From positions 5,779 to 69,778 of the forward strand of contig CAYQVD010000003.1 in NCBI GenBank assembly GCA_964421125.1: a DNA stretch of 64,000 bases, in the 5' to 3' direction. This document shows positions 1-64,000 of this stretch, in pieces; within the stretch, counting starts at the first letter, position 1, and each line of letters begins with the position of its first letter. Under the pieces are notes generated by a model. That model was given only the letters and a program-made list of their open reading frames with translations. It did no database searches and had not been told where the DNA came from. Source of the DNA: an uncultured Bdellovibrionales bacterium (GTDB lineage Bacteria > Patescibacteriota > Minisyncoccia > Moranbacterales > DUUL01). A program made the translations under genes and the position numbers.

Positions 1-7
1 CATTTTT

Positions 8-616
8 ATGATTGGGGCACCAAGTTCGGCAGTTAGAGCGGCAGTTATGGGAATTTTGATTTTATGGGCAGTGAAAAATGGAAAGTTAGCGAATTCATGG
101 CGAGCAATTGTTTTTGCAGCTTTTTTGATGGTTATTTTCTCTCCATTTATTTTGGTTTATGATGCTGGTTTTCAACTTTCATTTTTAGCAACGCTTTCTT
201 TGGTTTTTTTGTATACACCACTGGCGAATAAATTTGGAATAACAAATGATTTTTTAGAAATAAAATCAATTTTATTAATGACAATTGTGGCACAGCTTGG
301 AGTGCTCGGTTTAATAATTTATACCTTTGAAAGTGTTTCATTGCTTTCTCTTTTAGCAAATTTGATTATCCTGCCCTTAATCCCGGTGATTATGTTAGGA
401 GGTTTTTTGGTGATTGCTTTGAGCTTTTTTGTTCCATTTTTGGCTGGATTTTTAGCAATGCCAGTTCAAATGTTGCTTGATTTAGAAATTTGGGCAGTTT
501 CAGTGTTAGCACAGTTTAGATGGGCGAGTGTGGAATTTAGTAATTTGTCAATTTGGTGGCTGGTGGGGTACTATATATTTTTTATTGGATTGATTTTGAA
601 ATATAGGAAGCAGTAA
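8..616 (+). CDS. ComEC/Rec2-like competence protein, C-terminal part of the membrane competence domain (N-terminus lies outside the window)
   Basis: Multi-TM ORF with ...VYDAGFQLSFLATLSLVFLY..., matching the conserved GFQLSF block of ComEC competence domains. Confidence 0.55.
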   Translation: MIGAPSSAVRAAVMGILILWAVKNGKLANSWRAIVFAAFLMVIFSPFILVYDAGFQLSFLATLSLVFLYTPLANKFGITNDFLEIKSILLMTIVAQLGVLGLIIYTFESVSLLSLLANLIILPLIPVIMLGGFLVIALSFFVPFLAGFLAMPVQMLLDLEIWAVSVLAQFRWASVEFSNLSIWWLVGYYIFFIGLILKYRKQ

Positions 617-944
617 TTTGTAATTTGTTAATTTGGTAAAAAAGTTAGTTTTTTAAAATATTCATTTATGTAAGTAATCTATTACTTACATAGCAATCGG
701 ATTAATGGATTTCTGTCGGAGTTTATGTTCGTGGATGCGGGTGCAGGAATGACAAAGAGAGAGATTTTGAATAATATATTTTTGAGTGTCAGGTCATTCT
801 GATGAGATTTTGGGAGAAAATATGTTATTCAAAATCTTTTTTAGAATGACAAGGGCAGATTAATTGTTTATATAAAAATACAACATACTGTATTTTAGTA
901 ATGTATTATTATGTTATTTAAATTGCTCTACTAACTATCAACTA

Positions 945-975
945 AAATCTATTAACTAAACAATTTGCTCAAATA
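945..975 (+). promoter_or_regulatory. Putative sigma70 promoter (TTGCTC ... TGtGATAAT, extended -10) upstream of the response regulator gene
   Basis: Direct reading of the sequence; hexamer spacing is approximately right. Confidence 0.3.
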
Positions 976-1107
976 AAAAAAGTGTGATAATATGGTGAGT
1001 AAATAAGGGTTTTTTATGCTTAATAATAGCGTGATTAAATACAAGCTTTCTTTATTATTAATAAGTTTGATTTTGCCTGAAATCGCAATTTCAAATATAA
1101 ATAAAAA

Positions 1108-1980
1108 ATGAATAAAATTCTCATCGTCGAAGATGATCCGATGTTATCTGAGATATATCAAAAAAAGTTTTCGCAAGAAGGAAATTTTGAAGTTTTGACA
1201 GCGATTTCAGGTAGTGAAGCTGAGAAGAAAATAAGAAGGGAAAAACCTGATTTAGTGTTATTGGATTTGGTGTTACCAGAAAAGGATGGATTCGAAATTT
1301 TGAAAGATCTTAGAGAAGATTCTAGTCTTGATGATATTAAAATTGTTATTTTTTCAAATCTTTCTCAAGAAGAGGAACAACAAAAAGCTAAGACTCTTGG
1401 GGCGAATGGTTTTATCGCTAAATCTGATTTTACTCCTCAACAAATTGTTTCTGAAGTTAATAAAATTATTGGAGAAGATGATAATAGTCAGAAAAAAACA
1501 GATTCAGAAAAGATGATACAGGAAGACAAAGGGGGAGAAGAAAATAAGGCGGTTAAGGGAAGAAAAACAGTTAAAAATAGTAATATTGCTGTTGATTTAG
1601 GATTTACTCCTAAGATTTTAATCGTTGAAGATGAAGAAGTTTTTTTGGAAGTTTTTGGAATAAAATTAAAAGATTCTGGATTTGAAGTGGATACTGCTTC
1701 GAATGGTGGATGGGGATTGAAACTTGCGGATAAAAATAAATATGATGCAATTTTATTGGATATTGTGATGCCAGTTTTGAATGGCGTTGATTTAATTAAG
1801 AAGCTTCGCAAAAAAGGTGAAAACAAGGAAACACCAGTGATTATTTTATCTGGATCGATTGATGAGCAATCACAAAGAGATGAAGTCTTGAAGGCTGGAG
1901 CAGTTGACGTGTTGATAAAAACTCGTGTAACTCCGAGTCAAGTAGTTGATTGTGTTAAAAGTCATATCAAGAAGCAATAG
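1108..1980 (+). CDS. Response regulator with two CheY-like receiver (REC) domains and no output domain
   Basis: Two copies of the ILIVEDD...LLD...P REC signature (residues 1-120 and ~170-290), separated by a K/E-rich linker. Confidence 0.75.
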   Translation: MNKILIVEDDPMLSEIYQKKFSQEGNFEVLTAISGSEAEKKIRREKPDLVLLDLVLPEKDGFEILKDLREDSSLDDIKIVIFSNLSQEEEQQKAKTLGANGFIAKSDFTPQQIVSEVNKIIGEDDNSQKKTDSEKMIQEDKGGEENKAVKGRKTVKNSNIAVDLGFTPKILIVEDEEVFLEVFGIKLKDSGFEVDTASNGGWGLKLADKNKYDAILLDIVMPVLNGVDLIKKLRKKGENKETPVIILSGSIDEQSQRDEVLKAGAVDVLIKTRVTPSQVVDCVKSHIKKQ

Positions 1981-2061
1981 TGATGTTAAAAGTAGCTTCA
2001 AGGAGCTCCAAATAATACTGGGGAATGGATATTGATTGTTTCTAATAAAAAATGATTTAAA

Positions 2062-2781
2062 ATGTTGCAAGAATATAAAATAAAAACAGAACAATTTGAG
2101 GGACCACTTGATTTGTTGTTGGAATTGATTGAGAAAGAAAAGCTTGATATTACAAGATTGTCTATTGCGACAGTGGCAGATGATTTTTTGAAGTTTATTG
2201 AAAATAATACTGAAATTAATTTGGCAAATTTAAGTGAATTTTTATTGACTGCTTCGCAGTTAATTTTAATTAAATCGAAAGCTCTTTTGCCGCTTTTTGA
2301 ATTTACTCAAGAAGAGGAAGAAGAAATCGTTGATTTAGAAGAGAGGCTTTTGGAGTACAAGAGATTTAAGGATGCTTCTAGTAAGGTTGGAGAATTATTT
2401 TGTTCTTCAATGAAATGTTTTTCCAGAAAAGAAGAAAAAGATATTGATTTCAAGAAGTTTGTTGATCCGAAAATGAACGGAAAAAATTTATTAAATTTAT
2501 ATAAAAGAGTTATTATTAATATTCCTCAAGAGGAAAAAATGATTGAAAGAGTAATGGAAAAGGTTGTAAGTCTTGAAGATAAAATGGTTGAATTGAAAAC
2601 TTCATTAGAAAAGAGGATGAAAGTGGCTTTTGCAGATACAATTAAGAATGCGACTGGGAAGGTTGATGTGATAGTTACTTTTTTGGCGATGCTTGAAATG
2701 GTCAAACAGCGATCTATAGCAGTTGAACAAGCGGATTTATTTGGTGATATTTTATTAACATCAAGAAAACATGTTGAATAA
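2062..2781 (+). CDS. scpA: Segregation and condensation protein A (ScpA kleisin)
   Basis: N-terminal FEGPLDLLLELIEKEKLDITRLSIATVADDF is typical of ScpA; scpB lies immediately downstream. Confidence 0.8.
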   Translation: MLQEYKIKTEQFEGPLDLLLELIEKEKLDITRLSIATVADDFLKFIENNTEINLANLSEFLLTASQLILIKSKALLPLFEFTQEEEEEIVDLEERLLEYKRFKDASSKVGELFCSSMKCFSRKEEKDIDFKKFVDPKMNGKNLLNLYKRVIINIPQEEKMIERVMEKVVSLEDKMVELKTSLEKRMKVAFADTIKNATGKVDVIVTFLAMLEMVKQRSIAVEQADLFGDILLTSRKHVE

Positions 2782-3325
2782 AAATATAAAAGGAGAAATT
2801 GAAGCAATTTTATTTGCCACCGGAGATTCAGTAGAGATTTCTAAAATTGCAAAGTTTTTTAAGATTTCAAAAGAGAGTGTAAAAAAAGAAATAATGAATC
2901 TTGAAAATGATTATTTATCTAAAAAATCTGGATTAATTATTGTGACAAAAGGAAATCGAGTGCAACTTTCAAGTGAGCCTAACTTTGGTGAAGTGGTTAT
3001 GAAGTTTATGAATAAGGAGGTTGGAGAGGCACTTTCGCCAGCTACCTCAGAGGTATTGGCAGTGGTTGCTTACAGAGGACCTCTTACTCGAGCTCAAATT
3101 GAATATATTCGGGGAGTGAATTGTAGTTTTACCTTAAGAAATTTGGCGATGAGAGGATTGGTCGAAAGAAAAGAGAATCCAGATGATTCTCGTTCATATT
3201 TATATGAAATAAGTTTTGATTTTTTAAATAGTCTTGGAATTAAAAAAATTCAAGATTTACCTGAATATGAAGAATTAACTAAAAAACAAGAAGAAACAAT
3301 AAATGAAATCAAGAACGAAACTTAA
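2771..3325 (+). CDS. scpB: Segregation and condensation protein B (ScpB)
   Basis: GEIEAILFATGDSVEISKIAKFF... is a winged-helix ScpB N-terminus; 4-nt overlap with scpA. Confidence 0.75.
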   Translation: MLNKNIKGEIEAILFATGDSVEISKIAKFFKISKESVKKEIMNLENDYLSKKSGLIIVTKGNRVQLSSEPNFGEVVMKFMNKEVGEALSPATSEVLAVVAYRGPLTRAQIEYIRGVNCSFTLRNLAMRGLVERKENPDDSRSYLYEISFDFLNSLGIKKIQDLPEYEELTKKQEETINEIKNET

Positions 3326-4397
3326 TATCGTGGGAATTATTTTTTCCGGAATAGTTTTATGGACTGGTTATTCTATCTATGCTTATTTTACTAATGATAA
3401 AAATGGAGAATTGGCAGTTAATTCAACAAGCCAGATAATTAGAGTTGATAACCAGAGTATTAGTGTTATGGGTGATTCTAATGATAATCAGAATGATGAA
3501 AAAGAAGATGATGAAAATTTTTGTTCTGATGGGATAGTCTCTGGTGAATTATTTAAGGATAATCCCGATGCACCAATAAAAGATTTAGAATACGGTAATC
3601 ATTATGTTGGTGCCCGTTCTGCTATTGCGATTGATGCTGAAACACATACAATTCTTTTCGATCAAAATGCTACAAAGAAAATGGCAATTGCTTCTTTGAC
3701 AAAAATGATGACAGCCGTTTTAGTTGTGGAGAATATTGATGATTTGAGAAATGAGATTGTTACTATTGATGAAGAAACTATTTATACCGATGGGACAATC
3801 ATTGGTTGTCCACGAAGCGGTTATTGTATTTCAAACAGATTAAGAATTGGTGAGAAAATATCTGTATTAAGTCTTTTGGAAGCAATGATAATGAATAGCA
3901 CTAATGATGCTGCTGTTGCCTTAGCTCGACATATTGCTGGAAGCGAGAAAGAGTTTGCGAAAATGATGAACGAAAAAGCCGAAGATCTTGGTTTGGAGGA
4001 TACTCATTTTTGTAATCCATCTGGACTTGATGAAGACAATAATCCAGGGGGGTGCTATTCTACTGCATATGACTTGGCTCGAATTTCTGCTTATTCATTG
4101 CAATATGATACAATTTGGAAGATAATGAGAATGGAGCCAAAGGATATCTATTCAGCGGATGGTCAAATTGTTCATCATATAGTAAATACAGATCGTTTAA
4201 TTGATCAAATGCCAAATTGCATTGGAGGGAAAACTGGATTTACCTATGAAGCAGGAAAGTCTTTGATGACAGCGGCTTATCATCCATATGATAAAGATAA
4301 GAAAGTTATAGCGGTTATTCTGGATGATAATTATAGATGGGTTGATATGAAAGATTTAATGACTTGGGTTTTTAGCGCGTATAATTGGCCTAAATAA
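3303..4397 (+). CDS. D-alanyl-D-alanine carboxypeptidase (peptidase S11, PBP5/6-like)
   Basis: N-terminal TM helix; SxxK (ASLTKMM), SxN (NSTND) and KTG (GGKTGFT) active-site motifs. Confidence 0.7.
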   Translation: MKSRTKLNIVGIIFSGIVLWTGYSIYAYFTNDKNGELAVNSTSQIIRVDNQSISVMGDSNDNQNDEKEDDENFCSDGIVSGELFKDNPDAPIKDLEYGNHYVGARSAIAIDAETHTILFDQNATKKMAIASLTKMMTAVLVVENIDDLRNEIVTIDEETIYTDGTIIGCPRSGYCISNRLRIGEKISVLSLLEAMIMNSTNDAAVALARHIAGSEKEFAKMMNEKAEDLGLEDTHFCNPSGLDEDNNPGGCYSTAYDLARISAYSLQYDTIWKIMRMEPKDIYSADGQIVHHIVNTDRLIDQMPNCIGGKTGFTYEAGKSLMTAAYHPYDKDKKVIAVILDDNYRWVDMKDLMTWVFSAYNWPK

Positions 4398-4403
4398 ATA
4401 AAA

Positions 4404-5510
4404 ATGATTATTGAAGTAGCCCAAATACAAACTATTCCAGAGGTTCTTGCCATGGCTAAGATAGTTATTTTGTCAGTTTTGGCTTTTGTTTTAGCAATGG
4501 GGCTCACACCTTTGCTGGCTTATTTTTTGTATAAATATAAAATAGGAATTCGAATAAAAGATAAAGATGTTGATGGGGAGAAGCTTTCCCATGTTAGTAA
4601 AATGCATGCTCATAAAAGTGGGACTCCAACAATGGGAGGGATTCTTATTTGGGGAACTGTTTTAATTTTGATTATAGTTATGCATTTTTTAGCTCCATTT
4701 TTTTCGGAATGGACTCAAAATGTTTGGATAAGTCGTTTAGATTTTTTAAGTAGAAGTCAAACATGGCTTCCTCTTTTTGCTTTGATTTCAGTTGCCATCC
4801 TTGGGATGGTTGATGACTTTATGAGTATTAGAAATGTTGGTGGGAACAAGGGAGGCGGGATGAGATTTTTCTGGAGATTAATTTGGATTATCGTGATCAC
4901 AGCCTTTGGTGCTTGGTGGTTTTATTCCAAGCTTGGCTGGGACACTATTCACATTCCAGCAGTGGGAGATTTTGAAATAGGACTTTTCTATATCCCACTT
5001 TTCATGTTTGTGATTATTGCATCTGCTTTTTCTTCAAATGAAACTGATGGTCTGGATGGGCTAAATGCAGGAATTCTTGCTCAAGCTTTCGCAGTGTTTT
5101 CTTTAATTTCATTTTTTCAAGGGAGAATGGATTTAGCAGCTTTTTGTGGAGTTATTGCTGGAGTATTGATGGCATTTTTGTGGTTTAATTTTTATCCAGC
5201 TAGATTTTTCATGGGAGATACTGGAGCATTTTCGTTAGGAGCAACTTTGGGTGTAGTGGCGCTTTTAACTAACTCGGTGATCGTATTGCCTTTTATTGTT
5301 ATAATTTATGTAATTGAATCATCCTCCGTTGTCGTTCAATTGACTTCTAAGAAAGTTTTTAAGAAAAAAGTATTTTTAGCTGCTCCAATTCATCATCATT
5401 TTGAAGCAAGAGGTTGGCCGGAAACAAAAGTTACGGTGAGATTTTGGATTATTAATATAGCAGTGGCAATAATTGGCTTGTTAATTGGAATTATTGGTAG
5501 TGGGTTTTAA
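4404..5510 (+). CDS. mraY: Phospho-N-acetylmuramoyl-pentapeptide transferase MraY
   Basis: Polytopic membrane protein with MraY motifs: MGGILIW, DDFMSI, NETDGLDGL, APIHHHFE. Confidence 0.9.
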   Translation: MIIEVAQIQTIPEVLAMAKIVILSVLAFVLAMGLTPLLAYFLYKYKIGIRIKDKDVDGEKLSHVSKMHAHKSGTPTMGGILIWGTVLILIIVMHFLAPFFSEWTQNVWISRLDFLSRSQTWLPLFALISVAILGMVDDFMSIRNVGGNKGGGMRFFWRLIWIIVITAFGAWWFYSKLGWDTIHIPAVGDFEIGLFYIPLFMFVIIASAFSSNETDGLDGLNAGILAQAFAVFSLISFFQGRMDLAAFCGVIAGVLMAFLWFNFYPARFFMGDTGAFSLGATLGVVALLTNSVIVLPFIVIIYVIESSSVVVQLTSKKVFKKKVFLAAPIHHHFEARGWPETKVTVRFWIINIAVAIIGLLIGIIGSGF

Positions 5511-5529
5511 TCTTTATTTATTTTAAATT

Positions 5530-6474
5530 ATGAAATCAAGAGAAAAGAAAATATCTATTGTTGTTCCTGTTTTTAATGAAGAAGGGAGTATTGCTAAGTT
5601 GCATCAGGAAATTAAAATTACTTTCAAAAATAATAATTTAGATGGAGAAATTATTTTTGTTGACGATGGAAGTTCAGATAGAACTGTGGAAGAATTTAAA
5701 AAACTTTCTCCTATTAAGATTGTGATTTTTCGAAAAAACTTTGGTCAAACGGCGGCAATGGATGCAGGAATAAAATCGGCAACTGGTGAAATTATTGTGA
5801 CAATGGATGGAGATGGTCAGAATGATCCAGCTGATATTCCTCAATTACTTGATAAATTAGATGAAGGATTTGATGTGGTTTCTGGTTGGAGAAAGAATCG
5901 AAAGGATCCATGGTCAAAGAAATTTTTATCTCGAGGAGCCGATAAGTTAAGAAGATATTTGATTAATGATCAAATTAATGACAGTGGTTGTAGTCTTAAG
6001 GTATATAAAAAAGAGTGCTTTGAAGATGTTGATCTTTATGGGGAAATGCATCGATTTATTCCTGCAATTTTGAAAATTCAAGGATTTAAAATTGGGGAAG
6101 CTGTCGTGAATCATCGACCTCGAATAAGCGGAAATACAAAATATAATTATAAGCGTTTATTTAAAGGATTTCTTGATGCAATTAGTGTTTGGTTTTGGGG
6201 AAAATTTTCAGCACGTCCGCTTCATCTTTTTGGCGGACTTGGATTTTTTTCTGGAATAGTTGGTATCATAATTTTAATTTGGATGGCCATCGATCGAATT
6301 TTCTTTGGGATTCCATTGGAAAGTAGGATTTGGCCAATGATTGGTATCTTTATGATATTAATTGGAATTCAGCTTTTCATTTCAGGGCTTTTGGCGGATA
6401 TCTCTATAAAAACATATCATCAATCTCGTAACGAAACTCATTATAAGATAAAGGAGCGAATTGAAAATAGTTAA
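5530..6474 (+). CDS. GT2 glycosyltransferase (polyprenyl-phosphate sugar transferase, GtrB/DPM1-like) with two C-terminal TM helices
   Basis: ISIVVPVFNEEGSI, FVDDGSSD and DGDGQNDP are GT2 motifs; hydrophobic C-terminus. Confidence 0.75.
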   Translation: MKSREKKISIVVPVFNEEGSIAKLHQEIKITFKNNNLDGEIIFVDDGSSDRTVEEFKKLSPIKIVIFRKNFGQTAAMDAGIKSATGEIIVTMDGDGQNDPADIPQLLDKLDEGFDVVSGWRKNRKDPWSKKFLSRGADKLRRYLINDQINDSGCSLKVYKKECFEDVDLYGEMHRFIPAILKIQGFKIGEAVVNHRPRISGNTKYNYKRLFKGFLDAISVWFWGKFSARPLHLFGGLGFFSGIVGIIILIWMAIDRIFFGIPLESRIWPMIGIFMILIGIQLFISGLLADISIKTYHQSRNETHYKIKERIENS

Positions 6475-6514
6475 TGGATTATTGGCTGTTGAAACAGTTG
6501 TTTTTTGGCTTTAA

Positions 6515-6946
6515 ATGGTTTATAATAAGTATGTAAAAAATAAAAAAATGCAATATAGATCCTTACTTTGGATACTGCGATTCATTGCTTTAATAGCCTT
6601 TTTTGGGGTTCTTTATTTTGTTTTTTATTTATCTCCATATGTGAGTCAAATTTCATTTGATTTGATTACTTGGAATATTGTAGTTTTTGAAATAATTCTC
6701 CTTATTTTTCTTTCGGCAATTTTTTCTATTCTTCTATTTTGGATTAGAAGAATCGGGAGGAAGGGATTAGTGAAGAATGAAAAGATGCTTTTTATGGGAA
6801 TAATTTCGATTAGACAAGGAATTCTTTTGGGATTTTGTGCGATAATTTTGTTAGTATTGCAGAGTTTTAATATTTTAACTTGGTGGGATGGATTATTGGC
6901 AGTTGGGGCGATATTAATGCTAGAACTATATTTTTTAGTTAAGTAG
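6515..6946 (+). CDS. Hypothetical small integral membrane protein
   Basis: Four predicted TM segments; no recognisable family. Confidence 0.3.
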   Translation: MVYNKYVKNKKMQYRSLLWILRFIALIAFFGVLYFVFYLSPYVSQISFDLITWNIVVFEIILLIFLSAIFSILLFWIRRIGRKGLVKNEKMLFMGIISIRQGILLGFCAIILLVLQSFNILTWWDGLLAVGAILMLELYFLVK

Positions 6947-6995
6947 TAGTTTGTGTAAAATAATTTAAATTTAATAAAAATAATTAATTCAAGTT

Positions 6996-9020
6996 ATGGC
7001 GGAAAAAAAGAAGAAAATTGGGGAGTATTCAGCAGATTCGATTCAAGTTCTTGAGGGATTAGAGCCGGTTCGAAAAAGACCTGGAATGTATATTGGAGGA
7101 ACATCTCTACAGGGACTTCATCATTTGGTTTGGGAAGTTGTTTCAAATTCGATTGACGAAGCGATGGCAGGATATGGAAATTATATAGAAGTTGAAATTC
7201 TTCCAGGAAACAAAATTTCCGTGAGTGATGATGGACGAGGAATTCCAGTTGAGAAGCATCCACAAACGGGGCTTTCAACTCTCGAAACTGTTTTAACAAA
7301 ACTTCATGCTGGTGGAAAATTTGGTGGAGATGGATACAAGGTCTCTGGAGGTCTTCATGGAGTTGGTATTTCAGTTGTTAATGCTTTATCTGTTTGGACA
7401 AAAGCTGAAGTGCATCAAAAGGGAAAAATTTGGACTCAGGAATACTCAAGAGGGATTCCAACAGGAAAAATTAAGAGAACTGGAAAAACTACTAAAAAGG
7501 GAACGGTTATTACATTTGAGCCTGATCCACAAATATTTTCAGAAATTGAATGGAACTGGAAAACAATTTCTAGTTATTTAAGAGAACAAGCTTATTTAAC
7601 TAAAGGTGTTCATATTAAATTAATAGATGAAAAAGATGATAATCCGGAAATGCATCGAAAAGTTGGTTATTGTTTTGATGGAGGAATTAAATCTTTTGTT
7701 AGTTTTTTGAATAAAGGGAAAGAAATTATTAACCCAAATATTTTTTATGTTGAAAAAGAAAATGACGGAATTCTTGTAGAGCTATCCATGCAATATCAAG
7801 GAGGAATGAAAGATAGATTAATGTCTTTTGCTAATAATATTAATACAGTTGAAGGAGGAATGCACGAAACTGGTTTTAGAACAGCTCTAACTCGAACAAT
7901 TAATGATTATGGAAGAAAAAAGGGCATTCTAAGAGAAAAAGAAGGAAATCTAACGTCAGATGATGTTAGAGAGGGAATTACAGCTATTATTTCAGTAAAA
8001 CTTACTGATCCTCAATTTGAAGGACAAACAAAATCTAAACTTGGAAATTCAGAAGCAAGAACTGCAACTTCAGCAGTGGCCTCAGAAGCATTAGTTGATT
8101 ATTTTGATAAAAATCCACAAGATGCAAAATTAATTATTAGTCGATGTTCTTTGTCTGCTCGAGCTCGATTAGCTGCAAAAGCTGCGAAAGATGCTGTTAT
8201 TAGAAAAGGTGTTCTTGACGGAATGACTTTACCGGGAAAACTTTCAGATTGTAGTAGTAAGAAGCCTGAAGAATGTGAAATATTTGTGGTTGAGGGAGAT
8301 TCTGCTGGTGGAAGTGCTAAACAAGGTCGTGATCGAAGATTTCAAGCAATTTTACCTATTTTTGGAAAAATGTTGAATGTTGAAAAAGCAAGAATTGATA
8401 AGGTTATTAAAAATGATAAAATTCAACCTCTTATTATTGCAATGGGGGCCGGAATTGGCGAAACATTTAATATTGAAAAACTTCGTTATCACAGGATTGT
8501 GTTGATGGCCGATGCGGATGTCGATGGTGCGCATATTCGAACTCTTCATTTAACTTTTTTTTATCGTTATTTTGAAGAACTTCTTAGGAGAGGCCATATT
8601 TATATTGCTCAACCACCGCTTTATAAAGTTCAAAAAGGAAAAGATTTTAAGTATGCCTTTACGGATGAAGAAAAAGATGAATATGTTGCAGAATTTAGCA
8701 AGGCTTCCAATGGAAAAGTAGAAAAAGAAATAGAGAAAGTTGTTGAAGAAGATGATGATGAGACTAGTGATGGTGATGAAAATGAAATTAAGGATAAATC
8801 TGGAATTAAAATTCAGCGATACAAGGGTCTTGGAGAAATGAATCCAGATCAGCTTTGGGATACAACGATGAATCCTGAAACTCGAATGATGTATCAAGTA
8901 ACCATTGAAGATGCTGAAAGAGCAGACAAGATGTTTGATATTCTTATGGGAAGTGAAGTTGCTCCTCGAAAGAGATTTATTCAGGCGCATGCTAAAAGCG
9001 TGCAAAACCTTGACATCTAG
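6996..9020 (+). CDS. gyrB: DNA gyrase subunit B
   Basis: GHKL ATPase (LHHLVWEVVSNSIDEAMAGY), Toprim (VEGDSAGGSAKQGRDR), C-terminal GyrB tail; 674 aa. Confidence 0.9.
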   Translation: MAEKKKKIGEYSADSIQVLEGLEPVRKRPGMYIGGTSLQGLHHLVWEVVSNSIDEAMAGYGNYIEVEILPGNKISVSDDGRGIPVEKHPQTGLSTLETVLTKLHAGGKFGGDGYKVSGGLHGVGISVVNALSVWTKAEVHQKGKIWTQEYSRGIPTGKIKRTGKTTKKGTVITFEPDPQIFSEIEWNWKTISSYLREQAYLTKGVHIKLIDEKDDNPEMHRKVGYCFDGGIKSFVSFLNKGKEIINPNIFYVEKENDGILVELSMQYQGGMKDRLMSFANNINTVEGGMHETGFRTALTRTINDYGRKKGILREKEGNLTSDDVREGITAIISVKLTDPQFEGQTKSKLGNSEARTATSAVASEALVDYFDKNPQDAKLIISRCSLSARARLAAKAAKDAVIRKGVLDGMTLPGKLSDCSSKKPEECEIFVVEGDSAGGSAKQGRDRRFQAILPIFGKMLNVEKARIDKVIKNDKIQPLIIAMGAGIGETFNIEKLRYHRIVLMADADVDGAHIRTLHLTFFYRYFEELLRRGHIYIAQPPLYKVQKGKDFKYAFTDEEKDEYVAEFSKASNGKVEKEIEKVVEEDDDETSDGDENEIKDKSGIKIQRYKGLGEMNPDQLWDTTMNPETRMMYQVTIEDAERADKMFDILMGSEVAPRKRFIQAHAKSVQNLDI

Positions 9021-9177
9021 TTGAAAATTAACTATCTGGCGCACTTCGTTGTTAAAATCTGCGCTTTTCACTCGTCGTATAATTAATACGACTCGTTCAA
9101 TGCTCGATTTTGCCTAGAAGTGCACTCAGATATTTAATTTTCATATCTTTAAATTTAATAATTAAAAATAAATAAAA

Positions 9178-10191
9178 ATGAAAATTGCAATAAATGGTTT
9201 TGGGAGAATTGGACGACCAGTTATGGAAATCGCTCTTGAAAATCCAGAGTTAGAAGTGGTTGCCATAAATGACTTGGCAGATATTGAAAATCTGGCATAT
9301 TTATTGAAATACGATACGGTTTATGGTGTTTATGAGCATGATATTGAAACTCGGGATGGAAATTTGATTGTAGGTGGAAAAGAAATTAAAGTTTTATCAG
9401 AAAAAGATCCCGCAAAGCTTCCTTGGAAAGAAATGGGAGTTGATATTGTTTTTGAATGTACTGGAATTTTTAAAGATCAAGAATCTGCTGGTGCACACTT
9501 AAAGGCTGGGGCAAAGAAGGTGGTAATTTCTACTCCTACTAAAGACGATACAGTTAAAACTGTTGTAATGGGTTGTAATGAAGAAGAACTTACTGAAGAA
9601 AATAATGTGATATCAATGGCATCTTGTACAACAAATTGTGTAGCACCGATGATGAAAGTCTTGGATGAAAAATTTGGAATAGAGAAATCTTTGATGTCAA
9701 CAATTCATAGTTATACCTCAACCCAATCGCTTGTTGATGGGCCAGCTAAGAAAGATATGAGAAGAGGCCGTGCAGCTGCCCAAAATATTGTTCCTTCAAC
9801 AACTGGAGCAGCTATTGCAGCAACAAAAACTCTCCCAGCCTTAAAAGAAAAATTTGATGGAATGGCTTTTCGTGTTCCAATTCCAGTTGGTTCAGTTACT
9901 GATGTAGTTGCTTTATTAAAAAAAGATGTAACAGAAGATGAGATTAATAATGCTTTTAAAGAGGCGTCAGAAGGAGAGCTTGAAGGAATTCTTCAGGTTA
10001 CTGACGAGCCACTCGTTTCTCACGATATTGTAGAAAGCACCTATTCCTCAATTGTTCAAACTGATTTAACCAAAGTGGTTGATGGAAACTTGGTGAAAGC
10101 AGTTGCTTGGTATGATAACGAATGGGGTTATTCAAATCGCCTTATTGATCTTGGAGTATTTTTGAAAAAATTTATTATTAGTGAAGAATAA
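9178..10191 (+). CDS. gap: Glyceraldehyde-3-phosphate dehydrogenase
   Basis: KIAINGFGRIGR Rossmann start and ASCTTNC catalytic Cys motif. Confidence 0.9.
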   Translation: MKIAINGFGRIGRPVMEIALENPELEVVAINDLADIENLAYLLKYDTVYGVYEHDIETRDGNLIVGGKEIKVLSEKDPAKLPWKEMGVDIVFECTGIFKDQESAGAHLKAGAKKVVISTPTKDDTVKTVVMGCNEEELTEENNVISMASCTTNCVAPMMKVLDEKFGIEKSLMSTIHSYTSTQSLVDGPAKKDMRRGRAAAQNIVPSTTGAAIAATKTLPALKEKFDGMAFRVPIPVGSVTDVVALLKKDVTEDEINNAFKEASEGELEGILQVTDEPLVSHDIVESTYSSIVQTDLTKVVDGNLVKAVAWYDNEWGYSNRLIDLGVFLKKFIISEE

Positions 10192-10196
10192 TTTAA

Positions 10197-10967
10197 ATGA
10201 TTGGAGTATTTGACAGTGGTGTTGGAGGATTAACTGTTGTGAAAGCAATTAAGGAAATTAAACCAAGTTTGCCATTGATATATTTTGGAGACACAGCTCG
10301 AGTTCCTTGGGGAGATAAAAGTCCTGAAACAATTCGAGAATACTCTCATCAGATATGTGATTTTTTGATTTCAAAAAAGGTTGATGAAATCATAATTGCG
10401 TGTAATACTGCATCTTCTGTGGCGGGTAATTACTTGCGAGAAAAATTTCCCGATATTAAAATCATTGATGTTGTTAGTCCAACGATTAGTGCGATTGAAA
10501 AAAATAAAAATGTGAACAAGGTAGCCGTAATTGGAACCAAGGCTGTTATTGCGAGTCAGTTTTATGACAAGAAAATCAAAGAAGCTTTTAGTGATATTGA
10601 AGTTAAATCAAAAGCTTGTCCATTGTTTGTCTCCATTGTTGAAGAAGGCTGGCATGAAGAATCTTTTGCTGAGGAAGTTGCAGAAAAATATCTTAAAGAT
10701 ATTCGTGATTGGAAACCTGATGTTTTAGTTTTGGGTTGCACTCATTATCCATTGTTAAAAAAAACAATCAAAAAAGTGATAGGAGGAAATGTGAAAGTGA
10801 TAGATTCTGCTTCTCCTGTGGCTGATTATATTAAAAATGATAATATTATTAGATTAGACGATTCGGTGATTGATCAGTTTTATTTTTCAGACTTATCGCC
10901 TCATTATCAAAATTTAATTGAAGTTATATTAGGAAGTTCTATTGATTCCAAGCAACTTAATTTATAG
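10197..10967 (+). CDS. murI: Glutamate racemase
   Basis: IGVFDSGVGGLTV, ACNTAS, GCTHYP motifs. Confidence 0.85.
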   Translation: MIGVFDSGVGGLTVVKAIKEIKPSLPLIYFGDTARVPWGDKSPETIREYSHQICDFLISKKVDEIIIACNTASSVAGNYLREKFPDIKIIDVVSPTISAIEKNKNVNKVAVIGTKAVIASQFYDKKIKEAFSDIEVKSKACPLFVSIVEEGWHEESFAEEVAEKYLKDIRDWKPDVLVLGCTHYPLLKKTIKKVIGGNVKVIDSASPVADYIKNDNIIRLDDSVIDQFYFSDLSPHYQNLIEVILGSSIDSKQLNL

Positions 10968-11002
10968 AACAGCTAAGACAATAAGAAGCATAAAAAATAT
11001 TT

Positions 11003-12412
11003 GTGATGAAAATTTCTGAATTAAAGAATAAGAAAGTGACGGTGATGGGGATTGGATTGCATGGTGGTTCGGTTCAATTGATTAAATGGCTTCTTGAAAA
11101 AGGGGCAATTGTTACTGCAACTGATATTAAAAATAAAGAAAAGTTGAAAACTTCAATTGATGAAATTGGTGATCACAAAAACTTGAAAATTGTAGCTGAT
11201 CAACATCGACCAGAAGATTTTCAAAAAGCAGAACTGGTGATTAAGAACCCAACCGTTCCTTGGAAAAACAAGTATATTCAAATGGCAGTTAAAAAAAATA
11301 TTCCAATTGAAATGGATTCGTCTTTGTTTTTTCAATTTTGTCAGAGCGATAAGATTATTGGAATAACTGGGACAAAAGGGAAGACTACAGTTTCTTCTTT
11401 AATGGTGGATATTTTAAAAAATGCAGGGGAAAAAGTTGTGAGCGTTGGAGTTGGAAAAGAGCCTGTGATGAGTAAGTTGAAAAAAATTGACGAGAATACT
11501 TATGTGGTTTTTGAACTGTCTTCTTGGAGGCTTTCGGGAATTGATCAAATTAAAAAGAGTCCAAAGGTTGCTGTTGTTACAAATATTTATCCAGATCATT
11601 TGAATCATTATTCTTCAATGGAAAAGTATATTGAAGATAAAAAGGCAATTTTTAAACATCAGAAAGAAGAAGATAGTTTGATATTAAATTGGGACAATGA
11701 GATAACCAGAGAGTTTGCCGAAGAAGCTATTTCTCAAAAAATATTCTTTTCAATAAATAAAGCAGATGAACCGATAAGTGTTTTTATTAATGAAGGAGAG
11801 ATTGTTTATCGAAATGATGATGGTGAGGAGAAAATAATTTTAGATATTAAAAAAATAAGATTAAGAGGGGCACATAATATTTCCAATGCTTTAACCGCGA
11901 TTACCGTAGGAATTTCTTTGGGAATTGATATTGCAGTAATTAAGTCAGTTGTTGAAAAATTTCCAGGAGTGAAACATCGCTTGGAATATGTTGGAAAAAT
12001 AAATGAAAAATTTTTCTATAACGATACTACTGCTACTACTCCTGATTCAGCGATCGCTGGAGTAAATTCTTTTTGGAAACCAATTATTTTGATTTGTGGT
12101 GGAGCTGAAAAGAAACTTGACCTAAGTGAATTTGCAAAGAAAATTGCTACTGCTAAGAGTGTCAAAAAAATTATTTTATTAAAAGGTGAGGCAACTGAAA
12201 AGTTGAAAAGTATGATTGAAGAAAACGGTGGAATTGAAAAGATTGTTGATGTTTATGATAATATTGAAGAGGCAGTTCAAAAATCAGATGAAGTTTCTGA
12301 AAAAGGCGAAGTCGTTTTGCTTTCACCGGGATGCGCAAGTTTCGGAATGTTTGAAAATGAATTTGATCGGGGAAGGAAATTTAAAAGAGCAGTGGAAGTG
12401 TTACGTAACTAG
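11003..12412 (+). CDS. murD: UDP-N-acetylmuramoylalanine--D-glutamate ligase
   Basis: Mur ligase P-loop GITGTKGKTT; N-terminal MurD-type Rossmann VTVMGIGLHGG; length typical of MurD. Confidence 0.85.
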   Translation: MMKISELKNKKVTVMGIGLHGGSVQLIKWLLEKGAIVTATDIKNKEKLKTSIDEIGDHKNLKIVADQHRPEDFQKAELVIKNPTVPWKNKYIQMAVKKNIPIEMDSSLFFQFCQSDKIIGITGTKGKTTVSSLMVDILKNAGEKVVSVGVGKEPVMSKLKKIDENTYVVFELSSWRLSGIDQIKKSPKVAVVTNIYPDHLNHYSSMEKYIEDKKAIFKHQKEEDSLILNWDNEITREFAEEAISQKIFFSINKADEPISVFINEGEIVYRNDDGEEKIILDIKKIRLRGAHNISNALTAITVGISLGIDIAVIKSVVEKFPGVKHRLEYVGKINEKFFYNDTTATTPDSAIAGVNSFWKPIILICGGAEKKLDLSEFAKKIATAKSVKKIILLKGEATEKLKSMIEENGGIEKIVDVYDNIEEAVQKSDEVSEKGEVVLLSPGCASFGMFENEFDRGRKFKRAVEVLRN

Positions 12413-12648
12413 TTACTTAACACTTTTTGCATTGAAAATGGCGGGAATATAGTAGTATATTTTTTTGAAGCATCATCAGGAGAAAAGGTGTCTTGGAATG
12501 TAATTAATATATCTTCTCGCAACGCCATCGGAATGGCGAAATCCTCGAAGATACATTAATTACATTCCAAGATGAAAGAAGTTTTGAGACACTCAAAATT
12601 ATATCAGCTATATTTTTAAAAGTGTGAGATTATAAATAAGTTTAAAAA

Positions 12649-13218
12649 ATGGAAAAATATAATAATAAAAAAGTTATTGCAGTGGTTGGGATGGCTGGTG
12701 CTGGGAAGTCAGAAGTAACGAATTATCTTTTGGAGAAACTTTCTTGTCCGAAAGTATATTTTGGTGATGTGACATTTAATCGAATGAAAGAGGATGGGCT
12801 TGAATTGAATTATGATAATGAACGGGTGACTAGGGAGAAAATTAGAGTAGAGCATGGAATGGGGGCTTATGCAAAATTTTCTCTTCCAAAAGTTATTAAA
12901 CTTTTAGGGGATAATGATGTTGTAGTTATTGAGAGTCTTTACAGCTGGGATGAATATAAAATTATTAAAGAAGAATTTGGAGGTAGCTTTATGGTAGTGG
13001 CAGCACATGCTTCACCAGAGGCAAGATCATTAAGACTTAAGAATAGAGAGCATCGTCCGGTTAAAACTAGAGAGGATTTGTATCAACGTGATAAGACTGA
13101 ACTAGAAGGCACAGACAAGGGAGGGACAATTGCTATGGCTGATTTTATGTTAATTAATGAAGGCACACTTGAAGAGCTTCACGAAAAAATTGATAAAAAT
13201 GTTTTGAATAAGATTTAA
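12649..13218 (+). CDS. P-loop nucleotide kinase-like protein (dephospho-CoA kinase / dNMP kinase superfamily)
   Basis: Walker A VIAVVGMAGAGKSEV at the N-terminus; ~190 aa NMP-kinase-sized fold. The specific family was not determined. Confidence 0.45.
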   Translation: MEKYNNKKVIAVVGMAGAGKSEVTNYLLEKLSCPKVYFGDVTFNRMKEDGLELNYDNERVTREKIRVEHGMGAYAKFSLPKVIKLLGDNDVVVIESLYSWDEYKIIKEEFGGSFMVVAAHASPEARSLRLKNREHRPVKTREDLYQRDKTELEGTDKGGTIAMADFMLINEGTLEELHEKIDKNVLNKI

Positions 13219-13222
13219 CTTT

Positions 13223-13718
13223 ATGGAATTATTAAGAGAGATAGATGACAATGAAAACGGAGAAATAGAAAAAGAGAGGACAGCAGCGAGGGGTGTGTTT
13301 TTTGATGATAAAGATAATATTCCAGTTTTGTTTGTTTCAAAATATAATTACCACAAGCTTCCGGGGGGGGGGCGCTAAGGATGGCGAAGATTTAAAAGAG
13401 ACACTTGATAGAGAAGTTTTTGAAGAAACCGGATGTGGAATTGAGGTGATCGGAGAAGTTGGTAAAATTATTGAGTATCGAAGAAGGTGGAACATGAAAC
13501 AAGATTCCTTTTGTTATTATGGAAAAATAATACAAAAAGGAGATACCTCATTTACAGAAAAAGAGACTGAACAAGGATTCATTTTGAAATGGATGACTTT
13601 AACTGATGCGTTAAGAGTTATCGAGAAGGATAAGCCGAAAAATTATGAAGGAAAATTGATACAGAAAAGAGATTTGATTTTTTTAAAAAAGACTAAAGAT
13701 ATCTTGACGAATAATTAA
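13223..13718 (+). pseudogene. Nudix hydrolase split by a +1 frameshift inside a G10 homopolymer (13363-13372)
   Basis: Upstream frame: MELLREIDDNENGEIEKERTAARGVFFDDKDNIPVLFVSKYNYHKLPGGGR*. Downstream frame (ORF 13293..13718) continues GGGAKDGEDLKETLDREVFEETGCGI, a perfect Nudix box. Removing one G gives the contiguous ...YHKLPGGGAKDGEDL... Nudix consensus. Confidence 0.65.
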
Positions 13719-13747
13719 TTGTCTCAAAAACTATCAATTGGTTGCAT

Positions 13748-13776
13748 TTGACTTTTGGCTTTAAATGAAGTATAAT
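13748..13776 (+). promoter_or_regulatory. Sigma70-type promoter TTGACT-17-TATAAT upstream of lepB
   Basis: Consensus hexamers with 17-bp spacing; a short hairpin (agccttgtttcaggct + T-run) lies between it and the start codon. Confidence 0.5.
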
Positions 13777-13840
13777 TAGCTTGAAATTAAGTAAAAAAGC
13801 CTTGTTTCAGGCTTTTATTGTGTCGTTTGTAAGAATAATA

Positions 13841-14491
13841 ATGACTGAAGAAGAAAAAGAAGAGAAAATTGAAGAAAAGGCAGTTCCAGAAGAGAAAGGT
13901 GAGACAAAAGTCTCATATATTTTTGAGTTAATCAAAATCATAATTTGGTCATTAGTTATTATTATTCCTATTAGAGCGTTTCTTTTTCAACCTTTTTTTG
14001 TAAAAGGAATTTCAATGGAAACGAATTTTTATGATGGGAATTATTTAATTGTAAATGAATTAGGATTCAAGGAAACAGAGTTTTCTATTGCTGGTAAAGA
14101 GTTGTTTACTGTAGAAAATTTTAGAGATTTTAATCGAGGAGATGTTGTTGTTTTTCATTATCCTAATAATCCTAAAGATTTTTTCATTAAAAGAATTATT
14201 GGATTACCAGAGGAAAAGATTGTAATTAAGAGTAATCGAGTAATGGTTTATAATAATGAATATCCAGAAGGATTTGTTTTAGATGAATCAGAATATTTGC
14301 CTGGAAATTCTCAGTTAACAAGTTGTAGTGGAAAATGTACCTACGAGTTAGGAGAAGAAGAATATTTTGTTCTTGGGGATAATAGAAATCATAGTAGTGA
14401 TTCTAGAAGCTGGGGAAAGCTTGAGCAAGGCTTTGTTGTTGGAAAAGTTCTTTTTAGAGCTTGGCCTGTTGGAGATATTAAGATTTTTTAA
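13841..14491 (+). CDS. lepB: Signal peptidase I (start moved to the in-frame ATG at 13841, because the longer ORF would begin upstream of its own -10 box)
   Basis: N-terminal TM helix; catalytic Ser (GISME) and Lys region; box E GDNRNHSSDSRSWG. Confidence 0.8.
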   Translation: MTEEEKEEKIEEKAVPEEKGETKVSYIFELIKIIIWSLVIIIPIRAFLFQPFFVKGISMETNFYDGNYLIVNELGFKETEFSIAGKELFTVENFRDFNRGDVVVFHYPNNPKDFFIKRIIGLPEEKIVIKSNRVMVYNNEYPEGFVLDESEYLPGNSQLTSCSGKCTYELGEEEYFVLGDNRNHSSDSRSWGKLEQGFVVGKVLFRAWPVGDIKIF

Positions 14492-14509
14492 ATATTTAGT
14501 TTAATAAAG

Positions 14510-15868
14510 ATGTCACGTATAAGAAAGATTAAATCAAAAAAGTTAGAAGTTGCAAAAACTGCGATAAAAAGAACAAAAAAATTGAAACCAAAACAGTTTC
14601 AAACTGTTCGAGGAATGCGAGATATTCTTCCCGATGTGCAACCTTATTGGCAAAAAGTAAGAAAAGCATTTGAAAAAATTTCAAATGATTATAGTTATCA
14701 ACGAATTGATCTTCCGTTAGTTGAATTTCGAGAGCTTTATGAACGAGGAACTGGAAAGAATACTGACATTGTTGAAAAAGAGATGTTTAAATTTAGAACT
14801 CAAGGTAATGATGATGTTGCTTTGCGACCTGAAGGTACCCCTGGTGTTGTGAGAGCTTATTTGCAAAATGGAATGCAGTCTTGGTCAAAACCAGTAAAGC
14901 TTTCCTATATGGGGCCAATGTATCGATATGATCGTCCACAAGAAGGTCGATATCGAGAGTTTTATCAATTTGGTTTTGAAGCAATTGGTGAAAAAGATGC
15001 AATCTTGGATGCACAAGTAATTCAGATGGCTCTTCGAGTCTTTAAGCTTATTGGATTTAAAAAGCTTTCATTACAAATTAATAGTATCGGATGTAGTGAA
15101 TGTCGACCAAGTTATAATTCTTTATTAGTGAGTTATTTAAATAATCGGAAGAAATCTTTATGTATGGATTGTAAGAAGAGACTGAAAAAAAATCCTTTAA
15201 GAGTTTTGGATTGTAAAGAAGAGAAATGCACACAAGTTGTTTCACAGGCTCCTCAAGCAATCGATCATCTTTGCAAGGAATGCAAGGATCATTTTACTTT
15301 CTTACTTGAGTGTTTGGATGAATTGGATGTTCCCTATGAGATTAATTCAAAGCTTGTAAGAGGTTTGGATTATTATACTAAAACAGTATTTGAAATTTGG
15401 TCCACAAATGACGAAAAAGGTGCAAAAATGGCACTTGGTGGTGGTGGTCGATATGACGAGCTTGTCGAATCATTAGGAGGGAAGAAAACTCCAGGTGTTG
15501 GATTTGCGGCAGGAGTTGACCGAGTGACTGAGAAGATGAAGGAGATTGGCGTGAAAGCTTTTTATCCAGCCCCTCCAAGAGTGTATTTAGCACAGCTTGG
15601 TGATATGGGGAAGAAGAAGAGCTTGAAAATATTTGAAGAATTGGAAAAAGCAGGGATTGGTGTGGCAGAAAGTTTTGGACGAGGAAATCTTCGTTCTCAA
15701 CTCAATCAAGCTAATCAACTTGATATGGATTTGGTTTTGATTATTGGTCAAAGAGAGGCACTTGATGAAACTGTGATTATTAAAGATATGAAATGTGGTA
15801 GTCAAGAAGTAGTTGCATTTAATAAGGTTGTTAATCAGGTAAAAAAGAGATTAAAGAATAATCAATAA
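14510..15868 (+). CDS. hisS: Histidyl-tRNA synthetase carrying a Cys-rich (4x CxxC-type) insertion
   Basis: Class II motifs (RGMRDILPD; FRPEGTPGVVRAY; RYDRPQEGRYREFYQFG; GGGGRYD). Insertion ...GCSECRPSY...CMDCKK...CKEEKC...CKECKDHF between motifs 2 and 3. Confidence 0.9.
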   Translation: MSRIRKIKSKKLEVAKTAIKRTKKLKPKQFQTVRGMRDILPDVQPYWQKVRKAFEKISNDYSYQRIDLPLVEFRELYERGTGKNTDIVEKEMFKFRTQGNDDVALRPEGTPGVVRAYLQNGMQSWSKPVKLSYMGPMYRYDRPQEGRYREFYQFGFEAIGEKDAILDAQVIQMALRVFKLIGFKKLSLQINSIGCSECRPSYNSLLVSYLNNRKKSLCMDCKKRLKKNPLRVLDCKEEKCTQVVSQAPQAIDHLCKECKDHFTFLLECLDELDVPYEINSKLVRGLDYYTKTVFEIWSTNDEKGAKMALGGGGRYDELVESLGGKKTPGVGFAAGVDRVTEKMKEIGVKAFYPAPPRVYLAQLGDMGKKKSLKIFEELEKAGIGVAESFGRGNLRSQLNQANQLDMDLVLIIGQREALDETVIIKDMKCGSQEVVAFNKVVNQVKKRLKNNQ

Positions 15869-15903
15869 TCAATAAATTATCTGTTGATTGTTCAGTTCGA
15901 ATC

Positions 15904-16054
15904 CTTCTGGTAACATAAATTTTGAAAAAAATAAACTCGAGTATGAATTTTGTTGCTGAAAATCTCACCCATATTCAACACCACCTTGGTCGATTTTCAG
16001 ACAAAATTCAAACTCTCAAACATAATTTTTTGTCAAAATTTATGTTACCAGAAG
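15904..16054. repeat. Perfect 21-bp inverted repeats (cttctggtaacataaattttg / caaaatttatgttaccagaag) flanking a 109-bp AT-rich core; MITE-like element or long hairpin
   Basis: The two arms are exact reverse complements; read directly from the sequence. Confidence 0.6.
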
Positions 16055-16074
16055 ATTAGCTAAGTATTTTTTAA

Positions 16075-16440
16075 ATGGTTTTTATGAAAGATTGTATTTT
16101 TTGTAAAATTGCTAGAAAAGAAGCTCCGGCTACATACCATTATGAAGATGATGAAATTGTGGCTTTTGATGCAATTCCAAAAATTGCACCAATTCATATT
16201 CTCATTATTCCAAAAGAACATATTGAAAGCGTTAATGAATTGACAGAAGATAAAAAAGGTGAAAAAATAGCTGGAAGATTGATTTTAGTGGCTAAGAAAA
16301 TAGCTAGAGAAAAAGGGATTAATGAGGATGGCTATAAATTGCTTATCAGAACAGGAGAGCATGGTGGTCAGGAAGTTCCTCATCTTCATTTGCATCTTTT
16401 GGGAGGAGCAAGATTATCTGAAGGAATTAAGCCGATTTAA
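16075..16440 (+). CDS. HIT-family nucleotide hydrolase (histidine triad protein)
   Basis: HLHLHLLGG histidine-triad motif; N-terminal CIFCKI. Confidence 0.8.
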   Translation: MVFMKDCIFCKIARKEAPATYHYEDDEIVAFDAIPKIAPIHILIIPKEHIESVNELTEDKKGEKIAGRLILVAKKIAREKGINEDGYKLLIRTGEHGGQEVPHLHLHLLGGARLSEGIKPI

Positions 16441-16471
16441 AGTAATTAATGAGTTTATATAAAATAACTGG

Positions 16472-16527
16472 CCCTGTTGAATAATTTGATTCGCAAATTA
16501 AAAATCGAAAATTTTTATTTCACAGGG
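16472..16527 (+). promoter_or_regulatory. Conserved ~56-nt hairpin motif in the rpsU leader (a paralogous copy lies upstream of dnaK at 62045-62098)
   Basis: CCCTGTTGAATAATTTGATTCGCAAATTAAAAATCGAAAATTTTTATTTCACAGGG versus the dnaK copy CCCTGTTAAATAATTTGCTTTGCAAATTAAAATCGAAGATTTTATTTAACTGGG. Confidence 0.5.
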
Positions 16528-16558
16528 TAAATTAAACTATGAGAAAGGAGGAGCTATT

Positions 16559-16822
16559 ATGGTAGAAGTAGAAAAAAAGGATAAAGAAACATCCGAAAGT
16601 CTTATTCGAAGATTTTCTCGAAGAATGCAACAAAGCCGTGTTCTTATGACCGCTCGTAAGGGTCGATTTTTGGCTAAAAAAAAGACCAAGAGAGTTCTTA
16701 GGGATGATGCTCTTTATCGAAAAAATATGAAAAAAGAAGTTGATAAGCTCAAGAAAATGGGCAAATTCGATGAAGATAATTTTAAAGATATTAAGAAAAG
16801 AATTCTTAATAAGAATAAATAA
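16559..16822 (+). CDS. rpsU: 30S ribosomal protein S21 (C-terminally extended)
   Basis: MVEVEKKDKETSESLIRRFSRRMQQSRVLMTARKGRFLAKKKTKR fits the S21 pattern (E...LRRFxR...R..F..K.T..R); strong SD aaggagg. Confidence 0.7.
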   Translation: MVEVEKKDKETSESLIRRFSRRMQQSRVLMTARKGRFLAKKKTKRVLRDDALYRKNMKKEVDKLKKMGKFDEDNFKDIKKRILNKNK

Positions 16823-16840
16823 TTTTTAAATAAAATTTAA

Positions 16841-17293
16841 ATGAGCCTAAAAGAAACTATTATTGTTGATTTCAAGCAGGCTTTTAAAGACAAGGACTTG
16901 GAAAAAAAGTCTGTTTTGTCTATGATTCGGTCTGAAATAAAGAATCGTGAAATTGATCTTAAAATAGGAGAGGAGGATTTGGGTGATGATGACGTGATGG
17001 CTTTAATTAAAACAGCCTTGAAGCAAAGAAAAGACTCTGCTAATCAATTTAAAGAAGGAGGAAGAGATGATTTAGTAGAAAAAGAGCTCGCTGAAGCTGT
17101 TATTTTAGAAGCATATTTACCAGAGCAAATGTCTGATGAAGAAATAAAAGCAGAAGTGAAGAAGATTATCGAAGAAATAGGTACTAGTGATAAGTCAGAA
17201 ATGGGAAAAGTTATGGGAATTGCAATGGGAAAATTAAACGGAAAAGCTGATGGAGGAAAGGTGAAAGAAGCTGTTGAAAAAATGCTTTCATAG
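16841..17293 (+). CDS. GatB/YqeY domain protein
   Basis: Typical YqeY N-terminus (LKETIIVDFKQAFKDKD...LSMIRSEIKNREI) and length. Confidence 0.75.
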   Translation: MSLKETIIVDFKQAFKDKDLEKKSVLSMIRSEIKNREIDLKIGEEDLGDDDVMALIKTALKQRKDSANQFKEGGRDDLVEKELAEAVILEAYLPEQMSDEEIKAEVKKIIEEIGTSDKSEMGKVMGIAMGKLNGKADGGKVKEAVEKMLS

Positions 17294-17344
17294 GGGTCGG
17301 AATCTAGAATTTAGGATAGGAATAATAAGATAATTTAGAGAAAT

Positions 17345-17797
17345 TTGAAGATTGAATTTAATAATCTTGCTGGGTTTGAGCCGACTGATGACATTGAGTC
17401 AACGGTTTGTTCTGTTCTTGAAGATATTCAATTAGGGCTTGTTAAAGAGGGGGTTATTTCAAAAAAACTCGAATATGAAATAAGTGTTGCTTTAGTTGAT
17501 AGGGATGAGATTAAAAAATTGAATTTTGAATATCGAAAAAATGATGAATCAACAGATGTTCTTTCTTTTGGATATGAAAGAAGTGATGAAGATATTCAGG
17601 GTGAACTCATTCTTTGTCCAGAGATTATTTGGGAAAATGCCATTGAAGATGGAATTGATCCGATGGAAGAGTTATTGAAAAATTTAATTCATGGGATTCT
17701 TCATGTTTCTGGGTATGAACATGGAGATGAAATGTTTGGAATTCAGGATTTGGTCTTGAGTAGTCTTTTACCTGTTTATGGTAATAGTATGAAATAA
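17345..17797 (+). CDS. ybeY: Endoribonuclease YbeY (rRNA maturation factor)
   Basis: HGILHVSGYEH zinc-binding H3xH5xH motif near the C-terminus; the true start codon is uncertain (possibly TTG). Confidence 0.8.
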   Translation: MKIEFNNLAGFEPTDDIESTVCSVLEDIQLGLVKEGVISKKLEYEISVALVDRDEIKKLNFEYRKNDESTDVLSFGYERSDEDIQGELILCPEIIWENAIEDGIDPMEELLKNLIHGILHVSGYEHGDEMFGIQDLVLSSLLPVYGNSMK

Positions 17798-17824
17798 TTG
17801 AGGAGGTTTTAATTTTAAAAAATA

Positions 17825-18847
17825 ATGTCAAAATTTAGTGGGTTATTTTTAAATAAGATAGGAATTGATTTGGGTACGGCGAATACTTTGGTTTTTGTTC
17901 CTGGAAAAGGAATTGTAGTAAATGAGCCTTCAGTGGTGGCAGTTTCAATAGAAGAAAATACAGTTTTAGCAGTTGGGAGTGAAGCAAAGAATATGGTTGG
18001 AAGAACTCCTGAGTCAATTATTGCTTATCGTCCTCTTAAGGATGGTGTGATTGCTGATTACAAGGTTACGGAGGCGATGATTAGATATTTTGTAAACAAG
18101 GTGAGTCCAAAGATTAGATTTGTACGACCAGAAATTTTGGTTTCAACTCCTGCCGGAGTGACTTCAACTGAAAGACGAGCAGTCGTGGAAGCAACGTTAC
18201 GAGCTGGGGCAAAAAATGCTTATGTAGTAAAGGAACCAGTATTAGCAGCAATTGGAGCAGGAATTCCAATTAATAGTGCTTCTGGGAATATGATTATTGA
18301 TATTGGTGGTGGAACTTCTGAGGTAGCAATTATCTCTCTTGGAGGGGTGGTGGCGGCACACAGTGCTAGAGTTGGAGGAAATAAGATTGATAATGCAATT
18401 GCTCAGTATATCAAAAAGAAACATGGACTTGCAATTGGAGAAAGAACTGCAGAAGAAATTAAAATAGCCGTTGGAAGTGCAATTCCTCAGGTGAAAGAAA
18501 AATATGTTGAAGTTCGAGGACGAGATATGATGGGTGGATTACCAAAAAATATCAGAGTTTCTTCAAACGAAATAACAGAAGCAATTCAAGATGAATTGAG
18601 AGAAGTTATTAATGCGGTTAAAAAAGTTCTTCAAGAAACTCCACCGGAGCTGGCAGCTGATGTGATGGACAAAGGAATGGTACTTTCTGGAGGAGGAGCA
18701 TTGCTCAAAAATCTAGATCAACTAATTACTCGAATAACTGGTGTTCCTTGTTATACAGCAGAGGATCCACTTCTTTGTGTGGCAAAAGGAACGGGAGTAG
18801 CACTTGAGAATTTGGATATTTATAAGAAAACTATTTTAATGAAATAG
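17825..18847 (+). CDS. mreB: Rod shape-determining protein MreB
   Basis: IGIDLGTANTLVFV actin-fold phosphate-1 motif and DIGGGTSEVA phosphate-2 motif. Confidence 0.9.
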   Translation: MSKFSGLFLNKIGIDLGTANTLVFVPGKGIVVNEPSVVAVSIEENTVLAVGSEAKNMVGRTPESIIAYRPLKDGVIADYKVTEAMIRYFVNKVSPKIRFVRPEILVSTPAGVTSTERRAVVEATLRAGAKNAYVVKEPVLAAIGAGIPINSASGNMIIDIGGGTSEVAIISLGGVVAAHSARVGGNKIDNAIAQYIKKKHGLAIGERTAEEIKIAVGSAIPQVKEKYVEVRGRDMMGGLPKNIRVSSNEITEAIQDELREVINAVKKVLQETPPELAADVMDKGMVLSGGGALLKNLDQLITRITGVPCYTAEDPLLCVAKGTGVALENLDIYKKTILMK

Positions 18848-18927
18848 GGATTAGAAACTGGAAGTTAGAGTTTGGAATATTGAATGTGAATAATAGAATT
18901 TAGAATAATTTTGGTTTATCAGTTTTT

Positions 18928-19075
18928 AGATAAGATACAATATATTTATTTTTGGAACGTAATGGTTTCGAAAAGAATGACATAACCAAAATTTCAAATA
19001 TTTCTTTAGCCTCTTGGTTATTTGAAAGCAAGGATAAATTCAGTGAAAAAAAATAAATATATTGTATCTTATTCT
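18928..19075. repeat. ~26-bp inverted repeats (agataagatacaatatatttattttt / aaaaataaatatattgtatcttattct) flanking a ~95-bp core; MITE-like element or hairpin between mreB and the GT4 gene
   Basis: Near-perfect reverse-complementary arms (one indel), read directly from the sequence. Confidence 0.5.
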
Positions 19076-19138
19076 TAATAATAAAAATAAAAAAGTAATA
19101 GTTTTGAATTTTGAACTTTATTTTAAGCAAAAATTTAT

Positions 19139-20296
19139 ATGAAAATTGGAATTGATGGATCGAGGGCTTACTTGGGGAATAAAACTGGAATAGAGGATTA
19201 TGCCTATCAAACTATTGGTCATCTTACGAAACACTTGAAAGGAGAACAAGTGATTCTTTATGTTAAAAAAGGACAAAAAGAAACAGCCTTTAATGATGAG
19301 AAATTTTCTTTTCCGGATAATTGGGAGATTAAAGAAATTCCGTTTAAATATCTTTGGACTCAATTTGGACTGGCACTTGAAATGTTTTTGAGACCTATTG
19401 ATATGCTTTTTGTTCCTGCTCATACGGTTCCATTTATTCATCCAAAAAATACAGTCGTAACAATTCACGGGCTTGAATATGAGCATTGCCCAGAGAGTTA
19501 TTCCTTTTGGGGTGGGAAGTTTCATCAATTTTTTGTTCGTAAAAGTTGCAAGTGGGCATCAAAAATTATTGCAGTTTCAAAAAATACTAAAAAAGATTTA
19601 ATAAAACTTTATAAAATAGAAAAAGAAAAAATAACAGTTGTTTATAATGGATTTGAAAGCAAGAATTTAAAGCCTGTGATTGAAGGAGAGGAGAAAAAAG
19701 ATTTTAATTGGGCTGATGTGAAAGATTTTCCAGCTAGTGAGAAAAAAACAAATTCTAAGATTGATAACTTTCTTTTGTTTGTGGGAAGATTGGAGCAAAG
19801 AAAGAATGTTTTAGGAATGATTGAATCTTTTGAAATATTAAAAAGAAATTATAGTTATAAAGGAAAGTTAGTTTTAGCAGGAAAATATGGACATGGAAGT
19901 AGGATGATTCGAAATAGGATTGCTAGAAGTGAATTTCAAAGAGATATTGTTTGTTTGGGATATATTCGTGATGAACAAAAATGGGAACTATTCCACAATG
20001 CTAGTATTTTTCTCTTTCCTTCACTGTGCGAAGGTTTTGGAATTCCGATCCTTGAGGCTCAAAGTTGTGGACTCCCAGTAATTACCAGCAATTATGGCCC
20101 AATGGACGAGGTTGCAGGAGATAAGAATACTTTGGTTAATCCATTGAATTTTGAAGAAATGGCGAAGAAGATTAATGAAATATTAAAAGATGAAACTTTT
20201 CGAAAAAATATTATTGAAAAAGGAAGCAAAAATGTTAAAAGATTTTCATGGGAAAAGAGCGGGGAAGAAGTTGCAAAAGTGATTCGTAAGAAATAG
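19139..20296 (+). CDS. GT4-family (GT-B fold) glycosyltransferase
   Basis: C-terminal EGFGIPILEAQSCGLPVITS (E-x7-E region) typical of group-1 glycosyltransferases. Confidence 0.75.
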   Translation: MKIGIDGSRAYLGNKTGIEDYAYQTIGHLTKHLKGEQVILYVKKGQKETAFNDEKFSFPDNWEIKEIPFKYLWTQFGLALEMFLRPIDMLFVPAHTVPFIHPKNTVVTIHGLEYEHCPESYSFWGGKFHQFFVRKSCKWASKIIAVSKNTKKDLIKLYKIEKEKITVVYNGFESKNLKPVIEGEEKKDFNWADVKDFPASEKKTNSKIDNFLLFVGRLEQRKNVLGMIESFEILKRNYSYKGKLVLAGKYGHGSRMIRNRIARSEFQRDIVCLGYIRDEQKWELFHNASIFLFPSLCEGFGIPILEAQSCGLPVITSNYGPMDEVAGDKNTLVNPLNFEEMAKKINEILKDETFRKNIIEKGSKNVKRFSWEKSGEEVAKVIRKK

Positions 20297-20328
20297 GTAA
20301 TTTGTGAATTTGTAATTTGGATAAAAAA

Positions 20329-20366
20329 ACAAGCCAATCACGGTGTTCTGTGATGGCTTGTTTTTT
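20329..20366. terminator. Rho-independent terminator between convergent genes (stem aagccaatcac/gtgatggctt + T-run)
   Basis: GC-rich hairpin followed by TTTTTT. Confidence 0.6.
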
Positions 20367-20393
20367 GGTTTGGTGGTAATTCAAAAAAATGAT

Positions 20394-21143
20394 CTAAGGG
20401 AATCTAAAAGCAAAAAGGGAGTCTTTGAAATCTTTTTTTTCTATTAAATCTCTAAGATTTCCTGACCATTCTTTGATCCATTTTTTTAACCATTGTGAGG
20501 AATCAGGATCATAATATTGTTGTCTGAATCCTAAAAGGATAGAGCGCTCGGATGTTCTTACTTGAATTGTTCGAAGTATAAGTTCTGCTCGATTGCGAGT
20601 ATACTTCAAATAAGGAATTTCAGAGGAGCGGTCTTTAATTATATGATTTTCTATTTCTTTATCTGAAGAGGTTGTGTCTGTATAGAAAATCATACATTCT
20701 GGCTTATTTCCTAATCTAGGAATCGCAAGAAATTTCAGAGTTTCAGGTGATAATTCACGGAGTTCTTCAAAGGACATATCAGGAGAATTATCTAGCTTAA
20801 TAAATTTAGAAAAATTTTCCATGGCTTTATAAGGGAGCAATTTTTCCTTATATTTTGATATTTCTTGTTGAAGAAATTCCTGTTTCTTTTCCCCTGTTTC
20901 AATCTGCAGTTGCATGAACATGTTCATGCTAAATACAAGAAGAGCAAGGAATGCAAATGAAGGGACTGCAATACAGCTGATGGTCATTGTTTTATCAATT
21001 TTGATTTTCGATGCTCCATTTTTATGAGCATCAGCAGTTCTTTGGTGTATTATCACCATTAAGATTAACACCATAATTCCAATTAAGGCTATGGCAATCT
21101 CAATAATGGGAACTAATGTATCAGTGAAAATCGTCATTGTCAT
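20394..21143 (-). CDS. Hypothetical membrane-anchored protein (2 N-terminal TM helices + ~170-aa soluble domain)
   Basis: Long ORF with a good SD (gagaaggagag) and hydrophobic N-terminus; no recognisable family. One of only a few minus-strand genes. Confidence 0.4.
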   Translation of the reverse strand: MTMTIFTDTLVPIIEIAIALIGIMVLILMVIIHQRTADAHKNGASKIKIDKTMTISCIAVPSFAFLALLVFSMNMFMQLQIETGEKKQEFLQQEISKYKEKLLPYKAMENFSKFIKLDNSPDMSFEELRELSPETLKFLAIPRLGNKPECMIFYTDTTSSDKEIENHIIKDRSSEIPYLKYTRNRAELILRTIQVRTSERSILLGFRQQYYDPDSSQWLKKWIKEWSGNLRDLIEKKDFKDSLFAFRFP

Positions 21144-21242
21144 GAGAATCTCTCCTTCTCTTTTTTAGTTTAAGTTTTTAAGGTTACTTCATTTAGAAAA
21201 ATAATTTTATCATAAAAACAGTGAAATGTCAAGCGGTGGGGC

Positions 21243-21270
21243 TTGACAAATTTTGTGGGTATGCTATAAA
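21243..21270 (+). promoter_or_regulatory. Strong sigma70-type promoter P1: GGGGC-TTGACA-16-TGcTATAAA (extended -10)
   Basis: Consensus -35, extended -10 and 16-bp spacer. The same GGGGCTTGACAA box recurs at 39554 and in related form at 59869. Confidence 0.6.
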
Positions 21271-21288
21271 GATACTTAAAGTTATTTG

Positions 21289-21504
21289 AAAAATTTTGTT
21301 GTTCCGGGTCGAAGTCTGCGTCATTTCAGGAAAGGTTTTTCCTGAGGCGTTGGATTTACTCGGTTTTAATGGGCGCTTGAGTTGGGAATTTCCCGTTGCC
21401 TGAACTGGACTATTCCCGTTGTTGGTTTCATTGGGAACCTCGGGATATGTATCCACATCGGCGTTTTATGGGATTTTCCTGACTCAAGTTTTTTGGTAAG
21501 TGAA
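21289..21504 (+). ncRNA. Candidate structured non-coding RNA or cis-regulatory leader immediately downstream of P1
   Basis: GC content far above the local background and no ORF. Contains hairpins caggaaaGGTTtttcctg and ggatatgtatcc, a long-range stem cttgagt(21376)/actcaag(21492), and a closing U-run. Confidence 0.35.
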
Positions 21505-21964
21505 TTTTTTAACGAAGGAGGAATGTTTTATGAGTGTTTTTAAAAAAACCATCATAGGAACGGGAGAAAAAAATTATTTTTAAATGATAACCCGGCGGCG
21601 ACCCATGATCGCGGTGGTGGCAGTGGATCCAATCTTATTATTATAAAATAGATTCTGGAATCCGGCCGACGCGCCTGTGATTTGGCCGCGACATAATAAC
21701 TTCAAGGATTGTTAATTTTTGAGAACTTTCACTGTCGCTGGCAAACTCAATGTTTTTGTGACGGAGATAAGAATGAGGTGAATTTAATTTCAGAGTTTGA
21801 TTCATAAATTTTTATTGTCGAAGTCGCAAAAGCAATCAATACCACTGAATATTATTCAGGGGAACTCATTTTAAAAAAGAAAAACCTTTACTGCATTTAA
21901 TTTTGTAGTAAAGGTTTTTATTTTAAATTGATATTTTAATAACATTTAAAGGAAAGGAGAGCGA

Positions 21965-22135
21965 ATGAAGAAAATATCTGGTGTTAATAATGCTGAGGAA
22001 GAGAGAACTATTGATATTGGAATAACAGTTGAAACCAAGGTGCCAGGACTTATTCCTCCTGAGCATGTAAACAGGGTTGGATTTATGATCGTAGGGTTTT
22101 TTCGAGCTTGCACCTTGGGTCTTAAGGACAGGTAA
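21965..22135 (+). CDS. Small ORF (56 aa, MKKISGVNNAEEERTIDIGITVETKVPGLIPPEHVNRVGFMIVGFFRACTLGLKDR) with SD aaaggagag; below the ORF-track size cutoff
   Basis: Good RBS spacing; followed directly by a perfect terminator. Function unknown. Confidence 0.35.
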   Translation: MKKISGVNNAEEERTIDIGITVETKVPGLIPPEHVNRVGFMIVGFFRACTLGLKDR

Positions 22136-22150
22136 AAAAATAAACGAACA

Positions 22151-22190
22151 CCCGGAAGCTCAGTGAAGCTTCCGGGAGTTTTTTTATTTT
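22151..22190 (+). terminator. Rho-independent terminator (cccggaagct-cagtga-agcttccggg + TTTTTTTATTTT)
   Basis: Perfect 10-bp GC-rich stem with a U-tract. Confidence 0.8.
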
Positions 22191-22420
22191 AAAAGGAGAT
22201 ATGCTTATTTTATAGAAGATGCGTCATGGGGATTTTTCTAAAAAATAAAGTAAAACAGGAGTAAAAGTTCAAGTTTAGAATGCACCACTTTTAAATATTT
22301 CATTAGGAGTTGAATATTTCTTTTTAAGTCTTTGTTTTGTTTAAAACAAGGGTTTTAAAAGGGAAGGGTTCCCTTATTATATTTATTCTTTGAAAATTTT
22401 TTGGAAAGGGAGAATTTAAG

Positions 22421-23098
22421 ATGAAAAACGTATTATCTTTTGTTTTGGCTATCGTTGCTTCTTTAGTATTGACTGGAAGTTCTTTTGCTCAGGAAAATGC
22501 TACAGAGAAGCCGCCTGTATATGAAGCTGCTGAATTACTCATTAAGCCCGCTGTTTCATATGAAAAAATGAAAGAGGCTTACGGAGATGCTGTTATCTGG
22601 GAAAAAGATGATTTTCATTTTTTTCCTCGTGTTGAACTTCGATCTGGGGACGTTCTTTTGATTGATGGTAGACATGATAATATCAATAAAAATGCTTTCA
22701 TGGATGGACGTGTGGACTTGGTGATTGTTCAGAAGGGTGATAAAACTGTTAGAGAGGAATATCTCATAAATTGTCCATATGACAATTACTTTAAGGTTAA
22801 AGTTGATAAATTAATCGAGAAGTATATTGAGATGGCCCAAAAAGCTTTTCTTGCCAAGGACGCTTTTGTGGAAAAGGGTATTTTTAAGGGAAATCTTAAT
22901 CACTTAGGGTATTCTCTTATAATAGCTGAGGAAGGAATTGCGTTTACAGTTGTAGGCGAAACCAGTAAAAACCTGATTTCAATTACAATAAGTGATTCTA
23001 ATTATAAAATTGAAAAAAAATTCCTCGACCTTGGAGCGGTCGTGGAAAAGGAGATATTCCAATCTGAAATGGATAAACTGCTTGGTGAGCAGTTGTAA
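22421..23098 (+). CDS. Secreted hypothetical protein (signal peptide MKNVLSFVLAIVASLVLTGSSFAQE)
   Basis: Sec-type signal peptide with AQE cleavage region; SD aaagggagaa; no recognisable family. Confidence 0.5.
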   Translation: MKNVLSFVLAIVASLVLTGSSFAQENATEKPPVYEAAELLIKPAVSYEKMKEAYGDAVIWEKDDFHFFPRVELRSGDVLLIDGRHDNINKNAFMDGRVDLVIVQKGDKTVREEYLINCPYDNYFKVKVDKLIEKYIEMAQKAFLAKDAFVEKGIFKGNLNHLGYSLIIAEEGIAFTVVGETSKNLISITISDSNYKIEKKFLDLGAVVEKEIFQSEMDKLLGEQL

Positions 23099-23260
23099 TA
23101 ATTTTTTATCAATCAGTTTCAAAACTAATAATCGTTTTACTCATAATAGGTAAAGCGGTTATTTTTTTACAATAAATATTTTTTAAGAAGTTTTTTTGTT
23201 TTAAACGGTGTTTATGATATAATCAACGCAGAACTAAATAATCAAACAATAATAAAAAGC

Positions 23261-24388
23261 ATGAAGAAAGTTGCCTTGGTGCATGATTTTTTGACTTCGT
23301 ATGGGGGAGCGGAAAGTGTCTTGAAAGAATTTGGTGAAATGTATCCGGATGCTCCGGTTTATACAATGATTCAGGATAAAAAAGTGTTGGATGAATTTGG
23401 AGAAAATTGGTTTTCAAAAAGAGGACTAGAGACGTCTTTTCTTCAAAAAGCTCCAAAGTTTTTCAAGAAACGAAAAAAGTTTCTTTTACCGTTTATGACA
23501 GTAGCGCCGGAGACCTATAATCTTCGTGATTTTGATTTAGTGATTTCTTCTTCTGGAGCTTTTTCTAAGGGTATTGTTGTGAAACCAAAAACGATTCATG
23601 TTTGCTATATGCATTCTCCAATGCGTTATGTTTGGGATTGGTATCATGATTATTTAGAAGAAAATAAATTGAAAGGTAAAATAAAATTTTTTACTCGATT
23701 TGTTTTGAACTATGTGAGAATGTGGGATCGATCTAGTGCGCAAAGACCAGATTTTTTAATTGCAAATTCGAATTATACTGCTCGAAGAATTAAAAAATAT
23801 TATAGACGTGATTCAAAAGTGATTTATCCACCAGTTGAAATTAATGATATCAAGCCTCAAAAAGAAAATAAGGGATATTTTATGTTAGTGGCACGACTTT
23901 CTCCTTATAAAAGAATTGATGTGGTTATTAGGGCTTTTCAAAAACTCGATTTACCACTTGTGATTGTTGGTGAAGGAGGGCAAAGAAAAGAATTGGAGGA
24001 GTTAATTGTTCAAGGAAAAAATTTTAAAATAAAGCTAGTTGGATGGAAGAAGCGAGAAGAATTAGTAAAATTATATCAAAATGCTCGAGCATTTGTTTTT
24101 GCGGCTGAAGAAGATTTTGGAATTGTAGCAGTTGAAGCAATGGCAGGTGGAAAACCAGTATTGGCTTTGAAACGAGGAGGACTGAAGGAGATCGTGAAGG
24201 AGAATGTATCAGGATTGTTTTTTGATGAGCCGGTAATGGAACTTGTTGCAGATGCAGTTCGAAGATTTATTAATAAGGAAAAAGAATTTGATTTTGAAAT
24301 GATCAGGAAAGAGTCGGAGAAGTTTTCTGTTGAGAGATTTAGGAGGGAGTTTCATGAATATGTGAACGAAGTAACTGGTAATTTGTAA
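23261..24388 (+). CDS. GT4-family glycosyltransferase
   Basis: N-terminal VALVHDFLTSYGGAESV and C-terminal EDFGIVAVEAMAGGKPVLAL motifs of group-1 glycosyltransferases. Confidence 0.75.
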   Translation: MKKVALVHDFLTSYGGAESVLKEFGEMYPDAPVYTMIQDKKVLDEFGENWFSKRGLETSFLQKAPKFFKKRKKFLLPFMTVAPETYNLRDFDLVISSSGAFSKGIVVKPKTIHVCYMHSPMRYVWDWYHDYLEENKLKGKIKFFTRFVLNYVRMWDRSSAQRPDFLIANSNYTARRIKKYYRRDSKVIYPPVEINDIKPQKENKGYFMLVARLSPYKRIDVVIRAFQKLDLPLVIVGEGGQRKELEELIVQGKNFKIKLVGWKKREELVKLYQNARAFVFAAEEDFGIVAVEAMAGGKPVLALKRGGLKEIVKENVSGLFFDEPVMELVADAVRRFINKEKEFDFEMIRKESEKFSVERFRREFHEYVNEVTGNL

Positions 24389-24407
24389 TTTGAGGATAAG
24401 AGGTTGA

Positions 24408-24477
24408 ACTGTAGGTGATACGTTTTCTCGCAAAACTTCATAGGAATGTCATACTGCTCGAAAATGTATCACCTACA
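24408..24477 (+). repeat. Family B structured repeat, copy B3 (perfect 19-bp terminal inverted repeats ctgtaggtgatacgttttc / gaaaatgtatcacctacag around the conserved core TTTTCTCGCAA...CTCGAAAAT)
   Basis: See the family B finding; other copies at 763-846 (reverse orientation), 12470-12587, 26790-26924 and 31811-31894. Confidence 0.6.
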
Positions 24478-24590
24478 GTTCACTAAGTTTTTAATAAACA
24501 TGGAATAATACCAATGGATTTTCGCTGGAGTTTATCTGATTTGGGCGGGCAGGAATAATAAGAGTATTTCTGATATAATAAAGTAATAAA

Positions 24591-24623
24591 ACTAATGGAT
24601 TCCTGCCTTTGCAGGAATGACAG
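24591..24623 (+). repeat. Family A hairpin repeat, copy A3 (ctaATGGATTCCTGC-cttt-GCAGGAATGACAgg); a degenerate copy A2 lies at 24511-24562
   Basis: See the family A finding; other copies at 666-757, 31096-31161, 36966-36998, 37137-37170, 44880-44946, 52184-52214 and 59795-59858. Confidence 0.6.
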
Positions 24624-24633
24624 GGGTGATTTT

Positions 24634-25566
24634 ATGAAAGAATTAGGTTTAAGGGAGAAAATGTATCCAGCTTCTTGGAAGCAACTAAAAAAAGGCGCTC
24701 AGAATGAGAAAATTGTCCATGCTTTTTTGTTTTGCGGACCAGGATTTACTGGTAAAAATGACATGGCACTTGATTTAGTAGCTGTTCTTAATGGTATTGA
24801 CGTTGAGGCAAATCGGGATAAGGTTTTGAATAATGGATTTCCTGATATTGTAATTATTCGACCTGATGAAGAGATGAAGAAAAAAGAAATTGGAGTTGAT
24901 CAAATTAAGGATGTAATTAAGAAGATTGGATATTATGCCTATGATCAGAAATACAAAGTATTAATTGTTTTTAATGCTGATTTGATGAACAAGTCAGCTG
25001 GAAATAGCCTTCTGAAAACTCTTGAAGAGCCACCAGAAAAAACTATTATTATTCTTATTGCTAATCGAGAGGAGCGAATTTTAACAACTATTCGGTCTCG
25101 ATGTCAGAGAGTTTACTTTGGTCTTAAGAGAAATGAAGAAGTGAAAAATTATCTTAAAGAAAATGAAAGAATTGATTTGCCAGAGGGGTCACTGAATCAA
25201 ATTGTAGAAATTTCTCATGGGAAATATAAGTTAGCAGAGAACTTAGCATTGAGTCCAGATCTATTGGATGAAAAAAGGGAGCGAATTGAAAAGTTTCGAA
25301 AAGCTCTTAAGGGTGGAATCTCGGAGACTTTTGATTTCATTGAACAAGAAACAAAAGATGGAAAGGTTGATAGTGAGGTGCTTGAAGATTGGCTTTATTT
25401 TCTTCATGCTTTTATTAAGGAAAGCATTAAGGAGGATCGGCCGGCTCAAATGGTTGAGAAAGTTTTTGAGATGGAAAAGAGTTTAATAGAAGTTAAAAAT
25501 AAGATAGAAAATAGCAATGCTAGTCCAAGAACTTTGTTAGAGAATTATTTTGTGCAGTTAATTTGA
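24634..25566 (+). CDS. holB: DNA polymerase III delta-prime subunit (start moved to the ATG at 24634; the longer ORF would translate the family A hairpin)
   Basis: AAA+ Walker A-like FLFCGPGFTGKNDMALD and clamp-loader SRC-like LLKTLEEPPEKTIIILIA...TIRSRCQ. Confidence 0.75.
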   Translation: MKELGLREKMYPASWKQLKKGAQNEKIVHAFLFCGPGFTGKNDMALDLVAVLNGIDVEANRDKVLNNGFPDIVIIRPDEEMKKKEIGVDQIKDVIKKIGYYAYDQKYKVLIVFNADLMNKSAGNSLLKTLEEPPEKTIIILIANREERILTTIRSRCQRVYFGLKRNEEVKNYLKENERIDLPEGSLNQIVEISHGKYKLAENLALSPDLLDEKRERIEKFRKALKGGISETFDFIEQETKDGKVDSEVLEDWLYFLHAFIKESIKEDRPAQMVEKVFEMEKSLIEVKNKIENSNASPRTLLENYFVQLI

Positions 25567-25585
25567 TAGAGTATAAAAACAAAAA

Positions 25586-26746
25586 ATGAAAACTTTTTTT
25601 TCATATTTAATAAAATTTTTATTATTTTTGTTGGTGCTTGTTTGTATTGGAGGAGTTCTTTTCCTTGGAAGAGGATTCTATTTAAAAGAAAAAAATACTG
25701 ATATTAAAATTTCAGTTGAAGGAAGATATACAGAAGAACTGATGGTTTCTAAGGGAGATGCTTTGGTAATTCAATTTTCTGGGTCAGTTTTGCAAGAAAG
25801 CGTTGAACAAAATTTTGAATTTAATGATAATTTGAAAATAGAAACAGATTGGAGAGGAAGGAGATATTTCCGAATTGAAATTGATGAATATCCAGCTCCA
25901 GGAGAAAAGTATTATATATCAATAAAAAATATTAGAACAAAATGGTATATTCCATTAGAAAAGCAGGTTGACTTCTATTTTTCTGCGGTTACTGCACCTG
26001 AGATTGAAGAAATTGAACCAAGGAATGAACAAGGTGATGTGGATTACAATTCATCGATTAAGATTGATTTTAATGGGAGAATGGGAGAGGAATATTTTTT
26101 AGAATTTAAGAGTGAGCCAAAAATTAGTTTTGATTATACGATAGCTAATGATAGGTCGAGTCTTGAAATTACTCCGCTAGAAGATTTTCAGAAAAATACT
26201 AAATATAATATTGATATTGCTGTTCGACATCGTGCTTTCGATGATTTTGAAAAAGAGATTTATAGTGGGTTTTTTGTGACACAAAGACCTCCGGAAATTG
26301 TATATAATTTTGATAAGAATGGAGATTCATTGAAAACCGAAGAGAGAGAAGAAAATATTGAGCCTCAGATATTAGAAGGGCGATATATTGATATCGATAT
26401 TTCATCTCAGGCACTTTTTATTTTTGAGAATGGTTTTGAAAAAGGAGCTTTCAAAGTTTCAACTGGGATTCGTGGGATGGATACACCGATTGGAACATTT
26501 GAAGTAATGGGGAAATCAACAAGACCGTGGTCGCAAAAATATTCTTTGTATATGCCATGGTTTATTCAATTCACAAGAGAAGGGCATGGAATTCATGAGT
26601 TGCCTGAATGGCCAGGAGGAGTGAAAGAGGGAACTCATCATCTTGGAATTCCAGTTTCTCATGGTTGTGTGAGACTAGGGGTTGGCCCAGCAAAAGTTGT
26701 TTATGATTTTGTTGAGAATGGAACTCCTGTTGTGATTCATAGGTAA
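25586..26746 (+). CDS. L,D-transpeptidase (YkuD domain) with an N-terminal TM anchor
   Basis: C-terminal catalytic signature GTHHLGIPVSHGCVRL (His/Cys dyad). Confidence 0.75.
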   Translation: MKTFFSYLIKFLLFLLVLVCIGGVLFLGRGFYLKEKNTDIKISVEGRYTEELMVSKGDALVIQFSGSVLQESVEQNFEFNDNLKIETDWRGRRYFRIEIDEYPAPGEKYYISIKNIRTKWYIPLEKQVDFYFSAVTAPEIEEIEPRNEQGDVDYNSSIKIDFNGRMGEEYFLEFKSEPKISFDYTIANDRSSLEITPLEDFQKNTKYNIDIAVRHRAFDDFEKEIYSGFFVTQRPPEIVYNFDKNGDSLKTEEREENIEPQILEGRYIDIDISSQALFIFENGFEKGAFKVSTGIRGMDTPIGTFEVMGKSTRPWSQKYSLYMPWFIQFTREGHGIHELPEWPGGVKEGTHHLGIPVSHGCVRLGVGPAKVVYDFVENGTPVVIHR

Positions 26747-26949
26747 TGTGAATTTTCAGTTCTTAATTTTCAATTAAGACTAAGATATAGATAACATATT
26801 TTCTCGCAACGCCATCAGAATGGCCTGCCTCGACGGCAAGGCGGGCGAGATCCTCGAAAATACATTCGTTATATTCTAAAATGAAAGAAGTTTTAAGGGT
26901 CTCGAAAATGTATTATTCAAAATTTTATGGTTTTAAATAATGAAATTTT

Positions 26950-29697
26950 ATGAAAGATAAGAAACAGAAGGAAACTTTAGTGTTGTTGGACTCGAATGCT
27001 TTGATTCATCGTGCGTTTCATGCATTGCCACCACTTACAAACAAGGAAGGTCAATTGACGAATGCTGTTTATGGTTATGCGCTGACTCTCTTTAGTGTTT
27101 TGGAGAAAGTGAAGCCGGAATATATTGTGGCGACTTTTGATTTGAAAGGTCCAACTTTTCGACATGAGCAATATAAGGAATATAAGGCGACAAGAAAAAA
27201 AGCTCCAGATGAACTCTATGCACAGATTCCTCTCGTGAAGGAAATGCTTCAAGCTTTTAGTATTCCTATTTATGAGAAAAAGGGTTTTGAGGCTGACGAT
27301 GTTATTGGAACAATTGTTAGAGATAAAAATATAAATGGTGAAATAGAAAAAATGATTGTGACAGGGGATATGGATGCATTGCAACTTGTTGATGAAAACA
27401 CAAAAGTTTTTACGCTTCGAAAGGGAATCACTGATACGGTTATTTATGATATTGACCGAGTGAGGGATCGATATAATCTTTCCCCTCTTCAGATTATTGA
27501 TTATAAATCTTTAAAGGGTGATGTTTCTGATAATATCCCTGGAGTTAAGGGAGTTGGTGATAAGACTGCGACTGATTTATTGCTTGAATATGAAACACTG
27601 GATGGGATTTATGAAAATCTTGATAAAATTAAAGAAACGGTCAAAAAGAAACTTGAAGTGGATAAAGAAAATGCTTTCATGAGTTATAAATTGGCTACAA
27701 TCAACACTGAGGTACTAATTGATTTTAGTCTTAATGAATGTGAGGCAAAGGATTATGATAAGGAGAAATTGGTCAACTTTTTGAGAAAAATGGGATTTCA
27801 CACACTAATTAGTAGGCATTTTCCTGATTTTCAGGCAAGTGAGGATGATTTGGGAGTAAAAAAGGCTACTGAAATGTCAGAGGTGGATGTAATTAAGGAT
27901 GAAAAGGCATTTTCAAATGTTTCGAAACTTTTAGAAAGGGCTGATAAAATAAGCATTTATGGACTTGGAAGTGATGAAAATTGCTATATTTCAGAATTAT
28001 TGGGTATTGGATTAGCGATATTTAAAAAGAAGAAAATAAAGCTCTTTTTTGTTGAAAGTGGGCTTATTGAAAATTTATTGAAATTCTTGAAAGATGAGAA
28101 AGTTGAAATTGTTGGATATGACATGAAAAAAGACTTTCAATTGCTTAAAAAAGCCTTCCCAGAAGGAGTTTTCGGAAAGTTTGGCAAAATATTTGATGTG
28201 CAAATTGCGGTCTATTTATTGAGTTCTGGGGCAGGTAATGAGATTGAAAAGCTTGTGATGGAAGAGTTTGGCCAAAATTTAAAGCATAAAACCACTAAAA
28301 ATGGACAAGCAAGCTTTTTGGATGATAATTCAGAGAATAAGAAAAAAGAGACGGCCGAAATAGCTGGTTGGTCAATGGTGCTAGCTGAAATATATTCAAA
28401 GAAACTTCAGGAAATTGAAAAGAGCCAAGAGAAAGAGAATTCTTCAGTTGGCGAAGGAGACAAGAAAAATATTTTAGGAATTTTTGAGTTACTTGAACTT
28501 CCCCTCGTGAAAATTTTAGCTGATATGGAAATGTCAGGTATGCAAGTGGATAAAAATGTTTTGAAAAATGTTTCCGATCTAGCTCAGAAAGAAATTGGAA
28601 AACTTGAGAAAAATATTCATGAAATGGCTGGAGAAAATTTTAATATTAACTCCCCAGGTCAATTGGCAAATATTCTTTATGAAAAATTGAAGATTTCAAC
28701 TATTGGAATTAAAAAAGGGAAAACTGGATTTTCAACTAATGCAGAACAACTTAAAAAACTTTTTGAGCTTCATCCGATTATTCCTGAAGTTGAAAGTTAT
28801 CGAGAACTTTTTAAATTGAAAAGTACCTATGCAGATGCTTTGCCAAAATTGATTACAGAAGATGGAAGAATTCATGCCAAATTTAATCAGGCTGTCACAG
28901 CTACTGGAAGACTTTCTTCTTCTGATCCAAATCTTCAAAATATTCCAAAGCGAGGTTCTTTAGCGAAAGAAATTCGAAAAGCTTTTGTGGCGGAAGAAGG
29001 AAAAGTTTTGTTGGCACTCGATTATTCTCAGATTGACTTGAGAGCAGCAGCTCATCTTTCCAATGACAAAAAAATGATTGAAATTTTTCAAAAGGGGCGA
29101 GATATTCATCGATCCACTTCAGCTTGGGTTAATAAAGTTGACGAAGAAAAAGTGACGCCAGAACAGAGAAGTGAAGCGAAGTCTTTGAATTTTGGAGTGC
29201 TTTATGGGATGGGAATTTATGGCTTTATGCGAGACAGTGGAGTTTCGAGAGATCGAGCAAGTTTTTTTATCGAAAAATACATGGAGACTTTTTCAGGCCT
29301 TAAAGACTATCTTGAAAAAACTAAAGAATTTGCTCGAAAATTTGGATATGTTGAAACAGAATTAGGAAGAAGACGTTATATTCCAAATATCAATAATTCA
29401 AATCACATGGTGAAAAATGCAGCAGAACGGGTGGCAATTAATCTCCCGGTTCAAGGACTTTCTGCTGACATCATGAAGTTGGCGATGATCAAAGTTGATG
29501 AAGCAATTTCAGAGGGGCTTGCTAAAAAAGAAATTGCTTTGGTTTTGCAGGTGCACGATGAATTGATTTTTGAAGTGGATAAAAAGAAAGCGGACGAATA
29601 TGAAAAGAAAATTAAAGAAGTGATGGAGGGTGTTTATGAATTGAAAGTTCCGCTTGTAGTGGAAAGTTCAATAGCAGGGAATTGGAGTGAGATTTGA
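26950..29697 (+). CDS. polA: DNA polymerase I
   Basis: 5-prime nuclease domain (GDMDALQL, Hhh); degenerate 3-5 exo region (no DxE); polymerase motif A (LLALDYSQIDLR), motif B (RRSEAKSLNFGVLYG) and motif C (VLQVHDELIFE); TGA stop. Confidence 0.9.
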   Translation: MKDKKQKETLVLLDSNALIHRAFHALPPLTNKEGQLTNAVYGYALTLFSVLEKVKPEYIVATFDLKGPTFRHEQYKEYKATRKKAPDELYAQIPLVKEMLQAFSIPIYEKKGFEADDVIGTIVRDKNINGEIEKMIVTGDMDALQLVDENTKVFTLRKGITDTVIYDIDRVRDRYNLSPLQIIDYKSLKGDVSDNIPGVKGVGDKTATDLLLEYETLDGIYENLDKIKETVKKKLEVDKENAFMSYKLATINTEVLIDFSLNECEAKDYDKEKLVNFLRKMGFHTLISRHFPDFQASEDDLGVKKATEMSEVDVIKDEKAFSNVSKLLERADKISIYGLGSDENCYISELLGIGLAIFKKKKIKLFFVESGLIENLLKFLKDEKVEIVGYDMKKDFQLLKKAFPEGVFGKFGKIFDVQIAVYLLSSGAGNEIEKLVMEEFGQNLKHKTTKNGQASFLDDNSENKKKETAEIAGWSMVLAEIYSKKLQEIEKSQEKENSSVGEGDKKNILGIFELLELPLVKILADMEMSGMQVDKNVLKNVSDLAQKEIGKLEKNIHEMAGENFNINSPGQLANILYEKLKISTIGIKKGKTGFSTNAEQLKKLFELHPIIPEVESYRELFKLKSTYADALPKLITEDGRIHAKFNQAVTATGRLSSSDPNLQNIPKRGSLAKEIRKAFVAEEGKVLLALDYSQIDLRAAAHLSNDKKMIEIFQKGRDIHRSTSAWVNKVDEEKVTPEQRSEAKSLNFGVLYGMGIYGFMRDSGVSRDRASFFIEKYMETFSGLKDYLEKTKEFARKFGYVETELGRRRYIPNINNSNHMVKNAAERVAINLPVQGLSADIMKLAMIKVDEAISEGLAKKEIALVLQVHDELIFEVDKKKADEYEKKIKEVMEGVYELKVPLVVESSIAGNWSEI

Positions 29698-29764
29698 TTT
29701 AGTTTTTTTGGGGGTAGAATTTCTTGTAATTAGTAATTTGTGAATAGGTACTTTAGATAGAAAA

Positions 29765-29803
29765 GAAAAAAGCCAGTCGCGTTTTAGCGATTGGCTTTTT
29801 TTG
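29765..29803. terminator. Bidirectional Rho-independent terminator (aagccagtcgc / gcgattggctt, A-run 5-prime and T-run 3-prime)
   Basis: Hairpin between convergent polA (+) and the 29831..30889 (-) gene. Confidence 0.7.
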
Positions 29804-29830
29804 ATTTTAAATTGATGATAATATTATATT

Positions 29831-30889
29831 TTAGCTTTCTAAAATAAATCTAGTCGGGATTGGTTCGTCTAAAGATTTTTTATAGTCAGATGCATTTTGG
29901 TTTTTCATTTTATATTTTCTTGGAAAAAAATGAATATTTGGGAATATCAAAGCTCCATATCCAAGAGAAGTATTGAGACTGGCGTTTGCAGGAAATTTCT
30001 TTTTCCAATAAGAGTGCTGATTTTTTTCATGCATTCCTGCTACTGTAAGACCGTTTGCCGTTATAATTTTTGGTATGTCAAAGCTCCATGTAGTCATATT
30101 ACCTTGTTGTTTTCTAGTAAAATGTTTTAATGTTTCTTTTGTATTACAAGGAAATATGAATATTGGATAAAGATTAAAAACGTCAAGATAACATAATTCA
30201 TTGATAATTCTTAATCTTCTTCCTTTTAAATTTCTAAAATTAAAATTTTCAAGAAGAGGAAACTGTTCTAAAAGCTCCTTTTGATATGTTATTGTAATAG
30301 ACCAGCCTTCACAGGATGCGCTTCTAAGAACTTTTTTAGTATTATCTTTTAATAATGGAAAAAAATTAAATAATTTAGCAGTTAAATTAGATGAATGGTA
30401 TGGAAAATTTTTCAATTCACTATAATAAGGATTTAATTTTGCATACCTGTACATTTCGTAACGATGAATTCCTATTAACCAATTAATTAACGTTAAGGTT
30501 TTCTCTGGAAAAGGCATAACAAGAGTGTACGGAACAGTTTCTTCTATGGGAAAAATTTCTCCTGGCAAAAGAAAACTTGAGTTTCTTAATGCTTCTTCTA
30601 AGAGTTCTGTAGCGTAACTCCAGCCATCTCTTATAAATTTAGCAAGAAGATTTCCCATAACTTTTCTTTCGGCTGTTAGGGAGTCCCATTTTGCACAAAA
30701 ATTAGATGGGTTCTTTGAATTTTTTACTACATTAATAGGATTTAGATAAATTGATCCACGACAAGCCTTGAAAGCTTTATTGCCAGCCAATTTTTCTGTT
30801 AAAAATTTTAGCTGTTCTTCATTGCTTGGTACATTTTTTTCTCCAGGCATTTGCTTTTCCATAGTTAATTTCTCCTTTTCAAAAGCCAT
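29831..30889 (-). CDS. Hypothetical protein (352 aa, aromatic-rich, no TM helix); isolated minus-strand gene with its own operator
   Basis: Long ORF with SD (aaaggagaaatt) and terminator; no recognisable motifs. Confidence 0.45.
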   Translation of the reverse strand: MAFEKEKLTMEKQMPGEKNVPSNEEQLKFLTEKLAGNKAFKACRGSIYLNPINVVKNSKNPSNFCAKWDSLTAERKVMGNLLAKFIRDGWSYATELLEEALRNSSFLLPGEIFPIEETVPYTLVMPFPEKTLTLINWLIGIHRYEMYRYAKLNPYYSELKNFPYHSSNLTAKLFNFFPLLKDNTKKVLRSASCEGWSITITYQKELLEQFPLLENFNFRNLKGRRLRIINELCYLDVFNLYPIFIFPCNTKETLKHFTRKQQGNMTTWSFDIPKIITANGLTVAGMHEKNQHSYWKKKFPANASLNTSLGYGALIFPNIHFFPRKYKMKNQNASDYKKSLDEPIPTRFILES

Positions 30890-30926
30890 CTGAAGCAGTA
30901 CCCTTTGGGGGATACCATGTTAATTG

Positions 30927-30953
30927 TTGATTATCAGACCATCTGATAATCAA
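30927..30953. promoter_or_regulatory. Perfect 12-3-12 palindrome TTGATTATCAGA-cca-TCTGATAATCAA, 38 bp upstream of the start of the minus-strand gene; candidate repressor operator
   Basis: Exact dyad symmetry; resembles GATAAT-type (Fur-like) half-sites. Confidence 0.5.
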
Positions 30954-31253
30954 GTATCTCCTGGGAGACATTTTTTTTCAATGTACTAATTGGTAGTTTA
31001 TTATATAATTGTATTTTAGTCAAAAAGATTTTAATGACGGGAAAGATGATTTGTGGTAAAATGTTTATGTAAAGTGTTGTAAGAATAGTATTAAGACTAA
31101 TGGATTCCTGCTTTGCGCTATTGCTAAAGCTAGGGCGACACACGGTCGTGGGAATGACAAGAATAAGAAACGGGTTTGGTATATTTATAATTTTGAAAAT
31201 TAATTAATTGGAAATTCAATGGAAATTGTGAATTAAAAATTGAAAATTTAACA

Positions 31254-31808
31254 ATGAAAATAATTGTAGGGACAAAAAATCAAAGTAAGGTGGATGCTGT
31301 TACAGAAACACTGAGAGAGTATGAAATGTTTTCTGGAGCGGAACTTAATTTTGTTTCAGTTGAATCAGGAGTTTCGGATCAACCGAAGACATTTGAGGAA
31401 TCAGTTCGAGGAGCAAAAAATCGAGCGCAAAATGCCTTTTCTTCAAAATCTGGTTGTGATTACTCTATTGGAATTGAATCAGGTCTTTTCGAAATTCCAT
31501 TGTCAGATGGGACTTTGGCTGATCTTTGTGTTTGTGTGATTTTTAATGGGGAAGATTTTTCTTATGGATTTTCCTGTGGATTTGAATTGCCAAATAATAT
31601 TTCTGACTTAATGGTAAATGACGATTTGGATATGACTCAAGCTTCAAATGAAGCAGGTTTGAGTAAAAATCCGAAACTTGGTGCTGCAGAAGGGTTGATT
31701 GGAATTTTAACGAAAGGAAGAATTAAAAGAAAAGATTACACAAAGCAAGCAATTATGACCGCGTTGATTAAATTGGAGAATAAAGAGATTTATAATTCAT
31801 CATGCTAG
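31254..31808 (+). CDS. Inosine/xanthosine triphosphatase, YjjX-like (Maf/Ham1 superfamily)
   Basis: KIIVGTKNQSKVDAV...VESGVSDQPKTFEESVRGAKNRAQNA parallels E. coli YjjX ([26 protein letters not shown]). Confidence 0.65.
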   Translation: MKIIVGTKNQSKVDAVTETLREYEMFSGAELNFVSVESGVSDQPKTFEESVRGAKNRAQNAFSSKSGCDYSIGIESGLFEIPLSDGTLADLCVCVIFNGEDFSYGFSCGFELPNNISDLMVNDDLDMTQASNEAGLSKNPKLGAAEGLIGILTKGRIKRKDYTKQAIMTALIKLENKEIYNSSC

Positions 31809-31931
31809 AAGATTTTGAATAATATGTTTTCTCCCAAAATCCCATCGGAATGGCCTGACACTCGAAAATATATTATTCAAAATCTTTGGAAACTTTTATT
31901 TAAATATCTAGGTTAGTAATTAATCAAAAAT

Positions 31932-32804
31932 ATGCCTGAATTGCCGGAGGTGCAGACAGTTGTGGATGATTTGAATAAGAAGATTAAAGGATCTTTGATT
32001 GTTGATTTTTGGACGGATTGGGCGAAATCGATTAAGAATCAGCTTGCTTTTTTTAAGAGAAAAATAAAAAATAAGAAAATTGCTGTGGTGAAACGAAGAG
32101 CAAAGAATATTTTAATTTATCTTGATGACGGACAAGTGATGTTGGTGCATTTGAAAATGACGGGGCATTTGCTTTTAAAGAGAGAAAAAGTGAGTAAAAA
32201 AGATCAGGAATTTTTTAAGGAAAGAGTTAATCAATATATTCATCATGTTTGGACATTGAAAAAAGGGAAAAGTGAAATGAAATTAGAATTTTCTGATTTG
32301 AGAAAGTTTGGAAAGATTCAGTTGTTTAAAAACGAAGAAGAGTTATTTAAGGAGAAAAATTTTGTAGCACTTGGGACGGAGCCGTTGGATGAGGGTTTTG
32401 ATTTTAAGAAGTTTGAAGAATTTTTGAATAAGAAGCCGAAAATGTTAGTGCGGAACTTTTTATTAAGTCAGAAAATTATTGCTGGTATTGGAAATATTTA
32501 TGTTTCTGAGATTATGTTTGAAGCGCGGGTTCATCCTGGGAGAATTATTAAGAGTTTAAGTAAAAAAGAAAAAAAAGATTTATTTAAGTTTACTAAAAAA
32601 ATTCTTAAAAAAGCAATTGAATTGCGAGGGACTTCCGATTCAGATTATCGAGACACGACTGGTGCGCCAGGAGGTTTTCAAAAAATCTTAAAAGTGTATA
32701 ATAGAGAAAAGGAAAAATGCAAAAGAAAAGGTTGCAATGGGATTGTTAAGCGAGAAAAATTTAATCAAAGAAGCGCTTATTTTTGTGAGGGGTGTCAGAA
32801 GTAA
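31932..32804 (+). CDS. mutM: Formamidopyrimidine-DNA glycosylase
   Basis: N-terminal MPELPEV (catalytic Pro2/Glu3), H2TH, and C-terminal zinc finger CKRKGC...CEGCQK. Confidence 0.85.
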   Translation: MPELPEVQTVVDDLNKKIKGSLIVDFWTDWAKSIKNQLAFFKRKIKNKKIAVVKRRAKNILIYLDDGQVMLVHLKMTGHLLLKREKVSKKDQEFFKERVNQYIHHVWTLKKGKSEMKLEFSDLRKFGKIQLFKNEEELFKEKNFVALGTEPLDEGFDFKKFEEFLNKKPKMLVRNFLLSQKIIAGIGNIYVSEIMFEARVHPGRIIKSLSKKEKKDLFKFTKKILKKAIELRGTSDSDYRDTTGAPGGFQKILKVYNREKEKCKRKGCNGIVKREKFNQRSAYFCEGCQK

Positions 32805-32840
32805 TTTAATAATATTTTAATAGAATAATAAAACAAAAAA

Positions 32841-34055
32841 ATGCAGAATAATATTTATAAGCCAAAACAAGAAATGTATATTAGTGGAGATGAAAAAGGA
32901 AATAGTGGCCCTTCTGGAGGAAAATCTAATTTTAAGAATGGTCTAATCTTTGTGATTGTGGTAATTGTGATTATTGGTCTTGTTTGGTTTGTTTCAAATA
33001 AATCAAAGGATGATCGACAGGGAGAATTGATAGAAATTGAAAATAATGGAAGTGCGCCGAGTCAAGAAATTTTAAATGAAGGAGAGGTAAGTCCGATTAC
33101 GGGATTAGCTTGTGAAAATTGGAATCGACGTCCAATGGCTGTTATGCAACCTTCAGATGCTCCTGCGCGTCCAGCTGCGGGGTTTTCTGATGCAGACATG
33201 GTGATTGAGATGCCAGTAATTACGGCATCGATTACGAGGCTTATGGGAATTTATATTTGTGGAAACCCAGAAGATGTTGGGTCAATGAGAAGTTCAAGAC
33301 ATGATTTTCTTCATCTTGCGAAAGGACTAGATGCAATTTATGTTCATTGGGGAGGGTCAAGTTATGCAAAAGAAAAACTCAACGAGGGAGTGATTGATAA
33401 TATTAATTGTAATGATGATGGAGGAAAGTCAGGGTCACAATGTTGTTTTAGGAAAGAAGGCATGAGTCGAGGGGTTGATTCTGGATATGCGAAGTTTGAT
33501 AAGTTGCTTGAATGCTCAGAGGATTTTGGTTACCGAATGGAAGGAGAATTTGGTGGATATGCTCATCAAGCGGATGCACCAGAAAGTGATCGTCCATTAG
33601 GAGGAAATTTAAGAGTTGGATTTGCTGGAGTTTCTGGGGTTAATTATGAATATGATAAAAAAACTAATAGTTATTTGAGATTTTGGGGTGGCGAAGAGGA
33701 TTTTGATAGAAATAATGATAAGCGTCATGCTCCAAAAAATGTCGTTGTGATGATGGCTTTATCTGAGCAGATAGCTAAGGGGGAACAGTATAATAATATT
33801 CAAATTGGTGATCCTTGGTATGACAAGACTGATTCAGGGGAGGCTTATTATTATATAAATGGTCAGCAAATAAAAGGAACTTGGAAAAAGAGTAAAACAA
33901 GAATTGATTCCAAGCTAGTATTTTCAGATCAAAATGGTAGTGATATTGAATTTGTTCCAGGACAAATTTGGGTTGAGGTTCTCGAACCAGGACAAGGATT
34001 GAAATGGCGACCAATTGAAGCTGAAACAGAAATTGAAGATGGAATAGAGGAGTAA
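32841..34055 (+). CDS. Membrane-anchored secreted protein, possibly DUF3048 (YerB-like)
   Basis: N-terminal TM; central RPMAVMQPSDAPARPAAGFSDADMVIEMPV resembles the DUF3048 core. Assigned from memory of the family only. Confidence 0.35.
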   Translation: MQNNIYKPKQEMYISGDEKGNSGPSGGKSNFKNGLIFVIVVIVIIGLVWFVSNKSKDDRQGELIEIENNGSAPSQEILNEGEVSPITGLACENWNRRPMAVMQPSDAPARPAAGFSDADMVIEMPVITASITRLMGIYICGNPEDVGSMRSSRHDFLHLAKGLDAIYVHWGGSSYAKEKLNEGVIDNINCNDDGGKSGSQCCFRKEGMSRGVDSGYAKFDKLLECSEDFGYRMEGEFGGYAHQADAPESDRPLGGNLRVGFAGVSGVNYEYDKKTNSYLRFWGGEEDFDRNNDKRHAPKNVVVMMALSEQIAKGEQYNNIQIGDPWYDKTDSGEAYYYINGQQIKGTWKKSKTRIDSKLVFSDQNGSDIEFVPGQIWVEVLEPGQGLKWRPIEAETEIEDGIEE

Positions 34056-34154
34056 AGATTAAATTCGATTTTTTATAATAACCCTCCCTAGCCCTCCTTT
34101 ATAATAAGAGAGGGGATAAAAGAGACACTGTTTAGGTTTTATAATTTTAAAGGA

Positions 34155-35114
34155 ATGGTTTATTTATTATTTGGGAAAGCGAATTTTTTGATTAAAGAGG
34201 AGCAGGAAAGAATTGTTGCTGATTTTGTTGTGAAAAATCCAGAGGCAAATATTCAAAAGTTTGATGCAGAAGAAGATTGGAATATTTTCACGGTAAAAGA
34301 ATCTATTGGACAAGGAGGTGGACTTTTTTCTTCTGAGAAATTAATTTTAATTAGAAATATTGATAAGGTGAATAAGCAGGACCAAGAGGAATTGGCAGAG
34401 CTTATTAAATTATCAATTCCGGAAGAGAGTGATAATACGATTGTTTTTACTGCAGAGAAGGCAGTGAAAAAAGAAAAGATCTTTAGAGTGCTTTTTTCAA
34501 AAGCAAAGACGGTTGAATTTAAGAATTTAACAGGGGATGTGCTCAGGAGGTGGATTATTAAGAAAGTTAATGATTTATCAGAAGGAGAGGTGAGTATTGA
34601 TAATATGGCAGTTTCTCGGCTTGAATTAATGTTTGGCAAAGATCTTTGGCAACTTGGGAATGCAATTAATGTTTTAGTTAATTTCTGCGGTGAAAAAAAG
34701 CAGATAACTAAAGCAGATGTTAATGAGGTTTGTCGAGGAAGAATTGATGTAAAGATTTTTGATTTTGTTGATGCAATTGGAGCTCGAAATAAAAGTCGAG
34801 CAATTGAATTGCTGAATTCACTTCTTAATCAGGGAGAAAGTGGTTTCTACATTCTTTCAATGATCTTATTTCAACTTCGAAATTTAGTAAAAGTTTTTTC
34901 AATTTCTAAGAATGGTCCAACTAACTCAACGATTGTGAGTAAAAAACTTTCAATTCATCCTTTTGTTGCTCAAAAAACCTTGGGGCAGTTAAATAACTTT
35001 TCTTCGGAATCTCTCAAAAAAGTTTATCAGCAAGTGGCTGATCTTGATTATCAAGCAAAGATTGGTGAAAAATCAATCGAAGATGGACTGACTGATTTTA
35101 TTGTTTCACTTTAA
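34155..35114 (+). CDS. holA: DNA polymerase III delta subunit
   Basis: N-terminal VYLLFGKANFLIKEE and overall length/pattern of HolA; weak similarity. Confidence 0.6.
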   Translation: MVYLLFGKANFLIKEEQERIVADFVVKNPEANIQKFDAEEDWNIFTVKESIGQGGGLFSSEKLILIRNIDKVNKQDQEELAELIKLSIPEESDNTIVFTAEKAVKKEKIFRVLFSKAKTVEFKNLTGDVLRRWIIKKVNDLSEGEVSIDNMAVSRLELMFGKDLWQLGNAINVLVNFCGEKKQITKADVNEVCRGRIDVKIFDFVDAIGARNKSRAIELLNSLLNQGESGFYILSMILFQLRNLVKVFSISKNGPTNSTIVSKKLSIHPFVAQKTLGQLNNFSSESLKKVYQQVADLDYQAKIGEKSIEDGLTDFIVSL

Positions 35115-35123
35115 AAAGATTAA

Positions 35124-35681
35124 ATGCAAAATATTAATCAAGAAAAAGAATTGAAGAAATTTTTCGATGATTATTTGTTGGATAAAAAAGTTGCCTTGAA
35201 GTTCATTAAAAGATTGATGAAAGGAAGGCTAACCAGAGATGAAAATCCAGAATCTCATTTTTCTACTTATTTTGCTGCTTATGATCTTAGTGCTAGGCAA
35301 ATTTTTATTGGTCTTCATAAAAAAGCTGGACTTTGGCTTTTTAATGGGGGACATATCGATAAGGGAGAATTAATAAGACAAACTTTAACTAGAGAAATTA
35401 ATGAGGAATGGGGGATTGATAGCAATGATCTTGAGATCAAATCACCAGCCTTTTTGACTATTACTGAAATTGATAATCCTAGCAAGCAATCTTGTAGAAT
35501 TCATTATGACTTGTGGCATTTTATATCAGTAGATAAAAATTATTTTAATCCAGAAAAGGAAAAATTACTACAAGAGTTTCATGAGGCTGGTTGGAAAAGT
35601 TTAAAAGAAGCTAAAGATTTAATAAGAGATAGAAATACCTTAAAGGCAATCGATTTTATTGAGAAAAATTATTTTGTTTAA
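35124..35681 (+). CDS. Nudix hydrolase
   Basis: Perfect Nudix box GHIDKGELIRQTLTREINEEWGI (GX5EX7REUXEEXGU). Confidence 0.7.
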   Translation: MQNINQEKELKKFFDDYLLDKKVALKFIKRLMKGRLTRDENPESHFSTYFAAYDLSARQIFIGLHKKAGLWLFNGGHIDKGELIRQTLTREINEEWGIDSNDLEIKSPAFLTITEIDNPSKQSCRIHYDLWHFISVDKNYFNPEKEKLLQEFHEAGWKSLKEAKDLIRDRNTLKAIDFIEKNYFV

Positions 35682-35777
35682 AAATAAAAACGGGAAATAA
35701 AAAACAAACCGCGAGGTCTGTTTTTTTGTAATAATCTTCCTGTTCCTCCTTTTATAATAAGGGGAGAGAAATTAGAG

Positions 35778-36503
35778 TTATTTTAAATTCTCCCAAAGAA
35801 GATGGAAGAGTTTTTGGTAGGATTTGATGGCGATGGCTTGTTCGATGACATAGCCGTCTTCTTTTTCAAAAAGATAGGTTTTGTCGGCAATGATAATGCT
35901 GAGAGAGTTCTTATCCTTAGAAAATTTTCTGGTTACAAAATCAAGCTCCTTACTTTTTAGAAGTTTGGCATGAATTTCATGGACTTCGATTTCACCCATT
36001 CTTGTTTTAATTTTTTTATAAACATCTGTGAGTTCCTTGGTCGGTAGAGTATTTTTAGCAGATAGAAGAACTTTAATTTTCTTGGTACTTGAGTTTGAAA
36101 GATCTTCCAGGAGGATTTTGTGACTTTGTTTTCCTGAATACATCTTGATTTCATTTTTATTGGAAAGAAGATGATATTTCCCTTGAAGAACGGAAATAAT
36201 TCTTAAGAACTCTCTTTCTTGTTCTTCAACTTTTCTTTTTTGTACTTTAAGGATTTTAAGGAAATTGTCAGGAGATCCAGCAATGTATTGACTTTTTTTG
36301 CCTTTTTGGACCTTGTTGATCAATTCTTTCTTTTCAAGGCTTTCAAGAATACGATAGACAGTCGGACGACTTAGGCCCGCTTGTTTTCCGATTTTTCCAA
36401 TACTAATATAGCCTGATTCAAGAAGAATTAAGTAAACATCGGCTTCATTTTTATTTAATCCCAATTTTCGAAGCTCAAGAGGGAGGTAATCGTATTTTTG
36501 CAT
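35778..36503 (-). CDS. TrmB-family HTH transcriptional regulator
   Basis: N-terminal winged HTH LGLNKNEADVYLILLESGYISIGKIGKQAGLSRPTVYRILESLEKKELI typical of TrmB/Lrs14-type regulators. Confidence 0.6.
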   Translation of the reverse strand: MQKYDYLPLELRKLGLNKNEADVYLILLESGYISIGKIGKQAGLSRPTVYRILESLEKKELINKVQKGKKSQYIAGSPDNFLKILKVQKRKVEEQEREFLRIISVLQGKYHLLSNKNEIKMYSGKQSHKILLEDLSNSSTKKIKVLLSAKNTLPTKELTDVYKKIKTRMGEIEVHEIHAKLLKSKELDFVTRKFSKDKNSLSIIIADKTYLFEKEDGYVIEQAIAIKSYQKLFHLLWENLK

Positions 36504-37195
36504 AAAAGTGTTGGAGTCTGTTCAAAATATCCATATTCTATTGCAAATTCCATATTTATGCTGTAAATTGTTCAAAAATCGTCAGAATATCACCGATATT
36601 CTTTCTCATTTTTCACAATTTTCGCTATAAATCTGAAATTTTCATAACGAAAGAGAAATTATGAACAGACTCTGGAACATTATTAAATTAATGTTACAAT
36701 ATTAATGATTAATAATCAACTATTTTGTTGTTTTTGTCAAGCTTTTTATATGTATGTATTTTGAAAAAAACAAAACATGTCCATTTTTTTCACTGAATTT
36801 ATATTTGCTTTTGGATGGATAGGTAGTTAAAGATAGTGACTTATTAAGTGGTTGGGTTCTTCTTTTCGATACCATTACGTTCAAAAAATGAACATGCTTT
36901 GTTTTGATGTCTTGGTGTTCAAGAATTAAGAATTGTTATACGTTCTTGGTTTATTTGTCTTTCTCTTAATGGATTCCTGTCTTCGCAGGAATGATAATGT
37001 TTTTGTTTAATAATTTGAAATTGAAAATTATTTTAAAATTAATAATTAATAATTAAAAATTAGTGTTAGGCTATTGCAAAAAATGTTTAGGCAAGGCATA
37101 ATGATTAATGAATGTAGGTATTAATAAAGACTTAAAACTGGATTCCCAATCGAGTTGGGAATGACAAGGATTATAAATATTATTTTAAATAAAAT

Positions 37196-38983
37196 ATGTT
37201 AAGAACGCATACATGCGGAGAATTGAATAAAACCAGTGAAGGTCAGGAGGTGACTTTGGCAGGTTGGGTTCATCGTAGGAGAGATCATGGAGGTATTATC
37301 TTTATTGATCTTCGGGATCGTTATGGGCTTACTCAAATTAAGTTTGATGTTTCGAATAATCCAGAAATTCAAGAAGAAGCTGAAAAATTAAGAAGTGAAT
37401 GGGTTATTCAGGTAACTGGAAAAGTCTTGAATCGTCCAGATAATATGATTAATTCAAAACTTAAAACTGGTGAGGTTGAAGTTTTTGTGGAGAAGCTTGA
37501 TATTTTGAATAAATCAAAAACGCCTCCTTTTGAGCTTGATGAAGAAAAGTCAAATGAGGCAAATGAAAATTTAAGGTTAAAATATCGGTTTATTGATTTG
37601 AGACGACCAGAATTGCAAAAACTTTTGGCTCTCAAGGCTGATTTTTTTGAACATTTGAGAAGCTATTTTAAAAAAGAAGGGTTTTTTGAAATTCAAACTC
37701 CAATTCTTGCAAATTCTTCTCCTGAGGGAGCACGAGACTTTGTGATTCCGTCACGACTTCATCCTGGAAAATTTTATGCTCTTCCGCAAGCTCCGCAGCA
37801 ATTCAAGCAATTATTAATGGTAGGAGGAGTAGATAAATACTTTCAAATTGCTCCATGTTTTCGAGATGAGGACCCAAGAATGGATCGGCATTATGGAGAG
37901 TTTTATCAACTAGATATGGAAATGAGTTTTGTTGAGCAAGAGGACGTTTTTGCAGTAATGGAGCCGGTGATGATTGAGTTGACGGAGAAATTTTCTGACA
38001 AAAAAATAGTTAACCTTGAAGAAGACGGAAGTTTCAAGAAGATTCCTTGGAAAGAGGCAATGAATAAATATGGAATAGATAAACCAGATTTGAGATTTGA
38101 TTTGGAAATTAAGCCTGTTACTGAGTTAGTGAAGGATTGTGAATTTGCAGTTTTTGCTGGTGCGGTCGAAAAAGGAGGAGTAGTTCATGCTTTAAAAGTT
38201 GATTCTGGTGCAAAATTTACTCGAAAAGAAATTGACGAACTTACTGAAATAGCAAAAGAAAAGGGTGCGAAAGGATTGGCATATATTGTCTTGGAAGAAG
38301 ATGGAAGCTTGAAGTCTCCGATTGTGAAATTTTTGGGAGAGACTCTGGTTCAAAAGATTATTACAGAAGTTGAGGCGAAGTTGGGTGATATCATTTTCTT
38401 TGGAGCAGATGAATGGAGAATCGTTTGTGAGAGTCTTGGGGCTGTTCGAAATGAATGTGCTGAAAGACTTGGTCTTAAGGATAATAAAAAAGCTGCTTGG
38501 TGCTGGATCGTTGATTTTCCAATGTATGATTATTCAGAGATTGAAGAGGGAAGAATTGATTTTGGACATAATCCATTTTCAATGCCTCAAGGAGGGATGA
38601 AAGCTTTGGAAGAAAAAAAGCCTTTGGATATTCTAGCTTATCAATATGATTTAGTAATAAATGGGTTTGAAGCTTCTAGTGGAGCGATTAGAAATCATGA
38701 TCCAGAGGCTATGTATAAAGCGTTTGAAATTGCTGGTTATTCAAAAGAAGAAGTAGACAGTCGATTCGGTGCAATGATTGAAGCATTTAAATATGGAGCA
38801 CCTCCACACGGAGGAAATGCACCTGGAATTGATCGAATCTTGATGGTTTTGCAAGACTTGAATTCTATTCGTGATATTTATGCTTTTCCAAAAGATGGGA
38901 GTGGTAAGGATTTAATGATGAATAGCCCAAGCGAGATTGATGAAAAGCAGTTAAGAGAATTGAATATAAAGAAGCTGAAATAG
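37196..38983 (+). CDS. aspS: Aspartyl-tRNA synthetase
   Basis: OB-fold N-terminus (LRTHTCGELN), class II motif 2 FRDEDPRMDRHYGEFYQLDMEMSF, motif 3 GGNAPGIDRILM, GAD insertion. Confidence 0.9.
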   Translation: MLRTHTCGELNKTSEGQEVTLAGWVHRRRDHGGIIFIDLRDRYGLTQIKFDVSNNPEIQEEAEKLRSEWVIQVTGKVLNRPDNMINSKLKTGEVEVFVEKLDILNKSKTPPFELDEEKSNEANENLRLKYRFIDLRRPELQKLLALKADFFEHLRSYFKKEGFFEIQTPILANSSPEGARDFVIPSRLHPGKFYALPQAPQQFKQLLMVGGVDKYFQIAPCFRDEDPRMDRHYGEFYQLDMEMSFVEQEDVFAVMEPVMIELTEKFSDKKIVNLEEDGSFKKIPWKEAMNKYGIDKPDLRFDLEIKPVTELVKDCEFAVFAGAVEKGGVVHALKVDSGAKFTRKEIDELTEIAKEKGAKGLAYIVLEEDGSLKSPIVKFLGETLVQKIITEVEAKLGDIIFFGADEWRIVCESLGAVRNECAERLGLKDNKKAAWCWIVDFPMYDYSEIEEGRIDFGHNPFSMPQGGMKALEEKKPLDILAYQYDLVINGFEASSGAIRNHDPEAMYKAFEIAGYSKEEVDSRFGAMIEAFKYGAPPHGGNAPGIDRILMVLQDLNSIRDIYAFPKDGSGKDLMMNSPSEIDEKQLRELNIKKLK

Positions 38984-39131
38984 AGTTAGTTTGATATTAT
39001 GAAAAAGCCTTCCTGAATGAACAGGAGAGTTTTTTATTTTATAAAAATTTTTGGAAAAGAAAAAAGCCAAGAATTTTGTTGATAAAAACTCTTGGCTTTT
39101 CGGTTGCGTTTCTTTTTCTTCCATTTTATTA

Positions 39132-39461
39132 TTACTCCTGTTTAGCGGGAAGAAGTGATTGATTGATCCAATCTGTAATAACGAGAGATCCGGTCACAAT
39201 TACTTGACCGGCGATGAGGCCAATCGCGAACCAAATTGGGCTACCAGTAGTAGCAGACATGATGATGCCAATTGATCCTCCTAGGCCAAATGTAAGAGGG
39301 GATAAAATTAGAATCATTAATGGGTGCAATAGTACCCCCATCATTTCTTTCAGAGTCAGTCTTTCTGCTTTTTTTTGTGACATGGCATACCTCCCTTTGT
39401 GGTTGATTTCAAGTTGCTTCATTTGAAATCGAAGCATAGCATGGGTATTTTTATTTGTCAA
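39132..39461 (-). CDS. Small hypothetical membrane protein (2-3 TM helices)
   Basis: Hydrophobic 109-aa ORF; weak evidence only. Confidence 0.3.
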   Translation of the reverse strand: MTNKNTHAMLRFQMKQLEINHKGRYAMSQKKAERLTLKEMMGVLLHPLMILILSPLTFGLGGSIGIIMSATTGSPIWFAIGLIAGQVIVTGSLVITDWINQSLLPAKQE

Positions 39462-39553
39462 GTTTGTCCGGGGTGGTTTAACACTTATTTATGATAAAAA
39501 GGCTTATGTAATGGGGTAAAAAGATGCTTGTGGATAACTTGTTTCATGGGGGC

Positions 39554-39582
39554 TTGACAACTTGAAATGGATATGATATAAA
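39554..39582 (+). promoter_or_regulatory. Strong sigma70-type promoter P2: GGGGC-TTGACA-17-TGaTATAAA (extended -10); paralog of P1
   Basis: The core box GGGGCTTGACAA matches P1 at 12 of 12 positions. Confidence 0.55.
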
Positions 39583-40055
39583 GAGTGTAATAAATATTAA
39601 TGTAGATAAACAGGAAATTTAGTTGGACGTAAAAGTACTTTGTTATTTCGAATGTAGTTGAGAAATCTTTATTTAAAGGGGACTAAATAAAGACTGTAAG
39701 AAGCAGAAAGATCTTTCGACTACGCTCAGGACGACAGAGCGTCGAATTATATGAACAATATACCGATAAAAATAAAAATCGAGACATACGATACACTACC
39801 AAATGTTCCGGGTTTGATGTTGTTCGAATCTGGTTCTGAAGTTGAAAATTTAGTAGCAAAAACAAAACCGACAATTTTTTAATGTTGGTTTTTGTTAAAT
39901 TGAAGTCCCGGAATTAGTTTTTTTATGAAAATTAGCCTGGCACTTTGAAAAACACAACGTTTGAAAAAACGTTTATACATATATCATACTGAATCAAAAA
40001 ATTAAGATTTTGCAAATAAACTTTCCTCTGCGATGAGGAGAAAGGACGTGATGAT

Positions 40056-41258
40056 ATGAATATTAAGAATAGTGCTAATAACAGAGATGTTAGAGAATGT
40101 GATTTTGTTGCGCACAGAGTGGAATCTCGCAATAAATTGCTGGATCATAAGTGTTTTCGTAATTTTCATAAGAATCCGGAGAAGGCAAAAGAAAGAAGAT
40201 TTTGGCCATTATTGCCTTATTGCTGGATTAGAAGTTTTCTGGTTCTTTTTTCGAAAAAACCTTTCGATGTGGTGGATGAATTTATTCATGCTCCTACATC
40301 CGAGACGGTTATTCGAGAAAGAATCGTCTTATTGAAAAACTATGGCTGGCATTTTTTACCGAAAATTCATCTTCAGAATTTTATCAAGGCTCGTATTTTG
40401 AAAACAGTTCTTGATATTCAGAGGCCTGGCAAAGTAGTTGGTCTTGGTGCATTAATAAAAGATCACAGTTTAACGCAAGGAGGAGAATGGGTTGTTGAAC
40501 AACTTGGTGACAGGTTGGTATCTCCTATTGTTCATGGTGATACAGCTACGGCTGGTTACGTCATGGAAAATATGGAGAAGATTATGAAAACAAGGAAGCT
40601 TAGTGGACCGATTGCTTTGACGGGACCAACTTCAAAAATTGGGAAAGTAATTGCAAAAATATTTTCTGAGTTCCATGTGATTTTTTGTATTACAAAGGAT
40701 GAAAAAAGGTTTCTTAAACTTCAGTCTCAAGCTAAAAATCCTAAAAACCTGGTTTTTTGTCCAAATTCTCGGAAGGCTACTGGTTGTCCGTTGTGGGTAA
40801 CTGGAAAGTTTAAGCCTGCAGGAAAAAAGCTTTTAAGTTGTATTCCGCAGGGAGCTGCAGTACTGAATTTTGCAGTGCCAAACCCTCTTAATAAAAAAAT
40901 CGTAAAAGCTATTCGTCCCGATCTTTTTGTTGCTGAAGCTGGTTTAGTTGAAATAGATCCTACTTTCTCAGGTCAAGAGTTCACTATGCGACTTTGCCCT
41001 GAATTCACTTATGCTTGTGACGGTGGCACTCGGATTCATGCAGCCATGAATTGGACACATAACGAGGTCGGAGAGGTTGAAATTGATCAGGTTTCAGTGG
41101 TCATGGAGGCCGGTCATAACCTTGGATTTGAACCTCACTTAGAGATTCTCTGGGATCCGGCTTGGCATGTCGTAGAGGTTATTGCGCCAAGAACGGACAA
41201 ATGGTATTGGTTAAAAATCAAAAAGGGTTTGGCAAGGAATGCTGGAATTTTTCTGTAA
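40056..41258 (+). CDS. Hypothetical protein (400 aa) with a basic Cys/His-containing N-terminus and a possible Rossmann-like segment (TGPTSKIGKVIA)
   Basis: Long ORF with SD (gaggagaaagga); lies behind a ~470-nt structured leader from P2; family unknown. Confidence 0.45.
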   Translation: MNIKNSANNRDVRECDFVAHRVESRNKLLDHKCFRNFHKNPEKAKERRFWPLLPYCWIRSFLVLFSKKPFDVVDEFIHAPTSETVIRERIVLLKNYGWHFLPKIHLQNFIKARILKTVLDIQRPGKVVGLGALIKDHSLTQGGEWVVEQLGDRLVSPIVHGDTATAGYVMENMEKIMKTRKLSGPIALTGPTSKIGKVIAKIFSEFHVIFCITKDEKRFLKLQSQAKNPKNLVFCPNSRKATGCPLWVTGKFKPAGKKLLSCIPQGAAVLNFAVPNPLNKKIVKAIRPDLFVAEAGLVEIDPTFSGQEFTMRLCPEFTYACDGGTRIHAAMNWTHNEVGEVEIDQVSVVMEAGHNLGFEPHLEILWDPAWHVVEVIAPRTDKWYWLKIKKGLARNAGIFL

Positions 41259-41382
41259 TCTGAGTCGAAACTTTTTAAACTTTCAACCCTGGAATGTTAA
41301 TTCATTTCAGGGTTGTTTCTTTTTTACAAGAAGATATGTTATAATTGTAATTAAATAAGCGGGGTTAAATTAAAATAAAAAA

Positions 41383-43623
41383 ATGGATTATAACTATACA
41401 GATATCTTTCCTTTATTAAGTGCAATTTTTGTTTTTGTGATTGGATTATTTGTGCTTCTTAAGAATAAAAAATCGAGAATTAATCTTACTTTTTTTCTTC
41501 ATGCGCTGGCGATTGCTCTTTGGTTATTTACTACCTTTATGATGTTTATAAGTAGAGAGAATCGTGAGCAGGCAATTTTTTGGGATAGAGCGGTTTATGC
41601 TTCAGTTGTCTTTATTCCTATTTTTATGTATCATTTCGGGCTTGCTTATATGAATAAAAAGCGAGACTTTTTGTTATATCTTGGCTATGCTTTATCTGTA
41701 ATATTTCTCCTGCTTGTTCCAACAAAATATTTTGTTAATGATATTTTTATTTATAAATGGGGTGTTCATACTAAGGCGCAACTCTTTCATCATATATTTT
41801 TAGTTTATTTTGTTTCTTATGTAATTATTTGGTTTATAAAGATATTTTTTTATTATAAGAAATTAAAGTCACCACTTTTAAAGGAACAAACGAAATATAT
41901 TATTTTAGGATTTTTATTTTTGTTTACTATTGGTCCTGTGGCATATCTTCCTGCTTATGGGATTGGTATCTACCCTTTTGCTTATGTTTCAGGAGTAATC
42001 TTTTCAGCAATTATCGCTTATGCTATTGTGAGGCATCGTTTGATGGATATTAAGTTGGTTTTTAGGAGATCAACAGTTTTTGCTTTGTCATTATTTTTAA
42101 TTTTAATTCCAGCTTTCGTTGCCAAGTATTTTCTTGAAAAATATTTAGGAAGTGTTTCTGTCTGGCTTGATTTGATTATTTTGATTATTGGAGTTGTTAG
42201 TTATCCTTTTGCGAGAGATTATTCTTTTAAAATTGCTAATAAATATTTCTTCTCATCACTTTATGATGGTCAGCAAGTTATTGCTGAAGTCAGTGATAGA
42301 CTAAGAATGATTATGGATATTAAGAAGGTTTATGACTTTATATATTCAGTTCTGTTAAAAACTTTTCATACTAAGACTTTTGCTGTCATTTCTTATAACA
42401 AAGAAAGAAAAGAGTACGCCATTCAATATAATAAGGGAATTAAAATTAAGAAGAATAATGTTTTTGATGGAAATGATTTTTTGCATCGATATTTTACGGA
42501 GCAAAACAAAGCAATTGTTGTTGAAGAAGTGAAAAAGATGTATTACAATAATAAAACTAAAAAAACAATCGATCTTTTGATTGAGTTAAATATTAGCATT
42601 TTGGCTCCTCTTAACGTTAAGAATAAGACAATCGGATTATTGGTATTAGGACCGAAAGAGTCAGGTGATATGTATAACGATGAAGATTTTCAGGTTTTGG
42701 AGATTATTGGGGCTCAAGCAGCGGTTTCTATTGAAAATGCTCAGTTGTATTCTGAAGTTAAAGAGTTTAATGAAAAACTTGAAGAAAAGGTGGAGAATGC
42801 AACAATTGAGCTTCGGAGTACGAATAGTGAATTGAAGGATATGAATGAAAAATTAGTGACTGCTTATGAAAAACTTCATCAACTTGATCGGGCTAAGACA
42901 GAATTTATTTCAATTGCTTCTCATCAACTTCGAACGCCGTTGACTTCAATTAAAGGATTTATTTCCCTTTTACTTGATGGAACTTATGGGGAAATTCATA
43001 AAGTTACTCGAGAGGTTTTAGAAAAAGTTTTTATTTCTAATGAAAGATTAATTAAACTTGTTGAAGATTTATTGAATATTTCTCGAATTGAATCTGGTAA
43101 ATTAGTATTTCGTTTTAATAAGGATGATATCACTGAATTAGTAAAAGACATGGTTGATAGTTTTGAATTGGCAGCTAAAAATAAGAAATTGAAACTTGAA
43201 TATCGATCTCCAAAGAAAAAGATTCCGGAGATATATTTTGATCACGATAAGATGAGAGAAATAATTTCTAATTTGATTGATAATTCAATTAAATATACAA
43301 AGAAGGGTTCAGTTAGTGTGACTGTAGAGAGTGATAAGGATTTTGTTAGAATTGTAGTTTCTGATTCAGGGATGGGGATTGTAAAGGAAGAGGTAAGATA
43401 TATTTTTGAAAAATTTCAGCGAGGGAAAGACAGTAGCACTACTCATACAGAAGGAATTGGATTGGGACTTTATGTTTGTGAAAAAATGTTGTCTTTGCAT
43501 AAGGGTAAAATATGGGCAGAATCTGAAGGTCTTGGAAAAGGTAGTAAATTTATTATTCAACTCAAGAGAGATTTTGTCCCGGAAGATATGATAAAAACTA
43601 TTGGGAAAGAAAAGAGAAATTAG
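41383..43623 (+). CDS. Sensor histidine kinase (polytopic N-terminal membrane domain + GAF-like + HisKA/HATPase_c)
   Basis: H-box SHQLRTPLTSIKG, N-box IISNLIDNSIKYT, G1 DSGMGI, G2 GIGLGLYVCEKM; ~7 N-terminal TM helices. Confidence 0.85.
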   Translation: MDYNYTDIFPLLSAIFVFVIGLFVLLKNKKSRINLTFFLHALAIALWLFTTFMMFISRENREQAIFWDRAVYASVVFIPIFMYHFGLAYMNKKRDFLLYLGYALSVIFLLLVPTKYFVNDIFIYKWGVHTKAQLFHHIFLVYFVSYVIIWFIKIFFYYKKLKSPLLKEQTKYIILGFLFLFTIGPVAYLPAYGIGIYPFAYVSGVIFSAIIAYAIVRHRLMDIKLVFRRSTVFALSLFLILIPAFVAKYFLEKYLGSVSVWLDLIILIIGVVSYPFARDYSFKIANKYFFSSLYDGQQVIAEVSDRLRMIMDIKKVYDFIYSVLLKTFHTKTFAVISYNKERKEYAIQYNKGIKIKKNNVFDGNDFLHRYFTEQNKAIVVEEVKKMYYNNKTKKTIDLLIELNISILAPLNVKNKTIGLLVLGPKESGDMYNDEDFQVLEIIGAQAAVSIENAQLYSEVKEFNEKLEEKVENATIELRSTNSELKDMNEKLVTAYEKLHQLDRAKTEFISIASHQLRTPLTSIKGFISLLLDGTYGEIHKVTREVLEKVFISNERLIKLVEDLLNISRIESGKLVFRFNKDDITELVKDMVDSFELAAKNKKLKLEYRSPKKKIPEIYFDHDKMREIISNLIDNSIKYTKKGSVSVTVESDKDFVRIVVSDSGMGIVKEEVRYIFEKFQRGKDSSTTHTEGIGLGLYVCEKMLSLHKGKIWAESEGLGKGSKFIIQLKRDFVPEDMIKTIGKEKRN

Positions 43624-43764
43624 GATTTTGGAGAAGTACTGAATAAAATGAATAAAAAATAAATTTTTCAAAGGTTTAATTCAAAGACTAGGAGTTTATT
43701 GGAGCTTCTAGTCTTTTGTAAATAAAAACACTTAATGTAAATTAGGTGTTTTAAAATATGAAAG

Positions 43765-43837
43765 TGGGCGCAGAGGGATTCGAACCCCCGACCATCAGCT
43801 TAAAAGGCTGTTGCTCTACCAACTGAGCTATGCGCCC
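43765..43837 (-). tRNA. tRNA-Lys (anticodon UUU)
   Basis: The reverse complement folds as a cloverleaf: acceptor GGGCGCA/TGCGCCC, D-arm GCTC-AGTTGGTA-GAGC, anticodon loop CTTTTAA, T-arm GGGGG-TTCGAAT-CCCTC. CCA is not encoded. Confidence 0.8.
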
Positions 43838-44120
43838 GTAATCGACAATTAACTTTTGACAATTTACAATTAACGACAAATTCCCGTTTTTAGAAGTTGC
43901 GGGAAAGATTTTATATCTAACCCTCTTTGGTTCTTCTTTAGCCTAAAAGAGTTGTTTTTTAAATTGAGATATCAAACATGTTAAATTATATATTCAACTT
44001 GCGAACAAGTCAATAGGGAGGTAGAATAGAGGGGTAATTTTCATTTCTCAATTTCCAATTTTCATTGAATTTTCAATTAGTTAATTTTCAATGAGTTTTG
44101 AATAGATTGAATACAAGGGA

Positions 44121-44144
44121 AATTACGTAATTAATTACGTAATT
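44121..44144. promoter_or_regulatory. Two adjacent copies of the self-complementary 12-mer AATTACGTAATT, ~10 bp upstream of the 44154 start codon; candidate operator
   Basis: Each 12-mer is a perfect palindrome; read directly from the sequence. Confidence 0.45.
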
Positions 44145-44153
44145 AATCAATGT

Positions 44154-44861
44154 ATGAAGAAAATTGTTTTTGATATTGAGACTGCTGGAGAAGATTTTAA
44201 TGAGATGGATGAGGTGACACAATCTGCTCTTAGTAAGTGGATTGATCGAGTTGCTTCTGATGATAAAGAGAGACAAAAACTTCTTAATGAGCTGAAAGGT
44301 GGTATGGGATTTTCTCCTTTTACGGGAGAAATTGTGGCAATTGGAGTCTTTGATGTTGATACTGAAAAAGGGGCTGTTTATTATCAAGATTCTCAAAATA
44401 AAGAAGAGTCAGAAAAAGATGGAGTGAAATTGAAACCAATGAATGAAAAAGAAATGCTTGAAAATTTTTGGAGAATTGTGGATCATGGCAAGGAATTTAT
44501 TAGTTATAATGGGAGAGGTTTTGATGTTCCTTTTTTAATGATTCGATCAGCGAAGTATGGAATCAAACCAACGAAAAATTTAATGTCGAATCGTTATCTT
44601 AATAGTCAATTTGAAGGAGCTAAGCATGTTGATTTAATGGATCAATTAACTTTCTATGGAGCAGTGAGGAGAAATCCAAATTTACATATAGCTTGTAGAC
44701 TTTTCGGAATTCCAAGCCCAAAAGAGGAAGGAGTGACTGGTGACAAGGTCACGGAACTTTTCAATGCAGGACGATGTCAAGAAATTGCTGAATATAATGC
44801 GAGGGATTTGAAATCAACAGCTGAGGTTTATGATTATTGGAATAAGTATTTAAGGATATAG
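44154..44861 (+). CDS. DEDD/DnaQ-like 3-5 exonuclease domain protein (PolB-exonuclease-like)
   Basis: Exo I motif VFDIETAG at the N-terminus and Exo II-like region FISYNGRGFDVPFL. Confidence 0.55.
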   Translation: MKKIVFDIETAGEDFNEMDEVTQSALSKWIDRVASDDKERQKLLNELKGGMGFSPFTGEIVAIGVFDVDTEKGAVYYQDSQNKEESEKDGVKLKPMNEKEMLENFWRIVDHGKEFISYNGRGFDVPFLMIRSAKYGIKPTKNLMSNRYLNSQFEGAKHVDLMDQLTFYGAVRRNPNLHIACRLFGIPSPKEEGVTGDKVTELFNAGRCQEIAEYNARDLKSTAEVYDYWNKYLRI

Positions 44862-44969
44862 GGAGTAAATTTGAGGTTTTATGTAAGTAAAGTATTACTT
44901 ACATAGAAATTGGACTAATGGATTCCTGCTTTCGCAGGAATGACAATTTAAAGAATAATTTCTTTATAT

Positions 44970-46229
44970 ATGCAAGAATTTAACCAAGAAGCAAAAGATC
45001 AAATTAGAAGGGCAACGTTGAATATTAAACGTTCCAAGGAAGACTCTTTGAAAAGAGTTGGTTTGAGCGAGGAAGAATACAAAAAGAAAATGCAAGAAAT
45101 TCGAAGGAGATGTTTAAACGATTTTGAGTTTTCATTGGAGAAAGCAAAAGAGAATTTTCAGAAAAATGGGGTTATAGTGCATGAAGCAAGAAGTAAAGAA
45201 GATGCGCAAGAAATTGTTAGAAAGTTAACGGTTGATTCTAAGAAAATAGTTAAATCAAAAACTAACACTGGAAGTGAAATTGAATTAAAGAGTATTTTAA
45301 AGGATTTTGAATATTCAGAAACTGATCTTGGTGATTTTGTAGCTGACTTAATGAAGGAAGATGGAATCCATTATGTTTTGCCAGCACTTCACATTAAATC
45401 TGGAGAAATTGCAAAAAAGATTGAGGAAGAATTTGACGAAAAGATTGATGATGATCCGGAAAAAATTACAAGATATTTGTGTGATGTGATTAGGAAAAAT
45501 ATTTTAGAAGCTGATACGGGAATTACGGGAGCAAATTTTTTTACAAAAAATGGAGAAATTATTTTACTTGAAAATGAAGGAAATATTTCACTTGTGAGTC
45601 GATTACCTGAGAAGCATATTGTTCTTTGTGGAATTAATAAAATCGTTGATAGTGTGGCTGATGCAACTGAGCTTTCTCAAGCAACAGCAATTTTTGGGAC
45701 AGGACAGTATAATCCTCAATATATCTCAATTATTACTGGACCATCAAAGACAGCAGATATCTCAAGTCACCTTGTGACGGGAGCTCAGGGGGCAAGGGAG
45801 ATTCATTTGGTTTTGCTTGATGGAGGACGAAGCAATTTAATGAAAAAAGAATTCTTTAAAGATCTTTGTTCTTGTGTTGGATGTGGAGCTTGTTTGAATT
45901 TTTGTCCTGCATTTAATGAACTTGGAAAGGAATATGGAGGGAAAACGGTTGGAATTAAAGAAATGATTTTCGAATATTTTAATCAAACAGGATTTGATGA
46001 GAGATTAGCTAAAAACTTTTTTAAATGTATTTTATGTGGTACTTGCACAGAAAATTGTCCGATGGGAATTGATTTAACTGGAATGTCTCGAAAGATACGA
46101 GAAGAATTGAACGAAAAAGGCGAAGGATTGTCAGTAACTAAGGAAATGATTAAAACAATTGAAAAATACGGAAATCCTTTTGGAGAAAAAAAGAAAACAG
46201 ATAAACCAGATAAGCTTTATTGCTGTTAA
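44970..46229 (+). CDS. LutB/YkgF-like iron-sulfur protein (LUD domain + two 4Fe-4S ferredoxin motifs)
   Basis: LUD-domain block GITGANFFTKNGEIILLENEGNISLVSRLPEKHIVLCGINKIV, plus CSCVGCGACLNFCP and CILCGTCTENCP clusters. Confidence 0.7.
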   Translation: MQEFNQEAKDQIRRATLNIKRSKEDSLKRVGLSEEEYKKKMQEIRRRCLNDFEFSLEKAKENFQKNGVIVHEARSKEDAQEIVRKLTVDSKKIVKSKTNTGSEIELKSILKDFEYSETDLGDFVADLMKEDGIHYVLPALHIKSGEIAKKIEEEFDEKIDDDPEKITRYLCDVIRKNILEADTGITGANFFTKNGEIILLENEGNISLVSRLPEKHIVLCGINKIVDSVADATELSQATAIFGTGQYNPQYISIITGPSKTADISSHLVTGAQGAREIHLVLLDGGRSNLMKKEFFKDLCSCVGCGACLNFCPAFNELGKEYGGKTVGIKEMIFEYFNQTGFDERLAKNFFKCILCGTCTENCPMGIDLTGMSRKIREELNEKGEGLSVTKEMIKTIEKYGNPFGEKKKTDKPDKLYCC

Positions 46230-46275
46230 ATAAATCATATAATATAATTATCTTAAATTAATTAATATAAAAATT

Positions 46276-46836
46276 ATGAAAAATGAGCCCAAAATATTAA
46301 CGCCAGAAGAAATAGCTAAAATACAAAACGAGAGGACATTATCAGATGCTGAATTAATTAATGGAGGAGCTGGATATACTCCTTCTCTTCATAATGATGG
46401 CACGAGATTTGATCTAGAGAATAAACAGATAAGAGAATTAGAAAAGGAGATGGGAGAAAGTAAACAAGAATCTCCTAGTATTAAGTTGCCAAAAAATCCT
46501 GAGGTAATTAAAAAATTAAAAAATAAATTAGAAGAATACAAGAAACGACTTGAAAAGATAAAAAATTCAGAGGATTATAATAATGAATATAATTCACCCG
46601 AAGAAGCTTTTAAGAAGACAGCAGATGTATATTATAAGATTAAGATTTTAGAGGAAGTACTTACTTATGGTGAGGTTAAGACATATGAATTTTTAAGTAG
46701 ATTTAAAAAAAGAGATGAGCAATTTAACATAGAAGCATTTGAAAATGCTTGTGGGGTTATAAAAGATTACTGTGACACTGGAGGAGCGAATAATATTAAA
46801 GGGTCCTTGTCTGATTTATCGGATAATGTTAAATAA
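46276..46836 (+). CDS. Hypothetical protein
   Basis: ORF with a plausible start; no recognisable family. Confidence 0.35.
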   Translation: MKNEPKILTPEEIAKIQNERTLSDAELINGGAGYTPSLHNDGTRFDLENKQIRELEKEMGESKQESPSIKLPKNPEVIKKLKNKLEEYKKRLEKIKNSEDYNNEYNSPEEAFKKTADVYYKIKILEEVLTYGEVKTYEFLSRFKKRDEQFNIEAFENACGVIKDYCDTGGANNIKGSLSDLSDNVK

Positions 46837-46849
46837 AAAAATAATACAA

Positions 46850-46886
46850 AAGAGGTACCCGCAGTTGCGTGATACCTCGTTATTTT
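46850..46886 (+). terminator. Rho-independent terminator (gaggta...tacctc + TTATTTTTT)
   Basis: Hairpin followed by a T-run. Confidence 0.55.
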
Positions 46887-47123
46887 TTGTGGTGCCGTGT
46901 TACATCCTGAAGTGAAAATGAATTTCAGGTCAACGATATTAATCAGGATCATTGAATCTCAAGTGATTGATTAATACCGGATCATTAACAGCTGACTAAA
47001 GATCTCGCTGGATCTATTTGGCTGTCTCCATTTTAATCAAAAGGATTTCTTCAGTGGCACCACCTTATTAATAACATAAATGGCCTTCGATTGTCAATGT
47101 AAAAAACTGACAAATAGGACTAT

Positions 47124-47780
47124 TTGGTGTATGATAATTGCATGGAAAATAAAGATATTGGAAAAGTGTCTTGTGCACAAGCTGATGAATGTATTAAAAA
47201 AACTGATGAAGAATTGGTTATTTTGGTGAAAAAAAATAGTGAATGTTTTGGTTGTTTAATTTCTCGATATGAAAATAAAATGATTAGATATATTCGAAGG
47301 ATTAGCGCGGTTAATGAGGAGATGGCTGAAGACATTGCTCAGAATATTTTTCTTAAAGTCTATATCAATTTAAATCAATTTGATCCAAAGTTGAAATTTT
47401 CAAGTTGGGTTTATCGAATTGCTCATAATGAAACAATTAATTATTGGCGTCGTAATAGTAAAGGAAAGCAACCGGATGTCTCATGGGATCAACATGAGTC
47501 ATTGAAAAACATAATAAAAGACAGTTTTAATACAGAGCAAAGAGTTTATCAAAAAATAACGAACGAAGAAGTGATGGTTGTGATTAATCAACTTGAGAAT
47601 AAGTATCGAGAGGTAATTATTTTAAGTTATATCGAGGGAAAAAATTATCAAGAAATTGCAGATATTTTAAATAAACCGTTGGGGACAATTGGAACATTGA
47701 TTAACAGAGGAAAAAAAATTCTTGCAAAAAAACTTAAAGAAAACGGAATTGATGAGAATGTAGCTGTTATTAATAATTAA
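47124..47780 (+). CDS. ECF-type RNA polymerase sigma factor (sigma-70 regions 2 and 4)
   Basis: Region 2 (IAQNIFLKVYINLNQFDPKLKFSSWVYRIAHNETINYWRR) and region 4 HTH (ILSYIEGKNYQEIADILNKPLGTIGTLINRGKKIL). Confidence 0.8.
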   Translation: MVYDNCMENKDIGKVSCAQADECIKKTDEELVILVKKNSECFGCLISRYENKMIRYIRRISAVNEEMAEDIAQNIFLKVYINLNQFDPKLKFSSWVYRIAHNETINYWRRNSKGKQPDVSWDQHESLKNIIKDSFNTEQRVYQKITNEEVMVVINQLENKYREVIILSYIEGKNYQEIADILNKPLGTIGTLINRGKKILAKKLKENGIDENVAVINN

Positions 47781-47799
47781 TTTTTACTTTTCAAAAAAA

Positions 47800-48498
47800 A
47801 TGTCTTTGAAAGATGATCAAAAGAATAAAAAAATGTTTGGTGATGAAATTGTCAACGAAATAAAAAAGAATAATATAAAAATGAAACCACCTTGTTATTT
47901 TACGTTTGTTTATTTTGTTTGGATTTGTTTAGGAGCTATTTTGTTTTTAATTTCCTTGATATTATTAGGGATTATTATTCATTGTTTAAAGGAATATGAG
48001 TTCATTGGTCTTATTGGAAGAGGGTGTTTCTCTGGATGGTTTCTGATTCCTCTTTTAATTATGGCATTTTCTGTTTCTTTACTTTATCTTTCAAGTAGAT
48101 TTTATCGAAAAGGAAGAATTTGTTGTCGTCATGAAGAATGGATGCTTTTGTTAGCAATAGGAATTATAACAATTTTAGGACTTTTTATACTAGCGAGAAG
48201 TGATGTATTTAAGGGATGGAGGGATTTTGTTGAAGATTGTTGTGTAGAACAAGGAATTATTGTTTCAACTGAAGAATTTTGGTCTAATTCTCAAAAAGGT
48301 AGATTATCCGGAGAGGTCGTAGGAATAGATCGAGATAAAAAATACATATTAATTAAAAAAGGAGATAGTTTATGGAAAGTGCATACTAAAGATTGTGAGT
48401 GTAAAATTAATCATGAAACAGTTAAGGAGGGTGATTATATTAAGTTGATTGGAAAATTTGAAAATGAAAAGTTTCAGGCGGGAAAAGTCTGGGATTAG
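47800..48498 (+). CDS. Putative anti-sigma factor / Cys-rich membrane protein encoded directly downstream of the ECF sigma
   Basis: Assigned from gene position; 3-4 TM helices; Cys pairs (CC, DCC, CEC). Confidence 0.35.
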   Translation: MSLKDDQKNKKMFGDEIVNEIKKNNIKMKPPCYFTFVYFVWICLGAILFLISLILLGIIIHCLKEYEFIGLIGRGCFSGWFLIPLLIMAFSVSLLYLSSRFYRKGRICCRHEEWMLLLAIGIITILGLFILARSDVFKGWRDFVEDCCVEQGIIVSTEEFWSNSQKGRLSGEVVGIDRDKKYILIKKGDSLWKVHTKDCECKINHETVKEGDYIKLIGKFENEKFQAGKVWD

Positions 48499-48612
48499 GA
48501 ATAGCTTCGCAACCTGCCTGCCAGTAGACAGGTTTTCATTTATCAATTTCCAATTTCCAATAATAAAACAAGCCTCTGGCTTGTTTTATTTAATTTCATT
48601 AAAAAGAAGGGA

Positions 48613-48945
48613 TTATTTTCCTTTGAGCATCATGATTATTGCAATAATTGCAAATCCAGAAAGAAAGCCAAACAATAAAGCTTGGTCATTGGGATAACCA
48701 AGAAGATGTTTAAAGTCTAGGTAGATTGCGATTGAGAAGAAAATATAAATAAGAATTAGTGAAGTAAAAAGTTGTATAATCGGAACTTCCTTGTCTATCG
48801 TGTTTATGGCAATAGGAAAGAATACAAGCGCGATAAGGATTGCTAAAATAATCCAAGTGATAAATCCAAATGCTAGCCCAAAAATTAAATTGATAAAGGC
48901 AACGATCAAGAAGACTAAAAAGGGTAATAGTAATATTTTTTTCAT
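48613..48945 (-). CDS. Small hypothetical membrane protein (3 TM helices)
   Basis: Hydrophobic ORF on the minus strand between the anti-sigma candidate and leuS; weak evidence. Confidence 0.3.
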   Translation of the reverse strand: MKKILLLPFLVFLIVAFINLIFGLAFGFITWIILAILIALVFFPIAINTIDKEVPIIQLFTSLILIYIFFSIAIYLDFKHLLGYPNDQALLFGFLSGFAIIAIIMMLKGK

Positions 48946-49068
48946 TTTTGTGTTTTTAAATATTTATTTTATTATATCAGAAAAATTAAAATTAGGGAAC
49001 AGACGTCTTGAAAAAAGATTATAAATGAGATAAGATAATAGTATGTTTATAAGAAGTAATTTTAGTAT

Positions 49069-51990
49069 ATGAATTCAGTGAAAACAGCGACTCCGAAATA
49101 TAACTTTAAATCCATTGAGAAGAAATGGCAGAAATATTGGGAGGAAAACAAGACTAATCAAGTTGATTTAGAAAAGGCTGAAAATCCTTTCTATAATTTG
49201 ATGATGTTCCCATATCCTTCAGCAGAAGGTTTGCATGTTGGAAATATGTATGCTTTTACTGGAGCAGATGTCTATGGACGTTTCAAAAGACTTCAAGGGT
49301 ATGATGTTTTTGAGCCAATTGGATTAGATGGATTTGGTATTCACAGTGAAAACTATGCAATTAAGATTGGAGAACATATCAATGAATTCTCCAAGCGAAG
49401 TGAAAAAAGATTTTATGAGCAATTAAGCTTGGTCGGGAATATGTATGATTGGTCTCGAACCGTTGAGACTTATAAAACTGATTATTATAAATGGACTCAA
49501 TGGCTTTTCTTAAAAATGTTTGAAAAAGGGTTGGCTTATCAAAAGAAAGCCAAGGTTAATTGGTGTCCTTCTTGTAAGACAGTGCTTTCAGATGAACAAG
49601 TAGTCCAGGGAAAATGTGAGCGATGTGATAGTCAGGTTGAGAAAAAGGAACTAAAACAATGGTTTTTCAAGATTACTGATTATGCAGATCGGCTTCTTGA
49701 AAATTCTCAAAAAGAAGATTTTGATTGGCCAGCAGATGTAAAATTAAATCAACAAAATTGGATTGGAAAATCTGAGGGAGCCTCGATCAAATTTCCAATT
49801 TCCAATTTCCAATTTCCAAATAAATCTCAAAATTCAAATTCTCAAAAAAAGGATAAGTTTATTGAAGCTTTTACTACTAGACCAGACACTTTATTTGGGG
49901 CGACTTATATGGTGGTTGCACCAGAGCATGAAATTCTACAAAATCAAAAATCAAAAATCAAAAATCAAAAAGAGGTGTTTGAGTATGTTAAGAAATCTTT
50001 AAATAAATCGGAGCAAGAAAGAAAGGAAGAAGAAAAAACAAAGACAGGAGTTGAGTTAAAAGGAGTCAAGGCAATTAATCCAGCAACTAAGGAGGAAATT
50101 CCAGTTTGGGTGGCTGACTATGTTTTGGCTGGTTATGGAACGGGAGCGATTATGGCGGTTCCAGCGCATGATGAACGTGATTTTGAATTTGCGAAAAAGT
50201 TTGGATTGGAAATTAAAGATGTTGTTGTTCCATACATTAAAGATAATCCAAGAGATGATAAGGAAACTGAAGAAAGGGATGCTGTTGTTGGAGTTGTTAA
50301 AGATCCCAAAACTAATAAATATCTTTGTTTGAAATGGAATAAAACAGAATGGCAATCTTTTCCATCTGGAGGGACTGACGGAGATGAAATTGTGGAGGCT
50401 GGAAAGAGAGAAATAAAAGAAGAAACTGGTTATATTGATTTGGAATTTAAAAAAGAACTTGGGAGTCCAATCTTTGCAGAATTCTATCGACCCCATAAAG
50501 ATTCAAATGTAATTGCAAAATTTAGATATCTATTATTTGAACTTAATAGCGATGAACAAGTTGAAATTGAAAAAAAGGAAATGGAAATACATGAGCCTTT
50601 GTGGATTGATGAAGAAAAGATAGAATCTTTTATTAATGTTTCTAATCAGAAAATTGTTTGGGAGCGATTGACTCAAGGAATAAAATCTTTTTGTGGAGAA
50701 GGAGTCAGTATTGATTCAGATTTTTTGGATGGACTGAAAACTGCTGAAGCAAAAACTAAAATGATTGAATGGCTTGAAGAAAATAAAGTTGGTAAAAAGG
50801 CTGTTGATTATAAGTTGCGAGACTGGTGTGTTTCAAGGCAAAGATATTGGGGACCACCAATTCCAATTATTCATTGCAAAAATTGTGGAACGGTGCCAGT
50901 TCCAGAAGAAGATCTGCCAGTGGAGTTGCCACCAATGGATGATTTTTTACCAGAAGGAAAAGGAAAAAGTCCACTTGCGAAGAATGAAGAATTTGTGAAA
51001 GTGAAATGCCCAAAGTGTGGAACGGATGCAGAAAGAGAAACTGATGTTTCTGATCCATTTGTGGATTCATCTTGGTACTTTTTTCGATATCCTTCAACTG
51101 AAATTGAAGATAAGCCTTTTGATAAAGAGCGTACTAAAAAATGGTTACCAGTGGATAGCTATATTGGAGGCAAGGAACATACTGTTCTTCATTTGCTTTA
51201 TTCTCGTTTTGTGACGATGGTTTTGCACGATTTGGACTATATTGATTTTGATGAGCCTTACAAAAGATTTTTTGGGCATGGGCTTATCACCAAAGATGGA
51301 GCAAAAATGTCAAAATCAAAAGGAAATGTAGTGAATCCAGATGAGATGATTGAGAAATATGGAGCAGATACAGTGCGATTATATTTGAGATTCTTGGGAG
51401 ATTTTTCTCAAGGAGGAGATTGGCGAGATAGTGGTGCTGAAGGAATTTTCAAGTTTGTGAAAAAACTTTGGGCAACTTTCTTTGAACTTGAAAATGTTGA
51501 AGGAAATGGGGTTGAAAAAACTAATATGATTGATAAAACAATTAAAGTGATTGGTGAAGATATCGAAAGACTTTCATTTAATACTGCTGTTGCAAGATTA
51601 ATGGAGTTTGTGAATTGGATTAGAGACAATATTTCAGAGTTTGATCAATCTCAGGCAAAAAGAGTTCAAGAAGTTTTGGCGCTTGTCAGCGCTCCAATGA
51701 TGCCACATATTGCAGAAGAATTTTGGAATCAAATTGGAAACGAGGATTCAGTGTTCAATTCAAAGTGGCCGGAGTTTAATGAAAATAATATTTTGGATGA
51801 TGAAATTGAACTTGTGGTTCAAGTGAATGGAAAAGTCAGAGATCGAATTCAGTGTCCAAGAGATGTTTCCGAAAAAGATGCAAAGAAATTGGCGACAGAA
51901 AGTTTGAAAATTAAATCTTACACTGAAGGAAAAGAGATAATAAAAACAATCTATGTTCCAGGAAAGCTTGTTAATATTGTTGCCAAGTAG
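49069..51990 (+). CDS. leuS: Leucyl-tRNA synthetase with an inserted Nudix hydrolase domain (973 aa)
   Basis: PYPSAEGLHVGN (HIGH variant), ZN-1 CPSCKT...CERCD, editing-domain blocks TTRPDTLFGATYMVVAPEH and GTGAIMAVPAHDERD, KMSKSKGN. Extra ~140-aa Nudix fold (..SFPSGGTDGDEIVEAGKREIKEETGY..) between the editing domain and the RLRDW block. Confidence 0.9.
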   Translation: MNSVKTATPKYNFKSIEKKWQKYWEENKTNQVDLEKAENPFYNLMMFPYPSAEGLHVGNMYAFTGADVYGRFKRLQGYDVFEPIGLDGFGIHSENYAIKIGEHINEFSKRSEKRFYEQLSLVGNMYDWSRTVETYKTDYYKWTQWLFLKMFEKGLAYQKKAKVNWCPSCKTVLSDEQVVQGKCERCDSQVEKKELKQWFFKITDYADRLLENSQKEDFDWPADVKLNQQNWIGKSEGASIKFPISNFQFPNKSQNSNSQKKDKFIEAFTTRPDTLFGATYMVVAPEHEILQNQKSKIKNQKEVFEYVKKSLNKSEQERKEEEKTKTGVELKGVKAINPATKEEIPVWVADYVLAGYGTGAIMAVPAHDERDFEFAKKFGLEIKDVVVPYIKDNPRDDKETEERDAVVGVVKDPKTNKYLCLKWNKTEWQSFPSGGTDGDEIVEAGKREIKEETGYIDLEFKKELGSPIFAEFYRPHKDSNVIAKFRYLLFELNSDEQVEIEKKEMEIHEPLWIDEEKIESFINVSNQKIVWERLTQGIKSFCGEGVSIDSDFLDGLKTAEAKTKMIEWLEENKVGKKAVDYKLRDWCVSRQRYWGPPIPIIHCKNCGTVPVPEEDLPVELPPMDDFLPEGKGKSPLAKNEEFVKVKCPKCGTDAERETDVSDPFVDSSWYFFRYPSTEIEDKPFDKERTKKWLPVDSYIGGKEHTVLHLLYSRFVTMVLHDLDYIDFDEPYKRFFGHGLITKDGAKMSKSKGNVVNPDEMIEKYGADTVRLYLRFLGDFSQGGDWRDSGAEGIFKFVKKLWATFFELENVEGNGVEKTNMIDKTIKVIGEDIERLSFNTAVARLMEFVNWIRDNISEFDQSQAKRVQEVLALVSAPMMPHIAEEFWNQIGNEDSVFNSKWPEFNENNILDDEIELVVQVNGKVRDRIQCPRDVSEKDAKKLATESLKIKSYTEGKEIIKTIYVPGKLVNIVAK

Positions 51991-52183
51991 CGACAATTTT
52001 CAGTTATCAATTTCCAATTTCCATTAAATTTTCAATGAAAGAATTTTCAATAATTTATGTTGTTGTCGTGGCGGGTTCAAGTGTCCTCGTTTGAATCCTA
52101 ATAGGTCTTCTTTTATAATATTAAGAATTAAATGGCTCAGGTGTGAACGTCTGAATTCGCGTGATTAAAAAAGCTATAAAAAG

Positions 52184-52214
52184 ACTGGATTCCCGCCTAC
52201 GCGGGAATGACAAG
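52184..52214 (+). repeat. Family A hairpin repeat, copy A8 (ctGGATTCCCGC-ctac-GCGGGAATGACAAG). Its stem carries compensatory T-to-C / A-to-G changes. Nested between 19-bp GC-rich inverted repeats at 52071-52089 and 52230-52250
   Basis: Compare with copies A3/A7 (ATTCCTGC/GCAGGAAT) and A6 (ATTCCCA/TGGGAAT). Confidence 0.55.
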
Positions 52215-52352
52215 TAAAAAAGTTTCAGTCGAGGATGCCTGAACCCGCGGAGATTGACTTTAATAGCTCAATTAAGATTGTGAATTATAAAATTTCCTTG
52301 ATTAAAAATTATTTAAAAATTACTAAAATTATAAAATTAAAAATTTCAAAAT

Positions 52353-53282
52353 ATGCTTCCAAGGGAATTTAAGGATTCAATAGAGCTTTGTGATTTGGAT
52401 GATTTGCTGAAAAGCAAATGTCGATTCATTGTAGATGGAAATAAGGTTATTGATCAAGAAAACGTTGAAGGAGTTGAGGTAAATTCTTCTGAAACTGAAA
52501 AAGGAGTTAATGTTGAGCTGAAAATTAAAAAAGGAGTGAAATTGATTGAGCCGATTTTTCTTTGTTTTGGGGTGATGGGGAGTCATGATGAGCAGATTAT
52601 TATTCCAAACGTAATTTTCGAAGAAGGAGCGGAGGCGGATGTGGTTTCGCATTGTACTTTTCCGAAAGCGATTGAAGTTAGTCATGAGATGGAAGCACAA
52701 TTTAAAATTGGAAAGAATGCTAAAATGAACTATACTGAATATCATTATCATGGAAATGAGTCTGGTGTGCGAGTAGTGCCGAAATTAAATGTTGACATTG
52801 CAGAAGGTGGAATATTTGTGACAAGTTTCAATCTTGTAAAAGGAACAATTGGAAAAACTTCAATTGAGCTTGAAATTCATTTAGCAAAAAATGCTCGAAC
52901 AGAAATTGAAACAAAAGTTCTCGGAAAAAATGAAAAAGATCATATTAAGATAATTGACAAAGTTTATCTTGAAGGAGAAAATAGTAAGAGTTTGATTAAG
53001 ATGAGAGCGGCGGCCAAGAATGGTGGAACAGTTTTGATGCAAGGAGAAACTTATGCAAAAGCGTCTGGGTGTATTGGACATGTTGATTGTCAGGAGATTT
53101 TGTTTGGAGAGGGATCAGTGGCTCGAGCAGTTCCAATTGTTGAAGTGAGTAATGATGATGCAAGAGTCACGCATGAAGCTTCGGTTGGAAAAATTAATCA
53201 AAAAGAATTAGAGACTTTGATGACGAGAGGATTGGACGAAGATGAGGCATCGGAGTTGATAGTGAATTCACTCTTACAGTAA
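52353..53282 (+). CDS. SufB/SufD-family Fe-S cluster assembly protein (short, SufD-like)
   Basis: C-terminal beta-helix block HVDCQEILFGEGSVARAVPIVEVSNDDARVTHEASVGKINQKELETLMTRGLDEDEA typical of SufBD; no sufC or sufS nearby. Confidence 0.55.
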   Translation: MLPREFKDSIELCDLDDLLKSKCRFIVDGNKVIDQENVEGVEVNSSETEKGVNVELKIKKGVKLIEPIFLCFGVMGSHDEQIIIPNVIFEEGAEADVVSHCTFPKAIEVSHEMEAQFKIGKNAKMNYTEYHYHGNESGVRVVPKLNVDIAEGGIFVTSFNLVKGTIGKTSIELEIHLAKNARTEIETKVLGKNEKDHIKIIDKVYLEGENSKSLIKMRAAAKNGGTVLMQGETYAKASGCIGHVDCQEILFGEGSVARAVPIVEVSNDDARVTHEASVGKINQKELETLMTRGLDEDEASELIVNSLLQ

Positions 53283-53385
53283 TTTAAAATTTTCATTAAT
53301 TAATTATTTATTGCTATGGCAGAAAAGACTTTTAAAGAAGAAAGAGAAAAAATTATAATAGAATCTTTAAATATAAAATAAAAAG

Positions 53386-53703
53386 ATGGTGCATCAAATT
53401 TCTTCTGATGATTTTGAGGAGCTTATTAAAGAAAAGAAAGTTTTTCTTTTAGATGTGCGTGAGAAAAATGAATTTGATGCTGGTCACATTAAGGGGGCTA
53501 ATTTAGTTTCTTCAATAAGATTTAATGAAGGATTTGAAAAATTAAAAATTAAAAAGAATGACAAGATTGCTCTTTATTGTTTAAATGGTAGTAGAAGTGA
53601 TTTTATTGGGAAAAAATTAGTGGAAAATGGTTTTGATAGGATTTATAATTTAGAAATGGGAACAGTTGAATGGCTTGAATATGGAAAGAAGTTAGTTAAA
53701 TGA
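53386..53703 (+). CDS. Rhodanese-domain sulfurtransferase (single domain)
   Basis: VFLLDVREKNEFDAGHIKGA and active-site loop YCLNGSRS; TGA stop followed immediately by TAG. Confidence 0.75.
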   Translation: MVHQISSDDFEELIKEKKVFLLDVREKNEFDAGHIKGANLVSSIRFNEGFEKLKIKKNDKIALYCLNGSRSDFIGKKLVENGFDRIYNLEMGTVEWLEYGKKLVK

Positions 53704-53798
53704 TAGGATGATTAAGCAAATTTTATAACTCTCCCTTTAAATCTTTCGCTGGAAGATTTAAATCCCTTACATTAAGGGAGGGAATAAGAAAAGAATTC

Positions 53799-55442
53799 AT
53801 GATAAAAAATATTACAAATTGTTTTAGGAATGGAGAGAAGGCAATTAACTCTATCACAGGAGCTGCTTTTTTGATTGCAATAATGGGATTGGCTAGTCGT
53901 TTGTTGGGTCTTGTTCGTGATCGTATTTTAGCTTCAAAATTTGGGGCAGGAGATGAGCTCGATGTTTATTATGCTGCATTCAAGGTTCCTGATTTAGTTT
54001 TTAACTTATTAATTTTAGGAGCTTTGTCGGCTGCTTTTGTTCCGGTTTTTACGTCTTTGATTTCAAAAGATAAGAAAAAGGAGGCATGGAAGATGGTTGA
54101 TAAGATTTTAACTTTGATGATTATCACCTTAGTTGTGGTGACTATGATCTTGTTCTTTTTTGCTCCTTGGCTAACTGGTCTTATTACTTTTGGATTTAAT
54201 CCAGGAAAACAAGAATCAGTTGCTGTTTTGACTCGAATTATGCTTTTGAGCCCGATTCTTATGGGTATTTCAGGTCTTTTTGGTGGAATATTAAATTCTT
54301 TTAAAAAATTCTTTTTTTATTCACTCGCTCCAATTTTCTATAATATTGGAATAATCATTGGAATCCTATTTCTTGTTGATCGTTTTGGAATTAGTGGACT
54401 TGCCTGGGGAGTTGTTTTGGGGGCTTTTTTGCATCTTTTAATTCAATTTCCGGAAATACTGCGTTGTGGATTTAGATTCAAGCCAAACTTTAACTTTAAA
54501 GATAAGAATCTTTTAAAGATAATTAAACTGATGATTCCGCGAACATTGGGATTAGCTGTGGCACAAATTAATCTTTTAGTGATAACAATTTTAGCTTCTA
54601 CTTTACATGCAGGAAGCTTGGCTATCTTTAGCCTTGCTAATAATATTCAAAGTGTTCCATTGGGGCTTTTTGGGATTTCTTTTGCAACAGCTGCTTTTCC
54701 AACCCTTTCTGCTTATTGGGCTCAAAAGAAAAAGGAACAGTTTATTCAAAGTTTTTCAAGAACTTTTCGAAATATTATGTTTTTTGCGATTCCTTTTTCA
54801 GTGGTCTTTATTGTACTTAGAGCACAAATTGTTCGAGTGGTTTTGGGAGCAGGAAAATTTGACTGGGAAGATACGATTTTGACTTTTCAAGCGCTTGGGA
54901 TTTTTGCTCTTTCTCTCTTTGCTCAGAGTCTCATTCCTCTTTTAGCTCGGGCTTTTTATTCTATTCATAATACTAAAATTCCATTTTTTGTTGGGTTATT
55001 TTCTGGAGCAGTTAATTTGTTTTTAGCACTTTTCTTAATTAAGGAATACGAAATGCTTGGCTTGGTTTTCGCGTTTACTTTTTCATCAATTTTAAATATG
55101 TTACTTCTTTTGTTTTTACTAAGAAGAAAAATTGGAAGCTTGGGTGAGCGAGCGATTATTAGAAGTACTTGGAGAATAATTTTCGCAACGTTTATTATGG
55201 CGATATTTATGCAAGCGACTAAACATGGAATGAGTTATGTAGTTAATATGGAAACTTTTTTGGGAGTATTTTTTCAGATGACAGTATCCTTTATTGTCGG
55301 AGTAGGAGTGTTTATTTTAGCAGGAAAGTTTATTAAGATTCAAGAATTGGATTATTTTATTAATGGTTGTAAAAAGAGGCTTTTTTTGAAACCAAAAATT
55401 GTTTATGATGATAGTAGGGATGAAATAGGTGGAATAAAATAA
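53799..55442 (+). CDS. murJ: Lipid II flippase MurJ (MviN)
   Basis: N-terminal AAFLIAIMGLASRLLGLVRDRILASKFGAGDELDVYYAAFKVPD and 14-TM topology. Confidence 0.85.
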   Translation: MIKNITNCFRNGEKAINSITGAAFLIAIMGLASRLLGLVRDRILASKFGAGDELDVYYAAFKVPDLVFNLLILGALSAAFVPVFTSLISKDKKKEAWKMVDKILTLMIITLVVVTMILFFFAPWLTGLITFGFNPGKQESVAVLTRIMLLSPILMGISGLFGGILNSFKKFFFYSLAPIFYNIGIIIGILFLVDRFGISGLAWGVVLGAFLHLLIQFPEILRCGFRFKPNFNFKDKNLLKIIKLMIPRTLGLAVAQINLLVITILASTLHAGSLAIFSLANNIQSVPLGLFGISFATAAFPTLSAYWAQKKKEQFIQSFSRTFRNIMFFAIPFSVVFIVLRAQIVRVVLGAGKFDWEDTILTFQALGIFALSLFAQSLIPLLARAFYSIHNTKIPFFVGLFSGAVNLFLALFLIKEYEMLGLVFAFTFSSILNMLLLLFLLRRKIGSLGERAIIRSTWRIIFATFIMAIFMQATKHGMSYVVNMETFLGVFFQMTVSFIVGVGVFILAGKFIKIQELDYFINGCKKRLFLKPKIVYDDSRDEIGGIK

Positions 55443-56314
55443 TGAATTTATCTTTTCGAAAATTTTTAGGAACTTTTGTAGCAGTTCTTTTCTTTGTTTT
55501 TTTAACTCAATTTGTTAATAGTGCAACATTTACTGACAATTTTCCTTTGAAAGTTGTTTTTTTAGATATTGGTCAAGGTGATTCAATTTTAATAAATTAT
55601 CTTGATCGTCATCAGATTCTGATTGATGGAGGGCCTGATGGTAAAAAGTTAATGTATGAACTTGGAAAAGTGATGCCGAAAAATGATAAGGAAATAGAGG
55701 TTGTCATTGCAACTCATCCAGATTGGGATCATTTTGGAGGATTTATTGATTTAATTGATTATTATTCTGTGAAGTCATTTTTAACTAGTGATATTGAGAA
55801 TGAAAAGACAAGTTTTCAGAAATTGATAAAAAAAATAGAAGACAAAAATATTAAAATTAATTCACCAGAAGTTGGATCAAGAATTGATATTGGTGAGTAT
55901 TTAGATATTGAATTTTTAGCTCCGGATAGTGGAAATGATTTTAAAGATGGAAATGATAATTCAATTGTGACAAGAGTTGATTTTGGAAAAAACTCCTTTC
56001 TTTTCACTGGTGACATTGGAAAGAAGCCTGAGGCTTATTTAGTAAAAGAATATGGCAATTTATTAGATGTTGATTGGTTGAAAGTGGCTCATCATGGTTC
56101 GAAAAATTCCAGTTCTGATATTTTTTTGGAAAAAGTATCGCCTGAATTTGCAGTTATTTCAGCGGGGAAAGATAATCGTTATGGTCATCCAGCAGTAGAA
56201 GCGCTTGAGCGACTTAAGAATGTCGATGCGGATGTTTTAAGGACTGATGAGATAGAGTCAATTGTTGTGGGTTGTGAGACACCAAAGAAGAAGTCTTGCG
56301 AAGTTCTAGATTGA
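55442..56314 (+). CDS. ComEC-type metallo-beta-lactamase domain protein (standalone, secreted or membrane-anchored)
   Basis: VVFLDIGQGDSILI, HPDWDHFGG, VAHHGSKNSS are ComEC C-terminal MBL-domain motifs; start codon overlaps the murJ stop. Confidence 0.75.
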   Translation: MNLSFRKFLGTFVAVLFFVFLTQFVNSATFTDNFPLKVVFLDIGQGDSILINYLDRHQILIDGGPDGKKLMYELGKVMPKNDKEIEVVIATHPDWDHFGGFIDLIDYYSVKSFLTSDIENEKTSFQKLIKKIEDKNIKINSPEVGSRIDIGEYLDIEFLAPDSGNDFKDGNDNSIVTRVDFGKNSFLFTGDIGKKPEAYLVKEYGNLLDVDWLKVAHHGSKNSSSDIFLEKVSPEFAVISAGKDNRYGHPAVEALERLKNVDADVLRTDEIESIVVGCETPKKKSCEVLD

Positions 56315-56420
56315 CTTTAATACTATTTTGACTTAGAATTACTTATTAAGTTCTTTTAATGGTTAACGGGGAAAAATGACCTTTTTTGAAAAGGAGGTTT
56401 TTATGAAAATTGGTGAATGC

Positions 56421-57471
56421 GGCATATAGACCCAAATAGGACCTACTATGTTAAAATAACCCAGTATTTAATTAGGTTATTTAACATTCAAACGTATGAA
56501 CAACAAAAAATGTCCTTTTTGTAACTCTCCAGAATGTATTAAAAAAGGATTTCAACAAGGACACCAGAGATGGCAATGTAAAAAATGTAAAACAAAATTT
56601 CAAGCTAACAAAAAAGTTCCACTAATTAAAGAGGAACTTTTTTGTTTGTATGTTTTTAATAAGCAAACATTAAGAGAATTATCAGTAGAACATCATTTTA
56701 AAACTCAAAATCTTCAGTCTTTCTTTGATTCTGTAGTGTTACCAAAAAAGAAACACTGTCCCAGAGAACTCTCCCTAGCAGTAGATACAACTTTCTTTGA
56801 AGAATTTGGAGTTGTTGTATTTAGAGACCAAGAACGTAAAGAAAATCTTTGGTGGAAGTTTGTTGAATCAGAAAGACTTATACATTATGAAGAAGGAATG
56901 ATTTATCTTGAAAGATTAGGTTATACATTCAGGTCGGTTACAGGAGATGGCTTACCTGGTTTGCCCAGTGTTTTCGTTGATATTCAGTTTCAGTATTGTC
57001 ATTTTCATGCCCGTAAGAACATTACAAAATATATTACAAGAAATCCAAAAACTAATGCAGGAATAGAGTTAAAGTTTATCATGGATAGTTTAAAGAGTTA
57101 TACTCATAACTCTTTTTTAAAAGATATGTCTTATTGGGAAGAAAAGTATAGTTATTTTTTAAAAGAAAAAACATATCATCCTGGAGGAAATTGGTCGTAT
57201 ACTCATGGAAGACTAAGAAGTGCTATTAGAAGTATGAAAAGAATGTCAGGATATCTTTTTACTTATCAGAGGTGTAATTTCTTTATGCCAGTAACAACAA
57301 ATACTTTAGAGGGTCACTTCGCTCATCTTAAAGTTAGAGTCGGAGTACATAGAGGTATTTCATTAAAAAGAAAACAAAGAATCATCTATTTGGTTCTTCT
57401 AAATTCCTCTGCTTCATATGAAAAAGATATGCATAAAAAGTTGTTTTAGGTCCTATTTGGGTCTATATGCC
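56421..57471 (+). mobile_element. IS1-family-like insertion sequence (1051 bp) with 24-bp perfect terminal inverted repeats (GGCATATAGACCCAAATAGGACCT) and 8-bp target-site duplication GTGAATGC (56413-56420 and 57472-57479)
   Basis: IRL 56421-56444 is the exact reverse complement of IRR 57448-57471; identical 8-bp direct repeats flank it; one internal transposase ORF. Confidence 0.8.
56496..57449 (+). CDS. IS1-family transposase (fused InsA-like zinc finger + DDE domain)
   Basis: N-terminal CPFCNSPECIKKGFQQGHQRWQCKKCKTKF parallels the IS1 InsA zinc finger (CPxC...HQRYxCxxC). Confidence 0.7.
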   Translation: MNNKKCPFCNSPECIKKGFQQGHQRWQCKKCKTKFQANKKVPLIKEELFCLYVFNKQTLRELSVEHHFKTQNLQSFFDSVVLPKKKHCPRELSLAVDTTFFEEFGVVVFRDQERKENLWWKFVESERLIHYEEGMIYLERLGYTFRSVTGDGLPGLPSVFVDIQFQYCHFHARKNITKYITRNPKTNAGIELKFIMDSLKSYTHNSFLKDMSYWEEKYSYFLKEKTYHPGGNWSYTHGRLRSAIRSMKRMSGYLFTYQRCNFFMPVTTNTLEGHFAHLKVRVGVHRGISLKRKQRIIYLVLLNSSASYEKDMHKKLF

Positions 57472-57491
57472 GTGAATGCTATATTTATATT

Positions 57492-57716
57492 ATGGAAAAT
57501 AGAAATGGAGAATGGCTTGAAAAATTTCGAAAAACACTTTGGGGTGCAAGAAGGGATATTATCTGGCTTGAGGAGAATCTTGGTTTTGCTAACGTAATCA
57601 TCTTTCCTGTCCGTAAAAAGTTCCAGGAAGCAGGTCTTTTCCTAGCAAGAAAGATGTGCGAAGGAAAAATTACAATAAAGGAATTATTGGAGAAATCAAA
57701 GAAATATGCCGTTTAA
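57492..57716 (+). pseudogene. 3-prime portion of a small gene interrupted by the IS. The intact gene would read M-K-I-G-E-C|Y-I-Y-I-M-E-N-R..., with its first 6 codons at 56403-56420
   Basis: Removing the IS plus one TSD copy joins ATGAAAATTGGTGAATGC (with SD aaaggagg) in frame to TATATTTATATTATGGAAAAT... (84-aa ORF). Confidence 0.5.
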
Positions 57717-57803
57717 TTTTTTTATCGTTATTTTAAATGAAAAGATTCCCAAGTTTTATTAAAACAAGGGAGTCTTTTGTTTTTTTAGGGAATGTGGAAA
57801 AAT

Positions 57804-57831
57804 TTGCCATAATTTTATTTCTTGCTATAAT
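57804..57831 (+). promoter_or_regulatory. Sigma70-type promoter TTGCCA-16-TGcTATAAT upstream of a ~200-nt structured leader of the adenylate-kinase-like gene
   Basis: Consensus hexamers with extended -10. The leader contains 16-bp perfect inverted repeats at 57862-57877 and 58003-58018. Confidence 0.45.
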
Positions 57832-58044
57832 GATGTCAATCAACTCCTCTTGGGGGTTTAGCAACTGTCTAAGATTTCCGTATTCGACTGCAATTTCCAA
57901 ATTTAAGCTGCAAGAAATTCATCATTCGTCAACATATTTCCGATATGTTTCCTCATGCTTCATTTCTTTCGCTTTAAATTTGAAAATTTTGCAATGAAAG
58001 AAAAATCTTAGACAGTTGCTTATTAATTATCTTAAAATCAAAAC

Positions 58045-59124
58045 ATGAAATTTGAAAAAGAATTTCCTCTATTTAAAACTAAAATAGAAGGGGTAGATAA
58101 AAAATTTAATTTATCGGATGTTCAAGATAGAAAAAAATATTTTGAAATTAAAGCTGGAGAAGAGATTAAAAAATTAAAAAAATATTTTGAAGAAGGAAAT
58201 ACTTTTATTGCTTATCTTCTAGGAAAGAAGAATGCAGGAAAGGGGACTTATACGAAACTTTTCATGGAATTATTCGGAAAAGAAAATATTGTGCATATTT
58301 CCATTGGAGATATCGTGCGTGATGTTCATGCTGAAATGAAAGATGACGAAAAAAGAAAAGAATTGCTTGATTATTTACATGAAAATTATCGAGGATATAT
58401 TACTCCAGAAAAGGCAATTGATGCTCTTCTGGGAAAGGATCAAAAAACACTTCTTCCCAATGAGTTTATTATGGCTTTGGCAAAAAGAGAAATTGATCAA
58501 GCTGGTAAAAAGATTGTTTTTTTGGATGGATTTCCGAGAAGTTTAGATCAAGTTTCTTACGCTTTGTTTTTTAAGGAGCTTGTAGATTATAGAAATGACC
58601 CAGATATTTTTGTTGCTATTGATATTCCTGAAGCGGTCATTGATGAAAGAATGAAGTATAGGGTTGTTTGTCCAAAATGTCATACACCAAGAAATTTAAA
58701 GCTTTTTACTACTGAAAAAGTTGAGCACAACGAAGATGAGAATAAATTTGAACTCATTTGTGATAATCCTGAATGTGATAACATTAAAATGACTTCTAAA
58801 GAGGGAGACAATTTGGGAATTGAATCTATTAGAGATAGACTTGAACTTGATGATATTTTAATTAATAAAATATTTTCTTTGCATGGCGTTTCTAGAATTT
58901 TACTTCGTAATGCCGTTCCGGTTGATAAGGCAGTTGAATATTTAGACGATTATGAAATAACCCCAGAGTATTATTATGAAAAAAATGATGATACAGGGGA
59001 AATAAAAACATTAGAAAGACCTTTTATTGTTAAAGATGACGAAGGAGTTGAAGTTTATAGTTTATTGGCTCCTCCAGTAGTGCTTTCTCTTATAAAACAT
59101 TTAGTCAAAACGCTCAAACTTTAA
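58045..59124 (+). CDS. Adenylate kinase-family protein with N- and C-terminal extensions (359 aa) and a zinc-type LID
   Basis: P-loop LLGKKNAGKGTYTKLFMELFG, NMP-binding HISIGDIVR, LDGFPRSLDQ, LID CPKCH...CDNPECD. Confidence 0.6.
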   Translation: MKFEKEFPLFKTKIEGVDKKFNLSDVQDRKKYFEIKAGEEIKKLKKYFEEGNTFIAYLLGKKNAGKGTYTKLFMELFGKENIVHISIGDIVRDVHAEMKDDEKRKELLDYLHENYRGYITPEKAIDALLGKDQKTLLPNEFIMALAKREIDQAGKKIVFLDGFPRSLDQVSYALFFKELVDYRNDPDIFVAIDIPEAVIDERMKYRVVCPKCHTPRNLKLFTTEKVEHNEDENKFELICDNPECDNIKMTSKEGDNLGIESIRDRLELDDILINKIFSLHGVSRILLRNAVPVDKAVEYLDDYEITPEYYYEKNDDTGEIKTLERPFIVKDDEGVEVYSLLAPPVVLSLIKHLVKTLKL

Positions 59125-59138
59125 TTTTTAAAAAAGTA

Positions 59139-59167
59139 TTGACAAATAGCTATGAATTCTGTAGAAT
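59139..59167 (+). promoter_or_regulatory. Sigma70-type promoter TTGACA-17-TAGAAT upstream of greA
   Basis: Consensus -35 and 17-bp spacer. Confidence 0.5.
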
Positions 59168-59205
59168 CGTCACACTCTAAAAAATAAGCATTGTAAAAAT
59201 TTAAA

Positions 59206-59661
59206 ATGAAATATTTAACTAAAGAAGGTTTCGATAGGATTGGAAAAGAGCTTGAGGACAGAAAAAGAAACTTGAGACAGACAATTGCCATTTCAATCAA
59301 GGAAGCGAAAGAACAAGGTGATTTGAGCGAAAATGCTGAATATTCAGAAGCTAAGAGACAACAACGAGAGAATGAATCAAGAATTATTTATCTTGAAAAT
59401 GCTATTAGAACCTCAAAAGTTGTTAGTAAGACGAAATCAAATGGTCATGTTGAAGTTGGCTCAGAAGTTCTTGTAAAGACTAATGGAAAGAAGATGACTT
59501 TTCATATTGTTGGTTCAAATGAAGCAGATCCAGCTCAAGGAAAGATTTCTAATGAATCTCCGATTGGAGAAGCATTTCTTGGAGCTCAAAAAGGTGAAGC
59601 AATTGAAATAGTTCTTCCAAATAAGAAAAAAATGGTTTATGATATTTTGGAAGTGAATTAA
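59206..59661 (+). CDS. greA: Transcription elongation factor GreA
   Basis: N-terminal coiled-coil (LTKEGFDRIGKELEDRKRNLRQ) and C-terminal FKBP-like domain; followed by a terminator at 59685-59708. Confidence 0.85.
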   Translation: MKYLTKEGFDRIGKELEDRKRNLRQTIAISIKEAKEQGDLSENAEYSEAKRQQRENESRIIYLENAIRTSKVVSKTKSNGHVEVGSEVLVKTNGKKMTFHIVGSNEADPAQGKISNESPIGEAFLGAQKGEAIEIVLPNKKKMVYDILEVN

Positions 59662-59868
59662 ATCTAGAATTTTTTTATATGAAAACAGCCTTAATGGGCT
59701 GTTTTTTGGCCTTTTTGAGACAATTATTAAAAAACACTTGTTAATATTGCAGCAAAAAAGTTTACACTTTTGCTACAATGTTAACAGAGTACCTTAACTG
59801 GATTCCTAATCTGCTTCGTTAAAGCTTCAGCGAGGCGAGTCAAGTTGGGAATGACAAGTGAGGGGTCT

Positions 59869-59896
59869 TGACAAGATTTTTATTGGGTATAAAATA
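59869..59896 (+). promoter_or_regulatory. Promoter P3 (GGGTC-TTGACA-16-TAAAAT) of the hrcA-grpE operon; related to P1 and P2
   Basis: The conserved GGG(G/T)CTTGACAA box; directly follows family A copy A9. Confidence 0.5.
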
Positions 59897-59901
59897 TGAA
59901 T

Positions 59902-59928
59902 TAGCAGTCTCGTGTGGTGACTGCCAGA
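59902..59928 (+). promoter_or_regulatory. CIRCE-like inverted repeat TTAGCAGTC-N9-GACTGCCAG (candidate HrcA operator)
   Basis: Consensus CIRCE is TTAGCACTC-N9-GAGTGCTAA. Left arm has 8 of 9 matches; right arm is complementary to the left for 6 of 9 positions. It lies at the predicted transcription start of hrcA. Confidence 0.45.
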
Positions 59929-59976
59929 AAATTTAAAAATTTGCGTATAATATAGGCAGGAGGAGAAAATAAAATT

Positions 59977-60747
59977 ATGCTAAATGAAAGACAGGGAAAA
60001 ATTTTAAAGGCAATTGTTCAGGAATACACCGAAACTGCGAATCCGGTGAGTAGTGGGTATCTAAGAAAAAAAAATAAGCTTGATTATTCAACGGCTACGA
60101 TTCGGAGTGAAATGGCAAATCTTGAGGAAAATGGTTTTTTAATAAAAGTTTATGTTTCTTCTGGAAGAGTTCCAAGTGATATGGGCTATCGATATTTTAT
60201 TGATAATCTTATGGGAGAAAGAGATCTTTCTCGAAGTTATCAAAAGAAATTGGAATTAGAACTTTTGAAACAAAAAGCCAAGAATGCGAGATTTGAGAGA
60301 ACGACTACGAAACTTCTTTCTTCAATGTCACAATGCCTTGTTTTGAGTGGAGCGATTGAAAAGGAAGAATATTTTGATTTTGGAATGCATAATTTAATTG
60401 ATGATCCAGAATTTTCTAATATGGATGATCTTTCTCGGTTAACATCTGCGCTTGATTTGATTGATGAAAATGTTGATAAGATTCTTTCACAAGTTAAGGA
60501 AGGAGAAACAAAGATTTTTGTTGGAAAAGAAAATCCATTAAAAGAAATTCAGAATTGTTCAATGATTGTGGCTCCCTACAAACTCAAAGAAGGAAAAAGT
60601 GGATTGATTGCCATCATTGGTCCAAAGAGAATGCGTTATGAGAAGAATAAGAGTTTGATTGATTTTGTTAAGAAGGTTCTTGGAGGAAATGGAGACAAGG
60701 TCGTGATGATTATGATTGCAGGGAGTTCAATTATGACTATTATATAA
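59977..60747 (+). CDS. hrcA: Heat-inducible transcription repressor HrcA (short form)
   Basis: N-terminal winged helix LNERQGKILKAIVQEYTETANPVSSGYL typical of HrcA. Confidence 0.8.
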   Translation: MLNERQGKILKAIVQEYTETANPVSSGYLRKKNKLDYSTATIRSEMANLEENGFLIKVYVSSGRVPSDMGYRYFIDNLMGERDLSRSYQKKLELELLKQKAKNARFERTTTKLLSSMSQCLVLSGAIEKEEYFDFGMHNLIDDPEFSNMDDLSRLTSALDLIDENVDKILSQVKEGETKIFVGKENPLKEIQNCSMIVAPYKLKEGKSGLIAIIGPKRMRYEKNKSLIDFVKKVLGGNGDKVVMIMIAGSSIMTII

Positions 60748-60758
60748 TTTAAATATTT

Positions 60759-61625
60759 ATGAAGAAGCAAAAAAAACAAATGGAGTCAATGGCACGTCCA
60801 ATGGCGATTACGATTAAGGCAGTTGTTCTGAATGGAAAAGGTGAGATTCTTTTGATTAAAAGAGGATTAGAAGAATTGAATGGTGGGAAATATGATTTGC
60901 CAGGTGGCCACATTGAAGCAGGAGAGACAATTGAGGAGGCGCTTATTCGGGAAATCAAGGAGGAAACAGGACTGGATGTGGAAAAAGGAGAAATTATTGA
61001 TGCAGTTGAGTTTCCAAAAGATAATAAACTTTTCAAAGAAGAAAAAAGAGGATTGAGATATATTTGTTATACTGAAGGTAAAGAGATTCAATTAAGCGAT
61101 GAACATCACAGTGCAGATTGGTTTTCAGTGGATGATGCCATTGAGGAACTTGATGAGAAAGATGGATTTGAAAATGAAAAGAGACAAACAATCTTAAAGG
61201 CAAAAGAATTACTAGAACGAAAAAGTTCAATGGATGGATGGAAAAGAGCCCTGGCAGATTTGGAGAATTTTAAAAAAAGAACTGCTGACTCAAATGCAGA
61301 ATTTAGTCAGTATTGCATAGAAGATTTTGTGTTTGAGATTTTGCCAGTGATTGATAATTTTGATTTGTCGCTTAAACATGTTCCAGAAGGAAAAGAAAAT
61401 GACGGATGGACTACAGGAATATTGCATATCAGAAAACAACTTGCTGATGTATTAGAAGGAAAAGGAGTTGTTGAAATTAAATGTAAGTCAGGAGACAAAA
61501 TTGATGAAACAGTTCACGAGGTAATTGCAGGAAATGGAAAAAAAGGAAAAGTTAAAAAGGTTATTAAGAAAGGATATAAGCTGAAGGAAAAGGTGATTCG
61601 ACCGGTGAGTGTGGAGGGAGAATAG
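60759..61625 (+). CDS. grpE: Nudix hydrolase domain fused to GrpE nucleotide-exchange factor
   Basis: Residues ~10-145: Nudix fold with perfect box GHIEAGETIEEALIREIKEETGL. Residues ~160-288: GrpE (WKRALADLENFKKRTADSNAEF...ILPVIDNFDLSL...GVVEI...KKGYKLKEKVIRPVSV). Confidence 0.75.
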   Translation: MKKQKKQMESMARPMAITIKAVVLNGKGEILLIKRGLEELNGGKYDLPGGHIEAGETIEEALIREIKEETGLDVEKGEIIDAVEFPKDNKLFKEEKRGLRYICYTEGKEIQLSDEHHSADWFSVDDAIEELDEKDGFENEKRQTILKAKELLERKSSMDGWKRALADLENFKKRTADSNAEFSQYCIEDFVFEILPVIDNFDLSLKHVPEGKENDGWTTGILHIRKQLADVLEGKGVVEIKCKSGDKIDETVHEVIAGNGKKGKVKKVIKKGYKLKEKVIRPVSVEGE

Positions 61626-61695
61626 TTCTTTATAAAAAAACTCCCAGCGATACTGTTTCAGTAGCGCCGGGGTTTATAGGAATCAGTTGATATAA

Positions 61696-61941
61696 TTAGT
61701 AGCTATAATAACCACTTCTTCTTACGGGAGTTTTTTCAGAAAGTTTTCCAAGGGTTTGAAGCTTATTTTTAGACATTTGGATTTGTTTCAGTTCTTTGTT
61801 TTCTGATAGCAATTTACTTATTTGATTAATTGCAGAGGTAAATCTTTTTTTCGTCTTTTTGGAAAAGCCATCTTGTTTAGAAGAATATTCTATTTTTCTG
61901 AGCAGTATTTTGAGATATTTTTTAGGAACATTAATGAACAT
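61696..61941 (-). CDS. Small basic hypothetical protein (81 aa) encoded divergently between grpE and dnaK
   Basis: Strong SD (gaggaggtaacaATG on the minus strand); K/R-rich; no family recognised. Confidence 0.35.
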   Translation of the reverse strand: MFINVPKKYLKILLRKIEYSSKQDGFSKKTKKRFTSAINQISKLLSENKELKQIQMSKNKLQTLGKLSEKTPVRRSGYYSY

Positions 61942-61982
61942 TGTTACCTCCTCAAACGTTCAGGGTTAGTTAAATGATTTTC

Positions 61983-62015
61983 TAGAATTAATAAAATTTT
62001 AATTTATTAATTCTA
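61983..62015. promoter_or_regulatory. Perfect 13-bp inverted repeats TAGAATTAATAAA-N7-TTTATTAATTCTA in the divergent region upstream of dnaK; candidate operator
   Basis: Exact dyad; AT-rich, so the significance is moderate. Confidence 0.35.
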
Positions 62016-62111
62016 AGAAGTCAATTTAATAAATAATTAATTTACCCTGTTAAATAATTTGCTTTGCAAATTAAAATCGAAGATTTTATTTAACTGGGCA
62101 AGAAAAACAAT

Positions 62112-64000
62112 ATGTCAAAGATTCTAGGAATTGACCTTGGAACAACAAACTCTGCGATGGCTGTCGTTGAAGGCGGAAAGCCAGAGATTGTTGAAAACAA
62201 GGAAGGTAATCGAACCACTCCATCAATGGTGGCGATTAACAAAAGTGGAGAAAGATTAGCTGGTTTGCTTGCAAAAAGACAAGCGGTGACTAATCCAGAA
62301 AGCACAATTTATTCTGCAAAGAGATTAATTGGGCGAAAGTTTTCTGATAAAGAAGTTCAGGAAGCCATGAAAACTCTTCCTTTTAAGATTAAGGAAGGAG
62401 AAAATGGTTCAGTAAATATCGTTATGAATGGCGAAGAAAAAAGACCAGCAGAAATTTCTGCTATAGTTCTTCAGAAAATGAAAGCTGATGCTGAAGAAAA
62501 ACTTGGAGAAACAATTGAAGAAGCAGTGATTACTGTTCCAGCATATTTTGATGACGCTCAAAGAAAGGCAACGAAAGATGCTGGTGAAATTGCTGGATTG
62601 AAAGTAAAGCGAATTATCAATGAGCCAACTGCAGCCGCTTTGGCTTATGGGTTTAATAAGAAAAAAGACGAAAAAATTGCCGTCTATGATCTTGGAGGTG
62701 GAACATTTGATGTTTCCATTTTAGAAGTCAGTGATGACACTGTTGAAGTGAAGTCAACTAATGGTGATACCTATCTTGGTGGAGACGACTTTGATCAAAA
62801 AATTATTGACTTTATTCTTGATGAATTCAAGAAACAGGAAGGAATTGATCTTTCAAAAGATCCGCTTGCTCTTCAAAGAATTAAAGAATCTGCTGAAAAA
62901 GCAAAGATTGAGCTTTCAACTGTTCAAGAAACTGAAGTTAATCAACCATTCATCACGACTGGTGAAGATGGACCAAAGCATCTTGTTTTGAAAATTACTC
63001 GAGCAAAACTTGAAGAACTTGTTTCTGAATTAGTCGATAAGAGTATTAAACCTTGCAAGAAAGCACTCGATGATGCTGGAATGAAAATTTCTGATATTAA
63101 TGAAGTTATCTTGGTGGGTGGAATGACTCGAATGCCGTTAGTTCAAAAGAAGGTTGAGGAATTCTTTGGAAAGAAGCCAAACGCAACCGTGAATCCAGAT
63201 GAGGTTGTAGCTCTTGGAGCTGCGATTCAAGGAGGTGTTTTACAAGGAGATGTGAAAGATGTTCTTTTGCTCGATGTGACTCCTTTGACTGTGGGGATTG
63301 AAACAATGGGATCAATTCGAACACCGCTTATCGATCGAAATACTACAATTCCAGCAAGTAAATCACAAATCTTTTCAACCGCGGCTGACAACCAACCTTC
63401 TGTTGAAATTCACGTTCTTCAAGGAGAGCGAGAAATGGCAGCTGATAACAAAACTCTTGGAAGATTCATTTTGGATGGTATTCCGCCATCTCCACGAGGA
63501 GTTCCACAAATTGAAGTTACTTTTGACATTGATGCTAATGGAATCTTGAATGTAAAAGCTCAAGATAAGGCCACTGGAAAAGAACAATCAATTCGAATTG
63601 AAGCTTCAAGTGGACTTTCTGATGAAGAAATCGAAAAGATGAAAAAAGATGCAGAAGTGCATGCTGATGAAGACAAGAAAAAGAAAGAACAAGTTGAAAT
63701 CAAGAACAACGCCGATGCTCTTGTCTTCACAACTGAAAAAGCTTTAAAAGAAGCTGGTGAAAAAGTCAGTGCTGACAAAAAGAAGCCAGTTGAAGAAAAA
63801 ATTGAAGCTTTGAAAAAAATAAAAGATGGTGATGATATTGATGCAATCAAAAAGGCTTCCGAAGAACTTTCAACAGAAGCTCAAAAGATTGGTCAAGAAC
63901 TTTATCAAGCTGCACAAAAAGAGCAAGACGCCTCTGCAAAGGATGCAAAACCCGACTCCGATAAAGCTACGACGGGCGAAGCAGAAGTGAAAGATGCAGA
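62112..64000 (+). CDS. dnaK: Chaperone DnaK (Hsp70), 3-prime end outside the window
   Basis: [22 protein letters not shown]..., [12 protein letters not shown], the full Hsp70 ATPase and substrate-binding domains; not in the ORF track because there is no stop codon in the window. Confidence 0.95.

What the first reader, a model, noticed from the sequence alone, without database searches (positions are those of the whole stretch)
666..59858. Family A: dispersed upstream hairpin repeat (..TAATGGATTCCTGC-loop-GCAGGAATGACAAG) with compensatory stem changes
There are at least nine copies, all in + orientation and 20-350 bp upstream of gene starts: 666-757 (response regulator), 24511-24562 and 24591-24623 (holB), 31096-31161 (yjjX-like), 36966-36998 and 37137-37170 (aspS), 44880-44946 (LutB-like), 52184-52214 (SufD-like), 59795-59858 (abutting promoter P3 of hrcA).

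The flanks (c)TAATGGATTCC and GGAATGACAAG are conserved. The 8-bp stem varies compensatorily: ATTCCTGC/GCAGGAAT, ATTCCCGC/GCGGGAAT, ATTCCCA/TGGGAAT. Loops range from 4 nt to ~45 nt.

Copies at 666 and 44880 also share an upstream perfect palindrome TGTAAGTAA-N2-3-ATTACTTACA. The 3-prime end ATGACAAG resembles the -35 box of the local promoter class (cTTGACAAg).

Compensatory stem changes imply selection on structure: an RNA leader element, a protein-binding DNA hairpin, or a tiny mobile element carrying an outward promoter.
Basis: seen in the sequence. Interest (0 to 1): 0.6.

Follow-up and report, generated by a model that had tools for sequence, protein, structure and literature searches.

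The report
Ssn-type DNA hairpin repeats in CPR bacterium
The dispersed hairpin repeat is real, but it is this uncultured bacterium's version of an already described repeat (Neisseria NTS/dRS3, "Ssn-related motif") that small GIY-YIG nucleases recognise on single-stranded DNA, so it is a new host for a known element.

Summary
Nine copies lie at the stated coordinates, all on the + strand and all intergenic. A loose motif pattern finds 9 copies against 1.5 expected by chance.

Read on the − strand, the repeat is CTTGTCATTCC(Y)GC-loop-GC(R)GGAATCCAKTAG. That is the Neisseria NTS (CGTCATTCCCGCGMAVGCGGGAATCYRG, core dRS3), also called the Ssn-related motif (SRM). Chenal et al. 2025 showed it is the ssDNA hairpin bound and cut by the 94-aa GIY-YIG nuclease SsnA. 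The nucleotides critical for SsnA are conserved here: GTC 5′ of the stem and C 3′ of it.

The same hairpin occurs in more than 240 unrelated viral and metagenome contigs (GC 30–71%). Stem covariation across them is strong: 56 doubly changed cells against 7.3 in shuffles. In 11 fetched contigs the motif lies in the same stretch as an ssn-like gene, directly abutting it in several. These include the window's own variant, TAATGGATTCCTGC…GCAGGAATGACA.

The host is a Patescibacteria (CPR) bacterium. The aspS loci of 20 related genomes lack the repeat. No ssn gene lies in the 72 kb available, so the partner nuclease in this genome is inferred.

The promoter and mobile-element ideas are not supported. 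An RNA role is not excluded but is unlikely. Verdict: new member of a known kind, modest interest.

The parts
703..756 (-). Family A copy, long form. NTS/SRM sense is on the − strand. Left arm degenerate (ATTTCTGT), right arm GCAGGAATGACAAAG.
   Evidence: It does not fold into the family hairpin (z −0.4).
24512..24562 (-). Family A copy, long form of the same subtype as 703. Degenerate: ATTTTCGC … GCAGGAATAATAAG.
   Evidence: No family hairpin forms. It shares the internal GGAGTTTAT with the 703 copy.
24593..24624 (-). Family A short copy: TAATGGATTCCTGC-CTTT-GCAGGAATGACAGG. It lies 10 nt before the likely holB start at 24634.
   Evidence: DNA hairpin −7.9 kcal/mol, z −3.8.
31098..31161 (-). 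Family A long copy: left arm of the TAATGG/CCTGC type, right arm GTGGGAATGACAAG, 40-nt interior with two small hairpins.
   Evidence: The closing stem is kept, DNA z −2.1. Divergent intergenic region.
36967..36998 (-). Family A short copy: TAATGGATTCCTGT-CTTC-GCAGGAATGATAAT.
   Evidence: Hairpin z −3.8.
37138..37168 (-). Family A short copy: CTGGATTCCCAA-TCGAG-TTGGGAATGACAAG, 5-nt loop, 28 nt before the aspS start.
   Evidence: Hairpin z −2.7.
44916..44947 (-). Family A short copy: TAATGGATTCCTGC-TTTC-GCAGGAATGACAAT.
   Evidence: Hairpin z −5.6.
52185..52214 (-). Family A short copy. Its reverse complement, TGTCATTCCCGCGTAGGCGGGAATCCAG, matches the published SRM search pattern and 26 of 28 NTS consensus positions. 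It also contains an exact dRS3 (ATTCCC-N8-GGGAAT).
   Evidence: only SRM pattern match, 0.1 expected.. Hairpin z −4.2.
59798..59858 (-). Family A long copy: CTGGATTCCTAA … TTGGGAATGACAAG, with a 39-nt interior. It lies 9 nt before a TTGACA box upstream of hrcA.
   Evidence: The closing stem forms only with a T·G pair (RNA z −2.3; DNA z 0.0).
669..690 (.). Perfect palindrome TGTAAGTAAT-CT-ATTACTTACA, 12 nt 5′ (on the + strand) of the 703 copy. An accessory module shared with the 44916 copy.
   Evidence: D11, 88% over 51 nt.
44882..44903 (.). Second copy of the palindrome, TGTAAGTAA-AGTA-TTACTTACA, 12 nt 5′ of the 44916 copy.
843..853 (-). Orphan right half-site AGAATGACAAG, just after the Family B element at 762-837. 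Possibly a duplicated Family A 3′ end.

Best explanation
Family A is this genome's version of the Ssn-related motif (SRM). In Neisseria the same element is called NTS, and its palindromic core is dRS3. It is a ~30-34-nt, oriented, intergenic repeat.

As single-stranded DNA it folds into an 8-bp hairpin (ATTCCNGC/GCNGGAAT). The loop reads YTNC on the + strand and GNAR on the − strand. Conserved unpaired flanks surround the stem.

The functional strand, as defined in the literature, reads GTCATTCC…GGAATCC. Here that is the − strand. In the characterised systems a ~95-aa single-domain GIY-YIG nuclease (SsnA/Ssn, cd10448) binds that strand as ssDNA with nanomolar affinity and cuts a few nucleotides 5′ of it. 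It does not act on dsDNA, on RNA or on the complementary strand.

Shown here:
- Near-identity of sequence with NTS/SRM, including the nucleotides critical for SsnA binding and cleavage.
- Hairpin potential, enrichment, intergenic placement and a single orientation.
- Family-wide stem covariation.
- Ssn-like genes in the same fetched stretch as the motif, directly abutting the window's own sequence variant in other organisms.

Inferred:
- This Patescibacteria genome encodes, or recently encoded, a cognate Ssn nuclease outside the 72 kb available.
- The copies are its recognition sites.
- As in Neisseria, they influence the fate of single-stranded DNA, for example incoming transforming DNA. The window starts with comEC.
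- The copies multiplied within this lineage by the still unknown process that generates hundreds of SRMs in other genomes.
For: - Sequence identity. The reverse complement of the 52185-52212 copy matches the published SRM pattern and 26 of 28 NTS positions.
- Critical nucleotides. All five short copies keep GTC (in the 36967 copy ATC) 5′ of the stem and C 3′ of it. The paper identifies these as critical for cleavage and binding (one search compared).
- Breadth. The hairpin TGGATTCC-N10-GGAATGACA occurs in more than 120 viral contigs, and TAATGGATTCC-N10-GGAATGA in more than 120 metagenome contigs. GC ranges from 30 to 71%.
- Covariation in the unconstrained N10 region. The sixth stem pair is CG 101, UA 22, GC 18, AU 2. 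There are 56 doubly changed cells against 7.3 ± 2.3 in shuffles, 0 of 500. In 262 copies Watson-Crick pairing is 95% against 52.5% expected.
- Association with ssn. Single-domain GIY-YIG ORFs of 97-122 aa lie in 11 motif-bearing loci, directly abutting the motif in several. Three loci show the bracket NTS-sense → ssn → reverse NTS. L205, L162 and L153 carry the window's exact variant, TAATGGATTCCTGC…GCAGGAATGACA. The L205 protein belongs to a GIY-YIG (PF01541) family with at least 7,973 members at E ≤ 1e-10.
- Window copies: 9 against 1.5 expected, 9 of 9 intergenic, 9 of 9 in one orientation.
- Lineage specificity. The shared flanks (C)TAATGG and GACAAG indicate amplification within this lineage. 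The aspS loci of 20 related Patescibacteria lack the repeat.
- Context. The paper notes that SRM-rich genomes are enriched in symbionts, which fits an episymbiotic CPR lineage (own knowledge).
Against: - No ssn-like gene was found in the window plus 8 kb of extension, either by tblastn or by a profile HMM. Pfam scans of 30 ORFs found no GIY-YIG domain.
- About 330 kb from relatives contains no Ssn. There is only one non-Ssn-like small GIY-YIG protein, in L250.
- Only 1 of 9 copies satisfies the published SRM search pattern. The others carry T-A instead of C-G at the covarying pair.
- The paper reports that changing the palindrome while preserving the hairpin abolished Neisseria SsnA activity. 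Activity on these variants therefore depends on a co-adapted enzyme.
- Ssn homologs are described as mainly found in Pseudomonadati.
- Three of the four long forms probably no longer form the hairpin.
Confidence: 0.7

Rival explanations
1. RNA-level cis element. The hairpin is transcribed as part of 5′ leaders or intercistronic regions of + strand genes. It acts as an RNA stem-loop, for example as an RNase barrier, a stabiliser or an attenuator, as proposed for some REP elements.
For: - All 9 copies are co-oriented with the downstream + strand genes.
- Nearly all non-Watson-Crick stem positions in the window are T·G on the + strand, about 8 against 1 C·A, from reading the sequences. These would be G·U pairs in + strand RNA.
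- The 59798 copy closes its stem only as RNA, z −2.3, while the − strand RNA does not fold.
Against: - The T·G excess is what C→T pressure on a strand with GC skew +0.3 would give.
- Across 262 copies elsewhere the mismatch types are symmetric: 9 G·T-type against 12 C·A-type.
- Orientation relative to flanking genes is mixed in other genomes.
- No Rfam family matches, even at E ≤ 1.
- The conserved unpaired flanks coincide with nucleotides needed for an ssDNA nuclease, and SsnA does not bind the RNA form.
- Most copies have no U-tract, so they are not intrinsic terminators.
Confidence: 0.1
2. A miniature mobile element that carries an outward-facing promoter. Its ATGACAAG end would serve as a −35 box that drives the downstream gene.
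For: - ATGACA matches TTGACA at 5 of 6 positions.
- The copies lie 10-356 bp before + strand gene starts.
- One copy (747) has TAATAT at 17 nt.
Against: - Only 1 of 9 copies has an acceptable −10 at 16-18 nt, equal to the 11% background.
- Promoter-like sites number 50 against 49.4 in shuffles.
- GGAATGAC is conserved in this family in genomes of every GC content, where it corresponds to the GTC needed for Ssn cleavage.
- There are no target-site duplications, no terminal repeats other than the hairpin itself, and no flank homology.
- The 24593 copy ends 10 nt before the start codon.
Confidence: 0.04
3. A double-stranded DNA site for a recombinase or regulator. For example, it could be the attachment or target site of an IS110/Piv-type recombinase (Neisseria filamentous phages integrate into dRS3), or an operator for a dimeric transcription factor.
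For: - dRS3 is the documented insertion site of the meningococcal MDA/Nf prophage (PMC1797815).
- The core is an 8-bp inverted repeat with a 4-nt spacer, which is an operator-like geometry.
Against: - Operators conserve sequence rather than complementarity. Here the arms co-vary.
- The conserved flanks are asymmetric and every copy has the same polarity.
- No recombinase, transposase or phage genes were found among the 30 ORFs scanned.
- Being a recombinase target would be an additional use of the SRM, not an alternative origin.
Confidence: 0.08
4. Orphan relics. The copies are SRMs left from a past Ssn-SRM invasion. The nuclease gene has been lost, and the copies are now decaying and functionless.
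For: - No ssn gene lies in 72 kb.
- Four of 9 copies are degenerate or interrupted.
- The paper reports that 19% of genomes with more than 200 SRMs have no detectable SsnA homolog.
Against: - Five copies are still perfect or near-perfect hairpins with intact critical flanks in a 33% GC genome under strong mutational skew.
- The strict single orientation suggests ongoing or recent selection.
- Only about 7% of a genome of roughly 1 Mb was examined. The genome size is an assumption.
Confidence: 0.08

Closest known systems
NTS / Ssn-related motif (SRM), the ssDNA hairpin target of SsnA-family GIY-YIG nucleases (Chenal et al., Nat Commun 2025, PMC11893778)
   Same: - Same core sequence and architecture: GTCATTCC-NGC-loop-GCN-GGAATCC.
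- Same critical flank nucleotides.
- Same 8-bp stem and 4-nt loop (GNAR on the NTS strand).
- Oriented, multi-copy and almost exclusively intergenic.
- One copy matches the published search pattern exactly.
- The window's variant abuts ssn genes in other contigs.
   Different: - The host is a Patescibacteria/CPR bacterium with 33% GC.
- The dominant variant has T-A instead of C-G at the sixth stem pair, so it escapes the published pattern.
- Lineage-specific flanks (C)TAATGG and GACAAG.
- Strict single-strand polarity, 9 of 9.
- Long-interior forms.
- No ssn gene has yet been seen in this genome.
dRS3 repeats and neisserial intergenic mosaic elements (NIMEs) of Neisseria (PMC1797815; PMC2212043)
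   Same: - The ATTCCC-N8-GGGAAT inverted repeat is present exactly in the 52185 copy.
- Copies occur singly or as pairs separated by short spacers (24512/24593, 36967/37138), like small dRS3-RS-dRS3 units.
- They sit among other intergenic repeat families.
   Different: - Most copies here are ATTCCT…AGGAAT and fail the dRS3 definition.
- There are no long arrays.
- There is no association with surface-protein genes.
- NIMEs were described as specific to Neisseria.
REP/BIME elements with RAYT (IS200/IS605-like) transposases
   Same: - Short, oriented, intergenic imperfect palindromes.
- They form ssDNA hairpins recognised by a small dedicated nuclease whose gene is flanked by the repeats.
- Proposed domestication of an IS-like unit. 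The paper itself draws this analogy.
   Different: - Different enzyme fold: GIY-YIG rather than HUH/Y1.
- No GTAG-type head in the repeat.
- No RAYT gene among the ORFs scanned.

Membership tests
NTS / Ssn-related motif (SRM) repeats | Sequence matches the NTS consensus CGTCATTCCCGCGMAVGCGGGAATCYRG or the degenerate SRM pattern HGTCWYN(0-2)YYVSBRHN(0-5)WNVSBRGN(0-2)RNCYNB | tested here: inconclusive
   One of 9 copies (52185-52212, − strand) matches the SRM pattern, against 0.1 expected, and 26 of 28 NTS positions. The other short copies fail only because the covarying sixth stem pair is T-A. That state is found in about 15% of copies elsewhere, including copies that abut ssn genes.
NTS / Ssn-related motif (SRM) repeats | Hairpin-forming semi-palindrome with oriented, non-palindromic conserved flanks: GTC 5′ of the stem (cleavage) and C 3′ of the stem (binding) | tested here: met
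   The five short copies fold with z −2.7 to −5.6. On the − strand, all nine copies have GTC or ATC before ATTCC and C after GGAAT, or after the degenerate left-arm equivalent (one search compared).
NTS / Ssn-related motif (SRM) repeats | Multi-copy, enriched over chance and rarely inside genes | tested here: met
   Nine copies against 1.48 ± 1.36 expected. All are intergenic in a window that is about 85% coding.
NTS / Ssn-related motif (SRM) repeats | A cd10448-type single-domain GIY-YIG (ssn) gene in the same genome, typically flanked by the repeats | not testable with these tools
   None was found in the window plus the L123 extension, 72 kb in total (Pfam). The rest of the genome could not be retrieved. 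The species is absent from the genome collection, where the best AspS identity is 78%.
NTS / Ssn-related motif (SRM) repeats | Strand-specific binding and cleavage of the ssDNA form by the cognate Ssn nuclease | not testable with these tools
   This is a biochemical property. It has been shown for Neisseria and Wolbachia homologs only.
dRS3 / NIME (Neisseria) | Exact 20-bp ATTCCC-N8-GGGAAT | tested here: not met
   Only the 52187 copy fits. The 37140 copy has N9. The others have ATTCCT…AGGAAT or degenerate arms.
REP / RAYT | REP palindrome with a conserved GTAG-type head, plus a RAYT (Y1 transposase) gene flanked by REPs | tested here: not met
   The copies have no such head. No Y1 transposase was found among the 30 ORFs scanned with Pfam.
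MITE (miniature inverted-repeat transposable element) | Terminal inverted repeats bounding an internal segment, flanked by target-site duplications | tested here: not met
   Alignments of 70-nt flanks show no homology beyond the ~34-nt core and no direct repeats at the ends.
Intrinsic terminator | GC-rich hairpin followed directly by a T/U tract | tested here: not met
   The hairpin is followed by GACAAG. In the 24.3-38 kb region scanned, only two copies were flagged as terminator-like, one of them on the opposite strand.
Any Rfam RNA family | Covariance-model match | tested here: not met
   Family A gave no match at the gathering score or at E ≤ 1.

The most novel reading that the evidence does not exclude
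SRM hairpins are strand-locked in strongly strand-asymmetric genomes. In this CPR window, all nine copies put the Ssn-cleavable strand on the C-rich strand, which is the leading-strand template and the transcribed strand. None puts it on the strand exposed as ssDNA during lagging-strand synthesis or in transcription bubbles.

The same polarity appears in 32 of 45 other contigs with |GC skew| > 0.1. If this is real, Ssn nucleases threaten the host's own transient ssDNA, and selection polarises their sites. That would be a self-avoidance rule, and it would reveal the in vivo substrate of this new nuclease family. It would do so in a phylum thought to depend on DNA uptake.
Probability: 0.15. Interest if true: 0.6.

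Novelty: new member of a known kind. Interest (0 to 1): 0.3.

Why it matters
The finding places an Ssn-type hairpin repeat at roughly one copy per 7 kb in a Patescibacteria (CPR) genome. That is outside the mainly Pseudomonadati range described for the system. It also fits the reported enrichment of these repeats in symbionts.

Practical value:
- These repeats should be masked or annotated in CPR MAGs. They create spurious ORF starts, as at the holB start (24595 against 24634), and probably cause assembly breaks.
- The published SRM search pattern misses the T-A stem variant, which is common.

If the strand polarity proves to be general, it would point to the natural substrate of Ssn nucleases.

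Tried and rejected
- Outward promoter. Tested by spacing and −10 scoring and by a consensus scan. No signal above background.
- Terminator. Rejected because there is no T tract.
- Known RNA family. Rfam at the gathering score and at E ≤ 1 found only a tRNA and chance hits.
- ssn gene in the window. tblastn with four Ssn-like queries, a profile HMM over all ORFs of at least 40 aa, and Pfam on 30 ORFs all found nothing.
- Extending the contig. Only 8 kb was gained on the 3′ side (L123) and none on the 5′ side. Other samples carry the same strain at 99.96-100% identity, so there is no insertion polymorphism to exploit.
- Orthologous comparison. The aspS loci of 20 Patescibacteria have neither the repeat nor conserved synteny upstream.
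- Looking for CPR contigs among low-GC metagenome hits. Those with ssn are Flavobacteria-like, with LptB, TatC and T9SS-type neighbours and Flavobacteriaceae top hits. L243, L233 and L140 were not convincingly CPR.
- Strand asymmetry of mismatches as a test of which strand folds. Symmetric in the wide sample. The asymmetry in the window is confounded by mutational skew.
- Supplementary tables of the Ssn paper. Not held.
- Hammerhead idea for the neighbouring Family B element (CTGATGAG in the 762 copy). Rejected because the motif is not conserved in the other copies.

Full report
**Observation**

The repeat is real. GGAATGACAAG with at most one mismatch occurs 10 times on the + strand, against 1.65 expected. 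TAATGGATTCC occurs 7 times, against 1.69 expected. Reading the sequence confirms nine copies at the stated places.

There are five short copies, each with an 8-bp stem and a 4-5-nt loop, at 24593, 36967, 37138, 44916 and 52185. There are four long copies, whose two half-sites are 35-45 nt apart, at 703, 24512, 31098 and 59798.

A loose pattern (GGATTYY-N4-70-GGAATRA) finds 9 copies on the + strand and none on the − strand. Dinucleotide shuffles give 1.48 ± 1.36. All copies are intergenic in a window that is about 85% coding and has 51 of 57 genes on the + strand.

The short copies fold as DNA hairpins with z-scores from −2.7 to −5.6. Of the long copies, only 31098 keeps the closing stem as DNA. 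The 59798 copy needs a T·G pair. The 703 and 24512 copies have degenerate left arms and do not form the family hairpin.

Homology between copies is limited to about 34 nt: (C)TAATGGATTCC … GGAATGACAAG. The exception is a 22-nt perfect palindrome upstream of two copies, with a degenerate third.

**What it is**

Read on the − strand, the repeat is CTTGTCATTCC(Y)GC-loop-GC(R)GGAATCCAKTAG. This is the Neisseria Transformation Sequence, CGTCATTCCCGCGMAVGCGGGAATCYRG. Its palindromic core is the long-known dRS3 repeat, ATTCCC-N8-GGGAAT. Chenal et al. 2025 generalised it as the 'Ssn-related motif' (SRM) (PMC11893778).

The − strand of the 52185-52212 copy matches their degenerate SRM pattern, with 0.1 matches expected by chance. 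It also matches 26 of 28 NTS positions.

That paper shows that SsnA, a 94-aa single-domain GIY-YIG protein, binds the NTS only as single-stranded DNA and cuts a few nucleotides upstream. It does not act on dsDNA, on RNA or on the reverse strand. The C immediately 3′ of the palindrome is the most important base for binding. The three bases 5′ of the palindrome (GTC) matter most for cleavage.

Those are exactly the flank positions conserved in Family A: TGGATTCC and GGAATGAC on the + strand.

**Evidence from other sequences**

So did a scan of metagenome contigs for TAATGGATTCC-N10-GGAATGA. The hits come from DNA of 30-71% GC.

The ten central bases were left free in those scans, so they give an unbiased test of pairing:

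- In 262 distinct copies, the sixth stem pair is Watson-Crick in 95%, against 52.5% expected from column composition. All four pair types occur.
- On a 148-sequence alignment, 56 cells carry changes on both sides, against 7.3 ± 2.3 in shuffles. None of 500 shuffles reached the observed value, and slid registers collapse to 32-58% paired.
- The loop is conserved as YTNC.

In 11 of the fetched motif-bearing loci a 97-122-aa GIY-YIG ORF lies in the same stretch as a motif, directly abutting it in several. Three loci show the arrangement NTS-sense → gene → reverse NTS. Three of the 11 (L153, L162, L205) carry exactly the window's variant, TAATGGATTCCTGC…GCAGGAATGACA. Where neighbouring genes and protein hits were examined (L162, L205), these loci are Flavobacteria-like. 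The L205 protein belongs to a PF01541 family with thousands of members. So the T-A stem variant that escapes the published pattern is a genuine Ssn-associated form.

**Host**

The window has 33% GC and a GC skew of about +0.3, with nearly all genes on one strand. Its AspS is 72-78% identical to AspS from Patescibacteria: Moranbacteria and Falkowbacteria MAGs, a marine SAG, and Minisyncoccus.

The aspS loci of twenty such relatives, about 330 kb in total, contain no Family A copy and no Ssn-like gene. The repeat is therefore a lineage-specific expansion.

Contigs from five other samples carry the same strain at 99.96-100% identity.

- Promoter. ATGACA is one mismatch from TTGACA. But only 1 of 9 copies has an acceptable −10 at 16-18 nt, which equals the 11% background. 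Promoter-like sites are no more frequent than in shuffles. The GAC is conserved in this family in all genomes for a different, documented reason.
- Mobile element. There are no target duplications and no termini beyond the hairpin.
- RNA leader. No Rfam family matches. Orientation relative to genes is mixed in other genomes.
- The RNA idea is not excluded, because the window's stem mismatches are almost all T·G on the + strand, which would be compatible with G·U pairs. However, C→T pressure on this G/T-rich strand also explains that excess. The wider family shows no such asymmetry.

**Orientation**

All nine copies place the reverse of the NTS on the G-rich strand, which is the leading and coding strand. 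The Ssn-cleavable strand is then the leading-strand template and the transcribed strand. It is not the strand exposed during lagging-strand synthesis.

Across all fetched loci there is no overall bias (126 of 264). Among loci with |GC skew| > 0.1 the same polarity holds in 32 loci against 13, and in 15 of the 16 most skewed. These loci are not independent, and gene direction is confounded with skew. I record this as a lead, not a result.

**What is missing**

No ssn gene is present in the 72 kb I could read. The rest of the genome could not be retrieved. The partner nuclease is therefore inferred. So is any role in handling incoming ssDNA, although the window does open with comEC. The paper itself reports that 19% of SRM-rich genomes lack a detectable SsnA homolog.

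**Verdict**

The element is the known NTS/dRS3/SRM repeat, here in a new host phylum and as a common but under-described stem variant. It is a new member of a known kind, of modest interest.

Noticed in passing
window 762-837, 12491-12572, 24405-24482, 26785-26930, 31809-31886: A second intergenic repeat family ('Family B'). Elements are ~78-82 nt, with 21-28-nt inverted arms that differ between copies but stay complementary. They surround a conserved core, TTTTCTCGCAA(C)GCCATCGGAATGGC…CTCGAAAA. The 762 copy is inverted relative to the 31809 copy and shares its arms. No Rfam match at E ≤ 1. Two copies sit directly beside Family A copies.
   Followed up: partly
window 746-757 and 843-854: The Family B element at 762-837 is bracketed by GGAATGACAAAG and AGAATGACAAGG. 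This looks like a duplication of the Family A 3′ end on insertion and would explain the 'orphan' half-site at 843.
   Followed up: no
window 669-690 and 44882-44903 (degenerate version about 31066-31095): A perfect 22-nt palindrome, TGTAAGTAAT-CT-ATTACTTACA, lies 12 nt 5′ of two Family A copies. It is absent from all other loci fetched by that point apart from two contigs of the same region (325 of 327 loci without a match). Its function is unknown.
   Followed up: partly
window 24595 versus 24634: The longest holB ORF starts at the ATG inside the repeat (TAATGGATTCC). The likely true start is the ATG at 24634, which is preceded by GGGGTGA. The repeat therefore creates a spurious N-terminal extension, as seen for ssn ORFs in other contigs (for example the 'SFPRRRESS' and 'CHSCESRNP' peptides).
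   Followed up: partly
window 24.5-59.8 kb; L123: Family A sites are spaced 5.9-7.9 kb apart from 24.5 to 59.8 kb. None occurs in 0.8-24.5 kb or in the 8 kb beyond the window end. This may be chance.
   Followed up: no
L089, L162, L202 and others: Ssn-like genes are bracketed in the fixed arrangement NTS-sense → ssn → reverse NTS, with the upstream copy 7-17 nt from the start codon or overlapping it. This is the IS-like layout noted in the literature.
   Followed up: partly
viral and metagenome loci with |GC skew| > 0.1: The reverse of the NTS lies on the G-rich strand in 32 loci against 13, and in 15 of the 16 most skewed. This is the same polarity as in the window. The loci are partly redundant, and gene direction is confounded with skew.
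   Followed up: partly
window 49069-51990 and 60759-61625: LeuRS carries an inserted NUDIX domain, and the GrpE protein has an N-terminal NUDIX domain. These are unusual fusions.
   Followed up: no
window 26753-26783, 44036-44100, 48533-48563, 49790-49854, 51995-52059: AT-rich intergenic repeats of the AATTTCCAATTTCC type lie downstream of several genes (families D1/D2).
   Followed up: no
window 36514-36672: A large imperfect inverted repeat (78-nt arms, 71% complementary, 3-nt spacer) lies in the divergent TrmB-aspS intergenic region that also holds two Family A copies.
   Followed up: no

Follow-up and report, generated by a model that had tools for sequence, protein, structure and literature searches.

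Family B, a hairpin-forming intergenic repeat with a conserved tip and co-varying arms in a Moranbacteria-like genome

A hairpin-forming repeat of 85-100 bp, here called Family B, raises the question of what kind of element it is: a DNA repeat that spreads, a structured RNA, or a component of some other system. The window, by which we mean the whole 64-kb stretch of DNA that was analysed, holds five full copies of this repeat and two orphan 3' half-copies. A covariance model found exactly these five full copies, none of them beyond the first 32 kb, and all five copies claimed in an earlier note on this DNA were found at or near where it had placed them.

Copies in and beyond the window

The Family B features of the window are as follows.

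758..841, minus strand: copy 1, full, the sole window copy in reverse orientation; model match 753-846(-), 79.3 bits; arm class GATTTTGAATAA, core subtype CCCAAAATCTCATCAGAATGACCTGACA
12491..12572, plus strand: copy 2, full; model match 97.9 bits; inverted repeat I18; stem of 26 bp, one A.C mismatch; core CGCAACGCCATCGGAATGGCGAAATCC
12587..12616, plus strand: orphan 3' half-copy with GACACTCAAAAT and a 3' arm; lies some 15 nt downstream of copy 2; half-site match 12592-12606
24405..24482, plus strand: copy 3, full; model match 79.7 bits; inverted repeat I19; arms CTGTAGGTGATAC, divergent core CGCAAAACTTCATAGGAATGTCATACTG
26780..26881, plus strand: copy 4, full but degenerate; model match 61 bits; Watson-Crick at only 16 of 26 stem pairs
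26825..26846, plus strand: GC-rich hairpin insert of 22 nt (CTGCCTCGACGGCAAGGCGGGC) in the core of copy 4; a block of insertion columns in the alignment; folded
26897..26926, plus strand: orphan 3' half-copy (GGGTCTCGAAAAT plus 3' arm, GATTTTGAATAA class), downstream of copy 4; half-site match 26901-26915
31809..31886, plus strand: copy 5, full; model match 87.2 bits; fold -28.1 kcal/mol, z -6.4

The covariance model gave the five full copies E-values of 6e-18 to 3e-10, and each copy folded far better than shuffled sequence (z -3.3 to -8.6). Copies 2 and 3 folded at -39.8 kcal/mol (z -7.3) and -40.3 kcal/mol (z -8.6) respectively, and copy 1 at -16.9 kcal/mol on the model strand versus -31.6 kcal/mol on the opposite strand. 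Furthermore, the exact core pattern had 3 matches against 0 in each of 100 shuffles, and the two half-site patterns matched 9 and 5 times, where 0.8 and 0.9 matches were expected, respectively.

Copies 1 and 5, previously described as near-identical in opposite orientation (763-846 and 31811-31894), were 92% complementary over 77 nt (I1). The region 26790-26924, which had been called composite, does contain two units, but these are a full copy, whose core holds a 22-nt hairpin, and then an orphan 3' half-copy. The insert was found in identical form at L012:504 and in a nested 53-nt version at L014:4750. The orphan half at 26897..26926 is covered by repeats D13 and D5, the latter a direct repeat of 84 nt that is common to the orphan half near copy 2 and to 26844-26927. 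The layout of copy 2, a full copy followed by a linker and a 3' half, was seen again among copies from the metagenome Ga0307992. Copy 5 starts right after the stop codon of an NTPase gene, 45 nt upstream of fpg, and its sequence is also present in the independent assemblies L001 and L022.

A census with the covariance model identified 23-24 further full copies on contigs of Ga0307992, of which about 110 kb, matching the window in composition, were searched. The earlier note had held that a lack of copies elsewhere would refute its reading; copies exist outside the window, so this refutation fails. Neither 185,579 species genomes nor viral contigs contained a real Family B copy; the core pattern gave chance matches only in these collections, and a blastn search of one copy against phage records returned no match.

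Core and stem of the repeat unit

Each unit consists of a stem of 23-30 bp with a conserved, asymmetric core at its tip; the core is about 30 nt long and reads TTCTC-S-CAA, then the mini-hairpin CCAT-NRGA-ATGG, then CTCGAA. The inner hairpin that had been reported for the core was found in this form in all copies, and the loop and junction nucleotides were invariant in the alignment. Conservation extends over the core and the adjoining 9 bp of stem, while the distal stem changes fast yet stays self-complementary: mean pairwise identity was 77% for the core and 85-89% for the proximal stem, and fell to 53-55% for the distal arms. The arms had been described as perfect inverted repeats that differ from copy to copy. 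They are indeed self-complementary and variable, but they are not copy-specific, as those of 28 copies can be aligned column by column (consensus e.g. CAAYTRAGAYRTAGATAAYATATTTTC) and fall into about three subfamilies in register; nor are they always perfect, as most copies carry a conserved A.C mismatch 7-8 bp from the core.

Compensatory changes were observed at 20 of the 26 stem pairs, and 88% of cells were paired, compared to 75% after shuffling and 35-45% after sliding. A.C mismatches of the transition type occurred at three fixed stem columns in 8-19 of the 28 copies; mismatches outside these columns (29 A.C versus 24 G.U) were sporadic and had no strand bias. The strand opposite to the model folded better in 27 of 28 copies, forming an uninterrupted helix of 26-28 bp with G.U pairs. 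Family B is ordinary in kind, and what is unusual about it is the combination of a conserved tip with co-varying arms.

This anatomy also bears on a reading of the copies as a functional structured RNA class, either a cis-acting mRNA element or a small RNA, whose closing helix varies and whose conserved apical core would bind a protein or form a tertiary motif. We regard this as a fairly improbable alternative. The compensatory changes and the invariant loop and junction nucleotides speak for it, as do the extra hairpin at one fixed core position, which gives a three-way junction, and the long opposite-strand helix, which resembles an RNase III substrate. However, the wobble pairs of the inner hairpin favour one strand and those of the outer stem favour the opposite one, and there is therefore no coherent RNA strand. 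Moreover, no consistent promoter or terminator signal was found inside the copies, and no Rfam family matched these sites even at E<5. A hammerhead ribozyme had been judged unlikely beforehand, and rightly, because CUGAUGA is restricted to copies that read CAGA in the loop.

Genomic setting, orientation and signs of mobility

All 29 copies were intergenic, had unrelated housekeeping genes on either side (murD, polA, fpg, gatC/gatA, S15, pth and dprA) and often lay within operon-like gene strings such as gatCAB. This setting would suit an RNA element, but the flanking genes are functionally unrelated. With respect to these genes both directions occur, at 17:10, and most copies have their better-folding strand antisense to the genes; both observations argue against the RNA reading. 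By contrast, the model strand lay on the G-rich (leading-strand-sequence) strand at 24:4, or 18:4 with adjacent copies collapsed, where replication direction was taken from GC skew only, is confounded with gene direction and comes from few contigs. On contig Ga0307992_1000060 alone the ratio was 12:1, even where genes sit on the other strand. Thus, orientation tracks inferred replication direction (24:4) better than gene direction (17:10).

Copies occurred singly or in irregular small clusters, and no regular array was found beside an effector gene. This distribution weighs against the idea that they are guide-RNA or recombination units, namely TIGR arrays (Tas/Nop), CRISPR-like arrays or integron attC sites, which we consider very remote and which the anatomy already effectively refutes. 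TIGR stems are likewise 'variable but consistently palindromic' around a loop and are present in CPR (PMC12045711), and attC sites are hairpins that vary in sequence, keep their structure and are recombined in single-stranded form (PMC3458562). However, the loop is conserved in Family B and carries variable spacers in TIGR, and the flanking genes of the copies, whose order is preserved in relatives, are not cassettes. Inspection of the ends found none of the attC boxes RYYYAAC / GTTRRRY at the base of the hairpin.

We compared the window with three syntenic relatives (L023, L024 and L026; PolA 80/79/77% identical), in which flanking gene order is kept. Family B was absent from three orthologous spacers and from all else in 29 kb of these relatives. 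The spacer orthologous to that of copy 3 was without an element in L023 and L024, that of copy 4 was without one in all three, and at the site of copy 5 L024 has other sequence. The relatives' spacers were shorter by roughly one element length, a comparison between different species in which spacers are barely alignable. The check for empty sites that had been proposed thus found the element absent at orthologous sites, with the qualification that all three relatives are other species at ~78% nucleotide identity. Unlike Family B, a neighbouring Family A hairpin was kept at orthologous sites, which further counts against the copies as functional RNAs.

Cores and arms were reassorted among copies, and chimeric arms were found in L019 and in window copy 4. 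There were also half-copies, a single copy that had lost its core, and clusters of adjacent or nested copies; that many copies are decayed, chimeric or partial is a further point against the RNA reading. Together, copies are present here and absent at the orthologous sites of relatives, and they recombine, nest and decay.

A conventional MITE, that is, an internally deleted IS of the DDE-transposase type moved through its inverted-repeat termini with duplication of the target site, would share the size of about 85-100 bp, the inverted-repeat arms, the intergenic location, the many copies and the clusters. The window also contains an IS at 56420-57472 that is apparently intact and has perfect inverted repeats of 26 nt. 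However, these repeats (CGGCATATAGACCC...) are unrelated to any Family B arm class, and the copies are not fragments of one larger IS with identical ends, the outcome that had been named as a refutation of the earlier reading. Furthermore, a transposase-bound repeat should be the most conserved part but the termini are conserved least (53-55% identity), recognition of a double-stranded inverted repeat does not need compensatory arm changes, and the suggested search for target-site duplications revealed neither a consistent duplication nor a conserved flanking target at Family B copies. We therefore hold a conventional MITE to be distinctly unlikely.

Preferred reading and comparison with known systems

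We favour, with moderate confidence, the view that Family B is a palindromic DNA repeat, non-coding, non-autonomous and specific to one lineage, that is recognised by its structure and has spread through the spacers of one Patescibacteria (Moranbacteria-like) genome. The propagating unit would be recognised as a folded single strand or a cruciform, and the tip and the stem mismatches, both conserved, may be read by an enzyme that acts in trans from a gene elsewhere in the genome, while the remainder of the stem would only need to pair. Against this view, no partner transposase, HUH or RAYT gene was seen in the window or in about 110 kb of other contigs. The substrate logic of HUH/Y1 transposases (IS200/IS605 ends, REP/REPIN with RAYT) may apply, and would explain why the arms covary, why no target-site duplication is seen and why the orientation bias is linked to replication. 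After insertion, a copy probably sits in a transcription unit as a near-neutral hairpin, and any effect on mRNA processing or stability would be secondary. Of the earlier proposal of a Correia/REP-like element or a structured RNA, the broad sense of a selfish palindromic repeat survives; a Correia-type MITE and REP membership do not, and the RNA option is weakened.

Like Family B, REP/BIME/REPIN elements (RAYT, HUH Y1) are high-copy, strictly extragenic hairpin repeats that form clusters, insert beside existing copies and leave no target-site duplication. In REP/RAYT systems stem bases differ between copies and stay complementary, and conserved stem mismatches, also seen in Family B, are required for binding and cleavage by the enzyme (PMC3333891); compensatory changes are common in REPIN hairpins (PMC3116915). 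Both REP and Family B point to single-strand, replication-linked biology (PMC3333891; PMC3116915). In contrast, a REP is a GC-rich imperfect palindrome of 30-40 nt with a conserved unpaired 5' GTAG, and a REPIN is two conserved REPs flanking a less conserved spacer, whereas Family B has one AT-rich stem of ~26 bp with a conserved tip and variable distal arms. REP membership was rejected, as Family B has no conserved unpaired 5' GTAG, is not a 30-40 nt unit and has no RAYT in the sequence searched.

ERIC/IRU (~127 bp) resembles Family B as an imperfect palindrome of ~100 bp in transcribed intergenic regions. ERIC has a conserved centre, size variants that arise by insertion at fixed internal sites, and compensatory upkeep of its hairpin; no transposase is known for it. 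It differs in having no sequence similarity to Family B, a different host phylum and a distribution across a family of genera rather than one lineage. TA flanks or duplications have been reported for ERIC-type copies, of which none were found at Family B, and a review counts ERIC among the MITEs, with inverted repeats and flanking TA (PMC3184786).

Correia/NEMIS elements of Neisseria are likewise intergenic, co-transcribed long hairpins of ~100-150 bp and possible RNase III substrates. They have conserved 26-bp terminal inverted repeats, duplicate a TA and carry an IHF site or promoters internally. These features are partly supported by a review (PMC3184786). Family B differs in its variable termini and in carrying neither a duplication nor a promoter signal, and a Correia-type MITE was rejected since the termini are its least conserved part and a consistent target-site duplication was not found.

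TIGR stem-loop arrays, which belong to the RNA-guided Tas/Nop systems of CPR and phages, share variable self-complementary stems, short conserved loop motifs and occurrence in Patescibacteria (PMC12045711). Unlike Family B, they form regular tandem arrays beside a tas gene and have two variable loop spacers of 8-12 nt. Rickettsia palindromic elements (RPE) are selfish palindromes of ~100-150 bp in the reduced genome of a host-dependent bacterium. They are like Family B in being selfish palindromic repeats that proliferated in a small reduced genome, and unlike it in frequently inserting in frame into protein-coding genes. Although not a demonstrable member of any named family, Family B probably resembles REP/REPIN and ERIC in the way it works.

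Copies and anatomy of Family B

All five copies of the Family B repeat claimed in the earlier note were present in the window, and each folded into a single long hairpin (fold z-scores -3.3 to -8.6). The core pattern matched the window three times and none of the shuffles, and the half-site patterns gave 9 and 5 matches compared to about 0.8-0.9 expected. A covariance model built from 20 copies and run with filters off recovered exactly five full copies, all within the first 32 kb (E 6e-18 to 3e-10), and nothing else in the window scored above noise. The copies of the family are 78-102 bp long and contain no ORF.

Family B in the window
758-841, minus strand: copy 1
12491-12572: copy 2
24405-24482: copy 3
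26780-26881: copy 4
26825-26846: GC-rich hairpin insert of 22 nt in the core of copy 4
31809-31886: copy 5

Each unit consists of a stem of 23-30 bp, a conserved 5' junction (TTCTC-S-CAA), a mini-hairpin (CCAT-NRGA-ATGG), a subtype-specific segment of 7-8 nt (GARATC, CTGACA or similar) and a conserved 3' junction (CTCGAA). Mean pairwise identity was 53-55% over the outer 17 bp of the arms and 85-89% over the inner 9 bp, with the core at 77%. The proposal of a conserved core with arms differing between copies was therefore right as to the core and the variability, but arms are not copy-specific: they follow a consensus with about three subfamilies (GATTTTGAATAA, CAAYTRAGAYRTAGATAA and TTTTGGAATACAGCTAA), and different combinations of these with three or more core subtypes occur.

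Copy 4, described earlier as composite, does hold extra material, which is explained by a full copy followed by an orphan 3' half-copy. Two such orphan halves were found, immediately downstream of window copies 2 and 4, and the arrangement of full copy, linker and 3' half is recurrent. The 22-nt insert of copy 4 is also found in a copy on another contig (L012:504, insert at about 555-576), and a third copy (L014:4750, insert at about 4800-4852) carries a 53-nt nested version, made up of the 22-nt insert and a further palindrome (TCGGATCGATCCGA with flanks) placed after TCGAC. These inserts occupy one fixed position in the cores, and look like nested growth of a GC-rich mini-hairpin within an AT-rich genome.

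Distribution and genomic context

The window has a G+C content of 33% and a strongly positive GC skew (about +0.3), nearly all of its ORFs lie on the plus strand, and its housekeeping genes include comEC, murD, holB, an L,D-transpeptidase gene, polA, fpg and the Leu-, Asp- and His-tRNA synthetase genes. Its PolA is 100% identical to a protein of an 87.7-kb contig present in several public sources. The next relatives of this PolA are 77-80% identical and remoter ones 48-56%; since the remoter ones are labelled Patescibacteria or Moranbacteria, we take the host to be an uncultivated CPR bacterium.

At least 23 copies of Family B exist beyond the window's five. Scanning 185,579 species-representative genomes with the core pattern gave two matches, both due to chance (high-GC MAGs, no arms), and viral contigs gave one, also by chance; BLAST against phage records returned no Family B match. 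The same scan of JGI metagenomes gave 18 loci, eight of them chance matches, and the ten real loci lay on seven contigs, all of metagenome Ga0307992. Composition (G+C, and tetranucleotide usage with r 0.96-0.99) is alike in the window and in these contigs, which carry different housekeeping genes and probably come from the same organism or a very close relative. The covariance model identified 23-24 full copies on them, many as adjacent pairs 100-300 nt apart; copies were adjacent or nested at 7 loci, and the density in this genome is about one copy per 13-19 kb, beside other hairpin families. Literature searches for palindromic repeats or MITEs described in Patescibacteria yielded nothing relevant. 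Family B is a real, lineage-restricted and well-delimited family of palindromic intergenic repeats.

The earlier note had suggested looking for empty sites in related strains; the empty sites seen here are those of three syntenic relatives of other species (L023, L024 and L026). Their flanking genes are about 75-84% identical to the window's at the nucleotide level, their GT-holB, ykuD-polA and NTPase-fpg spacers lack Family B and are shorter by about one element length, and no copy occurs anywhere in their 29 kb. Furthermore, 29 of 29 copies are intergenic, and the flanking genes share no function, with copies even inside the gatC-gatA gene string. Recombination and decay were also evident: two copies, one on contig L019 and window copy 4, are chimeras with arms from different subfamilies, and there were half-copies and one core-deleted copy. 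Target-site duplications, likewise proposed as a sign of mobility, did not emerge, as the flanks of 18 well-delimited hairpins held no consistent direct repeat (a 2-3 nt match in four), and no conserved tetranucleotide flanks the copies. A transposase search of the window ORFs examined and of the ORFs between or next to copy clusters gave housekeeping genes only, with no candidate enzyme for Family B among them.

Several other elements and genes were seen in the same DNA.

Other elements
Window 700-752, 24523-24560, 24593-24625, about 31100-31114, 36970-36996, 44919-44945 and 52186-52212: Family A hairpins
L024 7665-7745 and L026 2640-2790: Family A hairpins in relatives
Window 26753-26783, 44036-44100, 48533-48563, 49790-49854 and 51995-52059, and inverted at 31186-31248: AT-rich motif clusters
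L018 3440-3520, L010 3425-3470 and L020 7300-7350 (Ga0307992 contigs): AT-rich palindrome family
Window 56420-57472: IS-like unit with perfect 26-nt terminal inverted repeats (CGGCATATAGACCCAAATAGGACCTA) around a 317-aa ORF (56496-57449)

Family A, a second hairpin repeat (TAATGGATTCC[YGC-loop-GCRG]GAATGACA), often lies 10-60 nt from Family B copies and has nested loop insertions too. In L024 the site orthologous to the one immediately preceding holB retains it, and in L026 it occurs upstream of polA in both orientations; because of its presence in these relatives, we consider it older and more widespread than Family B. Family A hairpins and AT-rich TTTCAATT motifs are kept in the relatives at spacers where Family B is missing. 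AT-rich TTTCCAATTT / AATTTTCAAT motifs are clustered upstream of genes, and the cluster preceding polA is conserved in L023, L024 and L026; in this lineage they may serve as promoter or UP-like elements. The Ga0307992 contigs carry another family of long AT-rich palindromes (TCACAAGACTGATGATTTTTT / AAAAAATTATTAGTCTTGTGA), which lack the Family B core and adjoin B copies.

The IS-like unit, apparently intact, is the only one in the window. Its inverted repeats are unrelated to the ends of Family B and its ORF gave a weak InsA zinc-ribbon match only; we take it for an insertion sequence that was probably active recently and has no relation to Family B. Between hisS and a HIT-family gene lies an unrelated 151-bp palindromic insert (15904-16054; 28-nt arms, 96% complementary), which looks like a lineage-specific insertion since the corresponding spacer of L024 is about 10 nt. 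The polA and NTPase genes are separated by a 352-aa ORF of the minority strand (29831-30889, minus strand). It has no Pfam match and is absent from L024, where the gap between the two genes is 67 nt; it is probably an inserted gene. The 1.3 kb at 21144-22420 hold no convincing ORF, reach 49% G+C at 21300-21450 and 45% at 21600-21750, contain a terminator-like hairpin (21875-21924) and gave no Rfam match; this stretch could be the remains of a gene, or could encode a non-coding RNA not yet described. Finally, residues 403-518 of the leucyl-tRNA synthetase (49069-51990) are an inserted NUDIX hydrolase domain, adjoining the editing domain.

Covariation, stem mismatches and orientation

Covariation was measured on a 28-copy alignment against 500 shuffles and by sliding the stem partner. 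Stem cells were paired in 88% of cases, compared to 75% when shuffled and 35-45% when slid, two-sided (compensatory) changes occurred at 20 of the 26 outer-stem pairs, and every observed measure was reached by 0 of 500 shuffles. The self-complementarity of the arms is thus kept; an RNA helix and a DNA hairpin or cruciform would look alike in this test, and strong covariation by itself should not lead annotators to call a regulatory RNA.

Three fixed stem columns carry transition-type mismatches, which on the strand read by the covariance model (the model strand) appear as A.C and are found in 8, 13 and 19 of 28 copies. Owing to these, the opposite strand can pair throughout, using G.U or G.T, and gives the better fold in 27 of 28 copies. 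The strand test of G.U versus A.C inside the stem gave 64:16, driven by these three columns; outside them mismatch types were balanced (29 A.C vs. 24 G.U), and so we treat the asymmetry as inherited and suggestive only. Two origins for the arms were ruled out. If perfect arms were regenerated by fold-back whenever the element transposes, identical stem mismatches would not be inherited across subfamilies, as they are. Insertion of the core into pre-existing host palindromes is at odds with arms that are homologous and in register from copy to copy, and with the lack of core-less palindromes, of which a single copy, resembling an internal deletion, was the only case.

GC skew was calibrated in the window (co-directional genes +0.31, head-on genes +0.07, non-coding DNA +0.21) and used to infer the leading strand of each contig. 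In 24 copies the model strand coincided with the G-rich strand, in 4 it was the opposite one, and one copy was ambiguous; with adjacent copies collapsed the ratio was 18:4 (binomial p about 0.004). On contig Ga0307992_1000060 it was 12:1, also across stretches with genes on the other strand. Relative to flanking genes, 17 copies had the same and 10 the opposite orientation. Replication direction, as read from GC skew, thus appears to predict Family B orientation better than transcription does, though the two are confounded. An alternative cause of the bias, also at the DNA level, would be selection against the stabler hairpin on the lagging-strand template.

These observations also bear on whether Family B is a structured RNA. 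The covariation, the invariant tip, the extra hairpin at a fixed position and the perfect duplex on one strand would all suit such an RNA, but the orientation pattern, the lack of conservation at orthologous sites, the unrelated neighbour genes and the numerous degenerate copies speak against it, and we regard it as unlikely. Rfam, at gathering thresholds and at E<5, had no family overlapping any copy, and in a promoter and terminator scan the counts equalled shuffled expectation with no site common to the copies. The empty orthologous sites, unrelated neighbours, decay and recombination, occurrence in both orientations and lack of Rfam or promoter signal are evidence that Family B behaves as a selfish DNA repeat.

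Specific identities were rejected as well. Integron attC sites carry R''/R' boxes (RYYYAAC / GTTRRRY) at the hairpin base and separate gene cassettes downstream of an integrase; by eye, the Family B ends inspected showed no such boxes, and the flanks are housekeeping genes syntenic in relatives. Self-cleaving ribozymes (hammerhead, twister, pistol, hatchet) had no Rfam match over any copy. The CUGAUGA motif is confined to CAGA-loop variants, which speaks against hammerhead and box C/D RNAs and bears out the earlier dismissal of a hammerhead. TIGR stem-loop arrays are known in CPR and form a regular tandem array by a Tas (Nop-domain) gene, their loops holding two variable spacers between box C/D motifs (PMC12045711); they were rejected because Family B copies are dispersed, have conserved loops and neighbour housekeeping genes.

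Proposed recognition mode and comparison with known elements

The conserved tip, covarying arms, absence of target duplication and apparently replication-linked orientation suggest recognition based on structure, probably on single-stranded DNA. The stem mismatches and the orientation bias both point to such single-strand recognition, the mismatches being suggestive only. A more specific reading, which we hold to be distinctly improbable, is that Family B is the substrate of an undescribed mobilisation or processing system of Patescibacteria, whose protein would read only the tip (TTCTC..CAA / CCAT-NRGA-ATGG / CTCGAA) and the fixed one-strand mismatches and leave the stem free to drift or even carry information. 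If true, Family B would represent either transposon ends of a new single-strand DNA type or hairpin RNAs that RNase III processes, with 26-bp duplexes differing from copy to copy; in the RNA version the variable arms would be functional, e.g. as guides or decoys, and not neutral.

Family B is of moderate interest for CPR genome biology, and is a lineage marker. Breaks in the assembly of these MAGs, and local rearrangements, are likely to stem from it. It is also a lead to a mobilising enzyme that recognises structure, and its proposed recognition mode offers a handle for finding that enzyme in a lineage not in culture. Small size is usual in CPR/Patescibacteria genomes, which are generally seen as repeat-poor. 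Evidently selfish hairpin elements are able to flourish in a small genome of this kind, as RPEs likewise do in Rickettsia.

MITEs derived from DDE elements (e.g. Correia, RUP, Nezha) are, like Family B, small, non-coding and multi-copy, and present or absent between genomes. However, they have conserved terminal inverted repeats matching a partner IS and a fixed-length target-site duplication, whereas the distal arms of Family B are its least conserved part and no consistent duplication was found, so it is not a classical MITE. Its conservation pattern, with the tip kept and the arms covarying, is the inverse of a MITE's, and we consider a conventional DDE MITE very improbable.

REP, BIME and REPIN elements share features with Family B, being extragenic and clustered, with a conserved stem mismatch and a hairpin kept by compensation. 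The RAYT enzyme binds single-stranded REP, requires the stem mismatch and accepts complementary stem changes, and IS200/IS605 elements act at the lagging-strand template (PMC3333891); in REPIN hairpins compensatory changes are frequent and insertion occurs beside existing copies (PMC3116915). By analogy, Family B may plausibly work like REP/RAYT and IS200/IS605 elements. Nevertheless, a REP is an imperfect palindrome of 30-40 nt with a conserved unpaired 5' GTAG/GTGG, whereas Family B arms are not palindromes themselves, and GTAG-like tetramers (GTAG, ATAG, ACAG, GTGG and TTGA in the same columns) occur only in the paired, covarying part of some arms. Lacking the unpaired GTAG and the short palindrome, Family B fails as a REP/REPIN member. 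REP-bearing genomes have a gene for RAYT, a Y1 HUH transposase, flanked by copies; no such gene was seen in the ORFs of the window that were looked at, in those next to copy clusters or among the best 25 families of a 100-ORF scan. IS200/IS605 elements and the PATEs derived from them have distinct left and right subterminal hairpins and insert 3' of a fixed tetra- or pentanucleotide, whereas Family B is a single long hairpin. The orientation of such elements is biased so that one strand lies on the lagging-strand template; for Family B the split was 24:4 by a GC-skew-inferred direction that is confounded with gene direction. Altogether, Family B is a variant within the bacterial REP/ERIC/MITE-like kind, ordinary as to category and new in its pattern of conserved tip and covarying arms.

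Follow-up and report, generated by a model that had tools for sequence, protein, structure and literature searches.

A poly-G tract and +1 frameshift at the Pro-Gly-Gly-Gly codons of a standalone Nudix gene, as assembled from an uncultured member of the Patescibacteria

Poly-G tracts that switch genes are known from Campylobacter and Neisseria. The classical contingency loci of these organisms contain an intragenic run of 9–11 G that gates the reading frame in single-G steps, which is also the arrangement of the locus described here. Each organism carries dozens of such tracts, located mostly in genes for surface structures or restriction-modification; the tracts are conserved between strains, and both ON and OFF lengths are seen. 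In C. jejuni, poly-G tracts have a modal length of 9, with G9 and G10 typical, and change length at rates of ~1e-4 to 4e-3 per division (PMC3401435). The individual rates per division are ~1.0e-3 for G9 to G10, ~1.8e-3 for G10 to G9, 0.4e-3 for G10 to G11, and 3.9e-3 for G11 to G10 (PMC3401435). Frameshifts in the 7C tract of Mycobacterium tuberculosis glpK (bioRxiv 10.1101/717272) and in the poly(A) tract of Listeria monocytogenes inlA (PMC2831843) are likewise revertible changes of a short homopolymer in an otherwise intact gene, and glpK provides the precedent that a reversible homopolymer frameshift can affect a metabolic enzyme (bioRxiv 10.1101/717272).

The locus lies in a 64-kb stretch of DNA with a GC content of 33.0%, referred to below, at its full length, as the window. 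GyrB relatives place the source organism in the Patescibacteria near Moranbacteria/Moraniibacteriota. The Nudix gene occupies 13223..13718 on the + strand, and in its G9 form it encodes 164 aa; as sequenced, it is frameshifted by a G10 homopolymer at 13363..13372 (+ strand), a run of exactly 10 nt in the context CTTCC-G10-CGCTAAGG that covers the codons for Pro47, Gly48, Gly49, and Gly50. The upstream frame begins at ATG 13223, reads ...KYNYHKLPGGGR, and ends in YHKLPGGGR before a TAA stop at 13376-13378, giving a product of 51 aa (13223..13378, + strand) that terminates in LPGGGR. The +1 frame reads ...SFRGGGAKDGEDLKETLDREVFEETG... and is also given, past the G10 tract, as ...GGGAKDGEDLKETLDREVFEETGCGIEV..., with its stop at 13716-13718. 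This downstream frame (13374..13718, + strand) encodes Ala51 to Asn164 and so holds most of the Nudix box, which ends at Cys71 (nt 13436), together with the C-terminal helices. Translation of tract-length variants demonstrates that a gene rebuilt with G9 yields a continuous 164-aa protein. The G12 variant is also in frame and adds a fourth Gly, and the G8, G10, and G11 variants are out of frame. In composition the gene does not stand out as foreign, with a GC content of 33.5% against 33.0% for the window.

Gene callers have annotated the locus as two genes, a 51-aa peptide and, in the downstream frame, a 128-aa ORF from TTG 13332 (P0001, P0122), the latter of which would be an N-terminally truncated Nudix protein. 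The probability that these are two genuine small genes is negligible. The family is contiguous in every homolog, and at 80 of 80 homologous loci from species-representative genomes (L002–L081) the gene occupies a single frame. Searches with the repaired protein identified 373 homologs at E≤1e-3, nearly all of 160–170 aa, and an alignment with 31 homologs matches the repaired protein from Met1 to the C-terminus. The 39 invariant columns of this alignment include Y43-H-K-L-P-G-G-G50, the segment that exactly spans the break. Furthermore, the AlphaFold2 model built from the 31-homolog alignment is a single Nudix domain (pLDDT 95.2) in which residues 1–50 form five of the β-strands and the Nudix helix (residues 57–69) begins just past the break. 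The 128-aa ORF itself opens with MFQNIITTSFR, an out-of-frame stretch that is simply the other frame of the N-terminal part. Because the homologs are contiguous and the model has a single domain, the 51-aa and 128-aa "proteins" are pieces of a single Nudix gene that carries a +1 frameshift. Based on the model, the 51-aa fragment would be unable to function as an enzyme alone, and the G10 allele is predicted to yield no full-length protein.

These findings agree with the original prediction, made from the letters of the window, which had described a G10 run on the LPGGG codons of a single Nudix gene that becomes contiguous, with its Nudix box intact, when one G is removed. The exact count of the run, the reading of both frames, the 164-aa translation, the alignment, the 80 single-frame loci, and the model bear this description out, and it is accurate in every detail. 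The outcome that had been named as fatal to it, two separate genes, is excluded by comparison with the homologous loci and by the structural model.

Sequence and structure both place the repaired protein in the Nudix hydrolase superfamily. Its Pfam NUDIX (PF00293) match covers residues 19–137 with E=1e-12 and a score of 48.6 bits (gathering cutoff 21.1). In the G9 frame the Nudix box reads G49 GAKDG E55 DLKETLD R63 E64 V F E67 E68 T G70 C71, so that G49-x5-E55-x7-R63-E64-V-F-E67-E68-T-G70-C71 is an exact fit to the consensus GX5EX7REUXEEXGU; in the G10 sequence, the opening Gly lies in a different frame from the rest of the box. In a Foldseek search, 532 PDB entries matched at E≤1e-3; the 50 top-ranked ones that were listed all belong to the Nudix family. 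The AlphaFold2 model and these matches show the repaired protein to have the α/β/α Nudix fold. The protein shares this fold and the canonical box with the solved structures of Aquifex Ap4A hydrolase (3i7u), an Enterococcus faecalis MutT/nudix protein (2azw), human DIPP1-3, and M. smegmatis MutT1, but it is only 18–23% identical to them, with query-normalized TM-scores of 0.55–0.64. The low identity of these PDB relatives means that a Nudix substrate is not assignable. The best PDB sequence match is Ap4A hydrolase (E=8e-5). A MutT (8-oxo-dGTP diphosphatase) identity was considered and rejected on the NCBIfam and PDB results: the NCBIfam profile search found no MutT equivalog, only sub-threshold RppH-type models (28.7 bits vs a cutoff of 118), and the names given to homologs are automatic annotation.

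A second Nudix-like sequence is present in the window within the gene for a 973-aa leucyl-tRNA synthetase (LeuRS; 49069-51990, + strand), where it forms an insert at ~50251-50658 directly after the editing domain (Pfam NUDIX E=1.2e-7, residues 403–518). The box of this insert, G-x5-E-x6-REIKEETGY, is one residue short, and the insert is 38% identical to the standalone Nudix protein over 80 aa. Among 1.84 billion representative proteins, 351 relatives of the insert were found at E≤1e-3. The seven that were checked are LeuRS proteins with one to three Nudix domains before or after the editing domain, one of which also contains a HAD domain, and standalone forms of the insert of ~160 aa exist as well. 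No paper in the searched literature contains both "leucyl-tRNA synthetase" and "Nudix domain".

The length of the tract was compared among assemblies. A Logan re-assembly of run SRR8862237 contains a 10.6-kb contig (SRR8862237_4990) that carries G10, and the retrieved parts of this contig are 100% identical to window 8006-15945 (7.7 kb), the tract included. The exact 51-aa product (P0123), which requires G10, is on record from NCBI, JGI/IMG, Logan, and ENA, and the JGI copy of the downstream ORF is located on a separate contig of 20.5 kb. A different length, G11, is present in a MEGAHIT contig from ENA (ERZ27316679, k141_539254), in which the gene call for the downstream frame is 74 aa (P0121). 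This 3.2-kb contig corresponds to window 13302-16547, differs from the window by one SNP (at 14609), and has its first nucleotide 61 nt from the tract. MEGAHIT contigs are broken up in this region, ending at window 12506 and 13134 and restarting at 13302, and the G11 call may rest on few reads. Thus the repeat number is G10 in three assemblies and G11 in one fragmentary assembly, all of them consensus sequences; the G10 assemblies are independent by assembler, but they may derive from the same or sister samples and may share reads. Among ~15 billion proteins there is neither an in-frame product (from G6, G9, or G12) nor any of the N-terminal fragments that G7, G8, G11, and G13 would give. Scans of metagenome and genome contig collections for the sequences flanking the tract had no match, as this genome is missing from them.

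These records bear on whether the frameshift is present in the DNA at all. If the true tract were G9, the gene would be intact and the extra G would stem from a homopolymer miscall or library-PCR stutter carried into assemblies of the same reads. Poly-G/C runs of at least 8 are a known trouble spot in Illumina assemblies, where contig breaks are common (PMC4235727), and the disagreement between G10 and G11 shows that the length call is not robust. In addition, one contig begins 61 nt from the tract, and the G10 assemblies may share reads. Against such an artefact, G10 was obtained from at least three pipelines (the NCBI MAG, the JGI/IMG contig, and the Logan k-mer assembly of the raw run), and no assembly gives G9. 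The window also contains ~100 A/T runs of 7–9 nt that lie inside long intact ORFs, and the assembly is consequently taken to have no general problem with homopolymer indels. Additionally, even at 3.6x coverage, Illumina/SPAdes assembly of a sister lineage gave an in-frame G10 in a MraY-like gene. Runs tend to lose rather than gain units by PCR stutter, and a true G9 would more likely have been miscalled as G8. The original prediction had named a simple consensus error, with G9 as the real length, as a finding that would overturn it; this outcome is disfavored by the G10 of a second assembler and of the JGI and ENA records, by the G11 found elsewhere, by the lack of a G9 product, and by the clean homopolymers. 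A plain consensus error is unlikely and the artefact reading as a whole is improbable; it is very likely that the majority of the DNA really is out of frame.

A frameshift that is real in the DNA could still be overcome during expression. The layout "slippery codon followed by a hungry codon or stop" is that of known +1 sites such as prfB and Ty1, and the sequence GGG-CGC-UAA at the end of the run conforms to it: the codon that follows the run in the 0 frame is CGC, the rarest Arg codon in the window (7 of 657, 1.1%), with the stop directly after. In a recoding mechanism the G10 allele would be functional, and the full-length enzyme would come either from a +1 ribosomal slip, with the P site shifting from GGG to GGC during a pause at the rare A-site codon CGC ahead of UAA, or from RNA polymerase slippage with loss of one G. 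A ribosome slipping by +1 at GGG 13370-13372 would produce LPGGG-AKDG, the exact product of the G9 gene. This mechanism is nonetheless very unlikely. The layout also arises automatically from a frameshift in an AT-rich genome, and the site is not conserved, as no ortholog is frameshifted (80 of 80 loci contiguous). The G11 allele is not rescuable by the same slip. Folding of the downstream 100 nt is no more stable than that of shuffled sequences (z=+0.66), which gives no sign of a stimulatory RNA structure, and Shine-Dalgarno motifs precede only ~9 of 49 genes, making a prfB-like Shine-Dalgarno stimulator unlikely. Transcriptional slippage is documented mainly for A/T runs. Compared with prfB-type +1 frameshifting and the transcriptional slippage of dnaX and Shigella mxiE, the locus is alike in its slippery run, rare codon, and stop, and in the fact that a +1 slip recreates the family sequence, but it differs in that orthologs do not share the site, neither the downstream 100 nt nor Shine-Dalgarno usage points to a stimulatory element, and the G11 allele is incompatible.

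The tract is as exceptional in this AT-rich DNA as had been predicted. It is the sole G or C run of at least 7 in the 64-kb window, where the next longest G runs are 6 (n=1) and 5 (n=15) and C runs reach at most 5. When the window was shuffled 100 times with dinucleotides preserved, G9 was matched at a mean of 0.11 per window, and the equivalent of G10 (two overlapping G9 matches) was reached in 1 of the 100. The codons are unusual as well. In the window, GGG accounts for 15% of Gly codons, GGC for 4.6% of Gly codons, and CCG for 16% of Pro codons, such that the in-frame form CCG GGG GGG GGC has p ~1.8e-4 from window codon usage, and the other seven Gly-Gly-Gly motifs of the window avoid all-G codons, being encoded by mixed codons with G runs of 2–3.

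This codon choice is among the findings that favor an evolved contingency locus, in which selection would keep the poly-G tract since stochastic ON/OFF expression of the Nudix enzyme benefits the population. G10 and G11 would then be OFF and G9 ON, and the benefit might concern, e.g., nucleotide-pool sanitation, mutation rate, or a signaling nucleotide. Codons 47–50 do contain a frame-switching hypermutable repeat, which is the structure expected of a contingency locus; its length is in the range of the classical loci, for which G9 is modal (PMC3401435), assemblies of a single population give different lengths, the gene is intact apart from the tract, and glpK 7C (bioRxiv 10.1101/717272) and inlA poly(A) (PMC2831843) provide precedents. 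Other properties of the locus point away from such a switch. No ON-length allele is on record: among ~15 billion proteins and in contig DNA, only G10 (by its exact product) and G11 (as DNA) are found, and both are OFF lengths. A second G/C run of at least 7 is lacking in the 64 kb, so the window offers no sign of a phasome, and a cytoplasmic, housekeeping-type enzyme is an atypical target for phase variation. Furthermore, no paper in the searched literature joins Patescibacteria, or Nudix genes, with homopolymer phase variation.

The distribution of the tract among homologs also argues against a conserved switch. Among 75 scored loci with the motif H-K-L-P-G-G-G, the longest G run in the motif is 2 in 52 loci, 3–6 in 22, and 8 in a single locus; thus 74 of the 75 have runs of at most 6. 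The exception, from a Magasanikiibacteriota MAG (L032), has the in-frame form CCA GGG GGG GGT, and the tract is absent from the other 79 of the 80 homologous loci. As homologs encode the motif with shorter G runs, the poly-G tract is specific to this lineage and not a feature of the family. The closest intact homolog is 61% identical, a metagenome scan for a closer ortholog that might reveal the ancestral tract gave nothing nearer than this, and the comparison of the tract in orthologs accordingly extends to relatives at that distance or beyond. Contigs of sister lineages retrieved via GyrB (84–87% identity) all end before the Nudix locus, and one sister contig with 92% nucleotide identity (L083) begins just after the Nudix gene.

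A sister lineage offers an instructive parallel. The in-frame G10 mentioned above is found at positions 1780-1789 of contig L170 (ENA ERZ23510489 NODE_5757), where AAG GGG GGG GGG ATG encodes KGGGM in a MraY-like gene that is the ortholog of window 4404-5510; GyrB of this lineage is 85% identical. The window and three other relatives have mixed Gly codons at this site. The MraY-like gene is presumably essential, and an OFF state would presumably be harmful. Since a presumably essential gene has acquired an in-frame G10, poly-G tracts can arise without a switching role, and the finding suggests a tendency in this clade for G runs to lengthen where Gly-Gly-Gly is encoded. The proposal of an ON/OFF contingency switch, which was part of the original prediction, thus receives weak support: the difference in length between assemblies is in its favor, and the OFF state of both lengths, the missing ON allele, the absence of the tract from homologs, and the G10 of the MraY-like gene are not. 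Selection for a switch is an unlikely explanation of the tract, although one to be kept in mind, and it is doubtful that a population of Moranbacteria-like Patescibacteria truly toggles a conserved Nudix hydrolase by poly-G slippage. An evolved switch is a minority possibility, and an accidental hotspot is the more likely explanation.

A slipped-strand frameshift at an accidental hypermutable tract, which leaves the gene off in the sampled population and could revert, is therefore the explanation that we favor, with somewhat more confidence than doubt. The ancestral gene would have been a single, otherwise intact Nudix gene whose invariant Pro-Gly-Gly-Gly was encoded almost entirely by G (CCG GGG GGG GGC, G9). 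Slipped-strand mispairing during replication would have added one G to convert G9 to G10, shifting the frame past Gly50 so that translation ends two codons on, and most cells of the sampled population would be without functional enzyme. Runs of 9–11 G are intrinsically unstable; the tract probably drifts in length and may return to G9. It would thus act as a stochastic off/on mutation hotspot that arose by accident in a dispensable gene, not as a switch shaped by selection. The condition of the rest of the gene is consistent with this proposal. The break looks recent or reversible: the G9-repaired gene contains no other stops or indels, and its product deviates from the family in 1 of 40 invariant columns and in 13 of 41 columns with conservation of 90% or more, much as other divergent intact members do. 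Against an accidental origin stands the improbable codon choice, which might reflect selection for mutability instead. CPR phyla differ in mismatch-repair status (PMC8406219).

The surroundings of the Nudix gene were also examined. The upstream neighbor (12649..13218, + strand) encodes a nucleotide-kinase-like AAA_18 protein (Pfam AAA_18 E=1.5e-10), the stop of which lies 4 nt before the Nudix ATG, and the two genes are probably co-transcribed. In NCBIfam, the AAA_18 protein has weak, sub-threshold matches to PRK08356 and to the kinase-like portion of NF041025, a model for anti-phage dCTP deaminase. Also nearby, at 16075-16440, is a gene for HinT/HIT. Five window neighbors, AAA_18 included, were sought around the Nudix gene at the homologous loci, and none was present at any of the 80. 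The family itself, with ~167 aa and an invariant YHKLPGGG, is 55–60% identical across Patescibacteria, DPANN archaea (Woesearchaeota, Pacearchaeota, Aenigmatarchaeota, and Nanoarchaeota), and some Clostridium, and it looks like a horizontally exchanged standalone gene. Downstream of the Nudix stop, in the region 13748-13816 (+ strand), a near-consensus promoter (TTGACT-17-TATAAT, 11 of 12 positions) precedes a signal-peptidase gene. It is followed by a short hairpin (AAGCCT, 6-nt loop, AGGCTT, T-rich tail; ~13797-13822, + strand) just upstream of the signal-peptidase ATG at 13841, and the region may be a leader or attenuator element. Both the promoter and an AGCCT/AGGCT hairpin are retained in the sister contig with 92% nucleotide identity (L083).

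Several general features of the window may be recorded here. Strand asymmetry is strong: the + strand, which carries nearly all long ORFs, has 13602 G and 7533 C. The leaders of most genes are AT-rich and lack a Shine-Dalgarno motif. The only structured RNA found in an Rfam search of the window was tRNA-Lys. Between the genes for GAPDH and MurD, the window contains an Asp/Glu racemase gene (10197-10967, 256 aa), and in a sister lineage whose GyrB is 86% identical this place is taken by a MurL-type epimerase of 491 aa (L164:9337-10812); the enzyme used at this point of the cell-wall gene cluster differs between the two lineages.

The findings have consequences at several levels. The locus should be annotated as one frameshifted gene in place of the split 51-aa and 128-aa entries now in public databases. 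If the G10 allele is real, a conserved Nudix enzyme is flagged as dispensable in at least one natural population, and the locus would exemplify how G-run codons turn Gly-rich catalytic motifs into mutational weak points in uncultured episymbionts with small, AT-rich genomes. Should reads prove to contain both G9 and G10, repeat-mediated phase variation would extend to the CPR and to a nucleotide-metabolism gene. Should the locus be a true switch, it would be the first instance of simple-repeat phase variation in the CPR according to the searched literature, and it would act on a nucleotide-metabolism enzyme as opposed to a surface or restriction-modification gene.

Placed beside the known systems, the locus is a mechanistically ordinary homopolymer frameshift, of the kind responsible for phase variation in Campylobacter and Neisseria and for the revertible changes in glpK and inlA. 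It differs from the classical poly-G loci in having one tract in 64 kb, a cytoplasmic enzyme as its target, orthologs that are free of the tract, and OFF lengths only. For glpK and inlA, reversion and phenotypes have been measured in culture and in clinical isolates, whereas the Nudix locus is known from assembled consensus sequences; what it has in common with both is a revertible type of frameshift, in a short homopolymer, within a gene that is otherwise intact.
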